Positions 1 to 64,000 of a stretch of DNA of 64,000 bases are shown piece after piece (within the stretch, counting starts at the first letter, position 1; each line of letters begins with the position of its first letter). The stretch covers positions 124,001 to 188,000 of the IMG/VR virus record IMGVR_UViG_3300042465_005589; one strand, given 5' to 3'. The notes under the pieces are model-generated. The model did not search any database. It was not told where the DNA came from and saw only the letters and a program-made list of their open reading frames with translations. Both the position numbers and the translations under genes were made by a program.

Positions 1-413
1 AAACAGGTGATACAGTAAAAGTACACTACACAGGGAAATTAGAAGATGGGTCTATTTTTGATACGTCATTAGCTGAAGGTCGTGAGCCGATTGAAGTAAC
101 TTTAGGTCAGGGACAATTAATTCCGGGATTTGAAGCTGGGTTAATTGACATGAGTGAAGGTGAGAAAAAAACAGTTGAGATTGAATCTGCGGACGCTTAT
201 GGTGACCCAAGACCTGAAATGATTAATGAAGTACCTAAAGCTAATGTTCCTGAAGGAGTACAATCTGGAGAAATGTTACAAGGTATGGGACCACAAGGAC
301 CAGTTAATGTAAAGGTGGTATCTGTAACTGAAGAAACTGTTACATTAGATGCTAATCACCCATTAGCAGGTAAAAAATTAATTTTTGATTTAGAAATTGT
401 TAGTATCTCTTAA
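1..413 (+). CDS. FKBP-type peptidyl-prolyl isomerase, SlyD/SlpA-like (5' end outside window)
   Basis: The frame is open from base 3: TGDTVKVHYTGKLEDGSIFDTS...GQGQLIPGFE...AYG...LDANHPLAGKKLIFDLEI. This is an FKBP with insert-in-flap domain and no His-rich tail. The track ORF at 150 starts internally. Confidence 0.93.
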   Translation, partial: TGDTVKVHYTGKLEDGSIFDTSLAEGREPIEVTLGQGQLIPGFEAGLIDMSEGEKKTVEIESADAYGDPRPEMINEVPKANVPEGVQSGEMLQGMGPQGPVNVKVVSVTEETVTLDANHPLAGKKLIFDLEIVSIS

Positions 414-438
414 TGAGATATTAACAATTTTTTGTTAT

Positions 439-828
439 TTAATCATACATTTTATCAGCATCTTTCGGGTGCGATTTTTCGTATTTTTTAATTATTGAAC
501 CGGACTTTGCGTTAGCCTCATCTTCATTTTTACCACCAATATCACCACCTCTATCTCTATTGAGAATTGTTCGTTGATATTCATGAATCCACTCATGAGT
601 TAATGTTCTTAAAATATCGCGATTCATTCTCCCTTTAGATAAGACGAATATTTCACTATTGTCATTTCTAAGACCTGTAGTCATATTTGTGTCTCTCTTA
701 CCTACAAAAATAATGGTTAAGTCTCTTTTCAAGGGGCATTCTGTTTGCAAGTAACTAATGAAATTATTAAAAAATTTAAAATTATCTTTAGGTATATCAG
801 AATTAATATGTTTAATTGTAATTTTCAT
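439..828 (-). CDS. putative zinc metallopeptidase-like protein
   Basis: LRTLTHEWIHEYQ (HExxH) followed by NEDEANA; TATTTAT motif upstream (834-840). Confidence 0.6.
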   Translation of the reverse strand: MKITIKHINSDIPKDNFKFFNNFISYLQTECPLKRDLTIIFVGKRDTNMTTGLRNDNSEIFVLSKGRMNRDILRTLTHEWIHEYQRTILNRDRGGDIGGKNEDEANAKSGSIIKKYEKSHPKDADKMYD

Positions 829-833
829 ATTTT

Positions 834-863
834 ATAAATATATCACAATTGCTAAGTATTTAT
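834..863. promoter_or_regulatory. back-to-back TATTTAT motifs (candidate phage late promoters) between divergent genes
   Basis: ATAAATA at 834-840 (minus-strand sense) and TATTTAT at 857-863. The same motif lies about 3-20 nt upstream of roughly 20 other genes, e.g. near 12940, 13520, 15057, 17461, 20396, 20453, 24081, 25161, 28378, 35876, 39069, 41792, 42096, 48062, 53178, 54037, 57049, 60291, 60649. Confidence 0.65.
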
Positions 864-879
864 ATATAAAAGATTAAAC

Positions 880-1470
880 ATGTCAAAAAAATTAATAATA
901 ACTGAAGAAGAAAAAGATGAAATAAAATCTTTACACAATATTAATGAACAAATTGGGTTTGAGGAAATTATTAACTATGTTAAAAATTTATTAAATAATA
1001 TGGGTAAGGGAACTGAGTCTAAACCAAACACCAATATTGTTACAAGTAATATAACATCTGATGATGACATTTATAAGGGTATTTTAGAATGTATCGGGGC
1101 TAAACCAACAAAAAATAATATGTTATTTATGTATGCTTGGAGACAAGCCGAAGGAGGTGGGTCATCAAACAACCCCTTTAATACCACTCAAAAATGGGCA
1201 AATGCAACAATTCTTAAAAATAGTTCTGCTGGTGTTAAAAACTATAAAACACCTGAAGATGGAATACAAGCAACTTGTAAAACATTAAAAAATGGTAGGT
1301 ACCAAAGTATTATAGACGGGTTTAAAAATGATGTGGGACTATCCAAATTAACAGATGCTGTTGTAAATTCGCCTTGGGGTACTAAGGATTTATTACGTAC
1401 AGTAACTCAAGGATATATCGCTGGTAATACACCAAAACCAAAACCAATTAATAGAACTGAAATCGTTTAA
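880..1470 (+). CDS. putative lysozyme-like peptidoglycan hydrolase with IITE leader
   Basis: AWRQAEGG..NNPFNTTQ...GVKNYKTPEDGIQATCKTLKNGRY...SPWGT resembles lysozyme-fold phage muramidase/glucosaminidase domains; N-terminus MSKKLIITEEEK. Confidence 0.55.
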   Translation: MSKKLIITEEEKDEIKSLHNINEQIGFEEIINYVKNLLNNMGKGTESKPNTNIVTSNITSDDDIYKGILECIGAKPTKNNMLFMYAWRQAEGGGSSNNPFNTTQKWANATILKNSSAGVKNYKTPEDGIQATCKTLKNGRYQSIIDGFKNDVGLSKLTDAVVNSPWGTKDLLRTVTQGYIAGNTPKPKPINRTEIV

Positions 1471-1475
1471 ACAAG

Positions 1476-1500
1476 AAAACCGACATCAGTCGGTTTTTTT
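1476..1500. terminator. bidirectional intrinsic terminator
   Basis: AAAACCGAC-ATCA-GTCGGTTTTTTT between convergent genes. Confidence 0.8.
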
Positions 1501-1852
1501 ATTTAATAAATTGTAGTAAAACATAACATAGTTTGTATCCTGTGAACGCCCCTAAAGCGGAAGGTATCGGGAACACAATTAATTTACCCAAGTCAGTTAC
1601 GTATTTTGGACGGTTCACAATTTTACCCATATAGAAGTAATATACAATATACCCCACCAAAACAGCAATATCTGTTCGTGTTGCAATAAAAACCACTAAG
1701 GTGGCACCTAAGAATCCAAAAGTAAAATTGTCTCTTACACCTTCCCAAACTTCTTTGTTTGAGGCGGACTCATACTCCTTAACAATTTTTTTAATTTTTA
1801 CTTTATTCTTTTTAAAGTAATTATTCTCCGATTCTATATTTTGCTCTTCCAT
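1499..1852 (-). CDS. hypothetical membrane protein
   Basis: ORF with 2-3 hydrophobic segments. Confidence 0.75.
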   Translation of the reverse strand: MEEQNIESENNYFKKNKVKIKKIVKEYESASNKEVWEGVRDNFTFGFLGATLVVFIATRTDIAVLVGYIVYYFYMGKIVNRPKYVTDLGKLIVFPIPSALGAFTGYKLCYVLLQFIK

Positions 1853-2009
1853 CTAATGTTTCCGCTGTAAATTTATCCTTATTTAAGAATGTTAGTTCTA
1901 ATTGAATACTTGCTATTAATAATTCTTCAACTTGGTCCCAAGTTATCAAACCTTTCATCCATAATGTATGGAGTGACCTCATTATTTCAAATTCTGTTGC
2001 TTCGTTCAT
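1821..2009 (-). CDS. hypothetical protein
   Basis: 62-aa ORF in a co-oriented overlapping run. Confidence 0.65.
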   Translation of the reverse strand: MNEATEFEIMRSLHTLWMKGLITWDQVEELLIASIQLELTFLNKDKFTAETLDGRAKYRIGE

Positions 2010-2190
2010 TTTCTACTTGTTTATATAATTCGCTTAAATTTTGTTCATCCAATTCTGTTGTTGTGAATGTTTCGTTTGTTAACTCACATAAATAAAAGTG
2101 ATGTGTTACATCATATTCTTTTTCTCTGTATGTTAATGTGGATGGTTCCGACATTAACTTCATTTCCTTTCCGGATAATGGACTTTTCAT
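1987..2190 (-). CDS. stand-alone MqsA/YgiT-type N-terminal domain (antitoxin-like), no HTH
   Basis: MKSPLSGKEM...TYREKEYDVTHHFYLCELTNETFTTTELDEQNLSELYKQ resembles the N-terminus of Bacteroidota MqsA-family antitoxins. Confidence 0.55.
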   Translation of the reverse strand: MKSPLSGKEMKLMSEPSTLTYREKEYDVTHHFYLCELTNETFTTTELDEQNLSELYKQVENERSNRI

Positions 2191-2196
2191 AATACT

Positions 2197-2355
2197 CTAT
2201 GTTTTTTGTTTTACTTCTTCCTCATCAATAAGTTGATTAAGCTCTTTTGTGACCCAATCTAAATTATCTTCGGATATGGGTAATTCTTTTAATTCCCCAA
2301 TTAATTCATTCTTATTCTGTTCCGCGTCTTCCCTTGACCATTTTTTGTTTTCCAT
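2197..2355 (-). CDS. small hypothetical protein (52 aa, below track cutoff)
   Basis: Hand-translated MENKKWSREDAEQ...KQKT; fills the gap in the operon. Confidence 0.6.
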   Translation of the reverse strand: MENKKWSREDAEQNKNELIGELKELPISEDNLDWVTKELNQLIDEEEVKQKT

Positions 2356-2369
2356 AATTTGTTTGTTTT

Positions 2370-2576
2370 TTAATAATTTTCAATTTTTAATACTAAATTT
2401 TTTTCACTTGAAATTTCATAGTCACGATAGTCACTACAATTGTCCATTGAATTTATTTTATATGTGTGGTAATCATCACTATAAATTGTGATAGCAATTA
2501 CTATGTTTGGTATTTGATTTACATCTGTTCTAACATAAACAGTGTCTCCTATGTTGTATTTATTATTTATTTTCAT
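2370..2576 (-). CDS. hypothetical protein (possible SH3-like barrel)
   Basis: 68 aa, KYNIGDTVYV start typical of small phage barrels. Confidence 0.7.
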   Translation of the reverse strand: MKINNKYNIGDTVYVRTDVNQIPNIVIAITIYSDDYHTYKINSMDNCSDYRDYEISSEKNLVLKIENY

Positions 2577-2579
2577 AAC

Positions 2580-2765
2580 TTAATTTAAAACCCAATTGAT
2601 TAACGCATTCATTTGATGTTGTTCTTCTCTTATTCTAATATGCGTTTGAATGTTTTCAACATTAATCTTGTCATATTTACTTGGATTTTTAACCATATCA
2701 TCTAAATCTTCAGTATGTTTCAACATTTCTTCGTATTTTTCTCTAATTTCTTTTTCTGTTTTCAT
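2580..2765 (-). CDS. hypothetical protein
   Basis: ORF in tightly packed operon. Confidence 0.7.
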   Translation of the reverse strand: MKTEKEIREKYEEMLKHTEDLDDMVKNPSKYDKINVENIQTHIRIREEQHQMNALINWVLN

Positions 2766-2980
2766 ATTATTTGTTCTTCTTTACCATCGTTCCAAACGAT
2801 TTTACTTGTTTTACTTATTAAATCCGTAATAATTTTATAAAAAGGTGAGTCACTTCTTTTTTGGGTTACGGTTTGATTTTTATCGTCATATATAAAACTC
2901 CAAATGGAATTATAGTAAGGACCTGTTATTTTCTTTTCAACAACTCTACCTTTATCATCTACCTTTTCGTTAACTATCAT
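2762..2980 (-). CDS. hypothetical protein
   Basis: 4-nt overlaps with neighbours. Confidence 0.7.
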   Translation of the reverse strand: MIVNEKVDDKGRVVEKKITGPYYNSIWSFIYDDKNQTVTQKRSDSPFYKIITDLISKTSKIVWNDGKEEQII

Positions 2981-3213
2981 AATAATATTTCAATTGTTAT
3001 ACCTGCTGGACCTAATGATAGGTTGTAGGTGTTAAATCTGTTATCGTTTAACCATCCATACTTTTTGAAGTTAAAGATTATCACATCTTTTCCTTCGTAT
3101 TGTGCGTGGATGGCATTTGTTTGGTAATCAATCGCCGGATGAGACACAAACCCATTTTTAACCGGATTTATAAACTCTTTTTCCAATTCCCGTATCTGAA
3201 TATGTATTAACAT
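2977..3213 (-). CDS. hypothetical protein
   Basis: 78-aa ORF, coupled to neighbours. Confidence 0.75.
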   Translation of the reverse strand: MLIHIQIRELEKEFINPVKNGFVSHPAIDYQTNAIHAQYEGKDVIIFNFKKYGWLNDNRFNTYNLSLGPAGITIEILL

Positions 3214-3215
3214 TT

Positions 3216-4502
3216 TTAATTACTTAAAGGTGCTTTAATTGTTGGATGTGATTGATAGTTCTCTAACGTAAAATCTCCTATATCATATGTAAATATCCCA
3301 CCACCAATTCTCATTTTGTTATTGGGGTTAATTGTTATATTTGGTAACTCATAAGGTTCTCTTGTTGTATAAGGAATTTTATACGAATCATAATATTCGC
3401 TTAATCCACCGCCAAACGGCATTAATTCATCAACCGCTTTATTATAATTTTCTTCACCCATCGCTTGTTTTAACAATTCTGTTCTTTCTTCGTGAGTATA
3501 TTTTCTTCCAATTTGTTCTTTAGCTGCATCAATATGATTTGAATATAAATGGACATCCCCTAAATTTCCAATCAACTGGTCAGGAACCATATTAACTTCT
3601 TTTGCAATTATCACCAATAACAATCCATATGAAGCAATGTTGAATGGTAAACCTAAGAATGTATCTACTGAACGTTGATTCCACATTAAAGAGATTGCTC
3701 TGGTTGGTATGTTTAATTCATCTAAAACATCAGATGTTATTCTTTTATCAGGAGTCCAATCAAATTTTCTTTCATTTTTTAAAATGAAAATTTCAAATCT
3801 TTGGTCGTAACTTAATTCTCTTGTATAAACTTGAAATCCATAATGACAAGGTGGAAGAACCATTTGGTCTAATTCTCCAACATTCCAAGCATTAACCATT
3901 AATCGTCTTGAGTCTGGGTTTGTTTTAAGGTCGTTGATTAGGTTTTGGATTTGGTCTATTCCATTTTTTAATCGAAATATTTCATTTACTGTGTAACTAC
4001 TTATAAAGTTTTCAATTGTATGCGGCACTAGAATATCTTTACCACCCCAATTTCTCCATTGCTTACCATAAATTGGACCTAACTCACCCCACTTATTAGC
4101 AAACTCATCATCTGTTTTGATTTTGTTAATGAAAATTGTTTGTGTCATAATTTCATCAGAACCAGTTTTAGTTCCGATAAATCCACCATTAACACTTGAA
4201 ATTGGAAACCAATCTGAATTAAATAAATAATTCTTATAAGCATCACCATTCCAAATATGACAATTATTATCAACCAAATACTTAATGTTGGTATCACCTC
4301 GAAGGAACCAAAGAAGTTCTGTGACGATTGATTTCCACGGCATCTTTTTGGTTGTAAGTAATGGGAATCCTTCTGACATTTTATGTCTGATTTGTCTTCC
4401 AAATACTGATATTGTCCCCGTCCCGGTTCTGTCTTTCTTTTCTATCCCGTTATCCAAGATATCTTGGAGTAAGTCTGTGTATGTTTTGTCTAATTTATTC
4501 AT
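3216..4502 (-). CDS. thyA: thymidylate synthase with insertions
   Basis: DRTGTGT, FPLLTTKK, ELLWFL, GPIYGKQWR, SRR, PPCHYGFQ, NQRSVDTFLGLPFNIASY, YQSHPTIKAPLSN. Confidence 0.97.
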   Translation of the reverse strand: MNKLDKTYTDLLQDILDNGIEKKDRTGTGTISVFGRQIRHKMSEGFPLLTTKKMPWKSIVTELLWFLRGDTNIKYLVDNNCHIWNGDAYKNYLFNSDWFPISSVNGGFIGTKTGSDEIMTQTIFINKIKTDDEFANKWGELGPIYGKQWRNWGGKDILVPHTIENFISSYTVNEIFRLKNGIDQIQNLINDLKTNPDSRRLMVNAWNVGELDQMVLPPCHYGFQVYTRELSYDQRFEIFILKNERKFDWTPDKRITSDVLDELNIPTRAISLMWNQRSVDTFLGLPFNIASYGLLLVIIAKEVNMVPDQLIGNLGDVHLYSNHIDAAKEQIGRKYTHEERTELLKQAMGEENYNKAVDELMPFGGGLSEYYDSYKIPYTTREPYELPNITINPNNKMRIGGGIFTYDIGDFTLENYQSHPTIKAPLSN

Positions 4503-4668
4503 ATTTCAAAATATCTACGTAATAATTATCGGTGTTATAACCATATTTAATTCTGCTTTGTTCTGCCTCTTCTTTAGTTTTGAAAGGAGCCAAGATTACA
4601 TTATGTTCTTTACTCCCGTGGGCTGGTGATTTTTCATACACAGCATAAAGATTATCTATAAGTCCCAT
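4495..4668 (-). CDS. small hypothetical protein (57 aa)
   Basis: Hand-translated MGLIDNLYAVYEKSP...DILKYE; overlaps the thyA start. Confidence 0.6.
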   Translation of the reverse strand: MGLIDNLYAVYEKSPAHGSKEHNVILAPFKTKEEAEQSRIKYGYNTDNYYVDILKYE

Positions 4669-4692
4669 ATACTTTTTCTTTTTCGTTTTATT

Positions 4693-4839
4693 TTATTCAG
4701 TAGTAACTTCAGTATCATCGCCATCACTTGTATCTTCTTCTTCATCGTCTATTTCTGTAATATGTTGATACCACATTGGATTTGGTAATCCGCTGTAATG
4801 GTCCCACAATTCGTCGTCAATCACTTCCGAGTTATTCAT
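4693..4839 (-). CDS. small acidic protein (48 aa)
   Basis: Hand-translated MNNSEVIDDELWDHYSGLPNP...DTEVTTE. Confidence 0.55.
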   Translation of the reverse strand: MNNSEVIDDELWDHYSGLPNPMWYQHITEIDDEEEDTSDGDDTEVTTE

Positions 4840-5023
4840 CCAAATACTTGTTAAACATTTCTTTTGCTTTACCTAAATTTTCAACATCTTCATCAAAAAT
4901 AGTGTTAATAATAAATTCCGCTTCTTCTTCGGTACATTTTTCAATTATATCAATGTAAGTTTCTACTGAGACACCCAATCCCCGAGCAATTCCCAAATCT
5001 ATTAAGTCATATAATCCACTCAT
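4832..5023 (-). CDS. hypothetical protein
   Basis: 63-aa ORF in operon. Confidence 0.75.
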   Translation of the reverse strand: MSGLYDLIDLGIARGLGVSVETYIDIIEKCTEEEAEFIINTIFDEDVENLGKAKEMFNKYLDE

Positions 5024-5307
5024 TATTCATCTTTTTTATTTTGTTTTGATATGTAAAAATAAAGAGCTGTGATGGCATTACCCCACTCTTTATACAATTC
5101 ACTATTTGTGTTCATCTCATTATAGAATTCTTCTTTTGTTAGAAGTTCACCCGGATTAGGTGGTTGACAGGAATTGTCCTTACTATACGTTCCGTTTTGA
5201 AACATCGGATGAATCCACCGATTAGTCGCCATAGAATGTTCTACTTCATAACATTCATACACTTGGTCTATGGTCTCAACCATATTGGGGTCTATATTAT
5301 TCTCCAT
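5023..5307 (-). CDS. hypothetical protein
   Basis: Likely start MENNIDP at 5307. Confidence 0.7.
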   Translation of the reverse strand: MENNIDPNMVETIDQVYECYEVEHSMATNRWIHPMFQNGTYSKDNSCQPPNPGELLTKEEFYNEMNTNSELYKEWGNAITALYFYISKQNKKDE

Positions 5308-5803
5308 CCAATTCTTTTTCTCTACCTTCTTCAACTTTTTTATCAATATAATTTCTAAGGTCTTCCATAGATTGTAAGAACCCCAATCTCAACCGGTGGA
5401 ACTCCTCATCTTTGATTTCATCCCAATTGGAATAATTCTCAAAACAATAATCAAAACCTTCTTCATCCATTCTATATTGAACGGATTCCCAAAGTTCCAA
5501 ATCATCTTCCTCATCAATTTCTAAAGAAGTTAATCCCAAGAAACTTAATAATTTATCCGGTTTTGGTCTTGCGTTCTCGTGTTCATTTGGAATGGTGTAT
5601 GTTCTACCATAACTTGTTGTTAAAGATTTACCACCATTCATAATGTAGATGATACCTTTTGTATTGGTCATCTCAATTATCTCGTGTTGGTCATCCACAA
5701 TTACGTAATCAGAGACACCAATTTTGTATGCTCTGAATGTATCCCCTTCAAAATTTAGTAACCCTAAATGGGGTTTTCTGTTTTTATTCTCGTATTTCGC
5801 CAT
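5297..5803 (-). CDS. hypothetical protein
   Basis: 168-aa ORF, acidic C-terminal half. Confidence 0.75.
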   Translation of the reverse strand: MAKYENKNRKPHLGLLNFEGDTFRAYKIGVSDYVIVDDQHEIIEMTNTKGIIYIMNGGKSLTTSYGRTYTIPNEHENARPKPDKLLSFLGLTSLEIDEEDDLELWESVQYRMDEEGFDYCFENYSNWDEIKDEEFHRLRLGFLQSMEDLRNYIDKKVEEGREKELDGE

Positions 5804-5981
5804 TTGTGTGTTTTATTATTAATCTGTTTATTTTTCCTATTTTATTAAAACTATCCGCCCATTCTGCGTGGGTCTTTGGCTCACCAAAAACATCCAAATA
5901 TATTTCTTTGGACAAAGATAAGGTTTTAGAATAAGATTTCCAATTACTTTCTAATTTTTTATCCATTTGTGTGTAAATCAT
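5784..5981 (-). CDS. hypothetical protein
   Basis: MIYTQMDKKL...; the ATG coincides with the truncated end of the repeat array. Confidence 0.6.
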   Translation of the reverse strand: MIYTQMDKKLESNWKSYSKTLSLSKEIYLDVFGEPKTHAEWADSFNKIGKINRLIIKHTNGEIRE

Positions 5982-6693
5982 AGTGTTCCTCCACCTGTTC
6001 TTGTATACGCCAACCAAACTCCTGTATTGATGTTACACCCATTTTGTAGTGTTCCTCCACCTTAAATGGTAAATCATATTTAAAAAATAGTGTTGATGTT
6101 ACCCCCACTTTGTAGTGTTCCTCCACCGTGTGGTTCCAACATTTCCTGGATTCAATGGTTGTTGTTACCCCCACTTTGTAATGTTCCTCCACCCCATTGA
6201 TATAACCATACATACTGCCTGAAGTTGATATTACCCCCACTTTGTAGTGTTCCTCCACCTCCAAAGAAGCTTCTTTAATAAGTAATTCTGTTGATGTTAC
6301 CCCCACTTTGTAGTGTTCCTCCACCCAATGGAGATTGTGGTCCGCCTTGGCAATAGTTGATGTTACCCCCACTTTGTAGTGTTCCTCCACCCTTGGGGTA
6401 AGATAGTTGTTCTCAACCAACGTTGATGTTACCCCCACTTTGTAGTGTTCCTCCACCCATATCTTTGTGATGTCCTTAATTTGTTGGTTAGACATACTAA
6501 AATAGGATTCAAAAAACTTCCATATTTCTCTATAACTCACATAAACATACCCATTTTTTTTATTGTGTTGCAAGATACATCTCCCATCTTTCATATGAAA
6601 GATATAATCAGGGTATTCTTTCATAATGAATGGTTCCATAGGGTTAAAATTCGCATTCAACCACTTGATACAAAGTTTTTCTAATTTAGTCAT
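5959..6693 (-). CDS. repeat-spacer protein: ~80-aa family domain followed by 7 units of VEEHYKVGVTST + 10 variable residues
   Basis: Likely start MTKLEKL at 6693. The N-terminal domain resembles many paralogs in the window and the frame stays open through all spacers. Confidence 0.85.
   Translation of the reverse strand: MTKLEKLCIKWLNANFNPMEPFIMKEYPDYIFHMKDGRCILQHNKKNGYVYVSYREIWKFFESYFSMSNQQIKDITKIWVEEHYKVGVTSTLVENNYLTPRVEEHYKVGVTSTIAKADHNLHWVEEHYKVGVTSTELLIKEASLEVEEHYKVGVISTSGSMYGYINGVEEHYKVGVTTTIESRKCWNHTVEEHYKVGVTSTLFFKYDLPFKVEEHYKMGVTSIQEFGWRIQEQVEEHYDLHTNG
5981..6457 (+). repeat. 36-nt direct repeats with unique 30-nt spacers, period exactly 66 nt
   Basis: Consensus GTTGATGTTACCCCCACTTTGTAGTGTTCCTCCACC at 6026 (3 mismatches), 6092 (0), 6158 (2), 6224 (1), 6290 (0), 6356 (0), 6422 (0); 15-nt partial at 5981. 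Confidence 0.98.
5981..6457 (+). CRISPR. putative cas-less CRISPR-like mini-array embedded antisense in a CDS
   Basis: 36+30 geometry as in Bacteroidota II-C/VI-B arrays, GTTG start, 7 unrelated spacers, polarised decay. Against: no cas genes in window, a weak repeat hairpin, and full in-frame coding. Confidence 0.4.
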
Positions 6694-6877
6694 TACTCTC
6701 TTTATAAATTTTATAATCAAAATACCAGGGACTTTGTTCCCCCTCATTTTCGTTTTTAACAATTTCTTCGGCAGCAGCCTTAGCCTCCTCGTAACTATAA
6801 TACGATTCCATAAATTGACGAAAATCCACATCAATAAATGGTTCCCGGTGACTATTTCACCAAACTATAATATACAT
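6686..6877 (-). pseudogene. 63-codon ORF interrupted by an in-frame TGA at codon 7
   Basis: MYIIVW*NSHREPFIDVDFRQFMESYYSYEEAKAAAEEIVKNENEGKQSPWYFDYKIYKESND; overlaps both neighbours like a coupled gene. Confidence 0.5.
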
Positions 6878-7425
6878 AATTTTCTTTTTGGTGTTGGTTC
6901 CCAATATGGGTCATCAAAATCAGGGGGATTATTTGGAGTATACTCCATTCCGGTTTCATAGTTTTTTGCTAACCATAAATCATATCGTCTAATATATGAT
7001 AATTCCTCACAACAATTCTCACCCCACTTTTGGTAGAACTCATCATCAGTTAATAACATATGAACGAATTGGTTTTTACCCCATATTACGTCCGGGTCAG
7101 CATCCGGGTCAGGTGCATCCAAAAATTTATGAAATAACCTATCAATCGTATTCATCGGAATGATATCAGGATTCGGTTCACCACCTCGTAATTGATTTAG
7201 AATCTCTTGGTTAATTTCTTTTTGAACTTCTTTGAAAATTTCCGACGTTAACTCATCGTGTACTTTTTGTTTTTGAATTTCTCTCTCAAAAGTTTCCGGA
7301 GTTAATTGATGTAATGAATCCATTTTGAAATGTTGGGTCGGTATTGTGAAAACAGTGTAACCTTCCGTTGGATTACCTTTGATTGTAATTCCGTCCTTTA
7401 TGTATTCGTAAATTGTGTTATCCAT
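6865..7425 (-). CDS. hypothetical protein
   Basis: 186-aa ORF. Confidence 0.8.
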   Translation of the reverse strand: MDNTIYEYIKDGITIKGNPTEGYTVFTIPTQHFKMDSLHQLTPETFEREIQKQKVHDELTSEIFKEVQKEINQEILNQLRGGEPNPDIIPMNTIDRLFHKFLDAPDPDADPDVIWGKNQFVHMLLTDDEFYQKWGENCCEELSYIRRYDLWLAKNYETGMEYTPNNPPDFDDPYWEPTPKRKLCIL

Positions 7426-7828
7426 TATTTGAAACCCTTTCTCTCAATTCTGTTGAACTATATCCGTGTGTTCTTTTATTGTAATGATATTCCATATCTA
7501 AATAACTTCCGGTAAAATCTCTACCTTTATACTCATCACCTAAAATTCTAATGTCAATTTCATAGTTCTGTAATATAGTATCCAACTCATATTCAGTTGT
7601 GTATGGAATAATCTCATCCACATATTTAACCGCCGATAATTGAACCCATCTTTCATAAAACGATTGGATTGGTTGATTTTTAGTCGGTCTATCTATTGTT
7701 GGGTTAACCTGTAACGCAACAATTAAATAATTACAAACCGATTTTGCTTCTTTCAACATTAAGATGTGACCTGCATGAAGTAAGTCAAAAGTACTTGCCG
7801 TTATTCCTCTTTTAATTTTCTTTCCCAT
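7418..7828 (-). CDS. glycerol-3-phosphate cytidylyltransferase-like (TagD family)
   Basis: ASTFDLLHAGH (HxGH), LSAVKYVDEII, GDEY, RTHGYSSTELR. Confidence 0.9.
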   Translation of the reverse strand: MGKKIKRGITASTFDLLHAGHILMLKEAKSVCNYLIVALQVNPTIDRPTKNQPIQSFYERWVQLSAVKYVDEIIPYTTEYELDTILQNYEIDIRILGDEYKGRDFTGSYLDMEYHYNKRTHGYSSTELRERVSNNG

Positions 7829-7831
7829 TTC

Positions 7832-8281
7832 TTATATTTTATTCATCCACAAGTAATATTCCGTAGTATTTGAAGACCCGACTGAGATGTCCACAAATCT
7901 TGTTCCGACAATTTGACCTGACGTTATATTGTAATCGTTTATATTTCCACTTAAATTACCCCAAGGCGTATAGTTTAATGTTAAATTATAACCTGACCCT
8001 GTAAGATATAAACTATAGGTGGTTTGATAGTTATTGTACTTATATGTTGTTGGTGTCAGAAAACGAATTGTATCGTTTTTTGGGAGTATTTGTCCCATCT
8101 GTCCAATTCTATAATTTGTAACAACCCACGTTTGACCAACTAAACTTTGATTTGTTGTTCCAGTACCGTTTGGTGGTGGAACAATAATAATATCCCCACT
8201 ATGTTCGTTTGGACCATTTGGTAATTCTTGAACATAACACGACGATAAAATTAAACACAATAATAATATTAACTTTTTCAT
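7832..8281 (-). CDS. putative lipoprotein
   Basis: Signal peptide with lipobox LILSSC. Confidence 0.75.
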   Translation of the reverse strand: MKKLILLLCLILSSCYVQELPNGPNEHSGDIIIVPPPNGTGTTNQSLVGQTWVVTNYRIGQMGQILPKNDTIRFLTPTTYKYNNYQTTYSLYLTGSGYNLTLNYTPWGNLSGNINDYNITSGQIVGTRFVDISVGSSNTTEYYLWMNKI

Positions 8282-8284
8282 GTC

Positions 8285-8533
8285 TTAATTAATTAATTCG
8301 TCCACATCTATACTATGGTCTGTTAATACTTCGTAAATTCTATCAAACACTTCTTGAATCACATCGAAAGAGTCATACTCTGTTGTATCATCTTCAAATC
8401 TTCTTATTACCTTTTTTCTTAAATTTTGGGTTATTTCAAATAATGCTGACGCCATATCCAAAGATTTAACTGCTCTCATATGAGCCATTCTGTCATCCGG
8501 GTCGTTTAAATTATACGATAATGTTGCTTTCAT
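8285..8533 (-). CDS. hypothetical protein
   Basis: Likely start MKATLSYNL at 8533. Confidence 0.75.
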   Translation of the reverse strand: MKATLSYNLNDPDDRMAHMRAVKSLDMASALFEITQNLRKKVIRRFEDDTTEYDSFDVIQEVFDRIYEVLTDHSIDVDELIN

Positions 8534-8732
8534 ATTCTTGTTGTTTTTCAAATTGTTTTCTACCAATACATTTAGTTTCTTCTTTTGTTTCCCACAGACC
8601 ACCTCTTTTCTCCGGAGGTATCATATGACAATTGTGGGACTTGTCGTGTTTCATTGAATGTCCGACAATCATATCATTAAAATGATTTCTAACTATCCAG
8701 GGACATTCTTTGCAAGATTTTTTGTTATCCAT
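8511..8732 (-). CDS. small Cys/His-rich protein
   Basis: CKECPW...HNCH...C. Confidence 0.7.
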   Translation of the reverse strand: MDNKKSCKECPWIVRNHFNDMIVGHSMKHDKSHNCHMIPPEKRGGLWETKEETKCIGRKQFEKQQEYESNIIV

Positions 8733-9112
8733 TTGTTATCAGAATTTAATAAATACTCACCAACAAAATCTTTTCCTCGTGTCCATTCGTTGGGTGCGAT
8801 AAGTGATAATGTTAATTCTCCAGCAAAGTTATATAAAAAATATGACTTTCCAACTATTGGTTCAAAAGAAATTTTAGATTCCCACACCATTATTGATGTG
8901 TTGTATTCGTCATACATCTTTTCTATTCTTTCTTTTATCTCTTGATGCTCTCTATTAAAGACATCCATCATCTTTTTTGATGACTGTTCCCTAAACAACG
9001 GAACATTAGGTAAGTCAAATCCTTGACTACCCGCACTTGTGGGGTATGACTTTAATTTTGAGTCATAACCATCTTTCTCACTCCAAACAACTAAATCCGG
9101 TTTCTTCTCCAT
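8693..9112 (-). CDS. DUF2452-like protein
   Basis: SFEPIVGKSYFLY...LSLIAPNEW...YLLNSDNKW resembles Bacteroidota DUF2452. Confidence 0.7.
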   Translation of the reverse strand: MEKKPDLVVWSEKDGYDSKLKSYPTSAGSQGFDLPNVPLFREQSSKKMMDVFNREHQEIKERIEKMYDEYNTSIMVWESKISFEPIVGKSYFLYNFAGELTLSLIAPNEWTRGKDFVGEYLLNSDNKWITKNLAKNVPG

Positions 9113-9115
9113 TTT

Positions 9116-9373
9116 TTATTCTAAATAATTTAAATTTGAACTATGTTCAATCATAATTTCATGACTTAATAAACCTGATAATTGTTCAGAAAGGTTGTTA
9201 CACTTTAAATCAGTGTCTGTTTTTTCAAAAGTTATCACAACAAATAAAGCGGGAGAATCCTTAACCCATTTATTGTTTTCATCCAACCTACTTCTTTCCC
9301 AAGTATTATATTCTTTAATTTTTGCTTTAGAACAAAAACACTTTAATACTTTTTCAAATATCTCCCGTTTCAT
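9116..9373 (-). CDS. hypothetical protein
   Basis: 85-aa ORF. Confidence 0.7.
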   Translation of the reverse strand: MKREIFEKVLKCFCSKAKIKEYNTWERSRLDENNKWVKDSPALFVVITFEKTDTDLKCNNLSEQLSGLLSHEIMIEHSSNLNYLE

Positions 9374-9583
9374 TAAGTAAAAATATAATACAGAAAACAG
9401 GCAACAATAATATTGTAAACATAGTTTTCCATCTCCTGTTTAAAGGAAGGTTTAGGATTTGAGAATCCGTAAATAATCAATCTAAAAATTGTTATCCAAA
9501 AAATAACGGACATATAATGTATCATACCACAAGTATAATAAAAATATTTTTAATAAAAAGTTGTTGTAATGAGATTTTTTATA

Positions 9584-9591
9584 TATCTTTG
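9584..9591 (+). promoter_or_regulatory. Bacteroidota sigma-70 -7 element TAnnTTTG (representative copy)
   Basis: TATCTTTG here. Other plus-strand copies at 18500, 31761, 31953, 35972. Minus-strand copies at 18459, 26871, 29060, 30922, 41365, 42056, 42789, 44681, 50201, 52018, 58834, 61553, 62379. Almost all are intergenic and point into a downstream gene. Confidence 0.8.
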
Positions 9592-9621
9592 TCAAATAAT
9601 AATAATCTAAAACACTTAAAA

Positions 9622-9846
9622 ATGGGAAAACCAAGTTCAAAAGGAAAGTATGTTGTTAAAGCGAATCTTTACGACATTTATGTATTAGCAACGTCAAGAC
9701 CGGACACAACAAAAAAACACGGGTATTCAATGGGTTTTGATTTCCGAATCTATAAAAATGGAAAACTTGTTGAGAAAGGATTAAAATCTAAAGATGCTGC
9801 CGTTGCCAAAGCATTAACATTAGTTCCAAAAAAACAAAAAGCATAA
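9622..9846 (+). CDS. small basic hypothetical protein
   Basis: Likely start MGKPSSKGK after the promoter at 9584. Confidence 0.75.
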   Translation: MGKPSSKGKYVVKANLYDIYVLATSRPDTTKKHGYSMGFDFRIYKNGKLVEKGLKSKDAAVAKALTLVPKKQKA

Positions 9847-10580
9847 TGAATTACGGAAGAGAGTTTCAAAAGTTCGCAATGAGCGAAAGAGGGGTTTCAA
9901 GTCTTAACTTAGATTACTACCAAAAACATATTGAGAGTGTTACCCCATATATCTTGGAAGAAAGAGAGATGAGAGCAACTCAACTTGATATCTTTTCTCG
10001 ACTTATGATGGACCGAATTATTTGGGTTTCAGGACCGGTTGAGAGTCAGATGGCATCTATTATCCAAGCACAACTTATCTTCTTGGAAACGACCGATAAA
10101 AAGGATATCAGTATGTATCTTGACACACCGGGAGGTTCCGTATTGTCAGGTCTTGGAATCCGAGATACTATGAACTACATCAAACCGGATGTTGCAACAT
10201 TAAATGTTGGAATGTGTGCGTCTATGGGTTCTGTGTTAGTATCTTCAGGAACAAAAGGAAAAAGAAGTTCATTAATCTTCTCAAAGATTATGACACATAT
10301 GGTGTCTCACGGAACACAAGGAAATGTTCAGGACACTCGTATTAACCAATTCGAGGCAGAGAAATATAACTATATGTTATTCAAAATCTTGGCAGAGAAC
10401 TGCGGGAAAACATTTGATGAGATGTATGAGTCATCAAGAAATGACAAATGGTTCAACTCGGATGAGGCAAAATCATTTGGTTTAATTGACAACATCGTTG
10501 GATTAGAGACAAACAAATCTATGACAGAAATGATGGTTGGGTTTGATGAGTTCTACACTAAAGAAATCTTAAAACGATAA
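9846..10580 (+). CDS. clpP: ATP-dependent Clp protease proteolytic subunit
   Basis: DIFSRLMMDRII, YLDTPGGSV, GMCASMG (Ser), MTH (His), DKWFNSDEA (Asp); Bacteroidota-type N-terminal extension. Confidence 0.95.
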   Translation: MNYGREFQKFAMSERGVSSLNLDYYQKHIESVTPYILEEREMRATQLDIFSRLMMDRIIWVSGPVESQMASIIQAQLIFLETTDKKDISMYLDTPGGSVLSGLGIRDTMNYIKPDVATLNVGMCASMGSVLVSSGTKGKRSSLIFSKIMTHMVSHGTQGNVQDTRINQFEAEKYNYMLFKILAENCGKTFDEMYESSRNDKWFNSDEAKSFGLIDNIVGLETNKSMTEMMVGFDEFYTKEILKR

Positions 10581-10584
10581 TACG

Positions 10585-11139
10585 ATGGCAAACACGATGA
10601 CAACTTATGTTAAGGTTGGAAACCTTAACGAAGAAACTTTTAACAAATTAAATGGTCTTCTTGAAAAAGATAGTGATAATACTTCATATGTAGATATTAT
10701 AAATCACGTCAATAAATTATACGGAACTGAATTTAGTGAACCTGATAATTTTATGGATAGAGGATGGATGGAAGAGAATGTTGGTTCTAAATGGTTCACC
10801 ATTGAATGTGATGTGGATGAATATTCGTCAGAGGTTGATTTAGTTATAGAAACTGCTTGGACAGTTCCAACGGAATATCTTCAAAAGATTGTTGAGTACA
10901 TAGGTGGTGATGTTGTGGTATACGGAACTTATGAAGACGAGTCATACGACCCAATAGGAGCATTTGTATACGCGGTGGACTACGATGATATTGAAGATTA
11001 CGAAGAAGTGGAACACGATAGAATCTTTGAGGACGATGATTATTTGGAAGAGATGTACGATGGATTATACGAACTTCGTGATTCTCTATATGAAGGTTAT
11101 CGTGAAGTTATGGACGAAAGAAGTATTGAGGAAGATTAA
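10585..11139 (+). CDS. acidic hypothetical protein (possible DUF1281/YubB ferredoxin-like)
   Basis: WMEENVGSKW...IETAWTVP motif. Confidence 0.6.
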   Translation: MANTMTTYVKVGNLNEETFNKLNGLLEKDSDNTSYVDIINHVNKLYGTEFSEPDNFMDRGWMEENVGSKWFTIECDVDEYSSEVDLVIETAWTVPTEYLQKIVEYIGGDVVVYGTYEDESYDPIGAFVYAVDYDDIEDYEEVEHDRIFEDDDYLEEMYDGLYELRDSLYEGYREVMDERSIEED

Positions 11140-11158
11140 ACCATTATAAAAAACAAAT

Positions 11159-11500
11159 ATGAAATCACATTTTAGAAAAACGGAGTATTACACCTCCCAC
11201 AACGCCAACGCTCCGGTGGAGTTAGATAGCGAAAAATTCCCTGAATTCAAGGGAGAAACTGAAGAAGAATTTTTACAATACGTCTACGATAATTTAGACG
11301 GATGGATTGACGGAGAAGGAGAACCATTGTTTGACGAAGAAACACAAGACGCATTGTATGAATTACAACACGGGTCAATGGAAGAATATTGGGGGTCTTA
11401 TCAAAACTATTTTGAGGGAGAACTGCAAGTAGGAGAACCAACACCTAAAGATAATTACAAAAACGGTAATTTCAAAACAATAGATTCAATCTCAATTTAA
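11159..11500 (+). CDS. hypothetical protein
   Basis: 113-aa acidic ORF. Confidence 0.75.
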   Translation: MKSHFRKTEYYTSHNANAPVELDSEKFPEFKGETEEEFLQYVYDNLDGWIDGEGEPLFDEETQDALYELQHGSMEEYWGSYQNYFEGELQVGEPTPKDNYKNGNFKTIDSISI

Positions 11501-11507
11501 TAATTTT

Positions 11508-11798
11508 ATGAAAAAAATACTTATAATACTTACATTATTGTTATCTGCTCAAATTTATTCACAATCAACTCAGGTAGATAAACTTCCGGAACCAATGGAA
11601 TACGGACAAAAGATTTTCTACGATAAAGAAGGTCATTTAATTGTTGAAACAAAAAAGAATTTGAATCAGGAAGAGATTGAAACCGTAAAACAATATGTTA
11701 AGACATATTACAAAAAATATGATTGGTCTTCACCCGAGATTTTTGATAAGTCATTTTTTTCAAGAAAAGAAATTTTACGTTTTTACCGAATTAAATAA
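11508..11798 (+). CDS. exported hypothetical protein
   Basis: N-terminal signal peptide. Confidence 0.7.
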   Translation: MKKILIILTLLLSAQIYSQSTQVDKLPEPMEYGQKIFYDKEGHLIVETKKNLNQEEIETVKQYVKTYYKKYDWSSPEIFDKSFFSRKEILRFYRIK

Positions 11799-11805
11799 TA
11801 AAAAG

Positions 11806-11834
11806 AAACCCTCAACTATTGTTGGGGGTTTTTA
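11806..11834. terminator. bidirectional intrinsic terminator
   Basis: AAACCCTCAAC-TATT-GTTGGGGGTTTT between convergent genes. Confidence 0.75.
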
Positions 11835-12934
11835 TCTTTTAATAGGTAATATAACTTACTTAATTTCTTTGTCATCTTAAGACAAATGTTTCTCGTTTGA
11901 TTAATTTCATATTTGAAGAATCGTTCATAATCTTTACCAAACCTTGTTATCTTACCTAAATATTTATCAAAATATTTTTGTTTATCACCACTGAATCCCA
12001 TCATTGATTCAAAAAAGTTGTCCGATAAAAAGTCCCTCATTCCACCAGCCTTCCAATTTAATAACGTTTTGAAAAATTTTTGTAATGTAATGTCAACCAT
12101 TTCTTCATCGGTTGCGTCCTTTGGATAATCTATATTGTTATCATCAAATGTTTCTTTTATTTGAGGAATAATTACTTTTAAATCTTCTCTTAATTTTTCA
12201 TAACTTAAGTTAGCCCCTTCTCTATAATTCTCATAAACTTTATGATTTGTTATGAATTTATAAAACTCCTCTTTTGTTATACCACTCTCTTTTAATGCCG
12301 CGAAAATTTCAGTTGCTCTAACCAAATTTTCTGTGGTGTGAGCAAAATACATATAACCCAATAATTGATTCAATGGTGGTATGTTTCCAAATTTTCTTTG
12401 TGAACCAATATTATAATTAACTCTTTTATGTGTTTTGACTATTGAGTTAACGGATTCATCATAAGCGTGTTTTAGTTCGTGAGCTAAACTTGAAACCATA
12501 ATAGTTCGTTCTTTTTTGAACTCATCAATCACTTCTTGAGTTGTCACATCATTGTCAATTACAAAACTAATTGATAATATAACCTTGTTCATATTTTGGT
12601 TTGATTCAAAATTAAACTTGGCATTCATTTTAACCTTCCCGTGATGAGTCATACCTATTAATGAAATTTTAGGTAATTCACCGTCTGCACTACGATAGTC
12701 GTTTATATCATCAACATTAAAAGACACCTTTATTGTCTTAAATTTATAATCATTAATTTGGAAATCACCTTTTAAAGTAATTGTCTTTGTTAGAAAAGAA
12801 TTTATGTCATCATTAGGGTTAATTCCGGATATAATTTTGTCGTATAGTTGTTGAGCAATTTCAACGATGTTAGTTGGAACACCTACGGCTTCGGTCAATT
12901 TAATATATTGTTTTTCGTTGATTCTAATTTTCAT
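11816..12934 (-). CDS. leader-bearing protein with HExxH motif
   Basis: MKIRINEKQYIKLTEA leader; LAHELKHAYD. Confidence 0.75.
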   Translation of the reverse strand: MKIRINEKQYIKLTEAVGVPTNIVEIAQQLYDKIISGINPNDDINSFLTKTITLKGDFQINDYKFKTIKVSFNVDDINDYRSADGELPKISLIGMTHHGKVKMNAKFNFESNQNMNKVILSISFVIDNDVTTQEVIDEFKKERTIMVSSLAHELKHAYDESVNSIVKTHKRVNYNIGSQRKFGNIPPLNQLLGYMYFAHTTENLVRATEIFAALKESGITKEEFYKFITNHKVYENYREGANLSYEKLREDLKVIIPQIKETFDDNNIDYPKDATDEEMVDITLQKFFKTLLNWKAGGMRDFLSDNFFESMMGFSGDKQKYFDKYLGKITRFGKDYERFFKYEINQTRNICLKMTKKLSKLYYLLKDKNPQQ

Positions 12935-13096
12935 AATTATAAATACTCGTAAAAATAAAAAACCCTCTGATTCAGAGGGAATTTGGGTCTTGATAATTTA
13001 TTAATTCTATTGATAATAAATAATATTTTAAAAATAATAACTAGTTAATATTGCTCTAGTAAAAAATAAATATCTTAAATTTTATAAAAATTCCGA

Positions 13097-13513
13097 TTAT
13101 TTTAAAATTGTTTTTACACGAATGTGAAAATTATCTTCAAACCATTTTTTGAACGGTTCTTCCCATCTGTCACCAAAAATACTATCTAATTGATTTGATA
13201 AATGAGTATTCTCAAATTCAAGTATTGGGGAATCTTTAATATTTTTTTTTAATTGATGGCGGTCATACTCATGTCCTGTTGGTGGCAAAGCACTCTCATC
13301 TTCAATCCAATATTCTTTATCATACCATCTAAATAAAGTATTCTCGCCCCACCCTTCTTCATAATCACCTTCATAGAATTCCACAGCGTAATCAACCTCA
13401 TTACCCATATCGTCAGAACCAGGTGTCCAACCAATATTATTAACATCAAACATATTGTTAAGATGTTTAACGACTAAGTCATTAATTTTATTTTCAGTTA
13501 TAATAAATTTCAT
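13097..13513 (-). CDS. leader-bearing member of the expanded paralog family
   Basis: Start MKFIITENK at 13513; ends FKKWFEDNFHIRVKTI. Confidence 0.8.
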   Translation of the reverse strand: MKFIITENKINDLVVKHLNNMFDVNNIGWTPGSDDMGNEVDYAVEFYEGDYEEGWGENTLFRWYDKEYWIEDESALPPTGHEYDRHQLKKNIKDSPILEFENTHLSNQLDSIFGDRWEEPFKKWFEDNFHIRVKTILK

Positions 13514-13608
13514 ATCAATAAATATTTGATTTTCCATTATAAAACAAAAAATCACCAATTAAGGTGATTATTTTCCACTAAAACAGATATTTTAGTCATT
13601 ATTTTCCA

Positions 13609-13902
13609 TTAAGGGTTGTGTAATATATGTGTCTTATCTTTTGTTAAATACTTAAAAACACAATTATCTTCAGTAACAAATGGGTAAAATCCCGTAATAT
13701 CACTAATAAAATTATCAATTATTAACTCATTACCATTTTTAAAGACTAAAATTCGGTGAAAAGTTAATGGATTATACTCAATATTTTTCACGTTTTTAAC
13801 AATTATTTCGTAATTCTTCTTTTTATCAATGCGAACCACAAATTTAATATCCGGATAAAATACTTTTATAACCTTCCTTAAACCATTTAACTTATCCATC
13901 AT
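13609..13902 (-). CDS. hypothetical protein
   Basis: 97-aa ORF with its own terminator. Confidence 0.7.
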   Translation of the reverse strand: MMDKLNGLRKVIKVFYPDIKFVVRIDKKKNYEIIVKNVKNIEYNPLTFHRILVFKNGNELIIDNFISDITGFYPFVTEDNCVFKYLTKDKTHILHNP

Positions 13903-13964
13903 AGTTTAATTATAAGAAACAAAAACCCCCAATCAAGGGGGTTATTGTTTTATTAATTTAAATA

Positions 13965-15038
13965 TTAAATCAACGAATCATATGTTTGTTGTCCAACAAT
14001 TCCATCTACCGCAAGACCATTATCTTTTTGATATTGTTTAACCATTTCTTTTGTGGTTGGTCCATAAATACCGTCACATTTTTCAACATCATCTTTACAT
14101 GCTTCAACATCAGTAGTTATAGAACCCGAAGTTGTTCCACTATATCCAATTTCAATTAATATTTTTTGAACTTGTTTAACTAAATGACCTTTCGCATTTA
14201 ACCCAATGACTTTATTATCTTCAGTTACCGCTGACCAATCTGTATCAGTTGGTTGTACATATCCGGATGCGTTTTTTGAAATATCTTTAAATTTAAGTAC
14301 AGGTTTTGTTCCATCCCACTCCCAAGTACCTCTACTTTTACCAGTTCCTTGACCTTTATTCCAAACATAAACATCACCATCATCATAAATTCTCATTTGG
14401 CTATCAGTATCATTTGGGTCAGTAGAATTGACTATCACTAAATCCCATATATTTTCATCATCTTCTAATTTATCCATTTTATCAAATTTCCAATTTGAGT
14501 CTTTATTACCTTCATAATATTTAACAACATCTTCCCATTTATCTTTATTTGTAGATTCAGTTTTTGCTGGTGCCGCAGCCGCAGGTGCAACATCTTTCAA
14601 TGGTTTTGTTATTTTTTTAAATGTTAATACCGGAAATTCATCACCATCAATATTTAGTTTAATAGGTGTTGTAATAACAGATTTAAACTTATTTAGTCTT
14701 GTAATAATTTTATTTAAATCATCTCCTTGACTAAATTCTCCTTTAATCATATCGGTAAAACTAGAATAACCTGTTTTTTTATCGGCAAATAATGTTAGTA
14801 ATCGATGAAGTTCACTTGCATATGTAATCTTATTAAGACCATCTATTATATCTTGAGGCTCAGTTCCCATTCCGGATGCACCATCAATCATATTTTTGTA
14901 TGCAAGTTGAGCGTTTTGTTCTTTTTTACTAACAGGGGGGCGTTGTTCACCAATTTCTTGTTCTGAAATAACAACACCTCGTTGATATCCCAAAAGGTAT
15001 TTCATATACCCAAGTTCTTCTGTAATTATATTTTTCAT
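13965..15038 (-). CDS. annexin-like repeat plus C-terminal peptidoglycan-binding domain protein
   Basis: MIDGASGMGTEPQDII...GYSSFTDMIKGEFS (annexin-like); VKQVQKIL...DGIYGPTTKEMVKQYQKDNGLAVDGIVGQQT (PG_binding_1). Confidence 0.7.
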   Translation of the reverse strand: MKNIITEELGYMKYLLGYQRGVVISEQEIGEQRPPVSKKEQNAQLAYKNMIDGASGMGTEPQDIIDGLNKITYASELHRLLTLFADKKTGYSSFTDMIKGEFSQGDDLNKIITRLNKFKSVITTPIKLNIDGDEFPVLTFKKITKPLKDVAPAAAAPAKTESTNKDKWEDVVKYYEGNKDSNWKFDKMDKLEDDENIWDLVIVNSTDPNDTDSQMRIYDDGDVYVWNKGQGTGKSRGTWEWDGTKPVLKFKDISKNASGYVQPTDTDWSAVTEDNKVIGLNAKGHLVKQVQKILIEIGYSGTTSGSITTDVEACKDDVEKCDGIYGPTTKEMVKQYQKDNGLAVDGIVGQQTYDSLI

Positions 15039-15074
15039 AATTTAAATTTCTTTATTATAAATATACCAATAAAG

Positions 15075-15104
15075 AAAAAACCCCACTTTATAGGTGGGGT
15101 TTTT
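15075..15104. terminator. intrinsic terminator
   Basis: AAAAAACCCCAC-TTTATAG-GTGGGGTTTTT. Confidence 0.75.
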
Positions 15105-15105
15105 A

Positions 15106-15291
15106 TTAATCTTCAGATGATACCATTAAGTAGTAGTTAATTCCTTGATACTTAAAAAAGATATTTCTTAAATTTGTCACAGGAGGAGCTGAGGACCATA
15201 ATTCTGTTTTACCTATTTGTCCCTCCATAGGTTTAATTATACATTTTTTATCCGTGAACTTAATTGTTCTTGTAATTTGTGATTCTTCCAT
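15106..15291 (-). CDS. hypothetical protein
   Basis: 61-aa ORF. Confidence 0.6.
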   Translation of the reverse strand: MEESQITRTIKFTDKKCIIKPMEGQIGKTELWSSAPPVTNLRNIFFKYQGINYYLMVSSED

Positions 15292-15342
15292 ATAGTCGTT
15301 TTTAAAAAAATAGTCAATATGTTTGAAACAGTAAATGTATTT

Positions 15343-15459
15343 TTATAATTGTGACTTTAATCTTGAAAGGATTTCGTTGTTTTTATTCATTATTTTTAAT
15401 TTCTTAACAACATTCACTCTGTTTTTTTTAGGTTTCCCTGGTTTTCTTGATTTTGACAT
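15343..15459 (-). CDS. small very basic peptide (38 aa)
   Basis: Hand-translated MSKSRKPGKPKKNRVNVVKKLKIMNKNNEILSRLKSQL. Confidence 0.6.
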   Translation of the reverse strand: MSKSRKPGKPKKNRVNVVKKLKIMNKNNEILSRLKSQL

Positions 15460-15484
15460 AATAATGATTTACTAATAAGTATTG

Positions 15485-15877
15485 CTATTCTTCATTTTTA
15501 AAATGTAGTCCCGCCTTACCAAACGACCAAGAGGTTAAATCAATCCCCATATATTTCAAATCATCTACCATTTCAGGTTCAAAAGCCCAATTTAACGGGT
15601 ATTTTTTTGCAACGGAATTTTTAAAATGTTTTTCTTTATACTCATCACATAACTCTACAGGAATTGGAACTTCAGAATCAATTACAAGTATGTAATCGTA
15701 TTTATCCCTCCAACTATCGGCAAACTTCCAACGTTCCTCACCTTTATATAAATTAACAATATGAACACTGAAGTTATACTTCGTGTCGGAACAAGTCATT
15801 TTATTTATCCTCTTATTACCAAACGTGTTCATATATTTGGTAATCATTCTAGGGACTGCTTCGTCTTCTATATTCAT
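15485..15877 (-). CDS. hypothetical protein
   Basis: 130-aa ORF. Confidence 0.75.
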   Translation of the reverse strand: MNIEDEAVPRMITKYMNTFGNKRINKMTCSDTKYNFSVHIVNLYKGEERWKFADSWRDKYDYILVIDSEVPIPVELCDEYKEKHFKNSVAKKYPLNWAFEPEMVDDLKYMGIDLTSWSFGKAGLHFKNEE

Positions 15878-16248
15878 TATATCCTTTCAATTGTTTTAAC
15901 ATTATAACCGTATACCTTTTCAAACCAATCTTTTAATAACTCATCAAAATATTGACTAAACATAGATTCTATATTTGGGAATGAATAATGTTCTCCGTAT
16001 CGTAGTATTGGTAAATCTTCTTCTTCACCCTCATCACCCGGTTCACTTTGATATTGCATAACCCAATCGTCATCTTCGTAATCTTCTTCAATATCATTAT
16101 AAAAATTCAAAACATCCCAATCAACATAATCTCCTTTTTCTTGAACCCAATAATCATAAGATTTTTCGGTGTGGTCTAAATTTGAATAGGGTTGCATTAC
16201 TTTATCAAAGATAGAGAACAACTTATCATATTTAATTTTAATATCCAT
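15877..16248 (-). CDS. member of the expanded paralog family
   Basis: Likely start MDIKIKY at 16248; ends KDWFEKVYGYNVKTI. Confidence 0.75.
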   Translation of the reverse strand: MDIKIKYDKLFSIFDKVMQPYSNLDHTEKSYDYWVQEKGDYVDWDVLNFYNDIEEDYEDDDWVMQYQSEPGDEGEEEDLPILRYGEHYSFPNIESMFSQYFDELLKDWFEKVYGYNVKTIERI

Positions 16249-16249
16249 A

Positions 16250-16621
16250 TTACCAAGTTCTGCAAGCCCAATATTTAGCTTTCCATCTTGGTCCCGGATT
16301 ATCACAATTCATTCTTGCTCTAAAAGATTTTCTTCTAGCAGGATTATTTTTCTTAATGACCATTCGTTTTCCTTTTGCAGATTTTCCACCAAAACCAAAG
16401 TTAACCTTAACAACATTTCCTTTGTCGTTCTTAACATAAACTTTGAATTTCTTAATATCTCCTTGCATAATTTTACCAAGTTGAACTTTACGTCCCTGAT
16501 ATTCCGCCTCAGTCAACAAATCACCAACAACAAAGTTGGTCTCCTCAACTGAACCATAAAAACTATCATCTAATTCATTGAATAGTCTATTGTATTGTGA
16601 TTCTGTAATTATTATTTTCAT
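16250..16621 (-). CDS. leader-bearing basic protein of a family common in T4-like aquatic phages
   Basis: MKIIITESQY; EAEYQGRKVQLGK...KKFKVYVKN...NPARRKSFRARMNC...KYWACRTW. Confidence 0.75.
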   Translation of the reverse strand: MKIIITESQYNRLFNELDDSFYGSVEETNFVVGDLLTEAEYQGRKVQLGKIMQGDIKKFKVYVKNDKGNVVKVNFGFGGKSAKGKRMVIKKNNPARRKSFRARMNCDNPGPRWKAKYWACRTW

Positions 16622-17457
16622 TTTTTATAACTTGTCATTGTCGGTTTATTTCCTGTTCCCACTTTTGGGTCTTTCTTTTCTGCTCTTCTCTTTTGTTGAG
16701 TCATCGCTTTCTTCTCATCCTTATCATACGATGAAGCCACCTTAGGTGTTTCAGATGAAACCTTTTTTGATGGACGACATTTTGGATATGACTTACCATC
16801 AGCATCCTTTCTTCCACAAGGTGGATGTTTCCCGTCAACTTTTTTGCTTACATCAACCCACTTTTCCTTAAACCAATTACGCAAATCTTCATTAACATTT
16901 TCGTTCTTTGGTTTAATTCCTTTTTTCTTCATGTTGATTGCAATTGCTGCTTGTTGTGCCGGACTTGAAGCTTCATTAGTTTCCTCAGATTCGTTAGCCG
17001 ATTTTTTAACTGTTCTCCATCCACCACCTTTTGATTTATATCGTTTGGCTGCAGCACCATTACAATATGCACTCGGACAAACTTTATATTTTGACCTTGC
17101 CCAAGCCAAACTTCGAGACCATAACTCAGGATTGGTTGGTTTATTCTTACCTTCGGTTAACTGATTATCACCGGAACAATGTTTATCAAAATAATTATAA
17201 ATTAGTTCTTTAAATTCATTTTCAAGTAGTTCTAAAAAATCATCTTTATCCATACCATCAAAATCATTAATGTCCGTAAAATAATCTTCAGCGTTGTATT
17301 TAACACCTTCCATAAAATGCTCATCATTGTCATAATCACAAACATACATACCATCCATTAAGTTGTATAGGAAATTTTCAATTCTATGTATTCTTCTTCT
17401 AATTGAAGAATCCATCTCCAATAACTTGTATTGTCTTTCTGTAATTATAACTTTCAT
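16618..17457 (-). CDS. leader-bearing multi-module protein (DUF5872-like modules)
   Basis: KPTNPELW...PSAY...YKSKGGGW; EASSPAQQAAIAI; EDLRNWFKEKWVD...PKCRP. Confidence 0.7.
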   Translation of the reverse strand: MKVIITERQYKLLEMDSSIRRRIHRIENFLYNLMDGMYVCDYDNDEHFMEGVKYNAEDYFTDINDFDGMDKDDFLELLENEFKELIYNYFDKHCSGDNQLTEGKNKPTNPELWSRSLAWARSKYKVCPSAYCNGAAAKRYKSKGGGWRTVKKSANESEETNEASSPAQQAAIAINMKKKGIKPKNENVNEDLRNWFKEKWVDVSKKVDGKHPPCGRKDADGKSYPKCRPSKKVSSETPKVASSYDKDEKKAMTQQKRRAEKKDPKVGTGNKPTMTSYKK

Positions 17458-17497
17458 ATAAATAAATATCCCCCAACTACTAAATAGTAATGGGGGA

Positions 17498-17740
17498 TTA
17501 TTTAAGTTCTACATTAAATTTATTGGAGAACCATTTATGTAATTGAGGGTAGTATGTTCCGTCACCAAACCAACCATTTAAATCTGAATGAACCTCACCT
17601 GCAAATCCAACTTGTTTACTGATTTTATAATATATACAAACACCACCAATACTCATAGAATTTTCTAAATCACACATCTCTCTATCACCATAGGTAAGTT
17701 CCAAATATTTGATAATTAACTCTTCTTTTTTAGGATTCAC
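17498..17740 (-). CDS. member of the expanded paralog family (no leader)
   Basis: KEELIIKYLE...HKWFSNKFNVELK. Confidence 0.75.
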   Translation of the reverse strand: MNPKKEELIIKYLELTYGDREMCDLENSMSIGGVCIYYKISKQVGFAGEVHSDLNGWFGDGTYYPQLHKWFSNKFNVELK

Positions 17741-18011
17741 TCTTTAAAGTATTTGGTTGGATGGTAGCATCTTCAAAAGATTCTGTGGAAACAAACTCAC
17801 TTTTCATATATTCAATTACGTGTTCAAACATTTCATAATCTTTAAAATCACCTCGTTTGTGTCCAGCCTTCATTAATAATGACATACCCGCAGCCAACAT
17901 CATTGTTGTTTGCTTGACTGATAATAATTCTTGGTCTTTTGGGAATCCAATATCAAAATAGTTTCTCTTATCTTCTCGTCTCCAAGTTACTCCAACTGTT
18001 AAACTGTCCAT
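17730..18011 (-). CDS. hypothetical protein
   Basis: 93-aa ORF. Confidence 0.75.
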   Translation of the reverse strand: MDSLTVGVTWRREDKRNYFDIGFPKDQELLSVKQTTMMLAAGMSLLMKAGHKRGDFKDYEMFEHVIEYMKSEFVSTESFEDATIQPNTLKSES

Positions 18012-18016
18012 AATTT

Positions 18017-18442
18017 TTATATTTGAATTGGTAATAATCTCTCAGGTAAGTATTGTTCCGGACATACGATGGTAACGCTTTCAATATAATACGGATACTT
18101 CAATAAGTAATCCATTGACATTTTAGAAGTATCTCTATAATTCAAAACTATATACGGAGTGGTTACTTTATTATCAATTTTGATTCTAACCTTTTCAAAA
18201 TCAAATTGCATAAAACGATATTCCCCATTAACATCCCCCATAAGTTTTACAACTGTATTGGTTTCAGTATTTGAATTAACCGAACCGGCAATCAAAAAGA
18301 ACGAACCCGATGTATGGGTTTGTGTGATATCCCGGTTAACCAACTGTCTTAAATAAATTTTATCACTATGTAAATCTTTATATTCAATTGGTTGACACCC
18401 AATCATAAACAACACCACTAATAACCCTAATACTTTTTTCAT
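18017..18442 (-). CDS. putative lipoprotein
   Basis: Start MKKVLGLLVVLFMIGC (lipobox), downstream of the promoter at 18459. Confidence 0.75.
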   Translation of the reverse strand: MKKVLGLLVVLFMIGCQPIEYKDLHSDKIYLRQLVNRDITQTHTSGSFFLIAGSVNSNTETNTVVKLMGDVNGEYRFMQFDFEKVRIKIDNKVTTPYIVLNYRDTSKMSMDYLLKYPYYIESVTIVCPEQYLPERLLPIQI

Positions 18443-18511
18443 CTCTATTATTTTTTCACAAAGATACAAATAATATTTGAAACTATCCAAAAAAAATATT
18501 ATATTTGTTAT

Positions 18512-19918
18512 ATGAAAAATGCAATTAATTTATTAATGGAAAAGTGGATTAAAGGTGTGGATACATATACCCACAATGGTTCTACTTGGTTAATATTTAC
18601 CGATTCCAAAAAATGGGTAATTGAACTAACCGATTCTAAAACCCTATGGTATAACTACAACTTCTTCAAACAAATATTTGATTTCACTTCGTTGGATGTT
18701 GTGGAGAATCAATCATACATCACCAAATGGGTGGAAGATAATATTATCAATGGGGTAAACCATACCGGAGCACCTGATTGGAATAGAGATAAGGTTGCCA
18801 AATATGCAATTGAAAATGGTGTGAAGAACACCAAACAATCACATATAGATAACCGAATCCAAGAACGTGTTGAAGGTACCATTGAAAATGGGGTAAAGAA
18901 AACCAATTATAAATCTCTAGTGACAAGAGGTAATATTGAAGACATCATTGATGGCGGGGTTAAGGAAACTATTAGTACACTACGACGTACTCTTCTTGGG
19001 GTTGACGATATCATTCAAAATGGAATAAAAGAAACCCGTTTGGAAATGAACATTACTGAAGGAGAAGTTGATGACATCATTCAAGATGGGGTGAAACACA
19101 CCTTTGGTGATAAGTGGCATAAGCATAATTTTGTTGAAGACATAATTCAAAATGGTGTAAGAGATACACAGAGTAACCCGTATGAAAATACAAGTTGGAT
19201 TGAAGGTGTTATTAAAAAAGGTGTAAAACTTACCGGACGCATTCATAAAGATTATACTGAAGTTGTTGAATACCTTATTGAAAATGGTGTGAGGAAAACC
19301 TATCACGACACAGATAACTATACTGACGATGTGAAAGAAGTCATTAGAGAAGGTGTGAAAGAAACAAAGGAGATGTTGGATTGGGTTTGTACCGACCGAA
19401 TGTTATCTAATGTTCTTGAAAATGGTGTGAGAACTTCCCACCCACGTGCATATGTAGATGAAAAAATGATTGATAAGGTGATTGATAAGGGTGTAATAGA
19501 AACCCACGATGATGTATATCACCACAAAGGAAGAATTGATGGTGTGATTAAGAATGGTATTAAAGAAACGTTGAAAGCATCATATCTTAATGTTGATGAT
19601 GTAATTCAAGATGGTGTTAAAGAAACAAAAACACCCGGTGATTGTGACCTTGTATCAACCATTGAATGGATGAATGAAAATAATACCAGTAATGTTCCCA
19701 TAATGATTGATGATGTTATTGAGAATGGTGTTAAAGAAACTGTGGCAGCCGGATGTGTTGACAAAAAGACGGGTATTTTTCATTATCGGATTCAAGAACA
19801 AGTTGATGATGTTGTTGACAATGGTGAAAAAGTTAACGGAACTTACGCTGGCGGTCAACGTCAAAGTGAAAAATGTAAATCCGTTGTTGAATATGGAACA
19901 AAAAACCCCACCGATTAG
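18512..19918 (+). CDS. repeat-spacer protein: family domain followed by 17 units of VxxxIxNGVKET + ~10 variable residues
   Basis: 10 of 16 linkers are exactly 10 aa and all differ; own promoter (18500) and terminator (19900). Confidence 0.9.
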   Translation: MKNAINLLMEKWIKGVDTYTHNGSTWLIFTDSKKWVIELTDSKTLWYNYNFFKQIFDFTSLDVVENQSYITKWVEDNIINGVNHTGAPDWNRDKVAKYAIENGVKNTKQSHIDNRIQERVEGTIENGVKKTNYKSLVTRGNIEDIIDGGVKETISTLRRTLLGVDDIIQNGIKETRLEMNITEGEVDDIIQDGVKHTFGDKWHKHNFVEDIIQNGVRDTQSNPYENTSWIEGVIKKGVKLTGRIHKDYTEVVEYLIENGVRKTYHDTDNYTDDVKEVIREGVKETKEMLDWVCTDRMLSNVLENGVRTSHPRAYVDEKMIDKVIDKGVIETHDDVYHHKGRIDGVIKNGIKETLKASYLNVDDVIQDGVKETKTPGDCDLVSTIEWMNENNTSNVPIMIDDVIENGVKETVAAGCVDKKTGIFHYRIQEQVDDVVDNGEKVNGTYAGGQRQSEKCKSVVEYGTKNPTD

Positions 19919-19929
19919 GATGGGGTTTT
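19900..19929. terminator. bidirectional intrinsic terminator containing the stop codon of the 468-aa gene
   Basis: AAAAAACCCCA-CCGATTAGGA-TGGGGTTTT. Confidence 0.75.
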
Positions 19930-19932
19930 AAA

Positions 19933-20391
19933 TTATATTTCTTCTCCGAAAATATCATCGGTCCAATTCTCGGGAATCATTACAATAATATATCCTTGTC
20001 TAACTTCAATTAATGATTCCGGAACCACACCATTAAGTTGTTCCATTATTTCAGGTCGTTCTTTAAAAACAACTCTCAACTTACCATCAGGAGCAGTATC
20101 AACAACTTTGTGGTTAAACCCATCCATAATTTCCTTGAATTTATCAAGTCCTCCGAAATCTTCAGATTCTTCAGAATCAATATCCAATTCACCACCCAAA
20201 AATCTTTCAGGTACATTACTCTCACCACCACTCTTTAAATATTTAATTTCTTCATCAGTCATACCCTCAAGTCCAACCTCATTATATAAATCTAAAATAA
20301 TATCGTAGTAGTCATAATCAAATTGTTCATCCAAAAGTTTTAACACAATTTTTTTTAAATCCGATTCCGTTAATTTTATAATCTTTTTCAT
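19933..20391 (-). CDS. leader-bearing acidic protein
   Basis: MKKIIKLTESDLKKIVLKLLDEQ. Confidence 0.8.
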   Translation of the reverse strand: MKKIIKLTESDLKKIVLKLLDEQFDYDYYDIILDLYNEVGLEGMTDEEIKYLKSGGESNVPERFLGGELDIDSEESEDFGGLDKFKEIMDGFNHKVVDTAPDGKLRVVFKERPEIMEQLNGVVPESLIEVRQGYIIVMIPENWTDDIFGEEI

Positions 20392-20463
20392 ATCAATAAA
20401 TATGCAAAAAAAATATTAAAAACAAAGGGGCGTTAATTTTAAATCTATTAAGTATTTATAGAT

Positions 20464-22050
20464 ATGTCAAATATCATAAAATATAATTTAAGTACATCAC
20501 CAAATTCAATACAATCAGGTAATTTTAATGTTGCTGTTAATAATACTCCAACAAATTTAACCGGATTTTATAACGGAATTTCCCCAATAAATGGGGGTTA
20601 CACCATTTACATTAATAAAGAGTCTAATGGACCATCCATTTACGTCCCACAAAATGATAGTGATTTAATTCAAATAGTTAAACAATTGGGGGGTAATGTT
20701 TCAACTGCAGCGGAAGCTTTGGTTTGGATTAATTCTCAAAGTAATATGACGGTTCTAAATAATAATTACCCCTCAATTGTAACCAGTGGACTTGTATTAA
20801 ATGTAGATGCAGGATTTGTATCTTCATACCCAAAAACCGGAACAACTTGGAAAGATTTGAGCGGTGGTGGAAATAACGGTACTTTAGTTAATGGACCAAC
20901 TTATAGTAGTGGGAGTATAGTTTTTGATGGCGCGGATGATAGAGTTCAGACAACATATTCTCCAAATTTTGGGGATTTTACAGTTTGTCTTATTTTTAAA
21001 GATAATGGTTCAAATGCTTGGGGGAGATTAGTAGATAAATTATATACTACAGGTTTTTTCATTTCAAGCTATTTTGCATCATCAGGCGCTAATTACGTAG
21101 GCGCCGGAATAATAGAGCCTAATTATCCTTACGGAATAGCACTTCCTTATGAATCAGGAAAGTATCACTATTTCGCCTCAGTTAGAAACGGAACAACTCA
21201 TACAATCTACCTAGATGGTATTACCCAAACCACAAGCAAAACAGTATCTTCTAATCTTCTAGATAGTACTTCTATCGCCTTTGGGGATTGGAGCGGGGGG
21301 GTAAGTCAACCTTTTAAAGGTGATTTACCATATGTTCAAATTTACAACAGAGCACTCTCAGCCGCTGAGGTTCTACAAAACTATTACGCAGGACTACAAA
21401 GATTTATACCAACAGACGGATTAGTACTTTCATTAGATGCTCAAAATACAAATTTATATGCAATCTCTCCAACCACAGCATACGATGTGAGTGGGAATAA
21501 TATAAATGGTACATTAACAAATGGTGTTCAATATGTTGGTGATGGAAATGGTTCATGGAGATTTGACGGGGTTGATGATGTGATAACATTAGGTTATCAA
21601 CCATTATTAAATAATACTGATATAACACAGGAAGCTTGGGTTAATGGAAATTCTTTTACGAGTTGGCACGGAATTATTTCAAACATGCCTTCTTGGGGGA
21701 CAGGGTTTAGTTTACAAATTGGTATAATACAAAATATTGCGGCAATGGTTAGTGGGACTTATTTGAAAACTTCTTGGGCGCCCTCTGTAAATGTTTGGTA
21801 TCACATTGTGGCAACACATAGAAGTAGTGATAATTTCACTGCATTATATGTTAATGGTGTTTTAGAAAATACAACAACGCAAGCGGTAACTTATTCTGAA
21901 AATGCGATAACAACAATAGGGGTTTTTTATACTTCAGGGTCATTACCATTTAATGGTGAGATTGGGTCTGTTAAAACATACAACAGAGCATTAACGGCAA
22001 CAGAAGTAACAACAATATATAACGCAACTAAATCAAGATACGGATTATAA
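20464..22050 (+). CDS. tandem LamG/concanavalin A-like domain protein (virion/tail-associated)
   Basis: Two VTSGLVLNVDAG...WKDLSG.GNNGTLVNG...FDGADD...YNRALSAAEV units. Confidence 0.85.
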   Translation: MSNIIKYNLSTSPNSIQSGNFNVAVNNTPTNLTGFYNGISPINGGYTIYINKESNGPSIYVPQNDSDLIQIVKQLGGNVSTAAEALVWINSQSNMTVLNNNYPSIVTSGLVLNVDAGFVSSYPKTGTTWKDLSGGGNNGTLVNGPTYSSGSIVFDGADDRVQTTYSPNFGDFTVCLIFKDNGSNAWGRLVDKLYTTGFFISSYFASSGANYVGAGIIEPNYPYGIALPYESGKYHYFASVRNGTTHTIYLDGITQTTSKTVSSNLLDSTSIAFGDWSGGVSQPFKGDLPYVQIYNRALSAAEVLQNYYAGLQRFIPTDGLVLSLDAQNTNLYAISPTTAYDVSGNNINGTLTNGVQYVGDGNGSWRFDGVDDVITLGYQPLLNNTDITQEAWVNGNSFTSWHGIISNMPSWGTGFSLQIGIIQNIAAMVSGTYLKTSWAPSVNVWYHIVATHRSSDNFTALYVNGVLENTTTQAVTYSENAITTIGVFYTSGSLPFNGEIGSVKTYNRALTATEVTTIYNATKSRYGL

Positions 22051-22316
22051 TGGAAATACAAGAATACGACAACAGAGAATTTATGATTTTTAATGTTAAT
22101 GAATTATCTAACATTAATTTTGAAGAGGTTTTAGAAACCTCAATTGACACGGTTAGAAAATCGGTTGACCTAACAAAAACATTTGTTAAATGGGATGGTG
22201 TGATGCCAATATGTGTGTCAGATTTAACGACAAAAGAAGGTCCTTATACATATGATGAGATATTACAAATTCTATCAACACCTGAATGGACTATGCCAAT
22301 GCCGGATATGTTATAA
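22050..22316 (+). CDS. small companion of the LamG protein (possible fibre assembly partner)
   Basis: Coupled to the LamG gene; VRKSVD.TKTFVKW...YTYDEILQILSTPEWT. Confidence 0.65.
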   Translation: MEIQEYDNREFMIFNVNELSNINFEEVLETSIDTVRKSVDLTKTFVKWDGVMPICVSDLTTKEGPYTYDEILQILSTPEWTMPMPDML

Positions 22317-22322
22317 TTTATA

Positions 22323-22640
22323 TTACACACATTCCTTATCGTAAATACCTTGTAGATAATCGGCAAAATTATCTACCATAAAATAATACAAAGTATCTTT
22401 GGTTTTAGAATCAATCTTTCCGCCGTTTTCATAATAGTAATCATCAATTAAATCCAATACCAGCATATCACACATTTCACCAATAAAATCACCCAAACTT
22501 CCATAATCACAAGGATTATAATTCTGTATAACAAAATCTAAATGACCTTTAATTTCGTCATAATTAAACCTTCTACGAAGTGATGCCGGGATATTCTCCA
22601 TTAACAAGTTATGCTGTCTTTCAGTGATTATAATTTTCAT
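22323..22640 (-). CDS. leader-bearing protein (PCDY subfamily)
   Basis: MKIIITERQH...LRRR...NPCDY; similar to the N-terminal module of 16618-17457. Confidence 0.8.
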   Translation of the reverse strand: MKIIITERQHNLLMENIPASLRRRFNYDEIKGHLDFVIQNYNPCDYGSLGDFIGEMCDMLVLDLIDDYYYENGGKIDSKTKDTLYYFMVDNFADYLQGIYDKECV

Positions 22641-22999
22641 TCCTCAACAAATTCCTCAATTAATTTATTCAAACTTATTCCCAACATATCAAGACCAAGT
22701 ATTTTTAAAAAATTATTTTCGCTAATTTTACGATTGTGAGATTCACTTAAAACTAAGGTACCATATTCTTTACCTTGAGGGTGAAGATAATAATTATTTC
22801 CATTAACCTTAAACAAATACATTGGACCATAATTATTAAGTAACCACCTAAACTCATCTCTACCATCAGTAAACAAGTTTTGACCTTTAGGACCTAATTC
22901 AATCCAATTTGTAATTATTTCAATATTGTCGGATAAGTTATAACCCAATATATTATTGATTAACCCTTTTAATCTGTTTTCTGTTATTATTATTTTCAT
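22637..22999 (-). CDS. leader-bearing protein, paralog of 27999-28373
   Basis: MKIIITENRL...NNILGYNLSDNIEIITN...LLNNYGPMYL. Confidence 0.8.
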   Translation of the reverse strand: MKIIITENRLKGLINNILGYNLSDNIEIITNWIELGPKGQNLFTDGRDEFRWLLNNYGPMYLFKVNGNNYYLHPQGKEYGTLVLSESHNRKISENNFLKILGLDMLGISLNKLIEEFVEE

Positions 23000-23340
23000 A
23001 ATTCTTCCTCCACTCTTTTCCACCACCAGGGGTTATCGTCTCTCGCCGAAACATTATTTGAATGTAAACCATATTCCTCCAATAACCATTTTTTTAATAT
23101 TGTTTGAACATCAGAAAAATCTAATCCAAATATTTTGGTTAACCCACTCCATATATTAAACACATCAACATACACATTAGTGTTTGTTAAATGATAGTCA
23201 ATCATTACCTTACCGTCTTTAACATAGAAAAGACGAGTTGGGTTGGATTCGCTTGTAACCGAAGGTAACCCTCCAAATTTATCGGTCAACCATTTTAGGA
23301 CCAATCTATGTAATCTATCTTCAGTAATTATCATTCTCAT
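22996..23340 (-). CDS. leader-bearing family domain with a single spacer-like tail
   Basis: Ends KKWLLEEYGLHSNNV-SARDDNPWWWKR-VEEEL. Confidence 0.8.
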   Translation of the reverse strand: MRMIITEDRLHRLVLKWLTDKFGGLPSVTSESNPTRLFYVKDGKVMIDYHLTNTNVYVDVFNIWSGLTKIFGLDFSDVQTILKKWLLEEYGLHSNNVSARDDNPWWWKRVEEEL

Positions 23341-23341
23341 A

Positions 23342-23659
23342 TTAATTTAATCTTCTAGTAAAAAAAGTTGATTTTAATGCTGACGGTTCATTAAATTTAA
23401 TTGAAACATATTCTTTACAGATATCCACCAAATCAGGTATAGACATCCCTAACATATTTTTAGCGGTATAAAAATCATCGTAGTCAAATCGTATTGATTC
23501 TTGTTTGGTATCATATTCAAAAGCGGTACGACCATTATCATCCATATATTCATATAGAACGTGAGGATACCCCATACGTATCGGTCGTCTCCCGTGTTTC
23601 TCATAACCCCTAAAGGTCATATCAAAATATTTAAAGATGAGTTCTTTCTTTCTGTTCAT
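23342..23659 (-). CDS. member of the expanded paralog family
   Basis: KKELIFKYFD...YMDDNGRTAFEYD. Confidence 0.75.
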   Translation of the reverse strand: MNRKKELIFKYFDMTFRGYEKHGRRPIRMGYPHVLYEYMDDNGRTAFEYDTKQESIRFDYDDFYTAKNMLGMSIPDLVDICKEYVSIKFNEPSALKSTFFTRRLN

Positions 23660-23670
23660 AATTAACTACT

Positions 23671-24075
23671 CTAATTTAATCCGGAACAACGTCCACCTTT
23701 ACACGGGGACTTAGGACCATTATCTCCAGCCCAAAAAGTTCTTTCTCCTTTAGGTTCAGGATTTTCAGCAGCGTTCTTTTTTGTTCTATCATCAAATTCT
23801 TTATACCATTGGTCAAAAGTTTGTCCGGGTTTTTTATACTTTTCGTAAGATTTTGTCCAAACAAGTTTATTTCGTTCTTTCTTTAAAGAATCTTTAATAG
23901 CAAATGCTTTAGCCCGTTCTTGACGTAGAGCCTCCGCTTTTTCTTTATTAAGTTCAATTTGTTTTAATCTTTGTTGTTGAGGTGTTAAAACGGTAGTTGT
24001 CCCCCCACTAGTTACCGGAGGAGTGGTTTGTTCAATCAAAAAATTATACTGTGATTCTGTAATTAATATCTTCAT
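23671..24075 (-). CDS. leader-bearing hypothetical protein
   Basis: MKILITESQYNFLIEQ. Confidence 0.8.
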   Translation of the reverse strand: MKILITESQYNFLIEQTTPPVTSGGTTTVLTPQQQRLKQIELNKEKAEALRQERAKAFAIKDSLKKERNKLVWTKSYEKYKKPGQTFDQWYKEFDDRTKKNAAENPEPKGERTFWAGDNGPKSPCKGGRCSGLN

Positions 24076-24118
24076 ACAAATAAATATCCCCCAACACCGA
24101 AATAAAAGGGGGGTTAAA

Positions 24119-25156
24119 TTAATCTACGTTAGTTATTTCGGTGGGGTGCTCTGTAAATACAGCAGAATTAAAACTGTGGGTATAATTTTTATTATCAAAT
24201 TCCAACATTTTATTTGGATTAACAAATAATATTTTATCAACCAATGATTTTCCCTTATAATCTCTCATACCATAAGTTTTAATGAAAAAAGGACCTTCTT
24301 TTTTACCGGCATACGAGACCAATGGTTTAATTTGATAGTTTATACCATCAATAGTAGCATCAACCCCTTCATATCTATCCATTATAGAACCCGATGGATA
24401 AAATGTAGTATTACTACCTTTTTTTAATATTTTAGCCAATTCTTCACTTTTATATCCATTCTCAATGGATTGCCATTGACGTTCAACTAAAGGTTCAATA
24501 AAAGATGGATTATCTCTAAGTTCATTAGCCAACCAATTAACAATATCCAAATCACTGTCCGATTTAGAGTATCTTTTGTTTATCAGTTCCTGAATTTCTT
24601 TTTTGGTATCAAAATAATTTAAAATAGACCAATCATCTTCATTACCCAATTTTTCACCAATGGTATAGACACCTCTCACACCAGCAGAAAATATGTTATC
24701 TTGATAGTTCCATTTACCCGGACCATCATTATCCGGTGGGAACGCCAATTCCAAAGCCTTACGAATTTGATAAGATGTTATCTCCTGTTTAATATTGGTT
24801 TTAGAATCATCAAGTAAATTGAATAATATGTTATAGTATTTCCTATCCTTATAATATAATTCATCACTAAAAATAAATGGAACTCCTCCCTTATATCTAA
24901 TATCATTTTTATCCAATTCAAATACCCCGTTAGGACCTCTAAAGATTACAAATTGAGGTTCGTTTGGTTTTTTATAATCCGATTTTCCAAATTCAGTACC
25001 ATTAAAAAATGCAATAAATTTTTTAGGGTATTTTTTATCAGGAACAACACCGATTGATTTATACTCATATTCAGGATTCTCATCCGAATAATCAAACGCA
25101 CGATTAACCTCACTAACTAATACTTTATATTGTCGTTCTTTTATTAATATATTCAT
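24119..25156 (-). CDS. leader-bearing protein, possible PD-(D/E)xK-like C-terminus
   Basis: MNILIKERQY; MDRYEGVDATIDGINYQIKP. Confidence 0.7.
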   Translation of the reverse strand: MNILIKERQYKVLVSEVNRAFDYSDENPEYEYKSIGVVPDKKYPKKFIAFFNGTEFGKSDYKKPNEPQFVIFRGPNGVFELDKNDIRYKGGVPFIFSDELYYKDRKYYNILFNLLDDSKTNIKQEITSYQIRKALELAFPPDNDGPGKWNYQDNIFSAGVRGVYTIGEKLGNEDDWSILNYFDTKKEIQELINKRYSKSDSDLDIVNWLANELRDNPSFIEPLVERQWQSIENGYKSEELAKILKKGSNTTFYPSGSIMDRYEGVDATIDGINYQIKPLVSYAGKKEGPFFIKTYGMRDYKGKSLVDKILFVNPNKMLEFDNKNYTHSFNSAVFTEHPTEITNVD

Positions 25157-25177
25157 AATAATAAATATCTATGTTTT

Positions 25178-25218
25178 CAAAAAAAGGGGCGGGGGGATTT
25201 TAATTCGACCGGAGGAAG
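25178..25218 (+). repeat. G-rich dispersed intergenic repeat, copy 1 (diverged)
   Basis: CAAAAAAAGGGGCGGGGGGATTTTAATTCGACCGGAGGAAG. Confidence 0.8.
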
Positions 25219-25367
25219 ATTGGGTGGGGAATAACGTTACCACCAACCTTTAAATTTTCCATTTAAGAAAACTGTACCCACAATGGGTATTAATATTCGT
25301 AGAACTAATAGACCCAAACATATAAAACCTATGGTCTCCAAAAAATTATATTTCCAAATTATCTCCA

Positions 25368-26174
25368 TTACTTATTTAAATATTCTTTATACTCTTTCTC
25401 TAACACTTCTCTACTATCCGTTAAATAATCATTTTTAGATAACCAATCAAATAACCACCTTGTTTGGTAATGAAATACATTATTATAAACTTTCTCTTCT
25501 CTAATTCTAAATCTCTCATTACTCTCCTCAACAAACTTACTTGGTTCCTTAGATACAATCTTTTCCAACTTCTCACTAAGGGTTTCTACTTTACCAAAAT
25601 ATTTCTTTGGAACCATAAGTGGTCTAACTATTTCGTCCTTAACCTCAATACCCACCTTAGTTATGTACCCATAATCAACTCCAGTACAGTCATTACAATT
25701 TTCACACTGAAAACTACATTGTTCTCCGTAGTCAACCTCATCACCACAATAGAAATTCTTTATTGGAAGAATGATTTTGTAAAATGAAGATTCATAAAAT
25801 TCCATTGCCCCATCATAATGACCTCCTGTTCTATATATCTCAACTTCCTCACATCTTTGATTCTTCACAAACCACTTAAGGAACTCATCACTAATTTCCT
25901 GAACACCATCTTTTTGAAGGTCTAAGTCTGTTGTTAATATCACTTTGTTTTTAAAATTACCTTCATCTCTTGGTCTTGCTTGAAACACACTTCCTTCATA
26001 TACATAATAGTCTTTATCATATACGCCTTCTTCATCATTAGTGATGTACAAATTATGTGTAGATTTAATGTCTGTATGATACTTTGGAAACTCACATAGT
26101 TGATATGTTCTTTCTTGGCTATTGTAATATAGCCTACTTGTGTGTTCCGTTGGTAATACGTGTATGTTTTTCAT
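25368..26174 (-). CDS. hypothetical protein, MKNIH.LPT family, paralog of the next gene
   Basis: Start MKNIHVLPT; KVILTTD.DL.KDGVQ.I.DEFL.WFVKN. Confidence 0.8.
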   Translation of the reverse strand: MKNIHVLPTEHTSRLYYNSQERTYQLCEFPKYHTDIKSTHNLYITNDEEGVYDKDYYVYEGSVFQARPRDEGNFKNKVILTTDLDLQKDGVQEISDEFLKWFVKNQRCEEVEIYRTGGHYDGAMEFYESSFYKIILPIKNFYCGDEVDYGEQCSFQCENCNDCTGVDYGYITKVGIEVKDEIVRPLMVPKKYFGKVETLSEKLEKIVSKEPSKFVEESNERFRIREEKVYNNVFHYQTRWLFDWLSKNDYLTDSREVLEKEYKEYLNK

Positions 26175-26710
26175 TTTATTTCTTTTTAAATTGTTCAAAC
26201 CATCCTAATTTAACAGTATCTTTATGTTTTTGTTCAAAGTAAGTACAGTGCTTTTCAACTATCTCATTAATCATCACTATAACTTCTTCCTCACTATAAC
26301 TTCTTTTTTGTTGCCATTTAGCACCAAATTTCATAGCTCCTAATACAAATCCTTTAGTAAGTTGTCCACAAAAATTAGTTTCCATAAATTTTTCAAAAGC
26401 TTCTTCAAGTGTTTCTTTAGATTCTTGTTTTGGTTCATCAGCAAAGTACATTCTTCTAATATGATATTTCCCAAATGTATATTTTCCGTTTATAAAATCT
26501 CCTTCTACTATTTCAACTTCCTCACAACTTGGATTCTTTACAAAAAATTGTAAAAACTCATCATCAATCTTTTGCACACCATCTTTGATTAAGTCTTGGT
26601 CTGTTGTTAATATCACTTTGTTTTTAAAATTACCTTCATCTCTTGGTCTTGCTTGAAACACACTTCCTTCATATAGATAATAGTCTTTATCATATATACC
26701 TTCTTCATCA
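25926..26710 (+). repeat. 112-nt near-identical patch shared by two paralogs (25926-26037 and 26599-26710)
   Basis: 3 differences in 112 nt; flanks are diverged. Confidence 0.9.
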
Positions 26711-26856
26711 GATGTTATATACACATACTCGTGGGAACACTTGGTACATTCGTTACTATTGGAATGGGATAAATTATCAAACCTCAATTTATTGGAATCC
26801 AAATCTCTCCACAATCTACTCTCCTTATCGGTGGGAATTAAAAATATGTTTTTCAT
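26176..26856 (-). CDS. hypothetical protein, MKNIF.IPT family with ETLEEA motif
   Basis: Paralog of 25368-26174; promoter at 26871. Confidence 0.8.
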   Translation of the reverse strand: MKNIFLIPTDKESRLWRDLDSNKLRFDNLSHSNSNECTKCSHEYVYITSDEEGIYDKDYYLYEGSVFQARPRDEGNFKNKVILTTDQDLIKDGVQKIDDEFLQFFVKNPSCEEVEIVEGDFINGKYTFGKYHIRRMYFADEPKQESKETLEEAFEKFMETNFCGQLTKGFVLGAMKFGAKWQQKRSYSEEEVIVMINEIVEKHCTYFEQKHKDTVKLGWFEQFKKK

Positions 26857-26881
26857 AAATTATTTTTTTACAAAGATAACA

Positions 26882-27346
26882 TTATTTTCCAAACAATTCA
26901 AAAAATTTATCCTTATTTGTTTTCTCGGGTGGAAAAATAAATGATTGAACGTGAAAGGTTATATAATCCATATCACTATAGGTCATCTTAAAATAATCAT
27001 CAATCTCCTTACCGTATTCATTCTTACTTTTCTTCATACCATTATGATTATTAAAATAGATATCAATACCAACCAAATACTTATATATCGGATTAAATGT
27101 CATAGGGTCATACACAGTTTGTTCTCTATAACCAACTGAAACAACATCGTTAATCTCGGGACATAACTTCAAGATAACATCCTTGAATGTTTCGGGGATT
27201 GAAATCACCTTATTATCAGGAGACCCGTTGAGGTCAGGTTCAACACCTTTTTGTAATTCTCGTATAGGTTCATAATAATCCCGATAACATCCAGCAGGTC
27301 CGGTATCTATAATCCTATATGCCCCGTTTTCGTCTTCGTTTTCCAT
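26882..27346 (-). CDS. hypothetical protein
   Basis: Likely start MENEDENG. Confidence 0.75.
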   Translation of the reverse strand: MENEDENGAYRIIDTGPAGCYRDYYEPIRELQKGVEPDLNGSPDNKVISIPETFKDVILKLCPEINDVVSVGYREQTVYDPMTFNPIYKYLVGIDIYFNNHNGMKKSKNEYGKEIDDYFKMTYSDMDYITFHVQSFIFPPEKTNKDKFFELFGK

Positions 27347-27354
27347 AATAACAA

Positions 27355-27651
27355 TTAGAACATTTCTTTTACTGCACAAATATCTTGTGTTTCGTTTGTG
27401 ATTTTATCTCTACGAATATCCATTTCGTTAAGTTGTTCGGCTAATGAGGCATAACCATATTCATCATTGGTCGGTTTCATTTCCCAAGCATTTACTTCAA
27501 CATAATTAATAGCTTCCTCTTGAGTCATACCATCTAATTCCGGATAATCAGAAAGGGTTAATTCTACCGGTTGTTTAGTGATTGATGTTTCATAATATTC
27601 TCTTGAGAATACTGCAATTGTTTTTGGGGTTTGTTCTGTTTGTTCTGACAT
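27355..27651 (-). CDS. hypothetical protein
   Basis: 98-aa ORF. Confidence 0.75.
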   Translation of the reverse strand: MSEQTEQTPKTIAVFSREYYETSITKQPVELTLSDYPELDGMTQEEAINYVEVNAWEMKPTNDEYGYASLAEQLNEMDIRRDKITNETQDICAVKEMF

Positions 27652-27705
27652 GATATATAATTTTAGATAAAGATATAAATAAAAAACCCCACAATCAAGT
27701 GGGGG

Positions 27706-27996
27706 TTAATAAAGTTCCTGGTAATTACGATAATAATCAATCCTATTACCAAAATTTTTTCTAATTAAATCAGTTACATAAACTTTCTGTCCTAATGTTA
27801 AATCCTGTCTATCCGTTAAGTCGGAAATAACACGACGAACAACCTCATCAAAATAATCATCACGATAATAAAATCTGGATACAATTGTAGGTTCACCCAT
27901 AGAAACCAAATACTTGTCAACAAGTTTTCTGATAAGGTCAATTCTTCTCTTAAACCATATGTTATTAAATTGATTCTCTGTAATTATTATTTTCAT
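27706..27996 (-). CDS. leader-bearing hypothetical protein
   Basis: MKIIITENQF. Confidence 0.8.
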   Translation of the reverse strand: MKIIITENQFNNIWFKRRIDLIRKLVDKYLVSMGEPTIVSRFYYRDDYFDEVVRRVISDLTDRQDLTLGQKVYVTDLIRKNFGNRIDYYRNYQELY

Positions 27997-27998
27997 AT

Positions 27999-28373
27999 CT
28001 ATTCTTCTTTTACAAAATTATCAATAATAGTGCTAAGAGGAATTCCAAACATATCAATACCCATATAAGATAATAGTCGATGTTCATCAATACGTTCAAC
28101 ATATTCGGGTTTATAACCACCTTCATAAATAAACCATTCACGACCTTCACGTTGTTGAGCCAACCACTTGCCATTTCCGGGTGTCTTAATCCAAAACATA
28201 GGTCCCCAATGATTTAATAGTGTATTAAATTCTCCTTTACTCTCAAACATACGACGTATAAGAACATTAGCTTCCCAATAATTTGTAATCATTTCAATCG
28301 TATCCGACAAGTCATACCCCAATGTGTTGTTGACCATATTCATCAACTTACTTTCTGCAATAATAATTCTCAT
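27999..28373 (-). CDS. leader-bearing protein, paralog of 22637-22999
   Basis: MRIIIAESKL...NNTLGYDLSDTIEMITN...LLNHWGPMFW. Confidence 0.8.
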   Translation of the reverse strand: MRIIIAESKLMNMVNNTLGYDLSDTIEMITNYWEANVLIRRMFESKGEFNTLLNHWGPMFWIKTPGNGKWLAQQREGREWFIYEGGYKPEYVERIDEHRLLSYMGIDMFGIPLSTIIDNFVKEE

Positions 28374-28394
28374 AATGATAAATATACATCATTC

Positions 28395-28443
28395 CAAAAA
28401 AAGGGGGCGGGGGGATTTGAGAACGACCGAAGGGAGTCCGGGT
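28395..28443 (+). repeat. G-rich dispersed intergenic repeat, copy 2
   Basis: CAAAAAAAGGGGGCGGGGGGATTTGAGAACGACCGAAGGGAGTCCGGGT. Confidence 0.9.
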
Positions 28444-29048
28444 TATCTTTCATTATAAAAATCATCTAAAAATATTTCCAAAGAAGTTTTAGTATTATTT
28501 CTCATCATACTAAGTTTTATTAATCTATTGTAATCATCACTCCCCTTAACAAATGTTTTAGAAAGACCAACTTGGGTATTACCCTCATTTGACTTTTTTG
28601 TCCCATTTTGATATGTTAAATTAAACTCTTTCACAAATGAATATAATGGAATACAGTAGTATTCCGTATTAAAATTATCTAAAGCGTCTACGAAGGTAAT
28701 TAATAAAAAATCAAAATGTTGATAAGGTCTAATATTCTTAACATTAAACTTCTTATTTACACTTATTGATAATTTATTTTCAAAAACAATATTCTCTTTA
28801 GTTTTTTTGGTTCTAAGAAAAAAATCACCATACCCTAATGATGCGGGAATAGGATACAAATACTTAAAATGATATAATAATTTATCCGTCCATTTATTAC
28901 CATAAGACTGTGAATTACAATACAAGTAACAATTAATAAAAAATCTAATCCAATCCCCTTTGAATACAATATCTGAAATTACATTATGACTAACTAATTT
29001 CTTATTAGCTAATACCAATTCTTTTAATACGTTTTTTCTCATTATCAA
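28443..29048 (-). CDS. putative PD-(D/E)xK restriction-endonuclease-like protein
   Basis: SQSYGNKW...GYGDFF...IVFENKLSIS...NIRPYQHFDF; flanked by repeat copies 2 and 3. Confidence 0.5.
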   Translation of the reverse strand: MIMRKNVLKELVLANKKLVSHNVISDIVFKGDWIRFFINCYLYCNSQSYGNKWTDKLLYHFKYLYPIPASLGYGDFFLRTKKTKENIVFENKLSISVNKKFNVKNIRPYQHFDFLLITFVDALDNFNTEYYCIPLYSFVKEFNLTYQNGTKKSNEGNTQVGLSKTFVKGSDDYNRLIKLSMMRNNTKTSLEIFLDDFYNER

Positions 29049-29091
29049 TTTATTTTTGACAAAGATATAAATAATATTTTAATTATCCAAA

Positions 29092-29138
29092 CAAAAAAGG
29101 GGGCGGGGGGATTGAACCCGACCGAAGGGAGTCCGGGT
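29092..29138 (+). repeat. G-rich dispersed intergenic repeat, copy 3
   Basis: CAAAAAAGGGGGCGGGGGGATTGAACCCGACCGAAGGGAGTCCGGGT. Confidence 0.9.
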
Positions 29139-29151
29139 CCACAGAGGTCCG

Positions 29152-29559
29152 TCATTCCCGACCCCAACCGTAATGAATAATCTTACCATTCACGTATTCC
29201 TTCCAAGTTTTATTCCAACGTCCCGAGAACAATACCGTCATACATCCGGAACTATTAGATATCCGATGATAGGAATCACGGGGGAAATAAACCAACACCT
29301 TCTCACGTCTAGCAATACGATATTCCCCACTAATCTCATCATCCAAGATGTGCTCGTCATACCCCCCAAACAGTTTCACAGACCACGCGTTAAAAGCGTG
29401 GGTATGAAACCTATCCTGACTACCAAAGGATTTATGAAAATAAAAGAAGATGATGGAGAATAGCCACTTACATTCAAAGACCACGAATTGACTAACGATT
29501 TGTTCCCCAAACTCAAACCTGTTGTATTTGAGAAATGAAATTGATTTTGTTTTTACCAT
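29152..29559 (-). CDS. cupin-fold protein
   Basis: FHTHAFNAWSVKLFGGYDEH...SYHRI. Confidence 0.7.
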   Translation of the reverse strand: MVKTKSISFLKYNRFEFGEQIVSQFVVFECKWLFSIIFFYFHKSFGSQDRFHTHAFNAWSVKLFGGYDEHILDDEISGEYRIARREKVLVYFPRDSYHRISNSSGCMTVLFSGRWNKTWKEYVNGKIIHYGWGRE

Positions 29560-29630
29560 AATTGTTATATACCTTATGGAATTAAATGATAATCAATTAT
29601 ATTCCGGATGTCAACCAATCAAAGCGGGGG

Positions 29631-30893
29631 TTAATGTCTATTCCCTTGACTCTTGTTATCAGAACTCTCCTGTAACACCAAGTTATCATACGTACTATCA
29701 CCACCTTTAGAATGTGGTTTATCCTTATGACCCCCATTTATAACCTTACCGTTCTTAACCTGAAGGGGGGTGTAAATCTCAACACTACCATCCAACCTCG
29801 TAACAACACCTCCGGTCTCAATACACTTAGCCAACTTCTCCATCTCAGTGAACAATCTCTTAGAATCCAACTCATAGAAGTATTCCCCAATAAACGGGTG
29901 GAAATCATTATACATACACTCAAACTTATATTTCAAATTCTTAGTCATAGAACGACATAGATATGTCCAATTACTATTCATAGGATTCTTAAAGGTATCA
30001 ATTATCCTCTGATTGTCCAATTCCAAATACTTATCAACAAACTCAGATATCAAATCCTTATTCAATACACAGTTGTATTCACGACTCATATCCAATAAGA
30101 ACATAAACAAATTAAATGAATTACCCTTAGTAATATCCGATTTAGTTTCGTGTATCAAATTAATACACTTACCCCATACCTTCATAATGTCATTGAAATT
30201 CTTCTCATTGAATATTTCAACATTCTTATACATCAAATCCAAATTAGTAGTGTTCAATGTCTTGTCCTTTGATTGGTGATAAGATAAAAACTGACTAACC
30301 AATTCCAAATCTTTCATCCTTGAAAAGGTCAACCCACTTATCTTTAATAACTCCCCACTATAATCAATACCGTTCTTACGAATAAACTCAGAAATAATCC
30401 CCTCCTCAGCATTCCTTCTCTCTTGGGGATTAGCAGATGTATTACTGTTCAAATTAATGAAGGTTCTATGTAATTGATTCTTCGTAGCATTGAAAATATA
30501 CTTTAAACTAATCTCACTATTGAAGAAGTCAAACATCATATCACTCAATGGGGAATTCCAATCAATCTCATTATACTTCTCAATCAAAAACTCAGTCCTG
30601 TTCCCCCCATCTATTGAAATGTAACGATACCCCTGATTCCATAAACTTGAAAAATATTCATAGTCCTTCGTATTATTCTGACTAAAGGAATATTCCATTG
30701 AAGACTTAATGTCACACAATACAATGTTACTCGCATCTGTACCATCTAACAATGATAAATGATAACTAACCTTGTCGGTTTTCTTCCACACTTTTCTTCT
30801 TTGAATAGTTGGGTCATAATATACCCTATTCCCCTTAACAATGTGAATGAACCCCTGAATTGTTTTTGACTCGTACTTCTTAATGATTCCCAT
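29631..30893 (-). CDS. DUF262 (ParB-like) plus C-terminal HNH protein, GmrSD-like
   Basis: IQRRKVW, SIDGGNRT, FINLNSN; C-terminal GHKDKPHSKGGDSTYDNLVLQESSDNKSQGN. Confidence 0.75.
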   Translation of the reverse strand: MGIIKKYESKTIQGFIHIVKGNRVYYDPTIQRRKVWKKTDKVSYHLSLLDGTDASNIVLCDIKSSMEYSFSQNNTKDYEYFSSLWNQGYRYISIDGGNRTEFLIEKYNEIDWNSPLSDMMFDFFNSEISLKYIFNATKNQLHRTFINLNSNTSANPQERRNAEEGIISEFIRKNGIDYSGELLKISGLTFSRMKDLELVSQFLSYHQSKDKTLNTTNLDLMYKNVEIFNEKNFNDIMKVWGKCINLIHETKSDITKGNSFNLFMFLLDMSREYNCVLNKDLISEFVDKYLELDNQRIIDTFKNPMNSNWTYLCRSMTKNLKYKFECMYNDFHPFIGEYFYELDSKRLFTEMEKLAKCIETGGVVTRLDGSVEIYTPLQVKNGKVINGGHKDKPHSKGGDSTYDNLVLQESSDNKSQGNRH

Positions 30894-31169
30894 AACGTTT
30901 ATGTTTTAAAGTTTAACGGGACAAAGATAATACTTTTTTTTTAATAACCAAATTTTTTCCAGAATTTTTTTTTTCATATCTCATATTCCAATATACGATA
31001 TGACCCCATCCGGAAATTTTCCGGATTACTAATCATTATTTCCGGATACCCAATTAACAGGGGGGATTTTCCCCAATTTTTTTCCAAAAATTTTTTAAGG
31101 TTTTTTTTCTCGAATACTTTGTTTAAGGGATTATCCCCCCTATTTGACTGTCAATATGTCATATATGGA

Positions 31170-31217
31170 GGGGGGATACGGGGGAGGGAGGGGGTATGCC
31201 CCCACATAGGGGGTAAG
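31170..31217 (+). other. G-quadruplex consensus overlapping alternative G5/C5 hairpins
   Basis: GGGGGG-ATAC-GGGGG-A-GGG-A-GGGGG then TATG-CCCCC-ACATA-GGGGG. Confidence 0.6.
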
Positions 31218-31271
31218 ATGGGAGGAGTTATCATAAGTTATGAACACTCCCTCCGGTATGATGTTAATAAG

Positions 31272-31712
31272 TTATTGCATTATGTAATGGTCACGACGTA
31301 TTCGTCTTGGTACATTAACTATCTCCCCTCTGAAGTTTTCGTAAGGGTAATTGATTTGGAATTCTTCCGGTAGTTGTTCATTGACATCAGTCATTAGACG
31401 TTCCATGTTATCTGTTGTATCATATGATAGGTCTTTAAGTTGGGGGTTGTCATCGTAACTGAATAGACCACCCAATGTATATGTTTCATATGGACCTTGT
31501 GTATCAAGATGTTCTACCCAATGTTTATTGGTTTCAATACCAAAGAAGTTAGCTAACATCTTATAGTCCACCATGAAGTCAATGTTTAACATGGTATCAT
31601 ACTTAAGGAAGTCATTAGATGGTTTCCATCCTAAGATGAAAGGGTATTTCTTTTTGATAGCGTTGACCATCATGTCCACACTTCTCATTTGTTTTTTAGT
31701 TAATTGTTCCAT
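31272..31712 (-). CDS. hypothetical protein
   Basis: 146-aa ORF behind a TATTTAT motif. Confidence 0.8.
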   Translation of the reverse strand: MEQLTKKQMRSVDMMVNAIKKKYPFILGWKPSNDFLKYDTMLNIDFMVDYKMLANFFGIETNKHWVEHLDTQGPYETYTLGGLFSYDDNPQLKDLSYDTTDNMERLMTDVNEQLPEEFQINYPYENFRGEIVNVPRRIRRDHYIMQ

Positions 31713-32005
31713 ATGTTAATAAATATAATGAAATTTGTTTGTGGATACAAATCTTTTTTGTATCTTTGTACCACAGAATCGGTAATCAGTCCGGATGGGG
31801 GCGAACCTTAAGGGTGGAAGAGTAGACTCCACAGCGCTCTATATTTATATATATCCCCCCATTTACTGAGAATATGATAATGGAGTATATATACTTCTGA
31901 AAATAATTGTTAATGAATCCCCCATTTTGTTGAGAATGTCATAATTTATTTATATCTTTGTTAATTGACGGTGATTATCGCCGGTAACTATTAAACATTT
32001 AAACT

Positions 32006-32158
32006 ATGATGATACTATTTAATATACTAATTGTGATGGGGGTTCTTATTTTCATTGGTGAAGTTGTGGCTCAGAAACTACCTAAAGACAATTCCTTTGT
32101 TATATGGTGGAGGAAACATATCATCGAACATTTATCCGATGATGACCCCCGATTCTAA
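32006..32158 (+). CDS. small membrane protein (50 aa)
   Basis: Hand-translated MMILFNILIVMGVLIFIGEVVAQKLPKDNSFVIWWRKHII...; promoter TATCTTTG at 31953. Confidence 0.65.
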   Translation: MMILFNILIVMGVLIFIGEVVAQKLPKDNSFVIWWRKHIIEHLSDDDPRF

Positions 32159-32484
32159 TTCCCGTTTATAATATAGTCCTCGACACATTGAAGGGAATGT
32201 TCCCTTATCTCCATAGTCATCCCTGTTAAGTCATCACTTGATAGGGGGGAATCTATATTTATCTTTTCTATAATATCCCCCATCTCACATGCCGTTAGAA
32301 GTAAAATCTTTTGACTGATTGGTTTTCTCTGTCCCGGAAGACTAACATAATTATACTCACACACTCCTGTGTACTGCTCATAACTATAATTTACAATATA
32401 CTTTTCCCCCTCACAAACAACCTCAATTGCGAAATTGTTTAGTAATCTTTGACTCTTATTTAGACTTGTTCTGTTTTGGTACAT
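32155..32484 (-). CDS. hypothetical protein
   Basis: 109-aa ORF. Confidence 0.65.
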   Translation of the reverse strand: MYQNRTSLNKSQRLLNNFAIEVVCEGEKYIVNYSYEQYTGVCEYNYVSLPGQRKPISQKILLLTACEMGDIIEKINIDSPLSSDDLTGMTMEIREHSLQCVEDYIINGN

Positions 32485-33452
32485 ATTATTAACACTTATT
32501 TGTTAATAAATATAAGGGTCTAATGTTTATTCTACATACTCATGGGGGGAATTGTTGATAACTTAATATGTTAAATTCCTTGATTTTGTCAAAATGTCAT
32601 GTCTGTTTCACGATGGGGATAATCCTTTTTCCCACTTTTTCCCCCATTTAACCTACACAGTCTACCACTTTTTACCACCGGATATGGTCATGACGCTATG
32701 TCAGTGTCCACTTTTCCCCCTCTGTAGGTAGTGTTAGGACCAATAAATTAGGTATAGACGTTTCCCAGTAAATTGTATTAGTTATGGTCTATGATGCGGT
32801 GGAACCGTTAGGTGTTAGGAGATTCACTTCAACGACCCGTTAAGGGTATATAATTGACCACTAATGAACGAATTAAAAATATATAATATGGGACACTATA
32901 GAGACATAAAATACCATTAAAACTTACTATTCGTATCACTCTTGTGAGTTTAAAACTGACTGTAGTGATACAAAACATAACTTTTTAATCGATACCGTAA
33001 TACAAGTTACCGTAACGTCCATTACAATGTTCATTTAAATCTATTGTTCATTGCAAATGAACATACTCTAATAATGAACACCTCATCCGGATAACTAATC
33101 ATGTCTGTAGTTTGTGTCGGAGACCGACACATAGTGGAGTCCCACTCTATATGGGGGGAACTTGTTCCCCCAACATAAATGGGGGGATTGTTTACTTGAC
33201 TATTAATGGTCAATAGTAAAATGTATATATGGTGAGTAAAAGGATTATAATATATGATGTGTAAAGTAAAACAGTTATAATATGTAAACTAATAGTATCT
33301 GTATAGATTATTGAGTTTTTTATACAGATGGAAGTTAACGTATATAAATAAATGGATTTCTTATACATAAGAAAATAGTAAAGGATAAAACTATGAGTGA
33401 ATTCCGGAGTGAAACGCAGGACTATGAACGAATGGTTTAATCGTTTAGTATT

Positions 33453-33911
33453 TTACATATTGTATTCTAATGCGTCAACCATAAACAGGAAAATCTCATC
33501 TAATGTATTATCATCTAAATCCGTATATCGTTCAGTAAAACTACCTTTGTGTCTATCATACTCTTCACCATCATAAACATCTATGGTAACAAAGTCCGGA
33601 TTGAAATACTCAATTTGTTGTAACTCATAATCAGGAGAACCATATGGAATAGCATTCATATTTAATTCATACGTAGATATCCCGGTTGAATTGTATTTTT
33701 CTGTTAACTGTTTTATTGCATCTCTAATGAAATTAATTTTATCATCAATGGTAAAGTATTTGTGACCAAGAATATTTAATATTGGTTCATATCCACCCAT
33801 TAACTTAATGGTATGATATAACCCGTACTTGGATATCATATTCTTCACCATTTCCTCCCGGTTCTCCGTTAGTAATGATTGGATTCTATGTATGTTCTCG
33901 TGTAAATTCAT
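33453..33911 (-). CDS. MNL.EN-leader protein, paralog of the next gene
   Basis: MNLHENIHRIQSLLTEN; LQQIEYF...IDVYD. Confidence 0.8.
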   Translation of the reverse strand: MNLHENIHRIQSLLTENREEMVKNMISKYGLYHTIKLMGGYEPILNILGHKYFTIDDKINFIRDAIKQLTEKYNSTGISTYELNMNAIPYGSPDYELQQIEYFNPDFVTIDVYDGEEYDRHKGSFTERYTDLDDNTLDEIFLFMVDALEYNM

Positions 33912-33914
33912 ATC

Positions 33915-34337
33915 TTACTTATTGATTAATATCTCAACCAATTCATCAAGTATTTGCCCCGGCAAACTTTCATATGGAATATTATAATCACCTAAATGAG
34001 TACCCATATCCTCATCATAAACATCTACCATAGCTCGGTTCTTACCCAAATATTCTATTTGACGTAATTCACCATCCTGTTCACTAAAATGAATTGGTTC
34101 TTCATTTATCTCGTGTAAAGCAAAACCACTACCATCATCATTTATTTCTATAATTTTCTCTTTAATATAATTTACTTTGTCAATTTCCTTTAAGTATGGC
34201 TCAATCACATAGTAATTCCCCGTCATTTTAATGGCGTCAGCAACACCCATCTTGTCAATCATATTTCTGATGGCTTTATCCCTGTCATTTTCAGAGATTA
34301 AGGTATTAATTCTTTGTATGTTTTCTATTAAGTTCAT
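33915..34337 (-). CDS. MNL.EN-leader protein
   Basis: MNLIENIQRINTLISEN; LRQIEYL...VDVYD. Confidence 0.8.
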   Translation of the reverse strand: MNLIENIQRINTLISENDRDKAIRNMIDKMGVADAIKMTGNYYVIEPYLKEIDKVNYIKEKIIEINDDGSGFALHEINEEPIHFSEQDGELRQIEYLGKNRAMVDVYDEDMGTHLGDYNIPYESLPGQILDELVEILINK

Positions 34338-35095
34338 TATCCAATATTTGCTCCGGTTATTTGTCTAACCCCATATTCAGGGAAATGTTTCTTAAAGTAG
34401 TCCTGAACCGCATACCTGTAATGTCTTGACACATATCCAAAAGGAACAAATTGAACTAACTCATCATGTAATGAATAGTCCCACCATATTTGTTCGTCCT
34501 TTTTATCGTATCTCATTAAAGTTTTTTTAAGGTCTTTATCATTAAACAATATAATTACATTATCATTCTCATCATACGCGTTTATTGCCATATCTAAAAA
34601 CTTAACCATAGTTTTCCCCCACTTTGGATATTCATCTTCATACTCTTGGTCAAAAGAAGCTCTTGAAACATAAGCGTCTTTACCCTCGCTCATCATATGT
34701 TTAAACACTTGTTTAATATGTTTTGGTAAGGAATTAATCGGTATTACTTTTGCTCTAATTGTTTCTAATCCTTGTCTTGCGGCTTTCTGTGCTCTGTGGT
34801 GCCCATCTATAATCGTTATGAACTCCCCATCATCATTAACAAAGATTAATATTGGATATTGTAAGTCAGCGCTTTCTATCTTTCTAACCTCATCTTCATC
34901 CCCATCCCACGATAATAAGTGTGACTTTAATTCTTCTACAGATATTTTCCTCACCGGAATATCTTCTGTGGCGTTTAATAAATCAATAAGGGTGATTTTA
35001 TCCCCCTCGTCATTTTCCCAAGATGTATCATGCAACCCTTCATTGATTACCCCCATCATCTGATGGATTCTATGTATGTTCTCTTGTAAGTTCAT
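34337..35095 (-). CDS. MNL.EN-leader protein with ParB/Srx-like domain and C-terminal family domain
   Basis: ADLQYPILI...IIDGHHRAQKA. Confidence 0.75.
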   Translation of the reverse strand: MNLQENIHRIHQMMGVINEGLHDTSWENDEGDKITLIDLLNATEDIPVRKISVEELKSHLLSWDGDEDEVRKIESADLQYPILIFVNDDGEFITIIDGHHRAQKAARQGLETIRAKVIPINSLPKHIKQVFKHMMSEGKDAYVSRASFDQEYEDEYPKWGKTMVKFLDMAINAYDENDNVIILFNDKDLKKTLMRYDKKDEQIWWDYSLHDELVQFVPFGYVSRHYRYAVQDYFKKHFPEYGVRQITGANIG

Positions 35096-35096
35096 A

Positions 35097-35870
35097 TTAT
35101 TTGAAGTCCGGTAATTTAGTATCTTTAATAAACTTCTTGTGCGAATCTTTATACGATTTTTGAGTCTCGTCAGTCACTTTCTTGGTGTACTGCCAATTCC
35201 AATATAAATCATCGTTTGGTTTGAATCCGTAGAATCCATGTACTTCCTTCTGTGTTTCACTTACTGTCTCCCCGTTCCAATTCTGCCCAACACAAATGAA
35301 ACCGGTCTCAATATCTTTTACAAGATTTGATTCCCCCAATGTTGCGTGTCTATTCTCAATCCAAGTCAGTCTCTCAATTAAGTTCTGATAAAACATATTT
35401 GTTTGTCCCCACCTTACCGAACTAAAGAATATAACAGCGTCAGATTCAAACAACTCTTTGGAAATCTTCCATAACTCATCCTTTGGGTTGTTATAACTTG
35501 CCCAACATCTATGGTCTCCCGATGGATTCTTTTTCTTATCTTTGAGCATCGCTTTCAGTAATCCACAAGAGTTACCATCCTTTCTCGATACATTTCCCTC
35601 ACAAGAAACAATATTAAGTTCCGAAACATCTATTAGAACTGACTTATCACCCAACTCATCGTTCAGGTACATCGCAATCATTTTTGACTTTGGAATGTCT
35701 ATGTTTTTATCATCCCAATTATATCTATTGGAACAACTAAGTAGTAATACTTTCTTTTTCTTTTTAAGAATATCTAAAGTATTCTTAATTGATTTCCAAG
35801 CATCGGACTGAACCATCTCTTCGGAAATCATAATCTCTCTTATTCTTTGTATATCTTCGTTTAAATTCAT
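35097..35870 (-). CDS. MNL.ED-leader flavodoxin-fold NAD(P)H-dependent FMN reductase / iron-sulfur flavoprotein-like
   Basis: LLLSCSNR...LIDVSELNIVSCEG...C...HRC...ESDAVIFFSSVRWG...LIERL. Confidence 0.8.
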   Translation of the reverse strand: MNLNEDIQRIREIMISEEMVQSDAWKSIKNTLDILKKKKKVLLLSCSNRYNWDDKNIDIPKSKMIAMYLNDELGDKSVLIDVSELNIVSCEGNVSRKDGNSCGLLKAMLKDKKKNPSGDHRCWASYNNPKDELWKISKELFESDAVIFFSSVRWGQTNMFYQNLIERLTWIENRHATLGESNLVKDIETGFICVGQNWNGETVSETQKEVHGFYGFKPNDDLYWNWQYTKKVTDETQKSYKDSHKKFIKDTKLPDFK

Positions 35871-35983
35871 AATGATAAATATAATGTTTGGTGAAACAGT
35901 TTTAATTGTTATATTGACGTATTTTTTTATTTATAAATATCTTACTAAGCGGAATAATTAAATATATGTTGTATCTTTGAAGT

Positions 35984-36268
35984 ATGAAATTACTTAAATA
36001 CTTAATCATCCGTCTAACAACCAAAGGGTCCGATAACGCCATTAAAGTATATAATACTTTATACCCAACAACTCAACCGGAAATCAAATACGTTAGAGTT
36101 CCCGTAACTGAATCAACTATTCAGGTTCCCAACTCACCTATGAAACCTGCCGATAAACGTGAAGAGCTTGAGGAATCATTATCCTACTTGAATAACAAGA
36201 AAGTTAAAACCAAACAGGACAAGGAATCCATCGAAATCATCAAGTCAATATTGAAGAATATGAAGTAG
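35984..36268 (+). CDS. hypothetical protein
   Basis: 94-aa ORF 4 nt after a TATCTTTG promoter, followed by a terminator. Confidence 0.7.
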   Translation: MKLLKYLIIRLTTKGSDNAIKVYNTLYPTTQPEIKYVRVPVTESTIQVPNSPMKPADKREELEESLSYLNNKKVKTKQDKESIEIIKSILKNMK

Positions 36269-36388
36269 TTACTTTTTGTGGTAAGATAGACCCCACCTTT
36301 TGGGGTTTATCTTGTGGTGATTGGTAATATATTTTATTCACGGTTTACTACGCATTGTGTAGTGTTACGCAAATGAAATATATCTGTT

Positions 36389-36503
36389 GATTACACTTTT
36401 TGGTACGAATAAATGTAATAGATAACACTTTTTGGTACGAATAAATGTAAATGTCCGTTATTACAAACATTATTATTGTTTTTGATTAGAATAACGGACA
36501 TTT
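36389..36503. repeat. tandem 30-nt direct repeat (period 32) followed by a perfect 14-bp inverted repeat
   Basis: GATWACACTTTTTGGTACGAATAAATGTAA at 36389 and 36421; AAATGTCCGTTATT (36449) / AATAACGGACATTT (36490). Confidence 0.85.
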
Positions 36504-36837
36504 AATCCTCATTGTGATACCCCATCAAATATACTTCTTCGGGTTCTAACCTTATTCTATCTTTAAACCACCAAAAAATAACTCTTTGTAGTTCTTCCTC
36601 ACCAAATGAGAAAACCGATAGAGGTAACCAAAAATCCCTATAAACATATAATCCCCCATTATTCTCTAACCATTTCAATATAATTTTACCATCACTATCT
36701 TTGAATAACACTCGGTGATTACTAAACACTGAATTTACATTCATATCTTTATCTTCACGTGTTAATTTACTCAAGACATTATCTAATACCTTATAGGATA
36801 ATTGTCTTCTTTTATCTTCTGTAAGAAGTACTCTCAT
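36502..36837 (-). CDS. leader-bearing family-domain protein
   Basis: MRVLLTEDK; FKDSDGKII...FWWFKDRIRLEP. Confidence 0.8.
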   Translation of the reverse strand: MRVLLTEDKRRQLSYKVLDNVLSKLTREDKDMNVNSVFSNHRVLFKDSDGKIILKWLENNGGLYVYRDFWLPLSVFSFGEEELQRVIFWWFKDRIRLEPEEVYLMGYHNED

Positions 36838-37223
36838 ATATAATCATTAGTTATTTGAGCAACATTTAATCCTGTGTTTTCTTCAAACCATTCCTTAAAT
36901 ACCGGTAACCATCTATCACCAAATAAAGATGTTAGTTCTTGACCAACTCTCGGATATATAGATAGTAAAGGACATTTATAATTATGTAAGTGACCATAAC
37001 CAGCAAAGAATTCATCTTCCGGACCAGCATTTGCGTTACACCCATAGTAAATGTAGCTATCAGCATCATCTATAAAGAAAACAATATCACCCCACTTATC
37101 AACATCTCTTTGATATGAACCGTGTCTTGTATTTTCATTCCACCCATAATCCGGATAAAATTCTTTGTCTAAATACTTACGTATAATCTGATTAACTTTA
37201 TTTTCTGATATAATTACTTTCAT
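36834..37223 (-). CDS. leader-bearing family-domain protein
   Basis: MKVIISENK; FGDRWLPVFKEWFEENTGLNV. Confidence 0.8.
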   Translation of the reverse strand: MKVIISENKVNQIIRKYLDKEFYPDYGWNENTRHGSYQRDVDKWGDIVFFIDDADSYIYYGCNANAGPEDEFFAGYGHLHNYKCPLLSIYPRVGQELTSLFGDRWLPVFKEWFEENTGLNVAQITNDYI

Positions 37224-37831
37224 TCTTTTATAATTCTAAATCTCAATAATGGTTTACCATTAATTGTGATGTCACCTTTATCATTTTTTTCTATTGTCTT
37301 AACAATAACTTTTTTGTTTTTAAATTTACCCCCCATTAGAGTATCACCAACTTTAATATCTAACTTAATCATTTCACTTAATGTTAATTCTTCTTCATCA
37401 TGATGATTCCAAGTATCACCACCTGTTCCTTTGTATATTAATCTAACGGCATTCGCCGGAATATCCCCAAAGGTAACGATATGTTTAGTATCACCACCCT
37501 CAAAATGAGCGTCTTTATACCATTGCACACCAGCTCTTTCAGTATCAATCACCCATATGTCATCATCATAAGTTGAATCAAACATATCTTTCTTCTTTAA
37601 ACTATCTGTTGCAAACACAGCAGGAATACATTCTTCATCTTCACCATAATTACTATCGGCATAAATCAAATAACATTCCCCCAAAGATACCTGAAGACCT
37701 GTAGTTGAAATATTATCTCTATTTGATGGATTTGATGAATGAACAATAAATCTTCCGGGAGTAATCTCTTCCCCCTTCACTCGTTGTTCTTGTAGTTTTC
37801 TATATTGTGTTTCTGTTATAATTACTTTCAT
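37220..37831 (-). CDS. leader-bearing ADP-ribosyltransferase-fold-like protein
   Basis: FIVHSS...NISTTGL...PAVFAT...YDDDIWVIDT...GDIPANAVRLI; extra C-terminal module IKVGDTLMGGKFKNK. Confidence 0.55.
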   Translation of the reverse strand: MKVIITETQYRKLQEQRVKGEEITPGRFIVHSSNPSNRDNISTTGLQVSLGECYLIYADSNYGEDEECIPAVFATDSLKKKDMFDSTYDDDIWVIDTERAGVQWYKDAHFEGGDTKHIVTFGDIPANAVRLIYKGTGGDTWNHHDEEELTLSEMIKLDIKVGDTLMGGKFKNKKVIVKTIEKNDKGDITINGKPLLRFRIIKE

Positions 37832-38139
37832 TAGTCCCTTACCATTTTAACTTCCATACCCCAACTTGCACCATATGTATTAATATAAAGACCAAACATT
37901 GAATTAATATCATTTCTTATTTGTCTAGCCATATAACTTGGACTATGTGTCATCTTACCATCAATGAAGTCAATGTTTAGTATATTTCTAACAATATCAT
38001 TCTCACCTTTTTCATTTGGTTCACCGGCTAAACGAATTAACTTTGTTGTAAAAAACACCCTTTTAACCATAGGATATCCTTTAAGAATATATTTCTCAAT
38101 TGAACTATTTAACCTATTTTCTGTGATTATTACTTTCAT
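37831..38139 (-). CDS. leader-bearing hypothetical protein
   Basis: MKVIITENRL. Confidence 0.8.
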   Translation of the reverse strand: MKVIITENRLNSSIEKYILKGYPMVKRVFFTTKLIRLAGEPNEKGENDIVRNILNIDFIDGKMTHSPSYMARQIRNDINSMFGLYINTYGASWGMEVKMVRD

Positions 38140-38732
38140 TATGTACCTATATTATTCAATCGTGCGTTATAAACACTTCTGTAGTCAGATTTTAGTTTAT
38201 CATCAGGTAATTCTTCCAATTCACTTCTTCTTTTTAATGTTTGAGTATCTAAATAATCAATCATATATTCTCTACTCAACTTATCAGTATCAACCATCTC
38301 ATAACATTTACGAGGGTCATCAGTTTCCAAAGTTTCATAAATTTCAAATTCCGGATGACCGGTCTCTTGTCCAAATTTGGGTGTGTATCTATCATCATAC
38401 CATTCGGTTATCACATTATAAATAAATGTCTTTCTAACCTGTAACATTTTGGATAAAAACTCAATCTCCTCCGCATCAACATACAAATCACCTGTGAAAA
38501 ATTCATCAGTTTCATCATCAATATGATATCTGGCTTCAATAACTTTCTTACCACCTTTACACCACTCTTCAATAAAGATACCATAGTTATCTTCAGGTGG
38601 TGGAATAATTCTTTTTGAATTGGAGATTATACTCTCCATATGTTTAATAATAATACGTTCAAAGTTCGGATTAGATTTTGTAAATCTCTTCTGAACTTCC
38701 TCTCGTAATATTTTTCTAATTAAATTTTTCAT
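38139..38732 (-). CDS. leader-bearing hypothetical protein
   Basis: MKNLIRKILREE. Confidence 0.8.
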   Translation of the reverse strand: MKNLIRKILREEVQKRFTKSNPNFERIIIKHMESIISNSKRIIPPPEDNYGIFIEEWCKGGKKVIEARYHIDDETDEFFTGDLYVDAEEIEFLSKMLQVRKTFIYNVITEWYDDRYTPKFGQETGHPEFEIYETLETDDPRKCYEMVDTDKLSREYMIDYLDTQTLKRRSELEELPDDKLKSDYRSVYNARLNNIGT

Positions 38733-38733
38733 A

Positions 38734-39063
38734 TTAGTTTAATATATGTTTATTTACGTGATGAACTTTTTCAACCGGTAACTCAAAAAACTCCGAGAAC
38801 CATTTACCAACTAACCTTTTTACTTCAGGTGGAGTATAACTAAAATATGTAATTGGTTTTACCACATCTTCACAAATATATAACGTTTTATTTCTATCAC
38901 CATAAAGCATAATAACACCATCACCATTACGAAATTCGATTTTTTTTTGTTCTCCAACACTATCTGTCATATAACTAACATCTTCATACATATTAGAGAA
39001 GGCTTTATCTAATTCTTTTTTAGCTAATTGGTCTCTTCGGCTTTCTATTATCAAAATCTTCAT
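38734..39063 (-). CDS. leader-bearing family-domain protein
   Basis: Start MKILIIESR; GKWFSEFFELPVEKV. Confidence 0.8.
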   Translation of the reverse strand: MKILIIESRRDQLAKKELDKAFSNMYEDVSYMTDSVGEQKKIEFRNGDGVIMLYGDRNKTLYICEDVVKPITYFSYTPPEVKRLVGKWFSEFFELPVEKVHHVNKHILN

Positions 39064-39114
39064 ATTAATAAATATCATATAAATTAAAAACCCCCACGTT
39101 TGTGAGGGTTATTA

Positions 39115-39309
39115 TTATTGGATGTTGATTTCAGTATATTCTTCATCAGCACCATCATATTCTTCCTTTGTGGATTTGAGTAAGACGTAACCATTATCAG
39201 CAACATAGTCCAACACCGCCACCTCATTCTCTGTATCAATCTCCATAGCAATATATCCTACGAGCTCACCATCTATTGTCTCTATCTTCGCATAATTATA
39301 CTCTGACAT
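39115..39309 (-). CDS. small acidic protein
   Basis: 64-aa ORF. Confidence 0.7.
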   Translation of the reverse strand: MSEYNYAKIETIDGELVGYIAMEIDTENEVAVLDYVADNGYVLLKSTKEEYDGADEEYTEINIQ

Positions 39310-39644
39310 TACAATACTTCAGTCAATATTCTCCAACTCTTTAACATATTTCCATCAAGGGTTACCTCAACCGGCTTTCCTTTTAATTTGTCAACTGAAT
39401 CGACCTTAGCGTCTTTGAGTAAAGATGAAATATATCTCATAATCTCAGCGTACCAACCATCTCTGTCTTCTTCAGACCATTTACTATGTTCTGACCACTT
39501 TATTTGTTCCGCATCCCAATTTGATTTTGTATCTCCAACACCCCAACTCCCATTACCTAGTGTAACGTGAAGCCCTAACATTGCTCCTTGATATCCACCA
39601 AGACCAAAACTTACCGACTCAATTTTTCCTAATTTCTTTTCCAT
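39309..39644 (-). CDS. conserved phage hypothetical protein
   Basis: KLGKIESVSFGLGGYQ...LKGKPVEV. Confidence 0.8.
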   Translation of the reverse strand: MEKKLGKIESVSFGLGGYQGAMLGLHVTLGNGSWGVGDTKSNWDAEQIKWSEHSKWSEEDRDGWYAEIMRYISSLLKDAKVDSVDKLKGKPVEVTLDGNMLKSWRILTEVL

Positions 39645-39646
39645 AA

Positions 39647-40255
39647 TTAATCTTTTAATCGTTCACCTGTTTCTTTAACTTTGAATTGTGATAGGTTGTT
39701 TGTACCACTACCACCTTTAACTCCCTTAACGAATTTTACCACTCCGTTATTATATAACTTGTTTGGTGTATCAAAATACTCCCCATTGAAGACCAACATC
39801 CCCTTTGTTGTTAGTATCACTTCATAATCATTCCCCAAATAAGTTCTGATTAATACTGTATCTTTACCAAATCCATTTGCCAAGTCAATTAATCTTGTGT
39901 CCGGAGTTGATTGTAACGATTCTCTCGATTCTTTAATCTCATTGATGTCACACACAACTCCACCATACGTATTCATAAAGTTAATGAACTCACCGGTTAA
40001 TGTGTCCTCATCATCTTTAAACCACTCACCAAATACTCTACGACTATCCAATATGGAATGTAACATCTTCTCAACTTTATTCATATCATCAACCTTATAC
40101 ACAGCAATGATTGAATAACCTATTGGTGACTTGGTCCTATTAAGTTGATATTCTCTCGATACAGGGTCTTTGGACAATCCAATTTTCTTATCCGATAATG
40201 TTAAGGTTCTACCCAACACATCGTAGTATTGACCTAAATAAATGTAACCTTCCAT
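39647..40255 (-). CDS. T5orf172 (GIY-YIG-like) nuclease with possible C-terminal RAMA-like domain
   Basis: GYIYL...KIGLSKDPVSREYQL...EKMLHSILDSRRVFGEWF; C-terminal FNGEYFDTPN...GTNN. Confidence 0.75.
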   Translation of the reverse strand: MEGYIYLGQYYDVLGRTLTLSDKKIGLSKDPVSREYQLNRTKSPIGYSIIAVYKVDDMNKVEKMLHSILDSRRVFGEWFKDDEDTLTGEFINFMNTYGGVVCDINEIKESRESLQSTPDTRLIDLANGFGKDTVLIRTYLGNDYEVILTTKGMLVFNGEYFDTPNKLYNNGVVKFVKGVKGGSGTNNLSQFKVKETGERLKD

Positions 40256-40509
40256 TACTTTCCTCTATTTTTACTTACAAAATCTATTAATTCATTTGCC
40301 AATCTCAACGCCTCATCATAAGACATATATAATCTTGCTGAACCCGGTTCTTCCACCTCAACGATGTTTAAGACAACCGAATTCTGTGCCGGACTTGGTT
40401 GGATGATTGCCTCTTGGTAACCTCCATCCATTACTAATTTAGTTTCTACCCACATATTATTCAATTGATTTATATAATTTATCTCTACGTTCCTGAGCAT
40501 CTTTCTCAA
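40255..40509 (-). CDS. hypothetical protein
   Basis: ORF in operon; the true start may be the internal Met. Confidence 0.65.
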   Translation of the reverse strand: MRKMLRNVEINYINQLNNMWVETKLVMDGGYQEAIIQPSPAQNSVVLNIVEVEEPGSARLYMSYDEALRLANELIDFVSKNRGK

Positions 40510-40873
40510 TAAGATATACTCTCATATCATTCATAGCTTTTCTTAATCGTCTTGACTTATTACTAAACGGATTATGATACACCCAAAATGGAATTTCCCA
40601 CGCAAATTCACCATCAATATAAGCACTAACGTAGTCCCTATCAGAAAAAGATAAAGTCCCTTCGTTTGTTGTTGGATATTTTGGACTATAGTAATCCACA
40701 AAACATCCATCCATTCCACACATCACTTCTCTCTCCCAAAGTTCTTTATCATTCTCTAATGACCCAATAATACGATTAACATATTTCTCGTTAATCTCCT
40801 TCATAGTTAAACCCTGAGGTTTATCACCCATTTCATTCGCTGTGTAAGAATACTCACTCATAATCGTCTTCAC
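40457..40873 (-). CDS. hypothetical protein
   Basis: 138-aa ORF. Confidence 0.7.
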   Translation of the reverse strand: MKTIMSEYSYTANEMGDKPQGLTMKEINEKYVNRIIGSLENDKELWEREVMCGMDGCFVDYYSPKYPTTNEGTLSFSDRDYVSAYIDGEFAWEIPFWVYHNPFSNKSRRLRKAMNDMRVYLIEKDAQERRDKLYKSIE

Positions 40874-41360
40874 TTTTTTTTATTGAAACAGGCTCTTCGT
40901 AGTCCCACTCAATTGTTTCTAATTCATTTCTCCACCCAAGAATATCTTGTTCTGTCCACATCGGAGCAAAGGTTGGTCTTGAATGGAATGGAATGTTATC
41001 TCTATCTTTCCATTTTGACAACCTCTCCTCAGCACTTTTTATTGAAGATATTAATTTCTCACTATCTTTCCACTTACGGTATTGTTCCTCCGATTTGATG
41101 TAGTTAACCTCACCGTAGTTATTAATATCTGCATCCGGATTGGTTGTATATACATCCACAATACCATCATAACCATCGTAATCGGCACACAAATCATTCA
41201 CAGCAAGTTCATTGGTGTATTTATTCACCCAATTTTTACCATACGACCTAATCTCACAGATATAAACAAAATCATCATTACGAGTTTGTAAATAATAACC
41301 AATCTTATTTTGAAGTTCTCTTAATTCTTCTACCGAGTATTTTGTAAAGTCCATTTCCAT
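40854..41360 (-). CDS. hypothetical protein
   Basis: Start MEMDF 4 nt after the promoter at 41365. Confidence 0.75.
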   Translation of the reverse strand: MEMDFTKYSVEELRELQNKIGYYLQTRNDDFVYICEIRSYGKNWVNKYTNELAVNDLCADYDGYDGIVDVYTTNPDADINNYGEVNYIKSEEQYRKWKDSEKLISSIKSAEERLSKWKDRDNIPFHSRPTFAPMWTEQDILGWRNELETIEWDYEEPVSIKKSEDDYE

Positions 41361-41412
41361 AGCACAAATGTAGGCATAAAAAAAGGAACTACAAAATAGT
41401 TCCTTACTTTTT

Positions 41413-41787
41413 TTACTTTTTATTGAAGTCAGTATTACTAACATACTTCATGTCCCGGATTTCGTCAGGATATATTACACTCTTAAATCTTTTAGTGAAT
41501 TTTTTATATATTCTTTTAATAATTTCATCTTTAATTATATCATATAATTTATATGAACTAACCCATACACTAACCAAATCATAAAACTTTTCATCATTCA
41601 CCACAACTCTATTTATGTCAGGGTAATATCTTGAAATAACATCACGTCTATTTCCCGGAGTCAGAAATTCCACATAACGTAAATTAATACTTCTTGTTTG
41701 AAACGAATCTCTACTATCCACACCAATACTATTAACTATGGTATCAATTATTTTTTCTAATTTCTCTTCACTAATTTTAATTTCCAT
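41413..41787 (-). CDS. leader-bearing hypothetical protein
   Basis: MEIKISEEKL. Confidence 0.75.
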   Translation of the reverse strand: MEIKISEEKLEKIIDTIVNSIGVDSRDSFQTRSINLRYVEFLTPGNRRDVISRYYPDINRVVVNDEKFYDLVSVWVSSYKLYDIIKDEIIKRIYKKFTKRFKSVIYPDEIRDMKYVSNTDFNKK

Positions 41788-41899
41788 ATCTATAAATATA
41801 ACATGAGGGTAAAAATTACCCCCGTCTTTTGAACGAGGGTAATTATTTTATTTTTTTACTCTCATTAAATAAAAAACCCATCCGGAGATGGGTTTGATA

Positions 41900-42013
41900 T
41901 TAGTACTTATCTTTGTTGTGTTTTGGTTTTCGATTGTAAGCTTTTTTACTTTTTTGAACAGATGGACGAGATGCTGCCCATATTTCTTGCATTGTGAAGG
42001 TAATTGTTTTCAT
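41900..42013 (-). CDS. ArfA-like small basic peptide (37 aa)
   Basis: MKTITFTMQEIWAASRPSVQKSKKAYNRKPKHNKDKY; own promoter (42056) and terminator (~41875). Confidence 0.55.
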   Translation of the reverse strand: MKTITFTMQEIWAASRPSVQKSKKAYNRKPKHNKDKY

Positions 42014-42116
42014 AGTTTCTGTATGTGTTAAGGTTATTGTTTCATTTTGACAAGACAAAAGTAATTCTTTTAATCGAATTATACAAGTATTTATTAAAAT
42101 ATTTATATTTATTATT

Positions 42117-42602
42117 ATGAAAGAATTAATTAGACGGATATTAAGAGAATATACAGAACCAAAACCTATTTTAGTATACGAAATTGTTGTAAACGATATT
42201 TTAAGTGAACAAGAGTTTATTAGACAAATATATAGAAATAACGACAATTTAATTAATTTATATAAAAACCCACATTCTCAGGAATTCATAGGAAATAAAA
42301 CCTCATTTCAAAGAGTTGACCCAGATGAGATTAACGATTCAATAATGGATATTGAACCGGCAATAATCAGTTCAGCTAAAAGAGTAATGGAAACATGTAT
42401 TACAAGATGTTCAATTAATGTTATCGATAATATAGCAGGAATTGATTACCACATGTGGTTAAATGGAACAAATAATAGGATTAAAATAATAATTAACACA
42501 TCAATCAGACATCCCAACCATCTAAAATTTAGAGTTAATGAATCTCCAACAATAATAGTGGATAGGTACGGTGACATATCAACAAGAAACATATATAATT
42601 AA
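42117..42602 (+). CDS. leader-bearing hypothetical protein
   Basis: MKELIRRILRE. Confidence 0.8.
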   Translation: MKELIRRILREYTEPKPILVYEIVVNDILSEQEFIRQIYRNNDNLINLYKNPHSQEFIGNKTSFQRVDPDEINDSIMDIEPAIISSAKRVMETCITRCSINVIDNIAGIDYHMWLNGTNNRIKIIINTSIRHPNHLKFRVNESPTIIVDRYGDISTRNIYN

Positions 42603-42630
42603 AAAAGGTCCCCGAAGGAACCTTTTTTTT
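42601..42630. terminator. bidirectional intrinsic terminator
   Basis: AAAAAAGGT-CCCGAAGGA-ACCTTTTTTT. Confidence 0.75.
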
Positions 42631-42784
42631 TATTTCACCATAAGTTGAGGTTGTTAACCCGAATCATAACACTTGATTCTTAGCAGTTAGGTTTTAGGAT
42701 TGCCTAACATTCCTTGTCACCATCTTTCGATGTATTTGGGTTTCCGCCCCTCTTTTTCGACATAATCTTTTATTCCTTATTTGT
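42631..42784 (-). ncRNA. candidate structured small RNA
   Basis: Between promoter 42789 and terminator 42601; longest ATG ORF seen is 19 aa; hairpins CATC-GAAA-GATG, GTTAGG...CCTAAC, GAATCA...TGATTC, GGTT-AAC-AACC. Confidence 0.4.
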
Positions 42785-43333
42785 TTGACAAAGATAATAC
42801 TTTTTTTAATACTACCAAACTTTTTTAAAGTTTTTTTTATTTATTATCTAATTAACTTTAATGTCAGTAGTTATACGTATCATACATTAAAAAAGTTACA
42901 AAAACATTCATTTCTTTTTCATTAATTCTTTAACAAATTCTTGTAGCTCAAATAGTTCAGGGTCCGTATCCAAAAGATAACGAGATTTCATATCATTATA
43001 GTTCTCTCGGATATCTGATATACACCATCCGAAGAACACAAACAATAATTTAACCTTTATTTTTATCTTTTTTAAACTCATCTTTAATAACAATTAACGC
43101 AAAAACACAAACAATACCAATCAATAATGGTAGTGGTGCAGAAGGGTCTAATGTTTCCATTATTCCTCCTTAGATTTCTTTTTATTCACTTTTTTTTTCT
43201 TGACCGATGGTTTAACAACCATTTCCTCTTGAGCAATTCGTTTAGGGGTTTTCTTCACTAAATAAAGAACAAGTGATACTAAAATCACAAGGGTTGCGGC
43301 AAGTGCAATGAATTTCATTTTTGTTGGGTTTGC

Positions 43334-43654
43334 TTATAGATTAGGGAAGATTAATACATCTTCATCGGATAAATAGTCGTCTATTTTGCTTTGTTTTCTA
43401 TTTTGATAAGTTTTTCCAATTTTTCTCATATTTTCACACTCTTCTTCCGAATATTCGTGAGTTATTCTATAAATAAGACCATCTTCACTAAGATTTAACG
43501 CAATTCCGTTCTCATTTCTAATGTGGGGAACTTCATATGAGACACAATTCTTGGTATCAACACAAATTGTATTAAAAACCTCACTAACAACACCTCTGTT
43601 TATCCCACCATACTTGGTAAATTGAACGTACTTATCCCCTTCTTTGAAATCCAT
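43334..43654 (-). CDS. hypothetical protein
   Basis: 106-aa ORF. Confidence 0.75.
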   Translation of the reverse strand: MDFKEGDKYVQFTKYGGINRGVVSEVFNTICVDTKNCVSYEVPHIRNENGIALNLSEDGLIYRITHEYSEEECENMRKIGKTYQNRKQSKIDDYLSDEDVLIFPNL

Positions 43655-43659
43655 CTTTT

Positions 43660-44058
43660 TTATTTACTAGGTTTACAAACATAGAACCACACATAGTCAC
43701 TGAATTCTACCGTTAACGACAGATATCCCGGACTACTTTTTAGTGCTCCCAAATAAATGTTACAAGTTCTACCTAATAAATCAGAGCAATACCATCTACT
43801 TGAACCATTCGATAATTTACCATCAAATTTAATTACGTGATATTCTTGTCTTGTTTGAGAATAAATTGTGATGTCAGTCTCGTTTAATTTAATTAAAATA
43901 TCACAATCTCTATATGTTGTTGTGTCCCAAGTCACTTTATTTTTAGAATCTTTACTACCCATTTCAAATGTCTCAGCTCTAACATAATAAGGAGCGTCTT
44001 GACCAAAGGTTAGTAATGTCGTAAGTAGTAATACGAATGTAATTAATAGTTTTTTCAT
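43660..44058 (-). CDS. exported protein
   Basis: Signal peptide MKKLLITFVLLLTTLLTFGQ. Confidence 0.75.
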   Translation of the reverse strand: MKKLLITFVLLLTTLLTFGQDAPYYVRAETFEMGSKDSKNKVTWDTTTYRDCDILIKLNETDITIYSQTRQEYHVIKFDGKLSNGSSRWYCSDLLGRTCNIYLGALKSSPGYLSLTVEFSDYVWFYVCKPSK

Positions 44059-44062
44059 TTTG

Positions 44063-44530
44063 TTATTTTAATAGTTGTATAATTGTTTCAATGATTGCCG
44101 ATAATATAATTCCTGTTAACACACCTAAAGCAAATCTATGTTGTTTCACAGGTTCCGGAGTAACCTCAACAGGTGTTGGTTTATTGTATTTCTTTCTGTA
44201 GTATGGTTTTTTCTTTTTAACCGGTTTATCTTCAGAGATTCCCAATATGGATTCTTTTACGATTTTAGGTGTTGGTTTTATTACCTTTTCAGGGTCTACA
44301 GTTACTCTTTTTTCTTTGTTGAATAATTCTCCTTCAACATGTTCGCTTAATTTTCTTGACGACATTTCTTTTGTTTTATTTATTAAATTTATTGGTGGTA
44401 GTGGGATAAACTTACTACCTTTTTTTGATGGCTTTAAAAAACTCCAATAGTTATTTTGGAAATCAATTAATTGCTTTCTATATTCATCCATTGATTGACC
44501 GGGATATGGTACAGGTAATAGTTTTCCCAT
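44063..44530 (-). CDS. hypothetical protein with C-terminal membrane anchor
   Basis: 155-aa ORF. Confidence 0.7.
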   Translation of the reverse strand: MGKLLPVPYPGQSMDEYRKQLIDFQNNYWSFLKPSKKGSKFIPLPPINLINKTKEMSSRKLSEHVEGELFNKEKRVTVDPEKVIKPTPKIVKESILGISEDKPVKKKKPYYRKKYNKPTPVEVTPEPVKQHRFALGVLTGIILSAIIETIIQLLK

Positions 44531-44676
44531 TAATGTTTTGATTTACTTGCTCCGATTACAAGAAAAAAAAGTGACGGTATGGCAAATACCGCACTAACAG
44601 AGAACATTAAAATTATACAACCTAAAGATAAAAGGTCGTATTTATTCTTTACTATAAAGTTTATTAAATTATCCAT
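44530..44676 (-). CDS. small membrane protein
   Basis: Start MDNLINF 4 nt after the promoter at 44681. Confidence 0.65.
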   Translation of the reverse strand: MDNLINFIVKNKYDLLSLGCIILMFSVSAVFAIPSLFFLVIGASKSKH

Positions 44677-44731
44677 AGCACAAAGATAAATAAAAAACCC
44701 CAAGAACTCAACTCTTAGGGTTATTTTTTTT

Positions 44732-44911
44732 TTAACATTTACAAATTCCATCACCACCTTTGGAAGGATTACAAACACATTCCCTCTTTGGTGTTCCCGT
44801 TTTTAGGGTATAATCCGGAAATAGTTTCATTAATGATTTAACCTCATCAACTTTTCCGATACTATCAATAATTGTGATAGTTTTCTCTTCTGTATTAATT
44901 TTATATTCCAC
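44732..44911 (-). CDS. small protein with C-terminal CxC...CxC motif (59 aa, GTG start)
   Basis: Hand-translated MEYKINTEEK...RECVCNPSKGGDGICKC. Confidence 0.6.
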   Translation of the reverse strand: MEYKINTEEKTITIIDSIGKVDEVKSLMKLFPDYTLKTGTPKRECVCNPSKGGDGICKC

Positions 44912-45023
44912 TGTACTGATTTATTACTAAGGCTCCGATAACAATTATTATAAACATAATTATTAACATTTTTGTCCCTCTTTTATATTCTTTTTCCATC
45001 TCCATATAATCTTTCTTTTTCAT
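44901..45023 (-). CDS. small membrane protein
   Basis: Likely start MKKKDY; one hydrophobic helix. Confidence 0.6.
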   Translation of the reverse strand: MKKKDYMEMEKEYKRGTKMLIIMFIIIVIGALVINQYSGI

Positions 45024-45024
45024 T

Positions 45025-45744
45025 TTATTTTTTGTGGAATTCAATAACTTCCCACACACCTTTTTTTGTCTCAACAAGAGCGGTACAATTTTCACACCAA
45101 TCCCCACTATTCATATAATTATCTTTTAACTCCGGTTGATGAATGTGTCCACATACGGCAACATCACATCCTTTTTTGTAAGCCAATAGTATTGCGTTAT
45201 GTTCAAAATCATTTATAAAGTTAACGGCTTTCTTAACACCATTCTTAATATCTTTAGAGATGGAATAATAAGGTAACCCTCTCATCTCACGATATTTGTT
45301 ATAAACTCTATTCATCCATAATGCTAAGTCATAACCTATTGAACCAATGTGAGCCAACCATTTTGCTTTGGTTATAAATACATCCAACACATCTCCGTGA
45401 AACACATACATCTTACGACCATCTATAGATGTGAAAGTATAATCCTCCGTGATTGTTAGATTGGATAATTGGAATGGAATAAAATCTTTTAGGAACTCAT
45501 CGTGATTTCCTCTGAGCCAAATAACATTCACACCTTTCTCACTCATCTTCATTATCTTTCTCAATACTTTGGTATGACTTTCCTTCCATTTCCCACCTCT
45601 TTTAAGAGCCCAACCATCTACGATATCACCATTTAAAATTAAGGTCTCTGTGGTGTTGTTTTCAAGAAATTCTACCACATCTTCAGCTCTACTTGATTTA
45701 GAACCCAAGTGAATGTCTGATAGAATTATTGTTTTATATTTCAT
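45025..45744 (-). CDS. metallophosphoesterase, LpxH/UDP-2,3-diacylglucosamine hydrolase-like
   Basis: SDIHLG, GDIVDGW, GNHD, HGD, GHIH, NSGDW. Confidence 0.9.
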   Translation of the reverse strand: MKYKTIILSDIHLGSKSSRAEDVVEFLENNTTETLILNGDIVDGWALKRGGKWKESHTKVLRKIMKMSEKGVNVIWLRGNHDEFLKDFIPFQLSNLTITEDYTFTSIDGRKMYVFHGDVLDVFITKAKWLAHIGSIGYDLALWMNRVYNKYREMRGLPYYSISKDIKNGVKKAVNFINDFEHNAILLAYKKGCDVAVCGHIHQPELKDNYMNSGDWCENCTALVETKKGVWEVIEFHKK

Positions 45745-46454
45745 TATGTCCAGTAATTATGTTCCTTTGTGAAGAACTCATCGTTATTTCTATTAAACCA
45801 AGATTTAATCATCATCTTAACCATATAGAATAAACCTTTGTTCTTAAATCGTCTTGATGTGGTATAAACAATTTTGTCCGCTACATAAAACTTATTTGGT
45901 TTTATCTTTGAACTTAAATGATAATCCTCAGCGAACTTGTCATCCGGATTAAATCCTCCCAATGAATTAAATTCCTCTAAATTAAATAACATAAATCCTC
46001 CAACCGCAAATGGTGTAGAGAATTTGGTTAAGTATTGGATAACATCAAATGATTTATACACATAATTGTAATCACCATCGTCAGTTCTCATTTTAGTTGT
46101 TGACAAATGATAATCATTTTCTTTCATAACTTCAACCATACAATTTAATAGGCAATATTGGTTGATGAATATGTCGGCATCCAAAAATAAAACATAAGGA
46201 GTTTTTATCTTTTTGGTTCCGTTGTTTCTGGCTTCGGCAGGAAATCCCCCTTTAACTATTTTTACATTGATATTGGTATGGTATGAACCAAGAATACATT
46301 TCTGTGTGAATCCATCGTCCGTTGAAGAATCGGCAACCATTACATTTACACCTTTAATATTATTTTGCAAGTTTAACAATCCTAAAGTTTTCTTTATGAT
46401 TAATCCCTCATTTTTACAGGGGATTACAATTGTTAAATCCTTACTTAAACTCAT
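45744..46454 (-). CDS. family 2 glycosyltransferase
   Basis: IVIPCKNE, VADSSTDD, ARNNG, FLDAD, GGFML, EDYHL. Confidence 0.9.
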   Translation of the reverse strand: MSLSKDLTIVIPCKNEGLIIKKTLGLLNLQNNIKGVNVMVADSSTDDGFTQKCILGSYHTNINVKIVKGGFPAEARNNGTKKIKTPYVLFLDADIFINQYCLLNCMVEVMKENDYHLSTTKMRTDDGDYNYVYKSFDVIQYLTKFSTPFAVGGFMLFNLEEFNSLGGFNPDDKFAEDYHLSSKIKPNKFYVADKIVYTTSRRFKNKGLFYMVKMMIKSWFNRNNDEFFTKEHNYWT

Positions 46455-48055
46455 ATACTTATATCATCTAATCTATAATTAACATTTTCATTTACAACAC
46501 TATCATCAGGTGATGGATACCATCTGTCATCGGGGTCAAAGTCAGGTTTATCAATATGACTTTCAGATAATAATTCATTAAATATTCCTTCTAAATCATA
46601 CTTACCATCCCTATTCATATGATTTTCAAATATTTCATCAACCCAACCTTCATCAATATCAACTAAATTAGCTAAATCGACTTGAATTTTGGCTCCGGTG
46701 TCATTAAATTCATATACATTACCATAAAACTCTAACGCCGACTCAATTTCTTTCTGTAGAAAATCTACATAATCATTTGCGTCAGCATCATTTATCGCAC
46801 CACCAATAGCATTTCTTATTTCCCAATCATCATCCACTTGTTTGATAGAATCTTCTAAATCTAAATCCTCATCTAATTCAACACCATCTCTTTCTGCCAT
46901 TTTTCTAACAATATCCCACAATCTTTCTTCGGTTGGTTTGTCTACTGTATATTGGAAATAACTACCAAAATCTTCGTAACCGTCTTGATTCCACAAATCC
47001 CAAGCATCACCAGCCATTATTTCAACAAAAATACTTGTTCTTGTTTGTTTTCCGGTTGTTCTATTAGTATAAGTACGATAGGTACATCCATCAACATAAT
47101 CATCAAAATCCTCAGGTTTAATTTCTAATGAGAATCCTGTTGGTAATGGTTCCATTTCAATAATACCCATCTTATCTAACAATCGTTGCATAGGTCTTGA
47201 CGAGAACAACTCCGGTCTATTTTGATACAATTCTTTGATTGTTTGTTCCGGTAAGTCAGACAATTTAAAATCCTGTTCTGATGCGTACTCCGTTCCAAAT
47301 CCTTGAATTAAATAATCATCTTCTTCACCTTCACCACCTAACACGTAGAATAACGGTTGAATGTATTGATGGTATTCATCTTTTGGTTTTGAGTTCTTAA
47401 CACCCTTCAACTGATACATAATACCATCCTCACCAATTGCCGCAGTTAGAACTGATTTGTTTAATTTATATTTGTTGTTAATCGGAATTACTTGTCTTAA
47501 TGAATAAAGATATCCATAAGAACTTCTTCCACAATGCCCCATTCTATTACATTCTTCTGATGAGTTTTTTGTATTCAAATCAGCCCAATAAAACCCATTT
47601 CCATTTTCATCAGTGAAATCTAATATAGTTGGGTTTTCTTCCTTATAATTAATATCACCCTGACCAATTTCCAAACTATCGTGCCATTGTTTTGATTTAC
47701 GATGTAATTCATTCAAATTTAACTCTTTATTTTCACCTAAATTACCATTCAAACCAACTCTAATCCAATCCATTATTGATGTAATATCTTGTCTATGTGA
47801 ATTAATAGCTAAATTATTGTTCATATTTTTAATCGTAGCTCTTTTATATTCTTTATCATCGTCAAATTCCGGAAGGATTGATACTAAACGTTTAGAATAA
47901 AAATCAATAAATTTATTACCCATCCAAACAGATAAAGGACCACATAGTTTATCCAATAGGTCAGCATTCTCCTCATTAAACCCAATCTTATCCATTAAGA
48001 TTTGTTTCTTGGATGCCTCCGTAATGATTTGTCTTATACTCTCAATTAATTTCAT
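46451..48055 (-). CDS. leader-bearing large protein (possible PcfJ-like domain)
   Basis: Start MKLIESIRQIITEA; ECNRMGHCG...YQLKGVKNSKP. Confidence 0.75.
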   Translation of the reverse strand: MKLIESIRQIITEASKKQILMDKIGFNEENADLLDKLCGPLSVWMGNKFIDFYSKRLVSILPEFDDDKEYKRATIKNMNNNLAINSHRQDITSIMDWIRVGLNGNLGENKELNLNELHRKSKQWHDSLEIGQGDINYKEENPTILDFTDENGNGFYWADLNTKNSSEECNRMGHCGRSSYGYLYSLRQVIPINNKYKLNKSVLTAAIGEDGIMYQLKGVKNSKPKDEYHQYIQPLFYVLGGEGEEDDYLIQGFGTEYASEQDFKLSDLPEQTIKELYQNRPELFSSRPMQRLLDKMGIIEMEPLPTGFSLEIKPEDFDDYVDGCTYRTYTNRTTGKQTRTSIFVEIMAGDAWDLWNQDGYEDFGSYFQYTVDKPTEERLWDIVRKMAERDGVELDEDLDLEDSIKQVDDDWEIRNAIGGAINDADANDYVDFLQKEIESALEFYGNVYEFNDTGAKIQVDLANLVDIDEGWVDEIFENHMNRDGKYDLEGIFNELLSESHIDKPDFDPDDRWYPSPDDSVVNENVNYRLDDISI

Positions 48056-48104
48056 ACCTATATAAATATAACGAAAACAAAAAACCCCCAATGAGGAGGT
48101 TTTT

Positions 48105-48407
48105 TTATACTGTAAATTTGAAATGATTAGTTTCGTCAAAATCAAAGGTAGCTATCACATCATCTGTACCCCACACAAATCTAATAAAAAAACTAATGTC
48201 GGGATAAAGATTACCTGAATTTCCGGGAAATGAAATCACAATTTCATGTTTTTGTGAATTATAATTGAGTTCTGCCCTCATCCTACCATCACCACCTAAA
48301 TACTGTTTATAATTGGAGTAAGCACTAATTTTAATACCAACTTTATCCCAAAGTGTAGGGTATTTGTGTTTTAATAACCTTTGGAAATAATTAACCTCGT
48401 GTGTCAT
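48105..48407 (-). CDS. hypothetical protein
   Basis: 100-aa ORF. Confidence 0.7.
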   Translation of the reverse strand: MTHEVNYFQRLLKHKYPTLWDKVGIKISAYSNYKQYLGGDGRMRAELNYNSQKHEIVISFPGNSGNLYPDISFFIRFVWGTDDVIATFDFDETNHFKFTV

Positions 48408-48948
48408 TCCCTACCCAATCAATCTTTGGACAATACTTGTTGTATTTCGCTTTGATAAATTCTGTGGTTAAATTAACTTTGGTTTTTTCATAAACCCATT
48501 TGTTCTCTGTTTCAGAATAATATGATTTATCTGTGGTAGAATATTCTCTCAAATATTTAATACCTTCAATGATTCCAATCACAATTAACCCCAACCATAC
48601 CATACAACCTAAGATTTGACAAAACTCCCAAAAACTTTTTGTTTCAATAGGTGTGAAGAAACCAGCAATCGCGGTGATTAAAGAGGTAACCAACAATATT
48701 CCAATATAAACACCACAACTAACTCCTAATCGTTCTCCTGTACCTCTATCACCATTCTCATATCGTTTATCAAACAAATCATAAACAACCACCGGGATTG
48801 ATATTAATGTATATGGAATGATTGTTAGGTACATCAAAACCACTTTCCAAAAGTAAGGACACAAGTTATTTGGTAACCCTTTCCACTCACTAACACCATA
48901 AAACCATTTGTATAGTTTTGAACTAACTGAATTTTTATTTAATCTCAT
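48391..48948 (-). CDS. membrane protein
   Basis: Three hydrophobic segments; NLCPYFW. Confidence 0.75.
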   Translation of the reverse strand: MRLNKNSVSSKLYKWFYGVSEWKGLPNNLCPYFWKVVLMYLTIIPYTLISIPVVVYDLFDKRYENGDRGTGERLGVSCGVYIGILLVTSLITAIAGFFTPIETKSFWEFCQILGCMVWLGLIVIGIIEGIKYLREYSTTDKSYYSETENKWVYEKTKVNLTTEFIKAKYNKYCPKIDWVGNDTRG

Positions 48949-49298
48949 AATCCTAATTTTTCTTTTTTTGTTTTACCACTTTTTGCTCCCAACTCAACGT
49001 ATAGTTTTTGAATCTCTCCATACGACTTATACCATCTCGGTATTGCACCAACATCTGAAATATAATAACCCATCAAACAAGTACTTAAACTTGAAGAGAT
49101 ATACGGGTTACCACTTGAACTAATCATACAATCCGGATTTTTTCCGTCTAAAAGGTATGGGTTACTTTTTCTAACTTTCTCAATGAACTCTAAAACATCC
49201 CCATCTTTTGGTGGGAACCCTGTAACACTTATATTTACAATCTCATACACCGAGAAACACACAAACCCAACAATCAACAATATTACTAATCCTATCAT
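48945..49298 (-). CDS. membrane-anchored hypothetical protein
   Basis: N-terminal hydrophobic helix. Confidence 0.75.
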   Translation of the reverse strand: MIGLVILLIVGFVCFSVYEIVNISVTGFPPKDGDVLEFIEKVRKSNPYLLDGKNPDCMISSSGNPYISSSLSTCLMGYYISDVGAIPRWYKSYGEIQKLYVELGAKSGKTKKEKLGL

Positions 49299-49304
49299 AA
49301 CCTA

Positions 49305-50162
49305 TTATTTTCTATTTAATAATATTCCCTGAGCCGAACCAAACACATTATTATGTCCGTATTCTGATGTACCATTCGTAGCTCTTATTCTCTCGGTCTC
49401 CGCTCTATACAACTCTAACAATTTAGGTTGAGATAAAATTTCCTTTGTTTTAGCGTCGTATAGTGCTGCCTCATAGTTACCTTTCGCATTTGCCACTTTC
49501 TTAAGTGCCGTTTGTTCCGCTTGTTTTGTTTGAGATATAATGGTTGCCGTCTCCTGAAGAACCGCAATCTTTCTCTCAATAGCCGCCTTATACGAAGCCG
49601 GTAATGCCATTTTAAGGATTGCGATGTTATTCAATGTAAACCCTTCTTTCTCTAACGCCACAGTCAAGGTCTTAGTCACGTTCGACTCATACACATTTCT
49701 ATGTTGTAATAAACTATCCGATGCGAACGATACAGCATTTTCCAATAATTCCTTTCTAACAATCGTTCTTACTCTTGAATTAATTAAATCCTCCATACCC
49801 ACTCGATACTTAATAAATAAGTCAGCCGCTCTCGCTCTCTGTAATTGTAAGTTAATCGACACATCTAACCCGAATGTCGCACCATCCGCAGATGTTACAT
49901 CAATATGTTCATCCGTTGGGGAATCTTCATTTGAATCTGCTGACCATACTTTGTGTTGAACCGATGTTGGATACATAAACACATCCTGTGTTGGTGGGAA
50001 ATAAAAGATAAACCCCGAAGCCATTTCAATATTGGGAATACCCTTGTTAGTCCCAATTTGGTCCACCACTAACGCAACCTCAGCCGAGTCAGCAATCTTA
50101 CAAGAAGCTACTCCAAAAATAAACAATAACACTACACCTACTACTACTAAAATTCTTTTCAT
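49305..50162 (-). CDS. SPFH/Band 7 (prohibitin-like) membrane protein
   Basis: N-terminal anchor, YPTSVQH, VTSADG...LDVSI, coiled-coil AIERKIAVLQE. Confidence 0.88.
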   Translation of the reverse strand: MKRILVVVGVVLLFIFGVASCKIADSAEVALVVDQIGTNKGIPNIEMASGFIFYFPPTQDVFMYPTSVQHKVWSADSNEDSPTDEHIDVTSADGATFGLDVSINLQLQRARAADLFIKYRVGMEDLINSRVRTIVRKELLENAVSFASDSLLQHRNVYESNVTKTLTVALEKEGFTLNNIAILKMALPASYKAAIERKIAVLQETATIISQTKQAEQTALKKVANAKGNYEAALYDAKTKEILSQPKLLELYRAETERIRATNGTSEYGHNNVFGSAQGILLNRK

Positions 50163-50236
50163 TTTTTTTCTATTTTAATTATTACTTTTTTAATTGGGTA
50201 CAAAGATATACCATTTTTTTTAATACACAACTTTTT

Positions 50237-50479
50237 TTATTCTTTTTTTTCTTTATCAAAGAAAACACCCTTCATATTCTTTAAGAACATTGCAATGTTA
50301 TCCCCAAAATAGATTATTGGTCCGATAGTTGTTAACACCAATAATAAAAACCCACCATAGAATACAAAGGTATTAGGTAGTTTCATAAGGTAAAACGATA
50401 ATTTAATCAATTCTACCCAAGCGAAGATTCCAATTAGAACTCCCATAAATTTCAATAAACTTTTCATACTTTTAATCAT
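50237..50479 (-). CDS. two-helix membrane protein
   Basis: Hydrophobic ORF. Confidence 0.7.
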   Translation of the reverse strand: MIKSMKSLLKFMGVLIGIFAWVELIKLSFYLMKLPNTFVFYGGFLLLVLTTIGPIIYFGDNIAMFLKNMKGVFFDKEKKE

Positions 50480-51038
50480 TAAATAAATTATTCAAATATC
50501 TAAACATTTCACCATATGGGTGATTCTCTTTTCTATCCCATCCTAACTGAACGATGAAATTATCATTCTCATTTTTATACATCTCAAACATACGAGATTT
50601 AGTCATCTTACCATACTGAACGTTTGCTATTCTATCACATAGTTTCACAAACACTGCTCCCGGAGTATTTCTAATACCTTCGTAGTATTTGTCTCCAGCT
50701 CTCTCTTTACGATTCTTACCTTTGTCGTTGGTAACTGCGTAGATAATATCTGTAGCCTCTTCACCCAACTCAGTTTTAACATCGTTGTAAGACACTCGTG
50801 TGTCCTCAATTAAATCGTGACCCCAACTAGCTTTACGACAAGCATCTCTTAACGTGATTTGAAATGGTGGATGAGTAACTTTGTCACCGGTCTTCATATC
50901 AAATTCTCCATCCAATAGATGTTGGAAATCCTCACACACATTATTCACCATTCGTAAGTGAAATTCATACGGTAAATATCTGTCGTATTGATGATTTGTT
51001 TTGCGGTGTTGTTCTATACACCAATCTACATAGTTCAT
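50472..51038 (-). CDS. HD-domain protein, (p)ppGpp hydrolase (SAH/Mesh1)-like
   Basis: QH...QYD...LPYEFHL...GHDLIEDT...VKLCDRIANV. Confidence 0.85.
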   Translation of the reverse strand: MNYVDWCIEQHRKTNHQYDRYLPYEFHLRMVNNVCEDFQHLLDGEFDMKTGDKVTHPPFQITLRDACRKASWGHDLIEDTRVSYNDVKTELGEEATDIIYAVTNDKGKNRKERAGDKYYEGIRNTPGAVFVKLCDRIANVQYGKMTKSRMFEMYKNENDNFIVQLGWDRKENHPYGEMFRYLNNLFND

Positions 51039-51039
51039 T

Positions 51040-51249
51040 TTATCTTTGAATTAACATATTTGTATTTGCCATTGGTACTCTTAACACCGGAACTACTCCT
51101 CCGGTATCACCTGATTTTTGCATTACCTCGTAATACCCGTTTTCAACTTTCACAGTTGGAACATCTTTAAAGTTTAATAATTCCAACCCTCTTAACCCAT
51201 CTTGGAGTACAACTGTTTTATCTGTACTGTTAAACACTAATGTTTGCAT
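51040..51249 (-). CDS. hypothetical protein
   Basis: 69-aa ORF. Confidence 0.7.
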   Translation of the reverse strand: MQTLVFNSTDKTVVLQDGLRGLELLNFKDVPTVKVENGYYEVMQKSGDTGGVVPVLRVPMANTNMLIQR

Positions 51250-51255
51250 AATTTG

Positions 51256-52011
51256 TTATTTTAATTTTAATTTATTCATCATTCTTTTAAATACACTCTC
51301 TTTTTCAACTTTTGGTCTTTCAATTATTCTTGGTTCTATAGAATAACTCATTTGTTGTTCACCACCAATATATTGTTTCATTCGTTCTTGTTTTCTATAA
51401 TCAGAAACAAAATCATCTCTTAATTGAAGGAACTCTCTCTGTTCTCTACCTCTATCCATATAAGAATATGGGTCAGCCGCTAATGGGGCTTTTTGTGTTA
51501 CTCTATCATATTCTCTGTTTCTAACTACCCATTCTTTCATTTGTTGAATTCTTGGATGGGTTTCAATCACAACCCTAACATCCGACCATCTACGACTTTG
51601 ACTCATCGTCACATATTCATACAACAAATCCAAATAAGTTTTTCCAATGGTTCTATGTGGCGTGATGATAAGGATATTGAAATTAACTATAGTAGTCAAG
51701 TCATACCAATCTAATACTTTATCCGTTGATTCCATAATAGCACCAATTAAAACTTCAGTTTGATTATATTCCTCCTTCATTTTATAAACAAAACAATAAT
51801 TCCCAACACCCCAATATTTTGTAAAATAAACCTCCGATAACATTGTATTGTCTTTATCAATATGATGACCCAACTCTATATCAAGAAGTCTGTTGATAAT
51901 TTTAGTTCTTCTATCTTCATCCTCACGGAAATTACGATTCCAATCGGGGTTAATCTTATAACCTCGTGAAACTAAATTTAAATAATCCGTATATTTTAAT
52001 TCTCTTGCCAT
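51256..52011 (-). CDS. hypothetical protein
   Basis: Likely start MARELKY after the promoter at 52018. Confidence 0.75.
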   Translation of the reverse strand: MARELKYTDYLNLVSRGYKINPDWNRNFREDEDRRTKIINRLLDIELGHHIDKDNTMLSEVYFTKYWGVGNYCFVYKMKEEYNQTEVLIGAIMESTDKVLDWYDLTTIVNFNILIITPHRTIGKTYLDLLYEYVTMSQSRRWSDVRVVIETHPRIQQMKEWVVRNREYDRVTQKAPLAADPYSYMDRGREQREFLQLRDDFVSDYRKQERMKQYIGGEQQMSYSIEPRIIERPKVEKESVFKRMMNKLKLK

Positions 52012-52085
52012 ATGAGGCAAATATAAGACAAAAAAAATCACCTAACAAATTATTAGGTGATATTATTATAAAAAAAGTTATTAAA

Positions 52086-53171
52086 TTAAGGGTTGTAATG
52101 TCTTTGATATGATTTAAATCTTTGTTGACTAACATCATCAGTATCAATTATATTAAAATACTTCTCAACATTTGGATTGTTAAGTAACTTAAGAAAATAA
52201 TTATTTACTTGACCTCTAGAGATAGATAATCTTTTTAATTTGGTATATCGTCTGATAGATAATTCTTTAGACATTTTTTTATACAACCAATACGGTATTT
52301 TAATAAATTCAAACCCTTCTTTACCTTCAACCGGTCCTAACATTTCTATTTGAGATTTTGGTAGTTTAGCAAAATGAATGTCAATGTTATATGATTCCGC
52401 ACCATCCATAAATAATCCTGAGCGGTCTAATTGTTCGTAAATATTTAAAACATCAATCATCGTCCCACTGTCACCAACTATCATATAAGCACCTATCATC
52501 GTTTTTTCTTCTGGAAGATAAACTAACTTATTAAAGTCAGGTGTTGTATCAATTGGTTCTTCTTGTTCATTAATTCTTGAAGACAATGGTGGGTTTAATA
52601 AAAACTTATCATTAACCCAACGTCTTAATTCATTCTCAACAAAATATTCAGGTACTTCCTCATCGTCCGGTTTTTCAGTCGCCAACTCAGCAATGTGTTT
52701 AGCAAATTTAACTTTATATTTATCATCCAACATGGTCATTAAACCATCTGAAATAAAGAATATCTTAGAGAAGGGGTCATCTAAATGTATGTCGCCTTCC
52801 GCAATTTGAAATGATTTAAGAATTGCTCTTCCCCAAAAAGTTTTATAACTTTCTGTTTCAGTTAAACTTGGTTTCAATATCTTATTGATAGCTCTAACAA
52901 CACTACCAACAACACCCGGAATCATAAGTTGTGGTAAAAACCAAGGCAATAATCTAATGGTCGCCTTAACACCTCCCTCACCAATGTGTTTGAATATTCT
53001 TTTCTTTGTCGCACTTTCAACAATCGCCCGTAACTGACCAAAGGTAATTTTACCCTGAGCATGACAAAACTTTTCACTATCACAAATATTTTTGACTGTA
53101 GTTTTTGAAGGTTCTACATCAATATTCTCAGTTAATTTCGTATATTGCGGTCCTGTAATCTTAATTTTCAT
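52086..53171 (-). CDS. leader-bearing two-module protein
   Basis: Start MKIKITGPQYTKLTEN; internal SRINEQE junction. Confidence 0.8.
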   Translation of the reverse strand: MKIKITGPQYTKLTENIDVEPSKTTVKNICDSEKFCHAQGKITFGQLRAIVESATKKRIFKHIGEGGVKATIRLLPWFLPQLMIPGVVGSVVRAINKILKPSLTETESYKTFWGRAILKSFQIAEGDIHLDDPFSKIFFISDGLMTMLDDKYKVKFAKHIAELATEKPDDEEVPEYFVENELRRWVNDKFLLNPPLSSRINEQEEPIDTTPDFNKLVYLPEEKTMIGAYMIVGDSGTMIDVLNIYEQLDRSGLFMDGAESYNIDIHFAKLPKSQIEMLGPVEGKEGFEFIKIPYWLYKKMSKELSIRRYTKLKRLSISRGQVNNYFLKLLNNPNVEKYFNIIDTDDVSQQRFKSYQRHYNP

Positions 53172-53213
53172 AATTATAAATATCTTGAATATATTTATTG
53201 TTAAACTCATACA

Positions 53214-54026
53214 ATGGAAAAATACAAATTAATCAATTTAGTTAAAAAAACCAGTAGGTCATTCAGGAATCAAAGTCCGACCGGTATATATAGATTAATA
53301 ATTACTGACAACAGTTACGAACCATTATCTTATGTACTAAAGGCTAAAGATTTGGTAATCTTTTCTCTATTAGTACCACGTTTTCATATGGGTTCCGATA
53401 TCGACGAAGATTATGATAGAATTGAATTTAATATGTTCTCAGTTGAATTAGTTGAAGTTTATGATTCTGAACCTGAATTAGATTGTCCCGAATGTAATGA
53501 CGGACATGTTAATTGTGATAATTGTGATGGTACAGGAGAGATAGAATGTGATAGATGTGACAATACAGGTCAAGTTGATTGTTCTTCTTGTGGTGGTGAT
53601 GGTGTTGATGATGAAGGTGAAGAATGTTCTGAATGTGAAGGCATGGGTAAAGAAAGTTGCAATTATTGTTACGGTAGTGGATACGAATCTTGTAATTATT
53701 GTGGTGGAGATGGAGATAATATTTGCCCAACTTGTGATGGTGAGGGTAAAAAATATTCTAAAGAAAAATCTGAAGTAATTTATTCTGATTTTATTTCTTG
53801 GAGTGGTCGTTGGAAATTATTTTTTTCCAATATTAAACAGGAAGAACAAATAGACCGTGAAGATTCTGATAATTTTCTTAACAATAACCAAACATTATTA
53901 TTGAAAACTTATTATGAGATGTCTGAAGAATATGAAGGTTATGAAAATGGTGACACTTTTTTATTTAAAATGAATGAAAAACCTGAAATAATAACTAGAG
54001 ATAAAGAAGGTATTGTCAGAATTTAA
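53214..54026 (+). CDS. protein with DnaJ-type CxxCxGxG zinc-finger repeats, no J domain
   Basis: Eight CxxC motifs between residues ~90 and 180. Confidence 0.8.
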   Translation: MEKYKLINLVKKTSRSFRNQSPTGIYRLIITDNSYEPLSYVLKAKDLVIFSLLVPRFHMGSDIDEDYDRIEFNMFSVELVEVYDSEPELDCPECNDGHVNCDNCDGTGEIECDRCDNTGQVDCSSCGGDGVDDEGEECSECEGMGKESCNYCYGSGYESCNYCGGDGDNICPTCDGEGKKYSKEKSEVIYSDFISWSGRWKLFFSNIKQEEQIDREDSDNFLNNNQTLLLKTYYEMSEEYEGYENGDTFLFKMNEKPEIITRDKEGIVRI

Positions 54027-54047
54027 TAATAAACTATATTTATAATT

Positions 54048-54719
54048 ATGGTATCAGAAAGATTAATAAAATTATATTACGACAAACTTAAAAAACCCAC
54101 AAATATGTTTGGGTTATTATTACACCCATTCATGTCTAATAATAAAATAAAATGGGAATATGAAAATCCTAACGATGTTTCTTTTGCAACTACCGTAGTT
54201 GAAGGTCATCTTGAGGAGATGTTACACGACTTTTTACAATTAGCTGGTATAACAAATGGGTTTAACCCTAATTCAGGACTTGATTGGTCACAACTATCTA
54301 AAGATTATTGTAAATTAACTAAATCAGATGTTTATATCAATAAAGAAATTAGAAATAAAATAAATAGGTCATTTAATAATCTTAAAAAGATTGGATTATA
54401 TGATAATGGAGAACTTTTAACCTCCGAATGTTCTATAAAAAATTGGTCTCTTGAATATCTTGATAAAGAAGCTCTTGGATTTCATTTAGATTTAGAATTA
54501 TATAATCCTAAAATTGAAGGTAAAGAGGTTGATAATGATACATTACAAGATTATATTCAAAGTTTTATATATGATGATGATGCTCACGAACAAGAATATG
54601 AAATCATAGGAAATGTATCGTCAATAGTTCGTGATGAAAAAAATCTTTTTGATAATGATTATATGTTTGTCCAACCAATAATTGGTTATTACGATTCTTT
54701 TGGAAATGGTTTAACTTAA
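54048..54719 (+). CDS. hypothetical protein
   Basis: 223-aa ORF behind a TATTTAT motif. Confidence 0.8.
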   Translation: MVSERLIKLYYDKLKKPTNMFGLLLHPFMSNNKIKWEYENPNDVSFATTVVEGHLEEMLHDFLQLAGITNGFNPNSGLDWSQLSKDYCKLTKSDVYINKEIRNKINRSFNNLKKIGLYDNGELLTSECSIKNWSLEYLDKEALGFHLDLELYNPKIEGKEVDNDTLQDYIQSFIYDDDAHEQEYEIIGNVSSIVRDEKNLFDNDYMFVQPIIGYYDSFGNGLT

Positions 54720-55078
54720 TCAAAAGTTAAATCAACACACACCATAGGTAAGTATTGTTCTATATTATTTAATATTTTATCTTCAATATCATCTTGAACC
54801 CAACTTGGTAAATCCCCCATACCGTATTCTTCCCAATCACCTTCAAACCCTACCATAACATCCACATCAAGATAAACAGTACCACTATAGTTACAACCAG
54901 GTTCAGATTCTTTTGAGAAAATCACAACACGTTTTACTTTAAACTTAACCTTCCAATCAGCGTAATCATCCTCTGAATGACTGTATGGCATACTATATTG
55001 ACCTTCCATAGTATTATCACTATTAACAATTTTGTTAATTAATACCGCAATTTTTTCAATCTTTTCTTGTTTAGTCAT
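54716..55078 (-). CDS. hypothetical protein
   Basis: 120-aa ORF. Confidence 0.75.
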   Translation of the reverse strand: MTKQEKIEKIAVLINKIVNSDNTMEGQYSMPYSHSEDDYADWKVKFKVKRVVIFSKESEPGCNYSGTVYLDVDVMVGFEGDWEEYGMGDLPSWVQDDIEDKILNNIEQYLPMVCVDLTFD

Positions 55079-56112
55079 TATATATAATCAGGGAAAAACT
55101 CATTTATATATTTATCTACTAAACGACTATCAGGATAATCCGGTATTCTAAAGTCAAGCCAAGGCTCATCACCATTATCCATAAAAGTATTCATCATATT
55201 TAACCAAGTACTAACATAGTCAATGTTATTAGCATAATATCCCCAATTACTAGTGTCCGCAACAAATTTCTTAATAGAATTTGATACTTCGTTTGGATTA
55301 AATTTAATGTAGTAGAACTCAGTAAGTTTGGTAGAATCACCATACAAAGGAACTGCCTCCCACTTAGCTGATTTCATATCAAAAAAAGTTTCCAACTCAT
55401 CTATAGCCATATTATATATTTCTGTTTCATGAGCAGTATTATAAGCATTACTATGAATACTATATAAGTCACCTGTTAAGTCAGGTAAATAATCATTGTC
55501 AAGCAAGTATTGAAAAGATTCTTCATCACCAATAACATCACTAACATTCTCCGGTGTTAAATAAAAAATACCCTCATCGTCAGCATAATTACGAAATAAA
55601 TCAGGTGTCTCATCATCAACTTCTATTTTCCAATTAGTTAACACATCTAACATATGTTGTTTTAATCGTTCCATGTTCTCGGGGTTCAATTCTTCAATAA
55701 CATCTCTATGTATATCATCGGTAGTATTGTCATGATATTCCCAATTATCTTCACCAAATATAGATTTAACATAATCTCTCGCACTTAAATCACGACCACC
55801 ACTATAAAATAATTCGGATAAGTCCTCTCTATCTTGAACTCTTAAATAATAAACCCCATCTTTAGGTATTATATCCGATAGTTGAGCAACACAATACTCT
55901 AAAGTTTTTTTATCATTTAAAACGTTTAAAAGATAATTTAATATTTCTAACTGATAATCACTTACATCATCATCAAAAGGGTCGACATATTCTAATAAAT
56001 TTTGTCTATGGAAAAACTTTAAAATATTTCCCACATTATCAAACATATCAATAAGATGGTCAATATCACCACCGTTAAAATCATTAACATATTTTAAATA
56101 TTTTTCATTCAT
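55078..56112 (-). CDS. acidic hypothetical protein
   Basis: 344-aa ORF, similar in style to the C-terminus of 46451-48055. Confidence 0.8.
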   Translation of the reverse strand: MNEKYLKYVNDFNGGDIDHLIDMFDNVGNILKFFHRQNLLEYVDPFDDDVSDYQLEILNYLLNVLNDKKTLEYCVAQLSDIIPKDGVYYLRVQDREDLSELFYSGGRDLSARDYVKSIFGEDNWEYHDNTTDDIHRDVIEELNPENMERLKQHMLDVLTNWKIEVDDETPDLFRNYADDEGIFYLTPENVSDVIGDEESFQYLLDNDYLPDLTGDLYSIHSNAYNTAHETEIYNMAIDELETFFDMKSAKWEAVPLYGDSTKLTEFYYIKFNPNEVSNSIKKFVADTSNWGYYANNIDYVSTWLNMMNTFMDNGDEPWLDFRIPDYPDSRLVDKYINEFFPDYI

Positions 56113-56114
56113 AA

Positions 56115-56645
56115 TTAATTCATTTGGAAATATCGACTAGAGTATTTAGGTCTGTCAAAAATAATGTTTATACCTGTCTGTGATGTAATGTTGTCCTTAA
56201 AATAATCATTGATACCCCAATTAACTTCATCTTCAACTTCCCATCCGTAATCATCATTGTCTAAAGCATCCTCTAATGTCTTGTGGTCACCACCTACATC
56301 AACATGACCACCCAAATCATCAACCTTAATTTTAACAACAACATTTGGTTCTGAGCTATCTAAATACCAATTACCAATACCAATAACCTCAAAGAAAAAA
56401 TTATAACCACCAAAATTATCTATATGGTGTGGGTTCTGAAGTAATAAGGTTTTAGCAAGTTCTTTCGATTCTTTTTCACCTCTCCACTCAATTAAGTATT
56501 TGTAGGCTTGGTTATAAGTAATGTCACTATCACTATTATCTAACCCAAAAAAAGAAATGAAATTCTTATCTACCTTACCAGCTGTTTTGTCCCAATACTT
56601 AAAAAGTATATTTTTGTATTTAGATTCAGTTATTATTAATTTCAT
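56115..56645 (-). CDS. leader-bearing hypothetical protein
   Basis: MKLIITESKY. Confidence 0.8.
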   Translation of the reverse strand: MKLIITESKYKNILFKYWDKTAGKVDKNFISFFGLDNSDSDITYNQAYKYLIEWRGEKESKELAKTLLLQNPHHIDNFGGYNFFFEVIGIGNWYLDSSEPNVVVKIKVDDLGGHVDVGGDHKTLEDALDNDDYGWEVEDEVNWGINDYFKDNITSQTGINIIFDRPKYSSRYFQMN

Positions 56646-56695
56646 TTATTATTTTGTTTCTTAAATTATAATTATAAATAGTTAAAACTACAGAA

Positions 56696-57046
56696 ATGGC
56701 ACACCCAATAATTCACGCGAAATCATCCGCCAAAAAGTTTGGTGGAATATGGGAAGATTATATCCACTTACATAACTGGCTTGACCACACAAAATCGTGG
56801 TATGGACATTCATTACATAGAATGTTCAGACATCACAGCGAGGGTATATTTGAAATGGAAGAGAAGTTTGGTCCAATGTTTACAAATAGTGACGGAAAGG
56901 TTGTCTATACTCGTTATGTGGGAGAACAACACGTTAAAGAGGATTGTTATAACTACATTCCAACAGCTCGTGAATGGATAATAGCTTTGGATTCCAAAGA
57001 AAAACCTATGTGGATGATTCGAACTATGGAAATTAACGTAGATTAA
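56696..57046 (+). CDS. DUF6915-like protein
   Basis: MAHPIIHAKSSAKKFGG..EDYIHLHNWLD..K...HRMFRHHSEGIFE...VGEQHVKED. Confidence 0.75.
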   Translation: MAHPIIHAKSSAKKFGGIWEDYIHLHNWLDHTKSWYGHSLHRMFRHHSEGIFEMEEKFGPMFTNSDGKVVYTRYVGEQHVKEDCYNYIPTAREWIIALDSKEKPMWMIRTMEINVD

Positions 57047-57068
57047 CATATTTATAATAAAAAGATTT

Positions 57069-57770
57069 ATGACACCACAAATAACAGAAGAACAATTAAA
57101 ATCATTAAAACTTTTCGCATACTACTGTCGTTCACACGGTGCCGAAACTGTTCACAAAGAATATTATATAGAAAATTGTAATTTAGATTGGGAAGAAGAA
57201 AATTTTCAATCACCACAAATACGTACAAGTATCGAAAGTTACTCTAAAATAGATGAAGTTCTTAATGAAATTATTGAAACTAACGAACTAATTGAAAATT
57301 CTACTACAGATTGTGACTTCAGAGGTCAGTTAACCATTGAAATTGATTGTGTTGAAAGAATACTAACTACGGACGCAATGGAGTGGCAATTTTCAAGTAA
57401 TTTTAATGATTTTTCCAAAGACTTAACCGAGATTGCTGAAGATTATACTGAAGAAATATATAATGAAGTTTTAAGATTATTTGAACAAATTGGTGAAGAT
57501 GGTGATGCTGAGTTAACATTTAATGGTGGTGGAGATAGTGGAGCTTTAGATGATTATATTAACATCAATGGGTCCACTGAGAACATTCCAAAACTTATTG
57601 AAGATATGTCGTATCAATGGTTAGAAGAAACCGGTTTAGATTGGTTTAACAATGAAGGTGGTCAAGGTAGATTTGTGTTTAGCCCAAAGGATAATCAAAT
57701 TATATTAGAAGTCGAAACAAACTACGAAGAAGATGTTAATGTTCCTTTAAATTTTAAAATACAATTTTAA
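57069..57770 (+). CDS. DUF6878-like protein
   Basis: LTFNGGGDSG...WFNNEGGQGRF. Confidence 0.7.
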   Translation: MTPQITEEQLKSLKLFAYYCRSHGAETVHKEYYIENCNLDWEEENFQSPQIRTSIESYSKIDEVLNEIIETNELIENSTTDCDFRGQLTIEIDCVERILTTDAMEWQFSSNFNDFSKDLTEIAEDYTEEIYNEVLRLFEQIGEDGDAELTFNGGGDSGALDDYININGSTENIPKLIEDMSYQWLEETGLDWFNNEGGQGRFVFSPKDNQIILEVETNYEEDVNVPLNFKIQF

Positions 57771-57775
57771 AATAC

Positions 57776-57807
57776 AAAAACCCCCCGATTTCTCGAGGGG
57801 TTTTTTT
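57776..57807. terminator. bidirectional intrinsic terminator
   Basis: AAAAACCCCCCGA-TTTC-TCGAGGGGTTTTTTT. Confidence 0.8.
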
Positions 57808-57810
57808 ATA

Positions 57811-57997
57811 GTCAGGTTGGAAGTTCAATAAGTAAATCAAAAAGAGTTTTAAGTTTTGACAAATTAATTTTGAACTGCTGAGTGTTGAGGTTTGAGTACT
57901 TCATCATCATCAAAACGTCGACGACTTTCATAATGAGTTTGTAGGTAATACGGAATAGTCCATATATATTACATTATATCCCTTCCGGACACTGAAC
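57811..57997 (-). ncRNA. candidate structured RNA with heptad repeats downstream of the DIP1984-like gene
   Basis: 5' and 3' ends pair (TCAG/CTGA, GGAAG/CTTCC); about 7 heptads CTCAAAC CTCAACA CTCAGCA GTTCAAAA TTAATTT GTCAAAA CTTAAAA; a 39-aa ORF is an alternative reading. Confidence 0.4.
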
Positions 57998-58434
57998 TAT
58001 ATTTCGGTGATTTGGTTATGGTAATCCAAAATATCTTGAATCTCTTCAATTTGTCCTTCCATATGTTTAACCATCTCGTCTCTCTCAACAATTGAGATTT
58101 CCGTTTCTTTCACAGCAGGTGTCTCACGATTTCTTGAGTAGTAATCTTGGACAATACCCTCATTACAATCCAAGTTTTTAATTCTCGCAATCATAGATTT
58201 CAATTCCGACAATCTAAAAATGTGTTGATACACCAAATCATTTGCTCTGTGGATTTTAGTTTTAAGTTCCACTAACTCATTACTTTTTTGGTTAAGTAAT
58301 TCCATTGATTCTTTAGCCGAATATGGTCTAACATTCCCAACCTCAACTGAGTTGTATGTCGCCACTCTAGTGTGTAAATCTAAAATCTCTTTAACCAATC
58401 GGTTTTTCTCTTTTAAAGCTTTCTTTATGTTCAT
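57997..58434 (-). CDS. DIP1984/septicolysin-like (DUF6847-like) coiled-coil protein
   Basis: MNIKKALKEKNRL...LKTKIHRAN...RLSELK...IQDILDYHNQITEI. Confidence 0.7.
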   Translation of the reverse strand: MNIKKALKEKNRLVKEILDLHTRVATYNSVEVGNVRPYSAKESMELLNQKSNELVELKTKIHRANDLVYQHIFRLSELKSMIARIKNLDCNEGIVQDYYSRNRETPAVKETEISIVERDEMVKHMEGQIEEIQDILDYHNQITEI

Positions 58435-58493
58435 AATAAAATTGTTTTATTGTTTGTTTGTATAGTATAATTATTTTTTATTAAGAAGTCAAA

Positions 58494-58829
58494 TTACCAC
58501 ACCTCATATCCAAAACTTTTATACTCACTACCCCGTAAATCTTTTATATTCTCATTTATTGGTTCTAAAATAAATTTTTCAAAATCGTCCGGTTTCATCA
58601 ATGCCGCCTCAATAAAACCAAAAACAGGTGCCATTTGATTTATGTAAGAAACAAGGTCATTGTCATTGTAAGATTCAGGTATCAAGTTTGTTAGAACAAG
58701 GAAGTACTCCTTTGTAGGATATCCGTAATGTAAATAATAAAAACGATATTCAGGATGTCTCCTCAAGTGAGGAAACTCCTTATATATCTCTTTTAATAAT
58801 AATTGTAAAGGTTTTGGATACGGATTCAT
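58494..58829 (-). CDS. hypothetical protein
   Basis: ATG 4 nt after the promoter at 58834. Confidence 0.75.
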   Translation of the reverse strand: MNPYPKPLQLLLKEIYKEFPHLRRHPEYRFYYLHYGYPTKEYFLVLTNLIPESYNDNDLVSYINQMAPVFGFIEAALMKPDDFEKFILEPINENIKDLRGSEYKSFGYEVW

Positions 58830-58891
58830 AGTACAAAGATAATACTTAATCCCATATAAACAAAAAAAAGGAACTAAATGTTCCTTTTTTT

Positions 58892-59812
58892 TTAATCTAA
58901 TAATTCTATCTCAGTGTTATCATCCGTTAAGTATTTCGGATAAGTTCTTAGTATGTCTTGTTTAATTGTATTTGTAATATTGTTCAATAACTCAGGATTG
59001 TCTCTAAAATTGGAATCCGGTATCATTTTCCTGTCAACCATTTTACCAGCTTTAAGAACTTTGACAGATATTTTAATTTTACCATCAACATCCTCAATGT
59101 CTTTAATCATAAAATTAACTCTGTGAGCATTATCCCCCCAACCTCCACTGATTAATTTTGATTGATTAGTTATTTTATCTTTATCTTTTACAAAGTTTGA
59201 AACTCTACTAGATTTAACCGTTTCAATGTTACGACTTCCTCGAATAAGACCTTCCATCTCATCTTTGGTAATACTCATAACATTTGCATTTAAGTTTGAA
59301 TCAAATTTAACAGGGTTAACCTGACTCATTTGTTTTCTTGTAGAACTTGAATACGTTTCTAATGTTCTGTACCATTGGTCATTAATAAATAAGAACACTG
59401 GATACCACCCATATGATGTAATAACATAATACCAATCATTATTATTATTTACATTCCACTGACCTTCAATATTTGAACCCTTAAACGGCATTCTAGCCGA
59501 CGCATATTCATAAGCCGTATTATTAGTAACTTTTCTCTGTTTGAATTGTCTGAAATCCTTGAAATTCTCGTTTGTTAAATTTTCATAATCCCCTTCCGGT
59601 CTGAAGTTAGCCGTGTATACTTCATAATAAAAATGAGAGTCGTTTGGTGACATTCCAAGTACCGGTAAAATAGACCTTAAAAATTTTAAAAATTCAGGTT
59701 GAGTCTTAGTTTCCCTTTTATGTTTGTCAATATACTTAAATAACATAATTTCCTTTTTAGTTAAAGGACCTTCTTGTTCTTCTCGTAGTATACGTCTAAT
59801 TAGTTCTTTCAT
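58892..59812 (-). CDS. leader-bearing hypothetical protein
   Basis: MKELIRRILREEQE. Confidence 0.8.
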   Translation of the reverse strand: MKELIRRILREEQEGPLTKKEIMLFKYIDKHKRETKTQPEFLKFLRSILPVLGMSPNDSHFYYEVYTANFRPEGDYENLTNENFKDFRQFKQRKVTNNTAYEYASARMPFKGSNIEGQWNVNNNNDWYYVITSYGWYPVFLFINDQWYRTLETYSSSTRKQMSQVNPVKFDSNLNANVMSITKDEMEGLIRGSRNIETVKSSRVSNFVKDKDKITNQSKLISGGWGDNAHRVNFMIKDIEDVDGKIKISVKVLKAGKMVDRKMIPDSNFRDNPELLNNITNTIKQDILRTYPKYLTDDNTEIELLD

Positions 59813-59816
59813 TATA

Positions 59817-60275
59817 TTATTTTAAGAATCTTAATTTATATAATGTGGAATATATTAATTCTTGAACTGTATCAATTTGATTTTGAAGAAATGATTCTTT
59901 CACACTTTTTCTGTTTTTTTCAACCATTGAATCCAATGATTTGAAGTACTTAATAACTTGTTCAGAACTTTTATACTCTTCAGTTTTGATTGAATTGTAT
60001 CCAGTAATCACATCGTGTTTACCTTGATAACTTTCAATAATACCATCTATAAGTGCATCAATCCCTTCATAATACCCTTGTAGAGCCTTATGTTCTGAAT
60101 ATGATTTTGTTTGTAAATGAAAAATGTGTACTTGAGTTTGTGAATGCAATAAAATAGACACCATATCTTTAAACCCTGAATTGGTTTTTGTATCATCTAC
60201 CTCAATTTCACCCTCTTCTTTTTGCTCTCTCATTAAGTTTTTTTTCTTAACTTCTAATAATACATTGTTTCCCAT
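59817..60275 (-). CDS. Dps/ferritin-like four-helix protein (DUF5856-like)
   Basis: LHSQTQVHIFHLQTKSYSEHKALQGYYE.IDALIDGIIESYQG...NQIDTVQELIYSTLYKLRFL. Confidence 0.8.
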   Translation of the reverse strand: MGNNVLLEVKKKNLMREQKEEGEIEVDDTKTNSGFKDMVSILLHSQTQVHIFHLQTKSYSEHKALQGYYEGIDALIDGIIESYQGKHDVITGYNSIKTEEYKSSEQVIKYFKSLDSMVEKNRKSVKESFLQNQIDTVQELIYSTLYKLRFLK

Positions 60276-60317
60276 AATAAAGTTTTACATATAAATATAT
60301 CGTTTAATTGTAATTTA

Positions 60318-60635
60318 TTATTTACCAATTATAATTTCATCGTAATTTAATTTACCCATTCCATCATTGTTTTGGGACTCACCCTTAAATTCATCATACA
60401 TAAATGTTTTTACAACACCAATAATACTTTGTTCTGCTTGAGATATTTTAGATTCCATCCAATCTTCAAGTTGCTCCCCATTTTCCATTTTTTCCCACAT
60501 AGCGTTAGCTAATGTTGCAATAGTAAATAATTGTTGTTTAGCCATGTAAGAACCTTCTTCATGATTCTCGTTAACTGTTCTCATTTTACTAATCAACTTT
60601 TCAAGTTGTTTTTCTGTTAATATAACGTTACCCAT
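60318..60635 (-). CDS. leader-bearing protein with a module common in T4-like aquatic phages
   Basis: MGNVILTEKQL; EGSYMAKQQL...LEDWMESKISQA. Confidence 0.8.
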   Translation of the reverse strand: MGNVILTEKQLEKLISKMRTVNENHEEGSYMAKQQLFTIATLANAMWEKMENGEQLEDWMESKISQAEQSIIGVVKTFMYDEFKGESQNNDGMGKLNYDEIIIGK

Positions 60636-60746
60636 AATTCTTTTATTTATAAATATCCGATTAAACAAAAAACCCCCACTTTATGTGAGGGTTAATTTTG
60701 GACCGACATAAAGTCGGCGACTCCACCATCCTATTTTTAAAGAGAA

Positions 60747-61247
60747 TTAGGAAAACTCAGTTGATGATGATACTCGAAGTCCATCAACTTCTTTATCATA
60801 ATATTTTGACATATCGGTAAAAGGTTTGTAATGAGCCAACTTACTTTGTTCGTCCATATAATTCTTATCCAACACATAACCATCCGGTTGACCCCACTCC
60901 AAAGCCATCTTAATGAACTCTTCGGTGTCTTGTAATTCACCATATTCGTCCACAACTCTACCTGAACGGATGAACTTAAATAGTTCTTCCTTATTAGTGT
61001 AAAATTTGTTATCTTGGAAATTCCATAAGAATTTCCACCCTGAACTTCTTTTACCAATATGAATTTTCATACCATCAAGGAATTCATCCCAAGCAGACCA
61101 TCTCTCATAACCCTTTTCAGTGGTTCTAAATTCATTATAAATGTTTTCCGGACTCCATATGTCCAAATCGTTTATTTGTTCAACCAAGTTAAGGTATTTG
61201 ACTCTAACCTCACTTGCTTTTGGAATTTTGTAATAATTTGTGCTCAT
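60747..61247 (-). CDS. conserved phage hypothetical protein
   Basis: MSTNYY...IHIGKRSSGWKFLW...VVDEYGE. Confidence 0.8.
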   Translation of the reverse strand: MSTNYYKIPKASEVRVKYLNLVEQINDLDIWSPENIYNEFRTTEKGYERWSAWDEFLDGMKIHIGKRSSGWKFLWNFQDNKFYTNKEELFKFIRSGRVVDEYGELQDTEEFIKMALEWGQPDGYVLDKNYMDEQSKLAHYKPFTDMSKYYDKEVDGLRVSSSTEFS

Positions 61248-61256
61248 ACCTTACTA

Positions 61257-61532
61257 TTATTTAGTTACTAATGCTTCTACTTTACTTCTCATATGGTCAG
61301 CCAAGTCGTAATCGTTAACTGATGTAACAATAATTGAATCAACTAAGTATTTGTGTGGGACGTGAATTAAGAAGTCACTCCCGTTGAAGAATGTTAAATC
61401 ATTTTTCAACTCAATACAACCCTGGACCATCTTCAAGAATAATTTGAATTGAATTGCGTCCACGAATGTCTCGTGTAATAGTTTTCCGAACTTTTCGTTC
61501 TCAATTCTAATAGAGTAAGTATTTGTTTTCAT
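61257..61532 (-). CDS. hypothetical protein
   Basis: 91-aa ORF after the promoter at 61553. Confidence 0.8.
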   Translation of the reverse strand: MKTNTYSIRIENEKFGKLLHETFVDAIQFKLFLKMVQGCIELKNDLTFFNGSDFLIHVPHKYLVDSIIVTSVNDYDLADHMRSKVEALVTK

Positions 61533-61590
61533 ATGTTTAATTTTCTATGGGACAAAGATAATACTATTTTTTTAATATACAAATTTTTTT

Positions 61591-61845
61591 TTAATATTCT
61601 GTAATGTTATACATACCACATATTCTATGTGACCTACCAAACTCATCTTTGAATGTTATACATCCATCTTTCTCCACATACTTTTCAGTATAGAAACTTG
61701 TCTCTTGTCGTCTGTTACCCGGAATGGAGATTTCATATAAATGACCCCCCTTTTTTATTCCACTAACCAAATAAACTTTATAACCTACAGAGGTTACGAT
61801 AAGTAATAAAATTATCACCATAAAACCTAACACACTATTTCTCAT
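61591..61845 (-). CDS. membrane-anchored hypothetical protein
   Basis: N-terminal hydrophobic helix. Confidence 0.75.
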   Translation of the reverse strand: MRNSVLGFMVIILLLIVTSVGYKVYLVSGIKKGGHLYEISIPGNRRQETSFYTEKYVEKDGCITFKDEFGRSHRICGMYNITEY

Positions 61846-61846
61846 A

Positions 61847-62356
61847 TTATCTAAATTTTTCCATTCTTTTTTTAATCAACTCAGCGGTGTCATAATCTTC
61901 TTCTTCCAAAGCTTTCTTCAAATAAACCTCACATTCAACCTCATTCATTAAGTCAATAGGTTTACCATCAACTTTTTTACCTGTAGTTTCTAATTCATCA
62001 CCAATAGTACCACTAAAACCAGGATTAACACCCATTACTTTTTTAGCCTCTTCATAGTTTTGTCTCCATAAGTCGGATTTATTAGTAAGTAATACATTCC
62101 AATTTACTTTATAAGTGGAACCATCACCACAATCAATATATAAATCAGTCAAAGACCAACCTTTAAGGGTTGCGAATTCTTTTCTATTTTGTTTTAATAT
62201 TGAAACGTAATCACCAACTCGGGTTAGAATCAGTTTATCACCAACCTTCCAATTTTTACATTTTTTCTTTCTATAGTTATCTTTACCTGAACCGTTAACC
62301 CCAATTATCATTAACACTACTAAAATAACCCCCAATATAATCCCTAATACTACCAT
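61847..62356 (-). CDS. membrane-anchored protein with UVR-like C-terminal motif
   Basis: LKKALEEEDYDTAELIKKRM. Confidence 0.75.
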   Translation of the reverse strand: MVVLGIILGVILVVLMIIGVNGSGKDNYRKKKCKNWKVGDKLILTRVGDYVSILKQNRKEFATLKGWSLTDLYIDCGDGSTYKVNWNVLLTNKSDLWRQNYEEAKKVMGVNPGFSGTIGDELETTGKKVDGKPIDLMNEVECEVYLKKALEEEDYDTAELIKKRMEKFR

Positions 62357-62407
62357 AATTTAAGATTTAAATTCCCGACAAAGATAATACTATTTTTAAT
62401 ATAAACA

Positions 62408-62444
62408 AAAAAAACCTCAACAAATTTTACTCTGTTGAGGTTTC
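62408..62444. terminator. intrinsic terminator
   Basis: AAAAAAACCTCAAC-AAATTTTACTCT-GTTGAGGTTT. Confidence 0.7.
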
Positions 62445-62589
62445 AATGTGTCCAACCGTAAGAAAGGGGTTGTTGGCTTATGAGATTATAAATATATCGT
62501 AAAATTAAAAAAGTTAATCTTTTTTATAATTATATTTACAAAAGTATAACTTTTCATACTTTTCGTGATATTTATATATAAAGACAATT

Positions 62590-62742
62590 ATGAAACCAAG
62601 AAAAAACGAAGAAGATAAGAAAATTAAATTCGCTATTAGTTTAGACCCAAAACTTTTTAAGAGAATGGATAATGAAATGATAAACAAATCAAGATTGATT
62701 GAAAATTTATTAAAAGAGTATTATGGAAAGAAAGATTTGTAA
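62590..62742 (+). CDS. ribbon-helix-helix-like small DNA-binding protein (50 aa)
   Basis: Hand-translated MKPRKNEEDKKIKFAISLDPKLFKRMDNEMINKSRLIENLLKEYYGKKDL. Confidence 0.7.
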   Translation: MKPRKNEEDKKIKFAISLDPKLFKRMDNEMINKSRLIENLLKEYYGKKDL

Positions 62743-63397
62743 AAAATGTGGTAAAGAAAAAAATGTTTGTGAATTTTATTCTGACAAAACAACCAAAGAC
62801 GGTAAAAGAGGTTCTTGCAAACTATGTATGTCTTTATACGACAAAAATTGGAAAATAAATAACCCAAATAAGGTATTAGAATTGTCTCGTAAATATAACT
62901 CTGAAAATAAAGAATTAGTAAATATAAAAACGAGAAAATGGCGAGAAAAAAATAAAACTTCAGAAATTATTAGAAATCGTGAGTGGAAAAAACTTAATAA
63001 TGAAAAAATAAAAGAATCAACAAAAAAATGGAGAGAAAAAAATAAAGAAAATATAAAAGAATATAAAAAAAATTATGAAAAATTAAAAATAAAAACAGAT
63101 ATATTATACAAATTAAAAAAAACATTACGAAATACAATATTACGATACCTTAAAAATAAAAGATTTACAACTACCGAAATTATTGGTTGTGATTATGATT
63201 CATTCAAGATTTATTTTGAATCATTATTTACCGAAGGTATGTGTTGGGACAAATTAGGTTCTGAAATCCATATTGACCACATTATTCCATTATCATCAGC
63301 AAAAACAGAAGATGAGTTATATAAATTAAATCATTATACTAATCTTCAACCATTATGGGCGAAAGATAATTTAATAAAAGGTAGTAAATTATTGTAA
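62723..63397 (+). CDS. HNH endonuclease (homing type) with N-terminal Zn ribbon
   Basis: CKKCGKEK...CKLC; HIDHIIPLSSA...NHYTNLQPLWAKDNLIKG. Confidence 0.88.
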   Translation: MERKICKKCGKEKNVCEFYSDKTTKDGKRGSCKLCMSLYDKNWKINNPNKVLELSRKYNSENKELVNIKTRKWREKNKTSEIIRNREWKKLNNEKIKESTKKWREKNKENIKEYKKNYEKLKIKTDILYKLKKTLRNTILRYLKNKRFTTTEIIGCDYDSFKIYFESLFTEGMCWDKLGSEIHIDHIIPLSSAKTEDELYKLNHYTNLQPLWAKDNLIKGSKLL

Positions 63398-63808
63398 AAT
63401 TCTTTTAATTAAACGACATAGTTGGTCATTTTTGTCCTCAAATGGTAGGTTGTTAATATTGAAGTATGAGCACATAGAATGTTCATCACCATCGATAGCA
63501 TTTTCCAAGTCAGGGTTGATTCTCTCATCCGTCTCCATCATAAACACATACATCAATCCTTTAATCTCAGAACCATCACGATTATATCTTTTAACAAATC
63601 CAACTAAATTTAATTTATTATCTAACGTATAATTTGTTTCTTCTTTGAACTCTCTTTGGACCCCATCCATTGGATGTTCATCGTTTTCCAAATGACCACA
63701 AGGTATACTCCATTGTCCGGGCAAAGTACCTGTAGCATTTCTTTTACAAAGTAATACTTCATCACCACATTTAACAATTACACCGGAATATCGTTTAACT
63801 TCTTTCAT
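63389..63808 (-). CDS. Nudix hydrolase
   Basis: WSIPCGHLENDEHPMDGVQREFKEET (Nudix box). Confidence 0.9.
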   Translation of the reverse strand: MKEVKRYSGVIVKCGDEVLLCKRNATGTLPGQWSIPCGHLENDEHPMDGVQREFKEETNYTLDNKLNLVGFVKRYNRDGSEIKGLMYVFMMETDERINPDLENAIDGDEHSMCSYFNINNLPFEDKNDQLCRLIKRILQ

Positions 63809-63837
63809 TTTATATTTTTTTGTGTATTTATAAGTAT

Positions 63838-64000
63838 ATGGAACTAACTATAAACAAAAATAAATTCAAAGTCAAAACTGTTATATCTCCCAAAGACACT
63901 AGTCGTGGTATGATGAATAAAAGATTTGACGATACTTTTAATGGTATGTTATTTATTATGTCAGATGGTCATCACTGTTTTTGGATGAAGAATTGTATAA
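63838..64000 (+). CDS. DUF192-like protein (3' end outside window)
   Basis: Hand-translated MELTINKNKFKVKTVISPKDTSRGMM...GMLFIM...FWMKNCI. Confidence 0.75.
   Translation, partial: MELTINKNKFKVKTVISPKDTSRGMMNKRFDDTFNGMLFIMSDGHHCFWMKNCI

Follow-up and report, generated by a model that had tools for sequence, protein, structure and literature searches.

Capsid-targeting-like N-terminal leader peptides on many unrelated genes of a T4-related freshwater jumbo phage

In phage T4, the internal proteins IPI, IPII and IPIII, as well as the Alt propeptide, bear a short N-terminal capsid targeting sequence (CTS) that loads them into the capsid and is removed by the gp21 prohead protease, which cleaves at the motif [ILV]-x-E (PMC3012670, PMC9026906). 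In giant phages of the phiKZ type, including phiKZ itself (gp175), 201phi2-1 and SPN3US (gp245), tens of head proteins are cut after glutamate by a gp21-related protease, and a large internal protein cargo is carried in a jumbo capsid (PMC9026906, PMC5694885, PMC7411985). Here we examine a 64,000-nucleotide window, positions 124,001 to 188,000 of IMG/VR record IMGVR_UViG_3300042465_005589, of a 318-kb T4-related jumbo phage in which about 30 unrelated genes begin with one of three short conserved leader peptides. An initial sequence-only reading had proposed that these leaders are a portable packaging tag marking an unusually large cargo of virion-loaded, injected proteins. The leaders resemble new, greatly expanded versions of the T4 tag, although this resemblance is inferred from sequence alone.

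The observation that prompted this work is confirmed. The leaders fall into class A (MK-IIITE-xQYxxL), class B (MNLxENIxRI..MMG) and class C (MKELIRRILRE). Strict patterns identified 27 leaders genome-wide, 23 of them in the window; all lie at or next to the first ATG of an ORF, and none lies inside any ORF of 40 aa or more. Looser patterns gave 38 leaders genome-wide. Within the window we count 29 clear cases, comprising 22 of class A or A', 4 of class B and 3 of class C, with three more that are marginal (Table 1 includes two of these). A class A regular expression hit the proteome 24 times, and 23 of the hits lay within the first 25 residues, where a uniform spread would place 10.7%. Codons vary synonymously (ATA/ATT/ATC, ACA/ACT/ACC/ACG, TTA/CTA), showing that conservation is at the protein level. 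The leader is longer than the seven residues initially quoted.

Table 1. Leader-bearing ORFs of the window, two marginal cases and the phage ClpP gene. Coordinates are those of the window; a slash marks the position following the glutamate of a putative or known cleavage motif.
Coordinates	Strand	Leader class	Leader sequence	Length (aa)	Body and remarks
880..1470	+	A/D hybrid	MSKKLIITEEEK...	196	Weak glucosaminidase-like body; TATTTAT 16 nt upstream
11816..12934	-	A variant	MKIRINEKQYIKLTE	372	[ILV]xE ends at residues 7 and 15; TATTTAT 4 nt upstream
13097..13513	-	A	MKFIITENK...	138	Small paralogue family
13965..15038	-	A/D	MKNIITEELGYMKYLLGY	357	C-terminal PG_binding_1
16250..16621	-	A	MKIIITESQYNRLFNE		Leader plus linker; basic DUF5872-like body starts after LLTE/AEYQGR
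16618..17457	-	A	MKVIITERQYKLLE	279	DUF5872 at residues 175-262; first gene of its operon
19933..20391	-	A'	MKKIIKLTESDLKKIV	152	
22323..22640	-	A	MKIIITERQHNLLME	105	
22637..22999	-	A	MKIIITENRLKGLIN	120	Paralogue of 27999-28373
22996..23340	-	A	MRMIITEDRLHRL	114	
23671..24075	-	A	MKILITESQYNFLIE	134	Hairpin plus TATTTAT 4 nt upstream
24119..25156	-	A variant	MNILIKERQYKVLVSE	345	
27706..27996	-	A	MKIIITENQFNNIW	96	
27999..28373	-	A variant	MRIIIAESKLMNMV	124	Operon head
33453..33911	-	B	MNLHENIHRIQSLLTE	152	
33915..34337	-	B	MNLIENIQRINTLISE	140	
34337..35095	-	B	MNLQENIHRIHQMMGVINE	252	
35097..35870	-	B	MNLNEDIQRIREIMISEE	257	Predicted flavodoxin-like FMN reductase-fold body; operon head; AF2 pLDDT 87.6, with the leader low-confidence and the body above 90; Foldseek finds FMN reductases at E 4e-8; homologues align only from residue about 24
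36502..36837	-	A variant	MRVLLTEDKRRQL	111	
36834..37223	-	A variant	MKVIISENKVNQII	129	
37220..37831	-	A	MKVIITETQYRKLQE	203	L13-Q14-E15 invariant in 35 orthologues
37831..38139	-	A	MKVIITENRLNSSIE	102	
38139..38732	-	C	MKNLIRKILREE	197	
38734..39063	-	A variant	MKILIIESRRDQL	109	Head of a 6-gene all-leader operon (39063 down to 36502)
42117..42602	+	C	MKELIRRILREY	161	
52086..53171	-	A variant	MKIKITGPQYTKLTE	361	Lacks E7 but keeps L-T-E at residues 13-15
56115..56645	-	A	MKLIITESKYKNIL	176	
58892..59812	-	C	MKELIRRILREE	306	
60318..60635	-	A'	MGNVILTEKQLEKLI	105	
41413..41787	-	Marginal, A'-like start	MEIKISEEKLEKII	124	
46451..48055	-	Marginal start	MKLIESIRQIITEASKK	534	
9846..10580	+	None			Phage ClpP protease gene (PF00574, E 3.8e-53); not part of the leader set, relevant to an alternative explanation

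The bodies to which the leaders are attached are diverse, as the sequence-only reading had suggested, although only some of its assignments are upheld. After removal of 22 residues, only 7 pairs among the 38 proteins were still related by BLASTP. The PG_binding_1, DUF5872 and flavodoxin-like assignments were verified, along with the weak glucosaminidase match, whereas an 'ART-like' assignment rests only on an Atlas lead of 0.78 and a poor AF2 model, and the 'annexin' and 'HExxH' labels remain readings of the letters alone. The ORF that we take to be the proposed 'ParB-like' gene (29631-30893) has no leader and no Pfam hit. It had also been noted that the first gene of nearly every such unit follows a TATTTAT motif. 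This motif heads 29 of 38 leader genes or operons, but it also heads 177 of 377 other genes, including the operons of the DnaB-like helicase, DNA polymerase and ribonucleotide reductase (RNR). It is therefore the general promoter of the phage, and is specific neither to these units nor to late genes.

The leaders behave as portable modules of 15-19 aa. In IMG/VR, leader A occurs on at least 119 stretches and at least 45 unrelated body families, and leader B on at least 119 stretches and at least 55 families, with conservation stopping after about residue 16 for A and about residues 19-20 for B. Of the large relatives, 17 of 17 carry 1-12 strict MK.IITE starts, with zero control hits, and all 8 complete relatives have an S77 protease.

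The genome belongs to the T4 superfamily and encodes a T4-type head module, with a gp20 portal (matching phrog_213), a gp21-type prohead protease (Peptidase_S77, E 1.2e-23) that is 36% identical to T4 gp21, an acidic scaffold and a gp23 capsid protein (Gp23, E 2.6e-74). Protease specificity appears to be conserved, since the T4 gp23 maturation site FLTE/A aligns with FLINE/A here and LINE-A is invariant in 11 relatives, and the protease N-terminus keeps GIL[VI]E, like LIE-9 of T4 gp21 (PMC9026906). Conservation of leaders A and B ends at an unforced [ILV]-x-E motif far more often than expected by chance. In class A, 76% of proteins have the glutamate at residues 13-18, against 14-16% in control windows, and in class B 77% have it at residues 16-21, against 7-10% in controls; the per-position peaks are 0.45 and 0.33, against a background of 0.018. 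For comparison, 67% of a T4-type CTS set have glutamate at residue 10. All 29 window leaders have such a site ending at residues 5-16.

Three body modules that carry leader A or B here carry the experimentally defined T4-type tag MKTYxEF..E in other sequences, two in IMG/VR viral contigs and one in an unclassified 2.4-kb metagenome contig. One sequence reads MKTYREFVTE/AEYQGR.. and is 66% identical (E 6e-35) to the body of 16250-16621. A second, which lies on the unclassified 2.4-kb contig, reads MKTYFEF.. on the flavodoxin-like body of 35097-35870. A third, MKTYQEFISE/AKKCWPGY.., shares the KCW module carried by two leader A proteins (P0043 and P0080), and BLASTP also matched this module in a class B protein. 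In a further alignment, variable N-termini end at an invariant [LIV]-x-E/A before the conserved body, and this includes the cultured Kyanoviridae phages HTVC008M and C48C1. T4 CTS sequences were read from NC_000866, and a search of the present genome found no T4-type CTS, consistent with replacement by the new leaders. AF2 gives a low-confidence N-terminal helix (pLDDT 48-66) ahead of a confident body (above 90). With regard to expression, RNA-run contigs of relatives cover leader genes 16229-17179 in lake metatranscriptomes where capsid-protein transcripts of the clade are abundant, and Chen et al. 2022 (PMC9723584) describe late-stage expression in this clade.

We propose, with moderate confidence, that the three leaders are new sequence classes of prohead-targeting propeptides and functional counterparts of the T4 CTS. 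In this model, each precursor is made from the phage's own TATTTAT promoters, and its N-terminal 15-19 residues dock it onto the scaffolding core while the gp23-type shell assembles, leader A being a hydrophobic strand-like segment followed by a short helix and leaders B and C being helices. The S77 protease would then cut after glutamate in [ILV]-x-E at the end of the leader, and in some proteins again at the linker/body junction (for example LLTE/AEYQGR), leaving mature bodies that stay inside the head and exit with the DNA. Our analysis establishes the leaders themselves, their portability, the T4-type head module, the terminal [ILV]-x-E and the sharing of bodies with T4-type CTS proteins; docking, cleavage, packaging and ejection or injection are inferred, for a phage without a cultured representative, virion proteomics or cleavage data. 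The original interpretation of an injected, packaged cargo is supported in part, by inference.

Several features do not fit this model comfortably. The tagged set amounts to about 10% of the genes, whereas the T4 reviews consulted name only a handful of CTS-type cargo proteins (IPI-III, Alt), and some bodies look like ordinary intracellular enzymes (sigma-70 r2/r4, DHH, FMN reductase-like) rather than obvious injected cargo. Leader proteins are not basic like the T4 internal proteins (median pI 6.0 against 5.8), and their bodies are not depleted of [IL]xE (observed/expected 1.02 against 1.11). The residue after the glutamate is often S, N, D or E, rather than the A or S seen in T4. In the small Nx[RK][LV] subfamily the similarity runs on to about residue 25, so part of that leader may belong to the fold. 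Since TATTTAT also drives replication genes, co-regulation with head genes is weak evidence.

It is also possible, though unlikely, that the leaders are a general docking or oligomerization module for some other phage hub, such as a tail, baseplate or membrane complex, or for self-association, and are neither directed to the capsid nor cleaved. Very strict conservation across more than 100 families suggests one specific receptor, some leader genes lie next to tail genes (G000 286391-287542, beside the putative sheath gene), and the extended similarity in the small subfamily could be read in the same way. This explanation, however, gives no reason for the terminal protease motif or for the swap with the T4-type CTS, the bodies are small globular enzymes rather than fibres, and AF2 does not pack the leader onto the body.

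The main rival, which we nevertheless consider improbable, is that the leaders are degrons or unfolding tags for the phage's own Clp machine, which would turn over or remodel the tagged proteins on schedule. In addition to ClpP, the phage encodes a 682-aa ClpA/C-like double AAA+ ATPase without an N-domain (AAA, AAA_lid_9, AAA_2 and ClpB_D2-small domains), and these could read N-terminal tags. The ATPase is present in 10 of 10 leader-bearing relatives, always 10-25 kb from the protease gene, and absent from the leaderless phage immuto; Chen et al. also note Clp protease in this clade (PMC9723584). ClpX N-motif 2 consists of Met, a basic residue and three hydrophobic residues, a parallel that is a lead only. 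The co-occurrence rests on one clade against one outgroup and is a kinship effect. A degron explains neither the [ILV]-x-E at the leader's end nor why the same bodies carry the T4-type CTS in other sequences, including T4-like contigs, and tagging about 10% of a phage's own, strongly conserved proteins for destruction is hard to rationalize.

A role in translation is similarly doubtful. The leaders could provide a favourable nascent peptide, or an A/U-rich initiation region for Shine-Dalgarno-less or leaderless mRNAs on ribosomes modified by the phage-encoded bS21, since 22 genes have TATTTAT only 4 nt before the ATG, implying near-leaderless mRNAs, and the leader codons are A/U-rich. However, third-position G/C variants are tolerated while the amino acids stay fixed, internal genes of operons carry the leader too, three unrelated peptide classes exist, conservation reaches residues 13-19 and ends in [ILV]-x-E, and most genes with the 4-nt spacing have no leader. 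Descent of all these genes from a single paralogous family, which the few paralogue pairs (7 at E<1e-3 after trimming) might suggest, is already contradicted by the unrelated bodies, with their different Pfam domains and folds, and by the occurrence of the same body with leader A, leader A', the T4-type CTS or none.

The genome fits the clade of bS21-encoding jumbo phages of freshwater Bacteroidetes described by Chen et al. (PMC9723584): it is 318 kb and 31% GC, its bS21 gene lies on the opposite strand inside the TerL-portal-protease-MCP region, and it has Clp protease. The Results of that paper do not mention N-terminal leaders, and full-text searches for the motifs found no paper. Encapsulin cargo-loading peptides are likewise short conserved peptides that direct diverse cargo enzymes, including flavoproteins, into an HK97-fold shell, but they are usually C-terminal, bind the shell protein directly and are not cleaved, and encapsulins contain no DNA and have no protease. 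For the phiKZ-like giant phages, the reviews consulted describe a short cleavage motif but no shared conserved N-terminal leader; the present phage is of the gp23/T4 type. The closest parallel is the T4 CTS. There is no sequence similarity between the leaders and MKTYQEFIAE, there are three distinct classes instead of one, about 30-38 genes are tagged per genome with more than 100 body families across the clade, and conservation is far stricter. Nonetheless, both are N-terminal, 10-19 aa long, start with MK or MN, end in [LI]-x-E and are attached to unrelated bodies, and the leaders occur in a phage with a gp20-gp21-gp22-gp23 type head module and share three body modules with proteins that carry MKTYxEF..E.

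The genome analysed here is a 318,164-bp IMG/VR virus record of 31% GC that CheckV rates as complete, and it carries a T4-type head module of the gp20/gp22/gp23 kind on the minus strand, including a prohead protease of the gp21 family that is 36% identical to T4 gp21 (Table). The window is bases 124001-188000 of this record. A gene for ribosomal protein bS21 lies on the opposite strand inside this module, an arrangement that Chen et al. 2022 describe exactly for the freshwater, Bacteroidetes-infecting 'bS21 phages' of 293-331 kb and 31-33.7% GC, which also carry Clp protease (PMC9723584), and this places the genome among them. The nearest cultured phages, Microcystis phage Mel-JY01 and Flavobacterium phage immuto, are distant, with portal identities of 36-40%, and a megablast search against cultured phages found no match. 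The clade is nevertheless abundant in metagenomes: at least 600 IMG/VR stretches encode a relative of this portal, of which the best 80 kept are 79-100% identical.

Table. Coordinates of features in the 64-kb window (window numbering), in the whole genome (genome numbering) and in one related locus.
Numbering	Coordinates	Strand	Feature	Observation
Window	880-1470		Leader gene	Weak glucosaminidase match
Window	3216-4502	-	Thymidylate synthase homologue	428 aa; Pfam match covers residues 6-343 in two stretches but only 234 profile positions, which suggests an insertion
Window	9846-10580	+	ClpP	E 3.8e-53
Window	13965-15038		Leader gene	PG_binding_1
Window	16229-17179		Leader genes	Covered by RNA-run contigs of relatives
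Window	16250-16621		Leader A gene	Basic DUF5872-like body
Window	16618-17457		Leader gene	DUF5872
Window	17458-17475; 24076-24092; 28374-28390		Examples of promoter-like motifs
Window	20464-22050	+	Lectin-domain protein	528 aa; Laminin_G_3/sialidase-N-like domain (E 2.6e-33); directly after a TATTTAT 4 nt from its ATG
Window	30900-33450		ORF-poor stretch	About 2.5 kb with few ORFs in an otherwise 92% coding genome; rich in runs of C and G (GGGGGGA/TCCCCCC); no tRNA or Rfam match
Window	33400-39100		Stretch queried for RNA runs	None listed for this exact stretch
Window	35097-35870		Class B leader gene	Predicted flavodoxin-like FMN reductase fold (AF2 pLDDT 87.6; Foldseek E 4e-8)
Window	37220-37831		Leader A gene	203 aa; AF2 model poor (pLDDT 58)
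Window	49305-50162	-	SPFH/Band 7 protein
Genome	37993-39174; 52495-53808; 93603-100862; 103028-103516; 117326-117631		Further N-terminal helical motif families
Genome	39256-41112	-	Gp23-type major capsid protein	PF07068, E 2.6e-74
Genome	41145-42695	-	Scaffold-like protein	516 aa, very acidic; class-B-like stretch at residues about 104-120
Genome	43090-43815	-	Peptidase_S77 (gp21-type) prohead protease	PF03420, E 1.2e-23
Genome	44411-44560	+	bS21 (locus L371)	Outside the window
Genome	45333-47189	-	gp20-type portal	phrog_213, E 5.8e-66
Genome	47951-49720	-	TerL
Genome	56857-58905	+	ClpA/C-like double AAA+ ATPase	682 aa, no Clp_N domain
L062	492-683		64-aa protein of a relative	C-terminal module of the product of window 37220-37831, directly behind leader A

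The observation that many unrelated genes begin with a shared leader is confirmed, and it is larger than the sequence-only reading reported. Strict patterns find 27 leaders in the genome, 23 of them in the window, and every one lies at the first ATG of an ORF or just after a spurious upstream start, with none inside an ORF. With looser patterns we count 38 leaders genome-wide and 29 clear cases in the window, plus three that are marginal. A class-A regular expression hits 24 times in the proteome, 23 of them within the first 25 residues, where 10.7% would be expected. Codons vary synonymously, including G or C at third positions, so the constraint is on the peptide, which is about 15 aa long for leader A and about 19 aa for leader B. 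After removal of 22 residues, only 7 pairs among the 38 proteins remain related. PHROGs and Pfam give almost nothing for the bodies, and the few domains that are recognized are listed in the Table. For the 203-aa leader-A protein, the 'ART-like' label of the sequence-only reading has as its only lead an Atlas match to Arr/PARP at 0.78. Its C-terminal module of approximately 50 residues (EMIKL.IKVGDT.MGGKFKNKK...) occurs alone behind leader A in a relative, showing that domains are shuffled behind the leader.

The leaders are portable modules that are used across a whole phage clade. A degenerate DNA pattern for MK.IITE.QY matched at least 119 IMG/VR stretches, whereas about one match is expected by chance from base frequencies, and the proteins fall into 45 unrelated body families. 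Positions that the pattern did not force are still conserved, residue 13 being L or I in 44 of 45 families, and all conservation stops after about residue 16. A pattern for MNL.ENI.RI also matched at least 119 stretches and 55 body families; its consensus is MNLQENIqRIkeMMG[LIV]..E, with conservation ending at about residues 19-20. One contig that matches this class-B pattern (locus L172, IMGVR_UViG_GVMAG-S-3300002186-40_000001) is labelled as a giant-virus MAG in IMG/VR and is probably a misbinned phage fragment. Hybrids such as MNLQENIRRILREE link classes B and C, although the strict class C pattern is rare in IMG/VR (5 stretches). All 17 large relatives (184-322 kb) carry 1-12 strict class-A starts, with zero control hits, and all eight complete relatives have the S77 protease. 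In contrast, no leader was found in Flavobacterium phage immuto, in which S77 and gp23 are present. The basic DUF5872-like body occurs with leader A and with other leaders (MSKNIITLSETDIQRIV, MSKIVRLTESDLKRII), and in Pelagibacter and Roseobacter phages the similarity covers only the body. A DHH-like protein carries the full leader in relatives but lacks its first ten residues in this genome (58% identity). Full-text searches for MKIIITE, LTESDL and similar strings found no paper, and the DUF5872 literature was uninformative.

Further N-terminal helical motif families exist in the genome, namely E..RI..LMG, ISE.EK.RIL.LH and LMGYD..KTL.EN, which occur on large proteins, some of them inside or next to the head module. 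In a related contig, L143, about half of the 34 genes start with a leader-like motif as judged by eye. The acidic scaffold-like protein also contains an internal stretch, EEILRVFQLMGPED, that resembles the class-B leader, but under our pattern it is conserved only in the three closest genomes, and we do not use it as evidence.

Several features link the leaders to the prohead protease. Aligned with T4 gp23, the capsid protein places FLINE|A where T4 has its maturation site FLTE|A, and LINE-A is invariant in 11 relatives. The N-terminus of the protease keeps GIL[VI]E, which is comparable to LIE-9 of T4 gp21 (PMC9026906). In both leader classes A and B, conservation ends at an [ILV]-x-E, the gp21-type cleavage motif, that was not forced by our search patterns: 76% of class-A proteins have the Glu at residues 13-18, against 14-16% in control windows, and 77% of class-B proteins have it at residues 16-21, against 7-10% in controls, with per-position peaks of 0.45 and 0.33 against a background of 0.018. 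All 29 window leaders have such a site ending at residues 5-16. For comparison, a set of 106 proteins with the T4-type tag shows Glu at residue 10 in 67%. A complex prediction of the S77 protease with residues 1-45 of the leader-A protein that carries the DUF5872-like body returned a score of 0.00, which is evidence neither way.

The strongest argument comes from bodies that are shared with T4-type tags. The T4 tags themselves, read from NC_000866, are MKTYQEFIAE|A (IPII, IPIII) and MKTFKEFTSTTTPVSTITE|A (IPI), and their targeting function is established experimentally (PMC3012670, PMC9026906). A scan for MKTY.EF starts found the T4-type tag, MKTY.EF[ILMV].E, on many different proteins in at least 117 IMG/VR viral stretches (loci L373-L488) and not only on 170-kb T-even-like genomes; recurrent bodies include ...ESSLSRIKSKSDKGG... 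and ...AKKCWPGYKKKG... One of these proteins, at locus L399, reads MKTYREFVTE|AEYQGR... and is 66% identical (E 6e-35) to the DUF5872-like body that carries leader A here; it lies on a contig with myovirus-like ORFs (a TerL-like and a sheath-like start, read by eye). In an alignment, A5, N-termini of 10 to about 110 residues all end at an invariant [LIV]-x-E|A immediately before the conserved body, and these N-termini include leader A, leader A', the T4-type tag, and those of the cultured Kyanoviridae phages HTVC008M and C48C1. A homologue of the flavodoxin-like class-B protein, P0247, starts MKTYFEF..., although it sits on an unclassified 2.4-kb contig. The KCWPGY module follows MKTYQEFISE|A in several contigs and follows leader A in two proteins, P0043 and P0080, and BLASTP also matched it in a class-B protein. 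On these three bodies, then, the leaders are interchangeable with a bona fide CTS at the level of sequence comparison. The simplest reading is that leaders A, B and C replace the T4-type CTS in this clade.

AF2 models the class-B leader as a low-confidence helix (pLDDT 48-66) detached from a confident body. In four lake metatranscriptomes the capsid-protein gene of the clade reaches contig depths up to about 1600 while the neighbouring 393-aa gene reads zero, a contrast indicating that the signal is RNA rather than contaminating DNA. Scaffold depth is 10-85, protease 1-8, and the leader genes at 16229-17179 read 1-17. This shows expression in natural infections, but only relatives at 85-95% identity are represented in the runs, as contigs, so depths are rough and say nothing about timing, and the runs were found with that very gene.

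The sequence-only reading had also noted that the first gene of nearly every leader-bearing unit follows a TATTTAT motif. TATTTAT(A) is strongly orientation-specific (62 against 7 upstream occurrences) and heads 29 of 38 leader genes, but it also heads 177 of 377 other genes, including the DnaB-like helicase and the DNA polymerase and RNR operons, and it is thus rejected as a late-gene marker. Genome-wide, (A)TATTTAT(A) sits before about half of the genes, spaced either 4 nt or 13-17 nt from the ATG; the 4-nt class implies near-leaderless mRNAs and often follows a C-run/G-run hairpin. A second promoter-like motif, TAnnTTTG, precedes other genes and resembles the Bacteroidota sigma-A -7 box. 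As a plain sequence fact, TATTTATA is the reverse complement of the T4 late promoter TATAAATA. Scans of the window for tRNAs and Rfam families found nothing.

The proposal that the leaders are a portable packaging tag, marking a large cargo of virion-loaded and injected proteins, is partly supported: it is the best-supported explanation and in our view somewhat more likely than not, but it rests wholly on comparative inference. What the sequences show is the leaders, their spread over unrelated bodies, the motif at which they end and the bodies held in common with T4-type tags, whereas cleavage by the prohead protease, packaging into the head and injection into the host are inferred. Some properties of the proteins do not favour this view. 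Leader proteins are not more basic than the others, there is no depletion of [IL]xE in their bodies of the kind that selection against internal cleavage sites would leave, and some bodies are not obvious cargo (sigma-70 r2/r4, DHH, FMN reductase-like).

It is also possible that the leaders are tags for a Clp machine. The phage encodes ClpP and an N-domain-less ClpA/C-like ATPase, and the latter is present in 10 of 10 relatives (60-96% identical), always 10-25 kb from the prohead protease gene, and absent from the leaderless phage immuto; the leaders also bear a resemblance to ClpX N-motif 2. However, a Clp tag, whose binding or degradation by the machine would be pure inference, does not explain the terminal protease motif or the exchange with T4-type tags, and the co-occurrence may simply reflect kinship. 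A more speculative and very unlikely version, which would be of great interest if true, is that the unfoldase reads the leaders and actively threads or hands over tagged proteins into the assembling prohead, with ClpP or the S77 protease then removing the tag; this would be ATP-driven protein loading of a viral capsid. DnaK is excluded as a general partner, since it occurs in only 2 of 10 relatives. A role at the level of translation is unlikely because the conservation is in amino acids, and descent of all these genes from a single paralogous family is contradicted by the unrelated bodies.

If the leaders are capsid-targeting propeptides, a simple sequence rule predicts the whole packaged and injected protein set of an abundant, uncultured clade of freshwater jumbo phages. 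That set would comprise about 30-40 proteins per genome and more than 100 cargo families, including lysozymes, PG-binding proteins, a DHH phosphoesterase, sigma factors and an FMN reductase-like enzyme, and the tags could serve as protein-packaging handles for engineering phages of Bacteroidota. The idea that a CTS is an evolutionary device for recruiting new cargo could then be tested directly.

Compared with the T4 CTS, which is already known, the leaders described here are likewise short (10-19 aa) and strictly N-terminal, are shared by otherwise unrelated proteins, end in (L/I)-x-E in most cases, and occur in a phage with a gp21-family protease. They differ in sequence: leaders A, B and C do not resemble MKTYQEFIAE or MKTFKEF...ITE, and no MK[TS][YF].[EQ][FY] start exists anywhere in this genome. 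If our interpretation is correct, what is new is that the T4 CTS principle has diversified into several non-homologous, strictly conserved tag classes and has expanded roughly ten-fold in a jumbo relative of T4.

Follow-up and report, generated by a model that had tools for sequence, protein, structure and literature searches.

CRISPR arrays are regarded as the non-coding memory banks of a cell, or of a mobile element with its own or a matching system. New arrays can reportedly also be seeded outside such loci: Nivala, Shipman and Church are said to have observed in 2018, as chromosomal events under over-expression in E. coli, that off-target Cas1-Cas2 integration at repeat-like sites gives rise to neo-CRISPR loci. 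Repeats inside genes are familiar from other settings. In multi-core peptide precursors such as the cyanobactin PatE, hypervariable cassettes are set between recognition sequences whose DNA copies are identical, and the iterons of the phage lambda origin, located inside gene O, are protein-binding sites whose spacers show no turnover. To our knowledge, few counter-measures against the adaptation step of CRISPR have been described.

Among the closest described systems are the type VI-B (Cas13b) arrays of Flavobacterium columnare, which have no cas1 and cas2 of their own (PMC8092290). They are filled in trans by the type II-C Cas1/2, with 36-bp repeats and ~30-bp spacers (Hoikkala et al. 2021, PMC8092290), and the arrays of this species contain many host-derived spacers and share leader-distal repeat motifs (PMC8092290). 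In a similar manner, plasmid type IV-A arrays use the type I-E adaptation module of the host (review PMC11656645). Known virus-borne mini-arrays and RNA anti-CRISPRs have host-identical repeats, are non-coding, and carry one or two spacers that for the most part are directed at related viruses (PMC10651486; review PMC11656645). Our literature search on translated or in-frame repeat-spacer arrays found nothing comparable, and the 2024 review of CRISPR in mobile elements makes no mention of coding arrays (PMC11656645).

In the locus described here, the array is part of a phage protein, its repeat also encodes a conserved protein motif, and at least one of the spacers is DNA of the host chromosome. 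It lies in the window (the whole 64-kb stretch of DNA analysed, part of a 318-kb phage genome) at 5960-6457, where seven 36-nt repeats and a degenerate eighth alternate with seven unrelated 30-nt spacers at a period of exactly 66 nt. On the plus strand, the full repeats are found at 6026, 6092, 6158, 6224, 6290, 6356 and 6422. The features of the gene, listed from the start codon onwards, are:

5959-6693, minus strand: ORF, 244 aa from ATG, with an N-terminal alpha/beta domain, seven units of 12 conserved and 10 arbitrary residues, and a terminal partial unit
6458-6693, minus strand: region coding for the N-terminal domain, aa 1-78 (dN/dS, AlphaFold2), which also holds the "leader" position of the array
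6499-6576, minus strand: candidate leader element, codons 40-65, where synonymous variation is lowest; contains an A-run and a T-run
6422-6457, minus strand: repeat 1, leader-proximal (repeat search), predicted to code for the last part of helix 3 and for strand 5 in the domain (AlphaFold2)
6392-6421, minus strand: spacer 1, newest position; no second copy in IMG/VR
6356-6391, minus strand: repeat 2
6326-6355, minus strand: spacer 2, a 30/30 copy of a segment of a Flavobacterium S9 peptidase gene; no second copy in IMG/VR
6290-6325, minus strand: repeat 3
6260-6289, minus strand: spacer 3; no second copy in IMG/VR
6224-6259, minus strand: repeat 4, 1 mismatch
6194-6223, minus strand: spacer 4; no second copy in IMG/VR
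6158-6193, minus strand: repeat 5, 2 mismatches
6128-6157, minus strand: spacer 5
6092-6127, minus strand: repeat 6
6062-6091, minus strand: spacer 6, peptide LFFKYDLPFK, also present in other arrays
6026-6061, minus strand: repeat 7, 3 mismatches
5996-6025, minus strand: spacer 7, QEFGWR... peptide, an old trailer spacer common to up to 41 arrays
5960-5995, minus strand: degenerate, partial terminal (eighth) repeat, followed by the stop codon

Four of the seven full repeats are identical and the remaining three have 1-3 mismatches, while such copies are not expected in shuffled sequence (none in 100 shuffles). The spacers range from 13 to 50% GC, and no pair of the seven is more similar than by chance. 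Constant-length direct repeats and unique, constant-length spacers thus occur together, as in a CRISPR array. The base preceding each repeat, which is the wobble position of a variable codon, is G in all units of the window; among relatives, 88 of 89 distinct units have it as well. The match of spacer 2 to its host gene ends exactly at the same borders, and therefore independently confirms the 36/30 phasing. The repeat search and these comparisons agree with the preliminary description of the locus, in which seven full repeats (four identical), a partial eighth, seven dissimilar 30-nt spacers of varied composition and a repeat boundary that takes in the preceding wobble G had been recognised.

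At the level of sequence, the repeat resembles the Cas13b-type repeats of Bacteroidota (P about 1e-4). Compared with ten Cas13b-type repeats from PMC13187072, it is identical at 16-22 of 36 bases (best 61%), against a mean maximum of 12.4 in the shuffled null, with P(>=21)=1.5e-4. Aligned to the F. columnare VI-B repeat in the leader-consistent orientation, 11 of the last 13 nt and 4 of the first 5 agree. The type VI-B/II-C profile is matched in the 36-nt repeat and the 30-nt spacers, the repeat ends, GGTGG...ACAAC, are similar to GTTG...CAAC, and a conserved RNA hairpin was not found in the phage repeat. Like the F. columnare VI-B arrays, the locus combines 36-bp repeats and ~30-bp spacers with addition at the leader end, ACAAC at the leader-distal repeat end, a spacer from the host chromosome, and no adjoining adaptation genes. 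Unlike them, it is phage-borne, lies in frame within a protein-coding gene, has a coding "leader", a repeat identity of ~53-61% and no conserved hairpin, and has no cas13b or cas9 nearby. None of 185,579 bacterial and archaeal genomes contains the 23 leader-proximal nt of the repeat. Any host Cas1-Cas2 would therefore act on a diverged mimic rather than on a copy of a known repeat.

The likeness to Cas13b-type repeats also brings up another explanation, namely a working phage CRISPR array in which what counts is the RNA made from it, as crRNAs or as decoy repeats aimed at host Cas13b or Cas9, and the ORF is secondary. The orientation from leader to array is that of the ORF, and viral mini-arrays and repeat mimics provide precedents (PMC10651486, PMC11656645). 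The locus shares with the mini-arrays viral CRISPR repeats without cas genes and a presumed reliance on host machinery. However, the repeats of known mini-arrays are host-identical, and here they are diverged, lack the hairpin, and have a leader-proximal part that does not occur in the bacterial genomes searched. Further differences are the in-frame spacers, up to seven or more of them, and a host-gene protospacer. We consider an array working through its RNA improbable, also in view of its reading frame and its spacers.

The coding frame has no stop across the whole array. Stops are found in spacers 1, 3, 5 and 6 in the other minus frame that is open in the repeats, and within spacers in the repeat-open plus frame. 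Given that 51% of random 30-mers of this genome are free of an in-frame stop, seven stop-free spacers in succession would arise by chance with a probability of ~0.9%. This is in line with the earlier estimate of about 1%, and the four interrupted spacers bear out the earlier view that the coding frame is open and the alternative minus frame closed. The loci of relatives were fetched via the N-terminal domain only, so that the sample (30 distinct arrays with 81 spacers) is not biased by ORF calling. Spacer length was 30 nt in 71 cases, 27 nt in four, 33 nt in four and 29 nt in two. An in-frame stop was present in only 1 of 79 spacers of the window's ortholog group, versus 34-54% in the other five frames. 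Together with spacer lengths in multiples of three in this group, this indicates that translation through the array is under selection, contrary to what an RNA-output array would predict. Frequent stops in relatives had been named beforehand as the sign of an ordinary CRISPR array. Old spacers have accumulated 7 synonymous versus 5 non-synonymous changes (pN/pS 0.18), pointing to purifying selection at the peptide level. Whereas a generic CRISPR array is non-coding, this one is an in-frame part of a gene under purifying selection and, judging by its evolution, is likely translated.

Not all arrays of the family are in frame. In paralogs, arrays whose repeats are identical but whose spacers measure 29 or 31 nt, some with a 65-nt period, are out of frame and extend past the ORF stop. 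The latter would suit an array working through its RNA. These arrays indicate that the length ruler acts on DNA. A wider set of 44 distinct arrays holds 117 distinct spacers, of which 91 have a length of 30 nt and 12 a length of 29 nt. Since 36 and 30 nt add up to 66 nt, or 22 codons, each canonical insertion preserves the frame automatically. Each repeat also contains GGAGG with ATG/GTG; a role as an internal ribosome-binding site and start was not supported by the data. Shine-Dalgarno sites are rarely used in Bacteroidota.

Spacer 2 (6326-6355) is a 30/30 match to an S9 peptidase gene in three Flavobacterium MAGs, some of which were recovered from the lake series that also yielded the phage contigs. 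Its frame in the phage differs from that of the peptidase. The 22-nt core of the spacer is exact in 19 Bacteroidota genomes, all at one gene, with ~0.07 matches expected by chance, as estimated from the collection size. It was the single spacer searched against bacterial genomes (1/1 with a match), and the host-derived fraction hence rests on this match and on composition statistics. The GC content of spacers (36.0 +/- 1.2%) is near that of Flavobacterium loci (36.3%) and above that of the phage (31-32%), their base use is strand-symmetric without the phage codon signature, and a 4-mer likelihood test puts the host-like share at about 55 +/- 8%. A trend in host-likeness along array positions was not supported. 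The acquisition motif of F. columnare (TTTA, five bases from the protospacer) was not found at that distance by the spacer 2 protospacer. Through this locus, a clade of uncultured 300-kb freshwater phages can be assigned directly to a host, Flavobacterium.

Viral sources were not found. No protospacers were detected in 440 kb of related phage loci, INPHARED or PLSDB, and in IMG/VR none of five spacers (spacers 1-4 of the window and one from the related locus L039) matched any virus. For spacer 2, the protospacer search proposed in the preliminary description led to a bacterial chromosome. Known mini-arrays mostly target viruses, and this departure, like the sense orientation of the spacer 2 protospacer relative to the host mRNA, with which RNA from the ORF strand could not pair, again disfavors an array working through its RNA. 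As the IMG/VR scans returned no second copy, silent donor cassettes for spacers 1-4 in the 318-kb genome itself are ruled out. Diversity-generating retroelements (DGRs) do not account for the array either: the spacers are not A-mutated versions of one another but unrelated, spacers 1-4 occur only once in the genome, and no reverse transcriptase was found among window ORFs of 200 aa or more.

Spacer turnover among relatives is CRISPR-like. Novelty appears at the domain-coding "leader" side, where 51% of the spacers at position 1 are singletons, down to 0-10% at positions 5-6. Old spacers are shared, with a trailer spacer common to up to 41 of 109 arrays, and terminal repeats are degenerate. Unit gain can be followed directly in one pair of arrays: L020 equals L021 plus two leader-side units, and both of these have repeats that agree with the first L021 repeat at 36/36 positions. 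Protein and DNA comparisons alike show a bimodal spacer similarity, i.e., spacers are near-identical or unrelated with no intermediates, which rules out gradual hypermutation or a DGR-like process. Comparison of spacers with one another also ruled out that they derive from each other by shift or inversion. Divergence of orthologous spacers by point mutation alone, which had been raised as an outcome that would speak against DNA-level insertion, was not what the arrays display. Arrays do recombine with one another: P0018 contains one spacer in two copies, and units move along with the 3' half of the repeat that belongs to them.

This recombination, as well as the point mutations under purifying selection in old spacers, could be taken as signs of an ordinary tandem-repeat protein, in which a 22-residue repeat has halves homogenised by gene conversion, loops diverge fast through diversifying selection, and cassettes are shuffled by recombination between phages. 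Such a protein would show gradual divergence of units and a period fixed by structure. Neither is seen here: intermediate spacer similarities are missing, the spacers are strand-symmetric and do not follow the codon usage of the phage, and full-length AlphaFold2 modelling yields no confident structure for the repeat region (pLDDT 21-36). Spacer 2, which matches a host gene 30/30 but is read in another frame, also contradicts such a protein, as do the out-of-frame arrays and the 65-nt period. We therefore regard this explanation as very improbable.

The gene itself is a real phage gene. Its 204 homologs vary in length in 22-aa steps, and the N-terminal domain has a dN/dS of 0.09-0.23 and a confident AlphaFold2 model (pLDDT 93). 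The 36-nt repeat encodes the conserved C-terminal motif VEEHYK-V/M-GVT-S/T-T of this small alpha/beta domain, and the first repeat forms part of the confidently folded domain, which speaks against an array serving its RNA. Pairwise synonymous difference in the domain-coding region is lower in the array-proximal half (0.085) than in the distal half (0.194; p=9e-4). Sequence comparison thus points to a leader-like constraint near the array, for which 6499-6576 is the candidate element. The family comprises 335 representative proteins, is multi-copy in ~300-kb jumbo phages of freshwater Flavobacterium, and has a folded domain of ~90 residues with many array-less paralogs. Paralogs in the window, recognised by homology, are:

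22999-23346, minus strand: paralog of the same family without array
23345-23665, 36505-36843, 36837-37235 and 38737-39108, minus strand: weaker paralogs of the same family

At the protein level, the product resembles PatE in its conserved N-terminal part and a variable number of short hypervariable segments between invariant motifs. Unlike PatE, it has no processing or modifying enzymes nearby, its N-terminal part is a folded domain with array-less paralogs, and its variable segments come from captured foreign DNA. The neighbours lack maturation domains, and a multi-core RiPP precursor is thus not indicated. As with the lambda iterons, a DNA-level repeat array is embedded in frame in coding sequence, but turnover here exchanges whole spacers, at least one of which derives from host DNA.

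Taken together, we favor, with moderate confidence, a CRISPR-adaptation-type capture into a coding pseudo-array, probably by the host type II-C Cas1-Cas2 in trans and filtered by selection on the frame. The array would be built into the 3' part of the phage gene, with the DNA encoding the C-terminal motif of the domain acting as the repeat. During infection, short pieces of cell DNA, usually 30 nt and sometimes 29 or 31 nt long and at least in part from the host chromosome, would be inserted beside the domain-coding "leader", and the repeat duplicated. Selection would then purge stop-bearing and 29- or 31-nt insertions in the window's ortholog group, so that the product consists of the folded N-terminal domain and a tail in which the number of units varies. 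Insertion at a leader-repeat lookalike with duplication of a pseudo-repeat, seeding an array outside a CRISPR locus, is what neo-CRISPR loci reportedly also show. Unlike those, this array belongs to a phage gene family, has been maintained over long evolutionary times in many paralogs, and is kept open in frame. Extension of a mobile-element array by host Cas1-Cas2, proposed here, has a parallel in plasmid type IV-A arrays, although these are canonical, non-coding and next to their own effector genes.

This picture keeps much of the preliminary description. Insertion of 30-nt pieces at the DNA level with duplication of a 36-nt repeat and selection for in-frame products, as inferred there, is strongly supported by a host-gene spacer read in another frame, bimodal spacers with novelty at one array end, added repeats identical over 36/36 positions, out-of-frame paralogous arrays, and 78 of 79 open spacers in the ortholog group. 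The exclusion of DGRs, shufflons and ordinary tandem repeats has also held. Two further ideas fared less well. The process is probably not outside known biology, as its 36/30 geometry, polarity, host spacer and Cas13b-type repeat likeness point to CRISPR adaptation. A purpose as a "protein diversifier" is unproven, since translation is deduced from evolution only and canonical insertion keeps the frame automatically.

A different origin of the insertions would be an integrase or nuclease of the phage itself that recognises the motif DNA, captures ~30 nt and duplicates the 36-nt site. We rate such a dedicated diversification system as unlikely; its candidate enzymes would be a Cas1-like enzyme elsewhere in the 318-kb genome or a homing-type endonuclease plus repair. 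Arrays are confined to one protein family, across deeply diverged subfamilies that each have their own repeat variant, and the repeat motif is kept with atypical GC-rich codons, as could be expected of a phage-encoded enzyme. The absence of the repeat from bacterial genomes, the peptide-level selection on old spacers, and GIY-YIG-like and HNH-like genes in the window would also fit. On the other hand, no cas gene, integrase or reverse transcriptase was found among the ORFs of at least 200 aa in the window, many paralogous arrays are out of frame, contrary to expectation for a diversifier, and host-type II-C and VI-B arrays have the same 36/30 geometry, polarity and repeat ends.

The results suggest that a phage gene can be a target of CRISPR-type spacer capture or make use of it. 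With host Cas1-Cas2 as the writer, adaptation would have natural substrates beyond CRISPR loci, with a bearing on the origin of new arrays, phages may turn the adaptation step to their own use or decoy it, and random captured DNA could turn into expressed peptide diversity. Candidate benefits are a decoy that diverts the adaptation machinery of the host, or a hypervariable protein tail. The GC-rich DNA motif kept in deeply diverged paralogs suggests a benefit beyond what our preferred explanation pins down. One could speculate that jumbo phages purposely keep CRISPR-repeat mimics in a multi-copy gene family, which host Cas1-Cas2 loads with captured DNA. We are doubtful about this, but if true, the mimics would either be a sink drawing adaptation off host arrays, i.e., an anti-CRISPR strategy aimed at adaptation, or use adaptation to generate protein diversity through random 10-residue inserts. 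Either benefit would be a previously undescribed use of CRISPR adaptation.

Such loci escape both CRISPR finders that mask coding regions and gene callers that ignore arrays. Standard annotation was of limited help as well: Pfam, PHROGs and Rfam gave no informative match for the gene and window, nor did PDB, by sequence or by fold, for the gene product. Matches to BFVD structures were uncharacterised phage paralogs only, and a weak NUMOD4 match (E=0.039) appeared in the Pfam/PHROGs/Rfam-type searches.

The window (GC ~32%) comes from a 318-kb IMG/VR contig, and its gene content includes thymidylate synthase, ClpP and other phage-type genes. A repeat search and the ORF around the repeats gave the following features:

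5959-6693, minus strand: ORF holding the entire array
6026, 6092, 6158, 6224, 6290, 6356 and 6422: plus-strand starts of seven copies of the 36-nt repeat
5960-5995: eighth repeat copy, half-degenerate

The repeat spacing is exactly 66 nt. Four of the seven copies are identical and the remainder have 1-3 differing positions; by chance, none would be expected. The seven spacers, each of 30 nt, are mutually unrelated, with GC contents of 13-50%. The ORF product starts with an N-terminal part of 78 residues; after it come seven units, each made of VEEHYK(V/M)GVT(S/T)T and ten arbitrary residues. No stop interrupts the array in the ORF frame, and both other repeat-open frames are closed within spacers. 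About half of random inserts are stop-free, and the probability of seven stop-free spacers by chance is ~0.9%, close to the rough 1% given in the preliminary description. The G seen there before all eight repeats precedes 88 of 89 units in the extended set. This near-constant G occupies the wobble position of a variable codon, so what defines the repeat is its DNA sequence.

A protein search retrieved 204 homologs, with lengths in 22-residue steps (134, 156, 178, 200, 222 and 244). As a guard against ORF-calling bias, only the N-terminal domain was used to retrieve loci, 13 from viruses and 27 from metagenomes, and the 39 usable loci contained 30 distinct arrays with 81 distinct spacers (71 of 30 nt, four of 27 nt, four of 33 nt and two of 29 nt). 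In-frame stops occurred in one of 79 spacers, compared with 34-54% for each of the other five frames, and the sole frameshifts were the two 29-nt spacers (loci L037 and L039). The open frame through the array is thus under selection in this ortholog group. The L039 array (L039:1743-2150, metagenome contig Ga0181351_1001822) has five identical repeats and an ORF with two breaks. Its 29-nt spacer accounts for one; at the other, the last two bases of a spacer and the initial G of the repeat make up a TAG. This resembles the same locus after recent inactivation, or in an untranslated condition.

Further subfamilies have arrays too, each with its own version of the repeat (L046, L050, L051 and L053). 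Paralogous arrays in which the repeats match one another perfectly and spacers measure 29 or 31 nt extend beyond the stop codon (for example L047, L074 and L086). In one of them (L047), three 29-nt spacers give spacings of 65, 65 and 65 nt, and successive repeats lie in different frames. Spacers in all 44 distinct arrays measure 30 nt (91), 29 nt (12), 31 nt (2), 27 nt (6), 33 nt (4) or 24 nt (2). This distribution, together with the out-of-frame arrays, indicates that a ruler of ~30 nt acts on DNA; the frame filter acts only in the ortholog group of the window. The L047 phage carries four family paralogs in tandem (L047:2348-2584 and L047:3880-5343). A glycosyltransferase-2 and metallophosphatase pair in the window (45025-46454, minus strand) is syntenic with a pair at L053:3001-4969, which in a distant phage sits immediately downstream of a family member that bears an array (P0144).

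The turnover of the array is CRISPR-like. Pooled proteins and loci gave 109 distinct arrays and 213 spacer clusters, 149 of them singletons. The singleton share was 51% at the position adjoining the domain and 0-10% at positions 5-6, and the last spacer was common to up to 41 arrays. Repeats on the domain side are mutually identical and those at the far end are decayed. Locus L020 equals L021 plus two additional domain-side units, whose repeats have 36/36 identity to the first repeat of L021. Spacer similarity is bimodal at both protein and DNA level, shifted and inverted alignments included: spacers are either point variants, or no closer than shuffled sequences. This excludes gradual hypermutation as well as DGR-type variation, the latter already set aside in the preliminary description. 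Spacers kept for longer show seven synonymous and five non-synonymous changes (pN/pS 0.18), and hence at least the old spacers matter as peptides. The far-end spacer peptide QEFGWRLQKE is present twice in the array of one homolog (P0018), indicating recombination or duplication between units.

The spacers consist of captured DNA, and the decisive evidence comes from spacer 2 (6326-6355, minus strand). Its 22-nt core matched nothing in IMG/VR except the array itself, and had exact matches in 19 Bacteroidota genomes. The comparison with host genomes that had been proposed earlier yielded a full 30/30 match in three Flavobacterium metagenome-assembled genomes, some of which come from the lake series that also gave the phage contigs. 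The identity ends exactly at the repeat borders, and no microhomology was found between the protospacer flanks and the repeat. The protospacer encodes YCQGGPQSPL in a conserved gene for a 633-residue secreted S9 peptidase; in the phage, the same strand is read with a frame offset of one base, giving IAKADHNLHW. This gene (L061:5303-7204, orthologs L055-L073), of the prolyl oligopeptidase family, is conserved in Flavobacterium and Chitinophagaceae. Both the host protospacer and the out-of-frame arrays contradict an ordinary repeat protein, a reading that the preliminary description had doubted. For spacers 1-4 of the window, neither the phage's own genome nor any IMG/VR virus contained a further copy. 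Spacer codons were fitted as well by a random model as by a phage codon model, and base use was strand-symmetric. Spacer GC was 36.0 +/- 1.2%, compared with 33.3% in stop-filtered 30-mers from the phage itself; Flavobacterium loci had 36.3%. In a 4-mer likelihood test the other 90 spacers fell between controls drawn from the phage and from the host, with a host-like share of about 55 +/- 8%.

The repeat itself resembles CRISPR repeats, sharing 16-22 positions with ten published Bacteroidota Cas13b-type repeats (shuffled null: mean maximum 12.4, P(>=21)=1.5e-4). With the orientation fixed by the leader, whose place is taken by the region encoding the N-terminal domain, it matches the VI-B repeat of Flavobacterium columnare at 11 of the last 13 nt and four of the first five. 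In F. columnare, II-C and VI-B arrays both have 36-bp repeats with leader-distal ends in common, the II-C Cas1/2 supplies the VI-B array with spacers in trans, and the host chromosome is the source of many new spacers (PMC8092290). We propose, as the likeliest mechanism, that a CRISPR-adaptation-type integration inserts 30 nt and a duplicated 36-nt repeat at the junction of the domain-coding region and the first repeat, the enzyme most probably being the II-C Cas1-Cas2 of the host, which would work in trans on a repeat mimic. A canonical event would add 22 codons and keep the frame, and stop-bearing inserts, as well as those of 29 or 31 nt, would be purged in the ortholog group of the window. 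The analysis demonstrates the architecture, the polarity, the selection on the frame, one protospacer in the host and the similarity of the repeat, whereas both the enzyme and the benefit are what we infer. Against a host enzyme, no cas genes were seen among the ORFs of 200 aa or more in the 64 kb examined, none of 185,579 genomes contained the leader-proximal part of the repeat, and the known acquisition motif does not stand at the distance from the single protospacer that has been published for it. It is possible that a phage-encoded integrase diversifies the phage's own gene family instead, and two homing-type nucleases in the window could bear on this:

39647-40255, minus strand: GIY-YIG-like gene (T5orf172/MUG113)
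62723-63397, plus strand: weak HNH-endonuclease-like gene

A phage CRISPR array or repeat decoy that works at the level of RNA, in which the ORF would be incidental, is disfavoured by the frame selection, by a diverged repeat in which no conserved hairpin was found, and by the sense orientation of the single protospacer.

The N-terminal part is a genuine protein, as its dN/dS is low (0.09-0.23) and its AlphaFold2 fold confident (pLDDT 93; elements in the order helix 1, strands 1-4, helices 2 and 3, strand 5). Helix 3 ends with the VEEHY of the first repeat, and strand 5 is made up of the residues that come next; for later repeats, AlphaFold2 gave no confident structure. In a profile search (E<=0.001), the domain belonged to a wide unannotated family of phage proteins of roughly 100-130 residues (335 representatives), and the repeat encodes the motif conserved at their C-terminus, W-V-E-E-x-Y-x-L-x-V. 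In many single-domain members the last residues are WRNITN, a second repeat copy read one base out of frame. Synonymous variation in the domain-coding region was 0.085 in the array-proximal half versus 0.194 in the distal half (p=9e-4), as expected if the proximal half doubles as leader. The family is multi-copy in this phage, with at least five further paralogs in the window, which begin MK-I/V-IITE:

22999-23346, 23345-23665, 36505-36843, 36837-37235 and 38737-39108, all minus strand: array-less paralogs, partly tandem
13100-13558 and 37834-38151, both minus strand: weaker paralogs, likewise array-less

At the end of the paralog at 22999-23346 the motif occurs a second time, in frame but incomplete, as RVEEEL followed by a stop (about 22999-23040). 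The GGAGG of this copy precedes the ATG of the next paralog by 7 nt, and stop and start overlap (ATGA); the motif DNA may double as a ribosome-binding site here.

Related arrangements are known from viruses, as mini-arrays and repeat mimics, from plasmids with arrays that rely on host adaptation, and from off-target 'neo-CRISPR' integration. To our knowledge, none of these lies in frame within a gene, takes a protein motif for its repeat, or is maintained as a translatable sequence. The thymidylate synthase (3216-4502, minus strand) has 428 aa, much above the usual length, with apparent insertions, and the short motif DDEF..KWGE is found both in this protein and in small ORFs next to it (5023-5346 and 6865-7425).

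What the first reader, a model, noticed from the sequence alone, without database searches (positions are those of the whole stretch)
5981..6457. Repeat geometry, sequence and polarity resemble Bacteroidota type VI-B/II-C arrays
Seen: decay is polarised. The three repeats next to the N-terminal domain are perfect, mismatches accumulate toward 6026, and the last copy is a 15-nt fragment, as in leader-end acquisition. Known: VI-B arrays use 36-nt GTTG...CAAC repeats with 30-nt spacers, and in Flavobacterium a VI-B array can be extended in trans by II-C Cas1-Cas2. Against the Riemerella Cas13b repeat as I recall it (GTTGGGACTGCTCTCACTTTGAAGGGTATTCACAAC) I count 21 of 36 identities, including CACTTTG. 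The terminal and inner stems are broken and only CACT-TTGT-AGTG remains. Inference: host Cas1-Cas2 may write into this phage gene, or the antisense RNA may act as a Cas13b decoy or guide.
Basis: partly seen in the sequence, partly recalled or inferred. Interest (0 to 1): 0.7.

Follow-up and report, generated by a model that had tools for sequence, protein, structure and literature searches.

The report
CRISPR-like spacer array inside phage gene
A lake jumbo phage (probably of Bacteroidota) carries, inside a translated accessory gene, a real 36-nt-repeat / 30-nt-spacer array that grows at one end, varies between strains and holds at least one spacer copied from another phage gene, so it behaves like a CRISPR array with no cas genes nearby; this combination appears undescribed.

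Summary
Window 5981-6457 holds seven 36-nt repeats at an exact 66-nt period, a 15-nt stub and seven unrelated 30-nt spacers.

The array lies in frame in a minus-strand gene (5959-6693): a conserved 79-aa domain followed by 22-aa units. More than 200 homologues in lake metagenomes differ in length by steps of 22 aa.

Several features are set at the DNA level:
- The unit boundary is one base out of codon phase.
- Spacers look random. They are either near-identical or unrelated to each other, and they show no codon periodicity.
- The units nearest the domain are the most canonical and the most strain-specific.

One spacer is a 28/30 copy of a segment of a 2,308-aa phage gene, read in another frame. 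The newest window spacer matches a foreign RNA contig.

Only frame-keeping insertions persist: 3 of 57 spacers carry in-frame stops, against 33-53% in the other frames. A likely reason is that the gene's stop codon overlaps the next gene's start.

The phage has no Cas1, Cas2 or reverse transcriptase. The repeat is absent from 185,579 reference genomes. Its likeness to Bacteroidota VI-B/II-C repeats is weak (16-21 of 36).

My best reading is CRISPR-type integration with repeat duplication, probably by a host Cas1-Cas2. The identity of the writer is inferred, not shown. The decoy or guide RNA idea is untested.

The parts
5959..6693 (-). Array-bearing gene (244 aa plus stop): N-terminal domain followed by 7.5 units of 22 aa.
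   Evidence: ORF. More than 200 homologues have lengths of 134/156/178/200/222/244 aa. Some co-occurring lake strains lack the gene precisely (joints 5969/5970 to 6698/6699).
6457..6693 (-). N-terminal domain (codons 1-79). It acts as the 'leader' of the array.
   Evidence: pN/pS is 0.2. AlphaFold2 pLDDT is about 80-89, with a helix / beta-sheet / two-helix layout. No known fold matches. It belongs to a family of 924 clusters, mostly about 100-125 aa without an array.
6448..6465 (-). Leader-repeat junction AAGATATGG|GTGGAGGAA (K77 I78 W79 | V80 E81 E82).
   Evidence: There is no synonymous change in 22 distinct sequences, while codons 73-76 vary in 25-45% of pairs. The repeat starts at the last base of the Trp79 codon.
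6422..6457 (-). Repeat 1, next to the domain; perfect. Its VEEHY codons are part of the domain's last helix.
6392..6421 (-). Spacer 1, the newest (peptide LVENNYLTPR).
   Evidence: Spacer 1 plus the adjacent 2 nt of the next repeat (window 6390-6421) matches 30/32 in a 415-nt contig of freshwater RNA run X24, which has unrelated flanks. A 22-nt core of the spacer and both contig flanks are absent from IMG/VR, and the match plus flanks is absent from 5 related phage genomes.
6356..6391 (-). Repeat 2, perfect.
6326..6355 (-). Spacer 2 (IAKADHNLHW).
   Evidence: No match to a 22-nt core of it in IMG/VR apart from the array itself.
6290..6325 (-). Repeat 3, perfect.
6260..6289 (-). Spacer 3 (ELLIKEASLE).
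6224..6259 (-). Repeat 4, 1 mismatch.
6194..6223 (-). Spacer 4 (SGSMYGYING). In the same lake samples other spacers occupy this position.
   Evidence: At least three alternative continuations follow 6193 in runs X1, X2 and X13. One 30-nt alternative has 17-29% of the depth.
6158..6193 (-). Repeat 5, 2 private mismatches.
   Evidence: Contigs show this repeat type on both sides of an extra 30-nt spacer (joint 6193 to 6158).
6128..6157 (-). Spacer 5 (IESRKCWNHT).
6092..6127 (-). Repeat 6, perfect.
6062..6091 (-). Spacer 6 (LFFKYDLPFK), shared with homologue P0001.
6026..6061 (-). Repeat 7, 3 mismatches.
5996..6025 (-). Spacer 7, the oldest (QEFGWRIQEQ). It and its close variants are the most widely shared spacers of the family.
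   Evidence: QEFGWRLQKE occurs 37 times, QEFGWRLQKQ 13 times and QEFGWRIQEQ 6 times.
5981..5995 (-). Terminal 15-nt partial repeat (VEEHY) that runs into the tail DLHTNG and the stop.
5784..5966 (-). Downstream 60-aa gene. Its ATG (5964-5966) overlaps the array gene's stop (5959-5961) within ATGGATAA.
   Evidence: The same overlap is seen in most related loci.
22999..23340 (-). Array-less paralogue of the N-terminal domain.
   Evidence: hmmsearch E = 1.4e-15
23345..23659 (-). Array-less paralogue.
   Evidence: jackhmmer E = 3.8e-28
36505..36837 (-). Array-less paralogue.
38737..39108 (-). Array-less paralogue (stop-to-stop ORF).
   Evidence: jackhmmer E = 2.7e-25

Best explanation
The region is a CRISPR-like repeat-spacer array embedded in frame in a dispensable phage gene.

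**How it grows.** The 36-nt repeat is the 3' end of the sequence that codes for a small conserved domain. It runs from the last base of the Trp79 codon to the second base of a Thr codon. New 66-bp units are added mainly next to that domain. Each unit is a fresh copy of the 36-nt segment plus about 30 nt of DNA captured from elsewhere. Older units drift, decay, and are lost or reshuffled by recombination between repeats.

**What selection does.** Selection does not act on the spacer peptides. It only removes insertions that close the reading frame. The likely reasons are that the gene's stop overlaps the start of the next gene (translational coupling and polarity) and that a conserved C-terminal tail must be reached.

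**Shown versus inferred.**
- Shown: the anatomy, the polarity, the family-wide geometry, the frame filter, and one spacer copied from another gene.
- Inferred: the writer works by staggered cuts 36 bp apart with a length ruler, as Cas1-Cas2 does. The most likely candidate is the II-C-type Cas1-Cas2 of a Bacteroidota host, which makes 29-30-nt spacers and is known to service a foreign 36-bp-repeat array in trans. On this reading the phage locus is an off-target or 'neo-CRISPR' site, or possibly a selected decoy.
For: **Anatomy and chance**

**Nucleotide-level unit**
- The base before every repeat is always G, whatever amino acid results.
- The third base of the last Thr/Pro codon is free.
- The same register holds in distant relatives whose repeats differ (L076, L077).
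- Repeat GC is 45%, against 25-29% for the domain.
- pN/pS is 0.52 in the repeats and 0.2 in the domain.

**Spacers look like random DNA**
- 148 of 190 have no relative beyond the shuffle level, while 41 have a twin at 8-9 of 10 residues. There is no continuum between the two groups.
- Entropy is near maximal at every position, and composition is closer to six-frame noise than to the proteome.
- There is no codon periodicity or positional base bias. A equals T and C equals G, and GC is 36.7% against 31% for the phage.

**Frame filter**
- Lengths are 30 nt (53), 29 nt (2) and 33 nt (2).
- In-frame stops occur in 3 of 57 spacers, against 33-53% in the other frames.
- The three broken arrays (L037, L043, L049) still carry perfect repeats after the break.

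**Polarity**
- 44% of proximal spacers are unique, against 18% of the most distal.
- Unshared spacers number 4933 proximal, 400 internal and 1934 distal.
- Repeat decay increases with index.
- L015 equals L018 plus one proximal unit.
- Lake populations share a distal part and differ proximally.

**Capture**
- L049 spacer 1 matches 28/30 to residues about 1747-1757 of a 2,308-aa gene conserved in four related phages. It is in the sense orientation but is read in another frame in the array.
- Window spacer 1 matches a foreign RNA contig.

**Host and precedent**
- The genome has no Shine-Dalgarno signal.
- The geometry matches real Bacteroidia arrays.
- Nivala 2018, cited in PMC6698737, describes non-canonical integration that creates new arrays.

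**Junction**
- The junction is invariant at synonymous sites.
Against: - No integrase was identified. The phage has no Cas1, Cas2 or reverse transcriptase.
- The host is unknown, so whether it has II-C/VI-B could not be checked.
- The repeat core is in none of 185,579 species genomes. Its likeness to real VI-B/II-C repeats is weak and depends on orientation.
- Only 1-2 of about 250 spacers have a traceable source. None of the spacers of the five phages with long genomes matches its own genome, although Cas1-Cas2 in infected cells usually samples the phage.
- Polarity is imperfect, with many distal unshared spacers and 60 non-colinear pairs.
- The repeat codes for the conserved C-terminal motif of a protein family, and the distal units are conserved as protein. 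A protein-level role is therefore not excluded.
- The flanks of the RNA-contig match resemble each other, so that source may itself be repetitive.
Confidence: 0.45

Rival explanations
1. It is an ordinary protein tandem repeat (a 'false CRISPR'). A 22-aa module with a conserved 12-aa scaffold and a hypervariable 10-aa linker evolves by unequal crossing-over, concerted evolution of the scaffold, and fast mutation or diversifying selection of the linker.
For: - The array is in frame with a period divisible by 3, and 54 of 57 spacers are stop-free.
- The domain is under purifying selection.
- The repeat is the C-terminal motif of a large protein family.
- Distal units are conserved as protein (NQxxFYxxxD, VEELY..TNG).
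- Recombination between arrays is evident.
- False CRISPRs inside genes are common (PMC5294841).
Against: - Spacer similarity is bimodal with no intermediates.
- Spacers have random composition and no codon periodicity.
- The boundary is out of codon phase and carries an invariant G.
- One spacer is a 28/30 copy of an unrelated gene read in another frame.
- Arrays with broken frames keep perfect repeats.
- The array region is predicted to be disordered even with an in-register alignment.
Confidence: 0.2
2. DNA is captured and the repeat duplicated as in the best explanation, but the writer is a phage-encoded or general, non-Cas mechanism. Examples are an unrecognised integrase or nuclease, or microhomology-primed template switching during phage recombination-dependent replication.
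For: - The geometry and register are conserved across distant phage lineages whose repeats differ. That is easier to explain if the machinery travels with the phage.
- No host array with this repeat was found.
- Both traced sources are followed by GG, as is the repeat start. This is possible microhomology.
- A jumbo phage carries hundreds of unknown genes.
Against: - No recombinase lies near the gene.
- No mechanism other than Cas1-Cas2 is known to give a 36-bp duplication with 30-bp inserts.
- The 36/29-30 values coincide exactly with those of Bacteroidota arrays (PMC5006608).
Confidence: 0.2
3. The array's main role is as RNA. It would be either a repeat mimic that soaks up Cas13b, Cas9 or processing factors (Racr-like) or a phage mini-array that supplies guides.
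For: - The termini are weakly like VI-B repeats. In the leader-to-array sense orientation the starts are GGTGG against GTTGG and the ends are ..CAAC in both. Identities are 16-21 of 36.
- The lack of self-matching spacers in five phages would fit purging of self-targeting guides.
- Racrs and viral mini-arrays are known (PMC10651486, PMC7099407).
Against: - No Rfam CRISPR family matches.
- The stems are not kept, and the fold energy is within shuffle range.
- Repeat sequences drift between lineages.
- The array lies inside a translated ORF and has no promoter of its own shown.
- There are no stranded RNA data.
- Racr candidates were found for all types except VI.
Confidence: 0.1
4. It is a multi-core peptide precursor (RiPP-like), in which conserved recognition sequences flank hypervariable 10-aa cores that are cut out and modified.
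For: The architecture (leader domain plus repeated conserved and hypervariable cassettes, with nucleotide-identical flanks) recalls cyanobactin-type precursors (own knowledge).
Against: - No protease or modifying enzyme lies nearby.
- The cores show no compositional constraint at all.
- Stop-containing and frameshifted units occur.
- One core is out-of-frame DNA from another gene.
Confidence: 0.03

Closest known systems
Bacteroidota type VI-B / II-C CRISPR arrays (Riemerella CRISPR2; Flavobacterium columnare; PMC5006608, PMC8092290)
   Same: - Repeats are 36 nt and spacers 29-30 nt.
- One end is variable and lies next to a conserved 'leader'.
- Distal repeats are degenerate.
[quoted passage not shown]
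- The array can be extended without its own cas1-cas2.
- Some spacers are copied from phage DNA.
   Different: - It lies in frame inside a translated phage gene, and the 'leader' is a protein domain.
- No cas genes are in the genome.
- Repeat identity to real repeats is only 16-21 of 36, and the hairpin is lost.
- Spacers are filtered for open frame.
- Repeat sequence varies between lineages while the geometry stays fixed.
Neo-CRISPR loci from non-canonical (off-target) Cas1-Cas2 integration (Nivala et al. 2018, cited in PMC6698737)
   Same: A non-CRISPR sequence becomes a repeat through ruler-length duplication at each insertion, and an array grows without adjacent cas genes.
   Different: - That work was done in E. 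coli chromosomes and plasmids.
- Here the array is on a virulent-type jumbo phage, is maintained across many lineages, and is under a reading-frame constraint.
- The involvement of Cas1-Cas2 is not shown here.
Viral solitary repeat units / RNA anti-CRISPRs and viral mini-arrays (PMC10651486, PMC7099407, PMC11656645)
   Same: Phage-borne CRISPR-like repeats occur without cas genes.
   Different: - Those elements are non-coding, close mimics of host repeats, with 0-2 spacers.
- None was found for type VI.
- This array has up to 8 units, is translated, and only faintly resembles known repeats.
False CRISPRs: tandem repeats in protein genes (PMC5294841)
   Same: A repeat-spacer look inside an ORF.
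   Different: False CRISPRs are defined by a lack of spacer diversity. Here the spacers are as diverse as random sequence, and one has an external source.
Hypervariable segments between conserved motifs in phage adhesins (T4-type gp38) and multi-core RiPP precursors (own knowledge)
   Same: Conserved motifs bracket hypervariable stretches, and recombination occurs at the conserved parts.
   Different: In those proteins the variable parts are constrained, functional peptides in a structured protein. Here they are unconstrained, and the region is predicted to be disordered.

Membership tests
CRISPR array (type VI-B / II-C of Bacteroidota) | Regular direct repeats of about 36 nt separated by unique spacers of about 30 nt | tested here: met
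   real arrays for comparison and PMC5006608
CRISPR array (type VI-B / II-C of Bacteroidota) | Repeat sequence belongs to the family (GTTG...CAAC ends, conserved stems) | tested here: inconclusive
   Identities are 16-21 of 36 to four independent real repeats, while real repeats share 20-25 of 36 with each other. The score is at about the 99.98th percentile of genome windows. Only one GTTG/CAAC end is present. The fold is not better than shuffles. Rfam gives nothing.
CRISPR array (type VI-B / II-C of Bacteroidota) | cas genes in the same genome, or an identical repeat in a cas-bearing host | tested here: not met
   No Cas1 or Cas2 in the 318-kb phage. The 24-nt repeat core is absent from 185,579 species genomes. 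The host itself is unknown.
CRISPR array (type VI-B / II-C of Bacteroidota) | Spacers copied from other DNA (protospacers) | tested here: met
   Met for L049 spacer 1 (28/30) and probably for window spacer 1 (30/32 including 2 adjacent repeat bases). No source was found for the rest.
CRISPR array (type VI-B / II-C of Bacteroidota) | Polarised addition next to a leader | tested here: met
   The bias is about 2.5:1, not absolute.
CRISPR array (type VI-B / II-C of Bacteroidota) | Non-coding; transcribed and processed into crRNA bound by an effector | tested here: not met
   The array lies in frame in a conserved ORF. Processing and binding are not testable with these tools.
False CRISPR / protein tandem repeat | 'Spacers' related to each other or of low diversity | tested here: not met
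   148 of 190 spacers have no relative beyond the shuffle level.
False CRISPR / protein tandem repeat | Period a multiple of 3, inside an expressed ORF | tested here: met
Racr / solitary repeat unit | Close mimic of the host's CRISPR repeat, non-coding, with its own promoter | tested here: inconclusive
   The host is unknown, likeness to known repeats is weak, the element is coding, and no promoter was tested.
Neo-CRISPR (off-target Cas1-Cas2 integration) | Ruler-length duplication of a non-CRISPR target at each insertion of a canonical-length spacer | tested here: met
   A 36-nt duplicated unit is taken from coding sequence, with 30-nt inserts and a constant register across lineages. A variant shows the same private repeat type on both sides of an extra spacer.
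Neo-CRISPR (off-target Cas1-Cas2 integration) | Dependence on Cas1-Cas2 | not testable with these tools
   Needs the host, genetics or biochemistry.
Diversity-generating retroelement | Reverse transcriptase plus a template repeat, with A-specific changes | tested here: not met
   No RVT_1 in the genome, and the spacers are unrelated to each other.
RiPP multi-core precursor | Adjacent modifying or processing enzymes | tested here: not met
   The neighbours are thymidylate synthase, a cytidylyltransferase, DUF2452 and unknowns.

The most novel reading that the evidence does not exclude
These phages keep a translated 'landing pad' that attracts a spacer integrase. One version is that it works as a sink or decoy for host CRISPR adaptation, and possibly feeds harmless or self-serving guides to Cas13b or Cas9; that would be the first type VI/II-C-related viral repeat mimic. 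The other version is that it is written by a Cas-independent, phage-borne spacer-capture system, which would be a new way to record foreign DNA inside a gene.
Probability: 0.25. Interest if true: 0.95.

Novelty: new variant of a known kind. Interest (0 to 1): 0.8.

Why it matters
**Significance.** If host Cas1-Cas2 writes into a phage gene, this is natural off-target or in-trans adaptation onto a virus. A phage genome would then carry a readable record of the DNA present in its past hosts. It would also be a possible anti-adaptation decoy, a kind of counter-defence not yet described.

If the writer is not Cas1-Cas2, it is a new DNA-capture mechanism.

**Practical points**
- It is a clean natural case of random peptides being inserted into a protein under a frame-only filter.
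- CRISPR finders and gene callers will both mis-annotate it.
- The spacers could identify the unknown hosts of a widespread group of lake jumbo phages.

Tried and rejected
**Searches that found nothing**
- Near, distant and protein searches of the isolated-phage collection.
- Pfam: no hit. PHROGs: only weak hits to families of unknown function..
- Rfam at E <= 10: no CRISPR family.
- Fold searches (PDB Foldseek, VIA-wide, BFVD, AFDB clusters) and the protein atlas: only uncharacterised phage proteins or Z <= 4.5.
- The second AlphaFold2 run, with an in-register alignment, still left the array unstructured.
- Exact scans of IMG/VR with 22-nt cores of window spacers 1 and 2, and with both flanks of the RNA contig: only the array itself, or nothing.

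**Spacer source searches**
- All nucleotide spacers and 204 peptide spacers against five related phage genomes gave one hit only.

**Comparator repeat**
- A scan of 185,579 genomes for the 18 positions shared with the Riemerella repeat gave three single-copy chance hits. I first read this as 'comparator not real'. One search corrected that: the species representative evidently carries the other repeat variant.

**Mechanisms considered and rejected**
- DGR: no reverse transcriptase.
- RiPP precursor: no enzymes nearby.
- A T4-type prohead-protease cleavage motif (V-E-E) in each repeat: an idea only, not testable here, and the gene sits among early-type genes.

**Other**
- The 12-nt inverted repeat 5912-5923 / 6457-6468 looks like chance.
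- Not attempted: spacer searches against large samples of Bacteroidota genomes. The chance of including the true host species was low and the outputs are very large.
Full report
**1. What is there**

Window 6026-6457 holds seven copies of a 36-nt repeat at an exact 66-nt period. They are separated by 30-nt stretches that are unrelated to each other, and a 15-nt stub lies at 5981-5995. Four copies are perfect (6092, 6290, 6356, 6422). The copies at 6224, 6158 and 6026 have 1, 2 and 3 mismatches. No such match occurs in shuffles.

The window is part of a 318,164-bp virus record (31% GC, rated complete). The array occurs once in it.

**2. It is inside a gene**

The array lies in frame in a minus-strand ORF (5959-6693, 244 aa). 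The ORF is a 79-aa N-terminal domain followed by 22-aa units, each VEEHYKVGVTST plus ten variable residues.

A word-indexed search found more than 200 homologues, all from metagenomes. Their lengths are quantised: 134, 156, 178, 200, 222 and 244 aa.

The domain is under purifying selection (pN/pS 0.2) and folds confidently (pLDDT about 80-89). Its last helix runs into the VEEHY of repeat 1. The array itself is predicted to be disordered, even with an in-register alignment. No solved or named fold matches.

The domain belongs to a large family of small phage proteins: 924 clusters, mostly 100-125 aa. Five array-less paralogues sit in this same genome. All end in a W..EE.Y.L-type motif, so the repeat is the duplicated C-terminal motif of that family.

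**3. The unit is defined in DNA, not in protein**

In every array the repeat starts one base before a codon boundary. That base is always G, and at repeat 1 it is the last base of the Trp79 codon. The repeat ends after the second base of the twelfth codon.

Distant relatives with quite different repeats show the same register and the same 36+30 geometry. Examples are GTTGGAAGAGACCGACAAATTGAGGGAGTATACACC in L076 and GGTAGAGGAACAATTCAAATCAGAGGTAACAACAAC in L077.

Repeats are GC-rich (45%) in a 31% GC genome. Their pN/pS is 0.52, well above the domain's 0.2.

The nine bases on either side of the domain-repeat junction show no synonymous change in 22 distinct sequences, while nearby codons vary freely.

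**4. The spacers look like random DNA that passed a frame filter**

- Of 190 distinct ten-residue spacers, 41 have a near-identical twin (8-9 of 10). Nearly all the others are no more alike than shuffles, and there are no intermediates.
- Every position has near-maximal entropy. Composition fits six-frame noise better than the proteome.
- At the DNA level I used 57 distinct spacers collected by a DNA pattern, so the set is unbiased with respect to ORFs. These show no codon periodicity and no positional bias. A equals T and C equals G, and GC is 36.7%.
- Lengths are 30 nt (53), 29 nt (2) and 33 nt (2).
- In-frame stops occur in 3 of 57 spacers, against 33-53% in the other five frames and about 48% for random 30-mers of this genome.
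- Three arrays (L037, L043, L049) are broken by a 29-nt spacer or a stop, yet they keep perfect repeats beyond the break.

A likely reason for the filter is that the gene's stop overlaps the ATG of the next gene (ATGGATAA) in a tight operon. This is an inference from known translational coupling and polarity.

**5. Polarity and turnover**

- Spacers next to the domain are unique in 44% of cases. The most distal are unique in 18%, and the same old spacers recur across many arrays (QEFGWRLQKE and its variants).
- In pairs of arrays that share spacers, unshared ones lie proximal 4933 times, between shared ones 400 times and distal 1934 times. Order is colinear in 301 pairs and not in 60. Addition is therefore biased to one end, with recombination on top.
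- Repeat decay grows with distance from the domain.
- L015 equals L018 plus one proximal unit.
- Flanking genes are 85-98% identical between phages whose arrays share almost nothing.
- The phage is present in at least 23 lake metagenomes. Within single samples, contigs share the distal part up to repeat 5 and continue with at least four different spacers. One variant has repeat-5-type sequence on both sides of an extra 30-nt spacer, at 17-29% of depth. Some strains lack the whole gene precisely.
- These are assembler contigs. They show that variants are present, not how frequent they are.

**6. Where spacers come from**

No spacer of the window matches its own genome. No match was found in isolated phages. 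Exact scans of IMG/VR with 22-nt cores of window spacers 1 and 2 found only the array itself.

Against five related genomes (1.28 Mb), one spacer stands far above the shuffle range. L049 spacer 1 matches 28/30 to a segment of a 2,308-aa gene that is conserved in four of the phages. The match is in the sense orientation, but the array reads it in a different frame (NKVVGFNVDF in the source, IRLSGLMLNL in the array). That is a nucleotide-level copy of exactly spacer length.

The newest window spacer plus two bases matches 30/32 inside a 415-nt contig of a freshwater metatranscriptome. Its flanks are unrelated to the array. The source is unknown, and its flanks resemble each other, so I treat this case as probable only.

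In both cases the source continues with GG, as does the repeat.

The 204 peptide spacers gave nothing more in the five genomes.

**7. Relation to CRISPR**

The phage lacks Shine-Dalgarno sites and has A-rich upstream regions. By established knowledge this points to a Bacteroidota host, and aquatic jumbo phages of Flavobacteriia are known (PMC12619734).

The membership tests mostly fail, however:
- The phage has no Cas1, Cas2 or reverse transcriptase.
- The repeat core is absent from 185,579 species genomes.
- No Rfam CRISPR family matches.
- Identity to four independent real repeats is 16-21 of 36, against 20-25 among real ones. The 21/36 value needs the repeat flipped relative to the leader.
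- The fold is no better than shuffles.

The array works like a CRISPR array at the acquisition level, but I do not file it as a VI-B/II-C array.

**8. Mechanism**

The data fit insertion of roughly 30-bp fragments with duplication of a fixed 36-bp target. That is the chemistry of Cas1-Cas2 with its ruler.

Two precedents matter. The II-C integrase of F. columnare extends a foreign 36-bp-repeat array in trans despite different leader and repeat sequences, and in that system VI-B spacers came about evenly from the phage and from the host's own genome (PMC8092290). Non-canonical integration can also create new arrays (Nivala 2018, via PMC6698737).

I therefore favour host Cas1-Cas2 writing into this phage gene, at confidence 0.45 for the whole statement. 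The identity of the writer is its weakest link.

The near-absence of phage-derived spacers argues either for sampling of host DNA or for purging of self-matching spacers. I could test neither.

The rivals are:
- an ordinary hypervariable protein repeat (0.2);
- a phage-borne non-Cas writer (0.2);
- an RNA decoy or guide role (0.1, and not exclusive of the others);
- a RiPP-like precursor (0.03).

**9. Novelty**

I found no description of in-frame, translated repeat-spacer arrays in phage genes. Viral repeat mimics were reported for every CRISPR type except VI.

I rate this a new variant of a known kind. It has a substantial chance of being more than that.

Noticed in passing
window 5959-6697 (joints 5969/5970 to 6698/6699): In several lake runs, including an RNA run, related strains lack the whole array gene. 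The cut runs precisely from just upstream of its ATG to just upstream of the next gene's ATG. In one strain 145 other letters replace it. The gene therefore behaves as a dispensable cassette.
   Followed up: partly
whole genome G000 (window = 124001-188000): There is no Shine-Dalgarno signal: 4% of 264 long ORFs, equal to background. Positions -14 to -10 are A-rich. Codon GC3 is 21%. This is typical of Bacteroidota and their phages.
   Followed up: partly
window 3216-4502 (-): The thymidylate synthase is 428 aa. The Pfam match comes in two stretches, so the protein carries a sizeable insertion or extension compared with the 266-position model.
   Followed up: no
window 22999-23659, 36505-36837, 38737-39108; genome 287240-287551: Five array-less paralogues of the N-terminal domain are present, two of them adjacent. 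The family has 924 clusters in metagenomes, and some members carry 2-5 tandem copies of the domain (for example 760 aa with 5 stretches).
   Followed up: partly
L043, L037, L049 (metagenome contigs): These arrays contain a 29-nt spacer or an in-frame stop, yet the repeats after the break are perfect. They could be recent insertions not yet purged, or assembly errors. They are among the arrays with the most uniform repeats.
   Followed up: partly
RNA run X24, contig matching window 6390-6421: The two 30-nt flanks of the spacer-1 match are about 80% alike, with indels. One frame stays open throughout and contains the spacer peptide LVENNYLTPR. The source may itself be a repeat-bearing gene or another kind of array.
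   Followed up: partly
L128 (G000 264970-271871) and L129 (G406): The gene that supplied L049 spacer 1 is the largest in these phages (about 2,300 aa). It has no PHROG match at E <= 1e-5.
   Followed up: partly
window 1-64000: The 64-kb window has no tRNA gene. Most ORFs of 250 aa or more, and the genes around the array, are on the minus strand, often with overlapping stop and start codons.
   Followed up: no
window 8693-9112 (-) and 7418-7828 (-): A DUF2452 protein and a small cytidylyltransferase-like protein lie upstream in the same gene run. Between them is a lipoprotein-like ORF (7832-8281) with a signal peptide ending in a cysteine.
   Followed up: no
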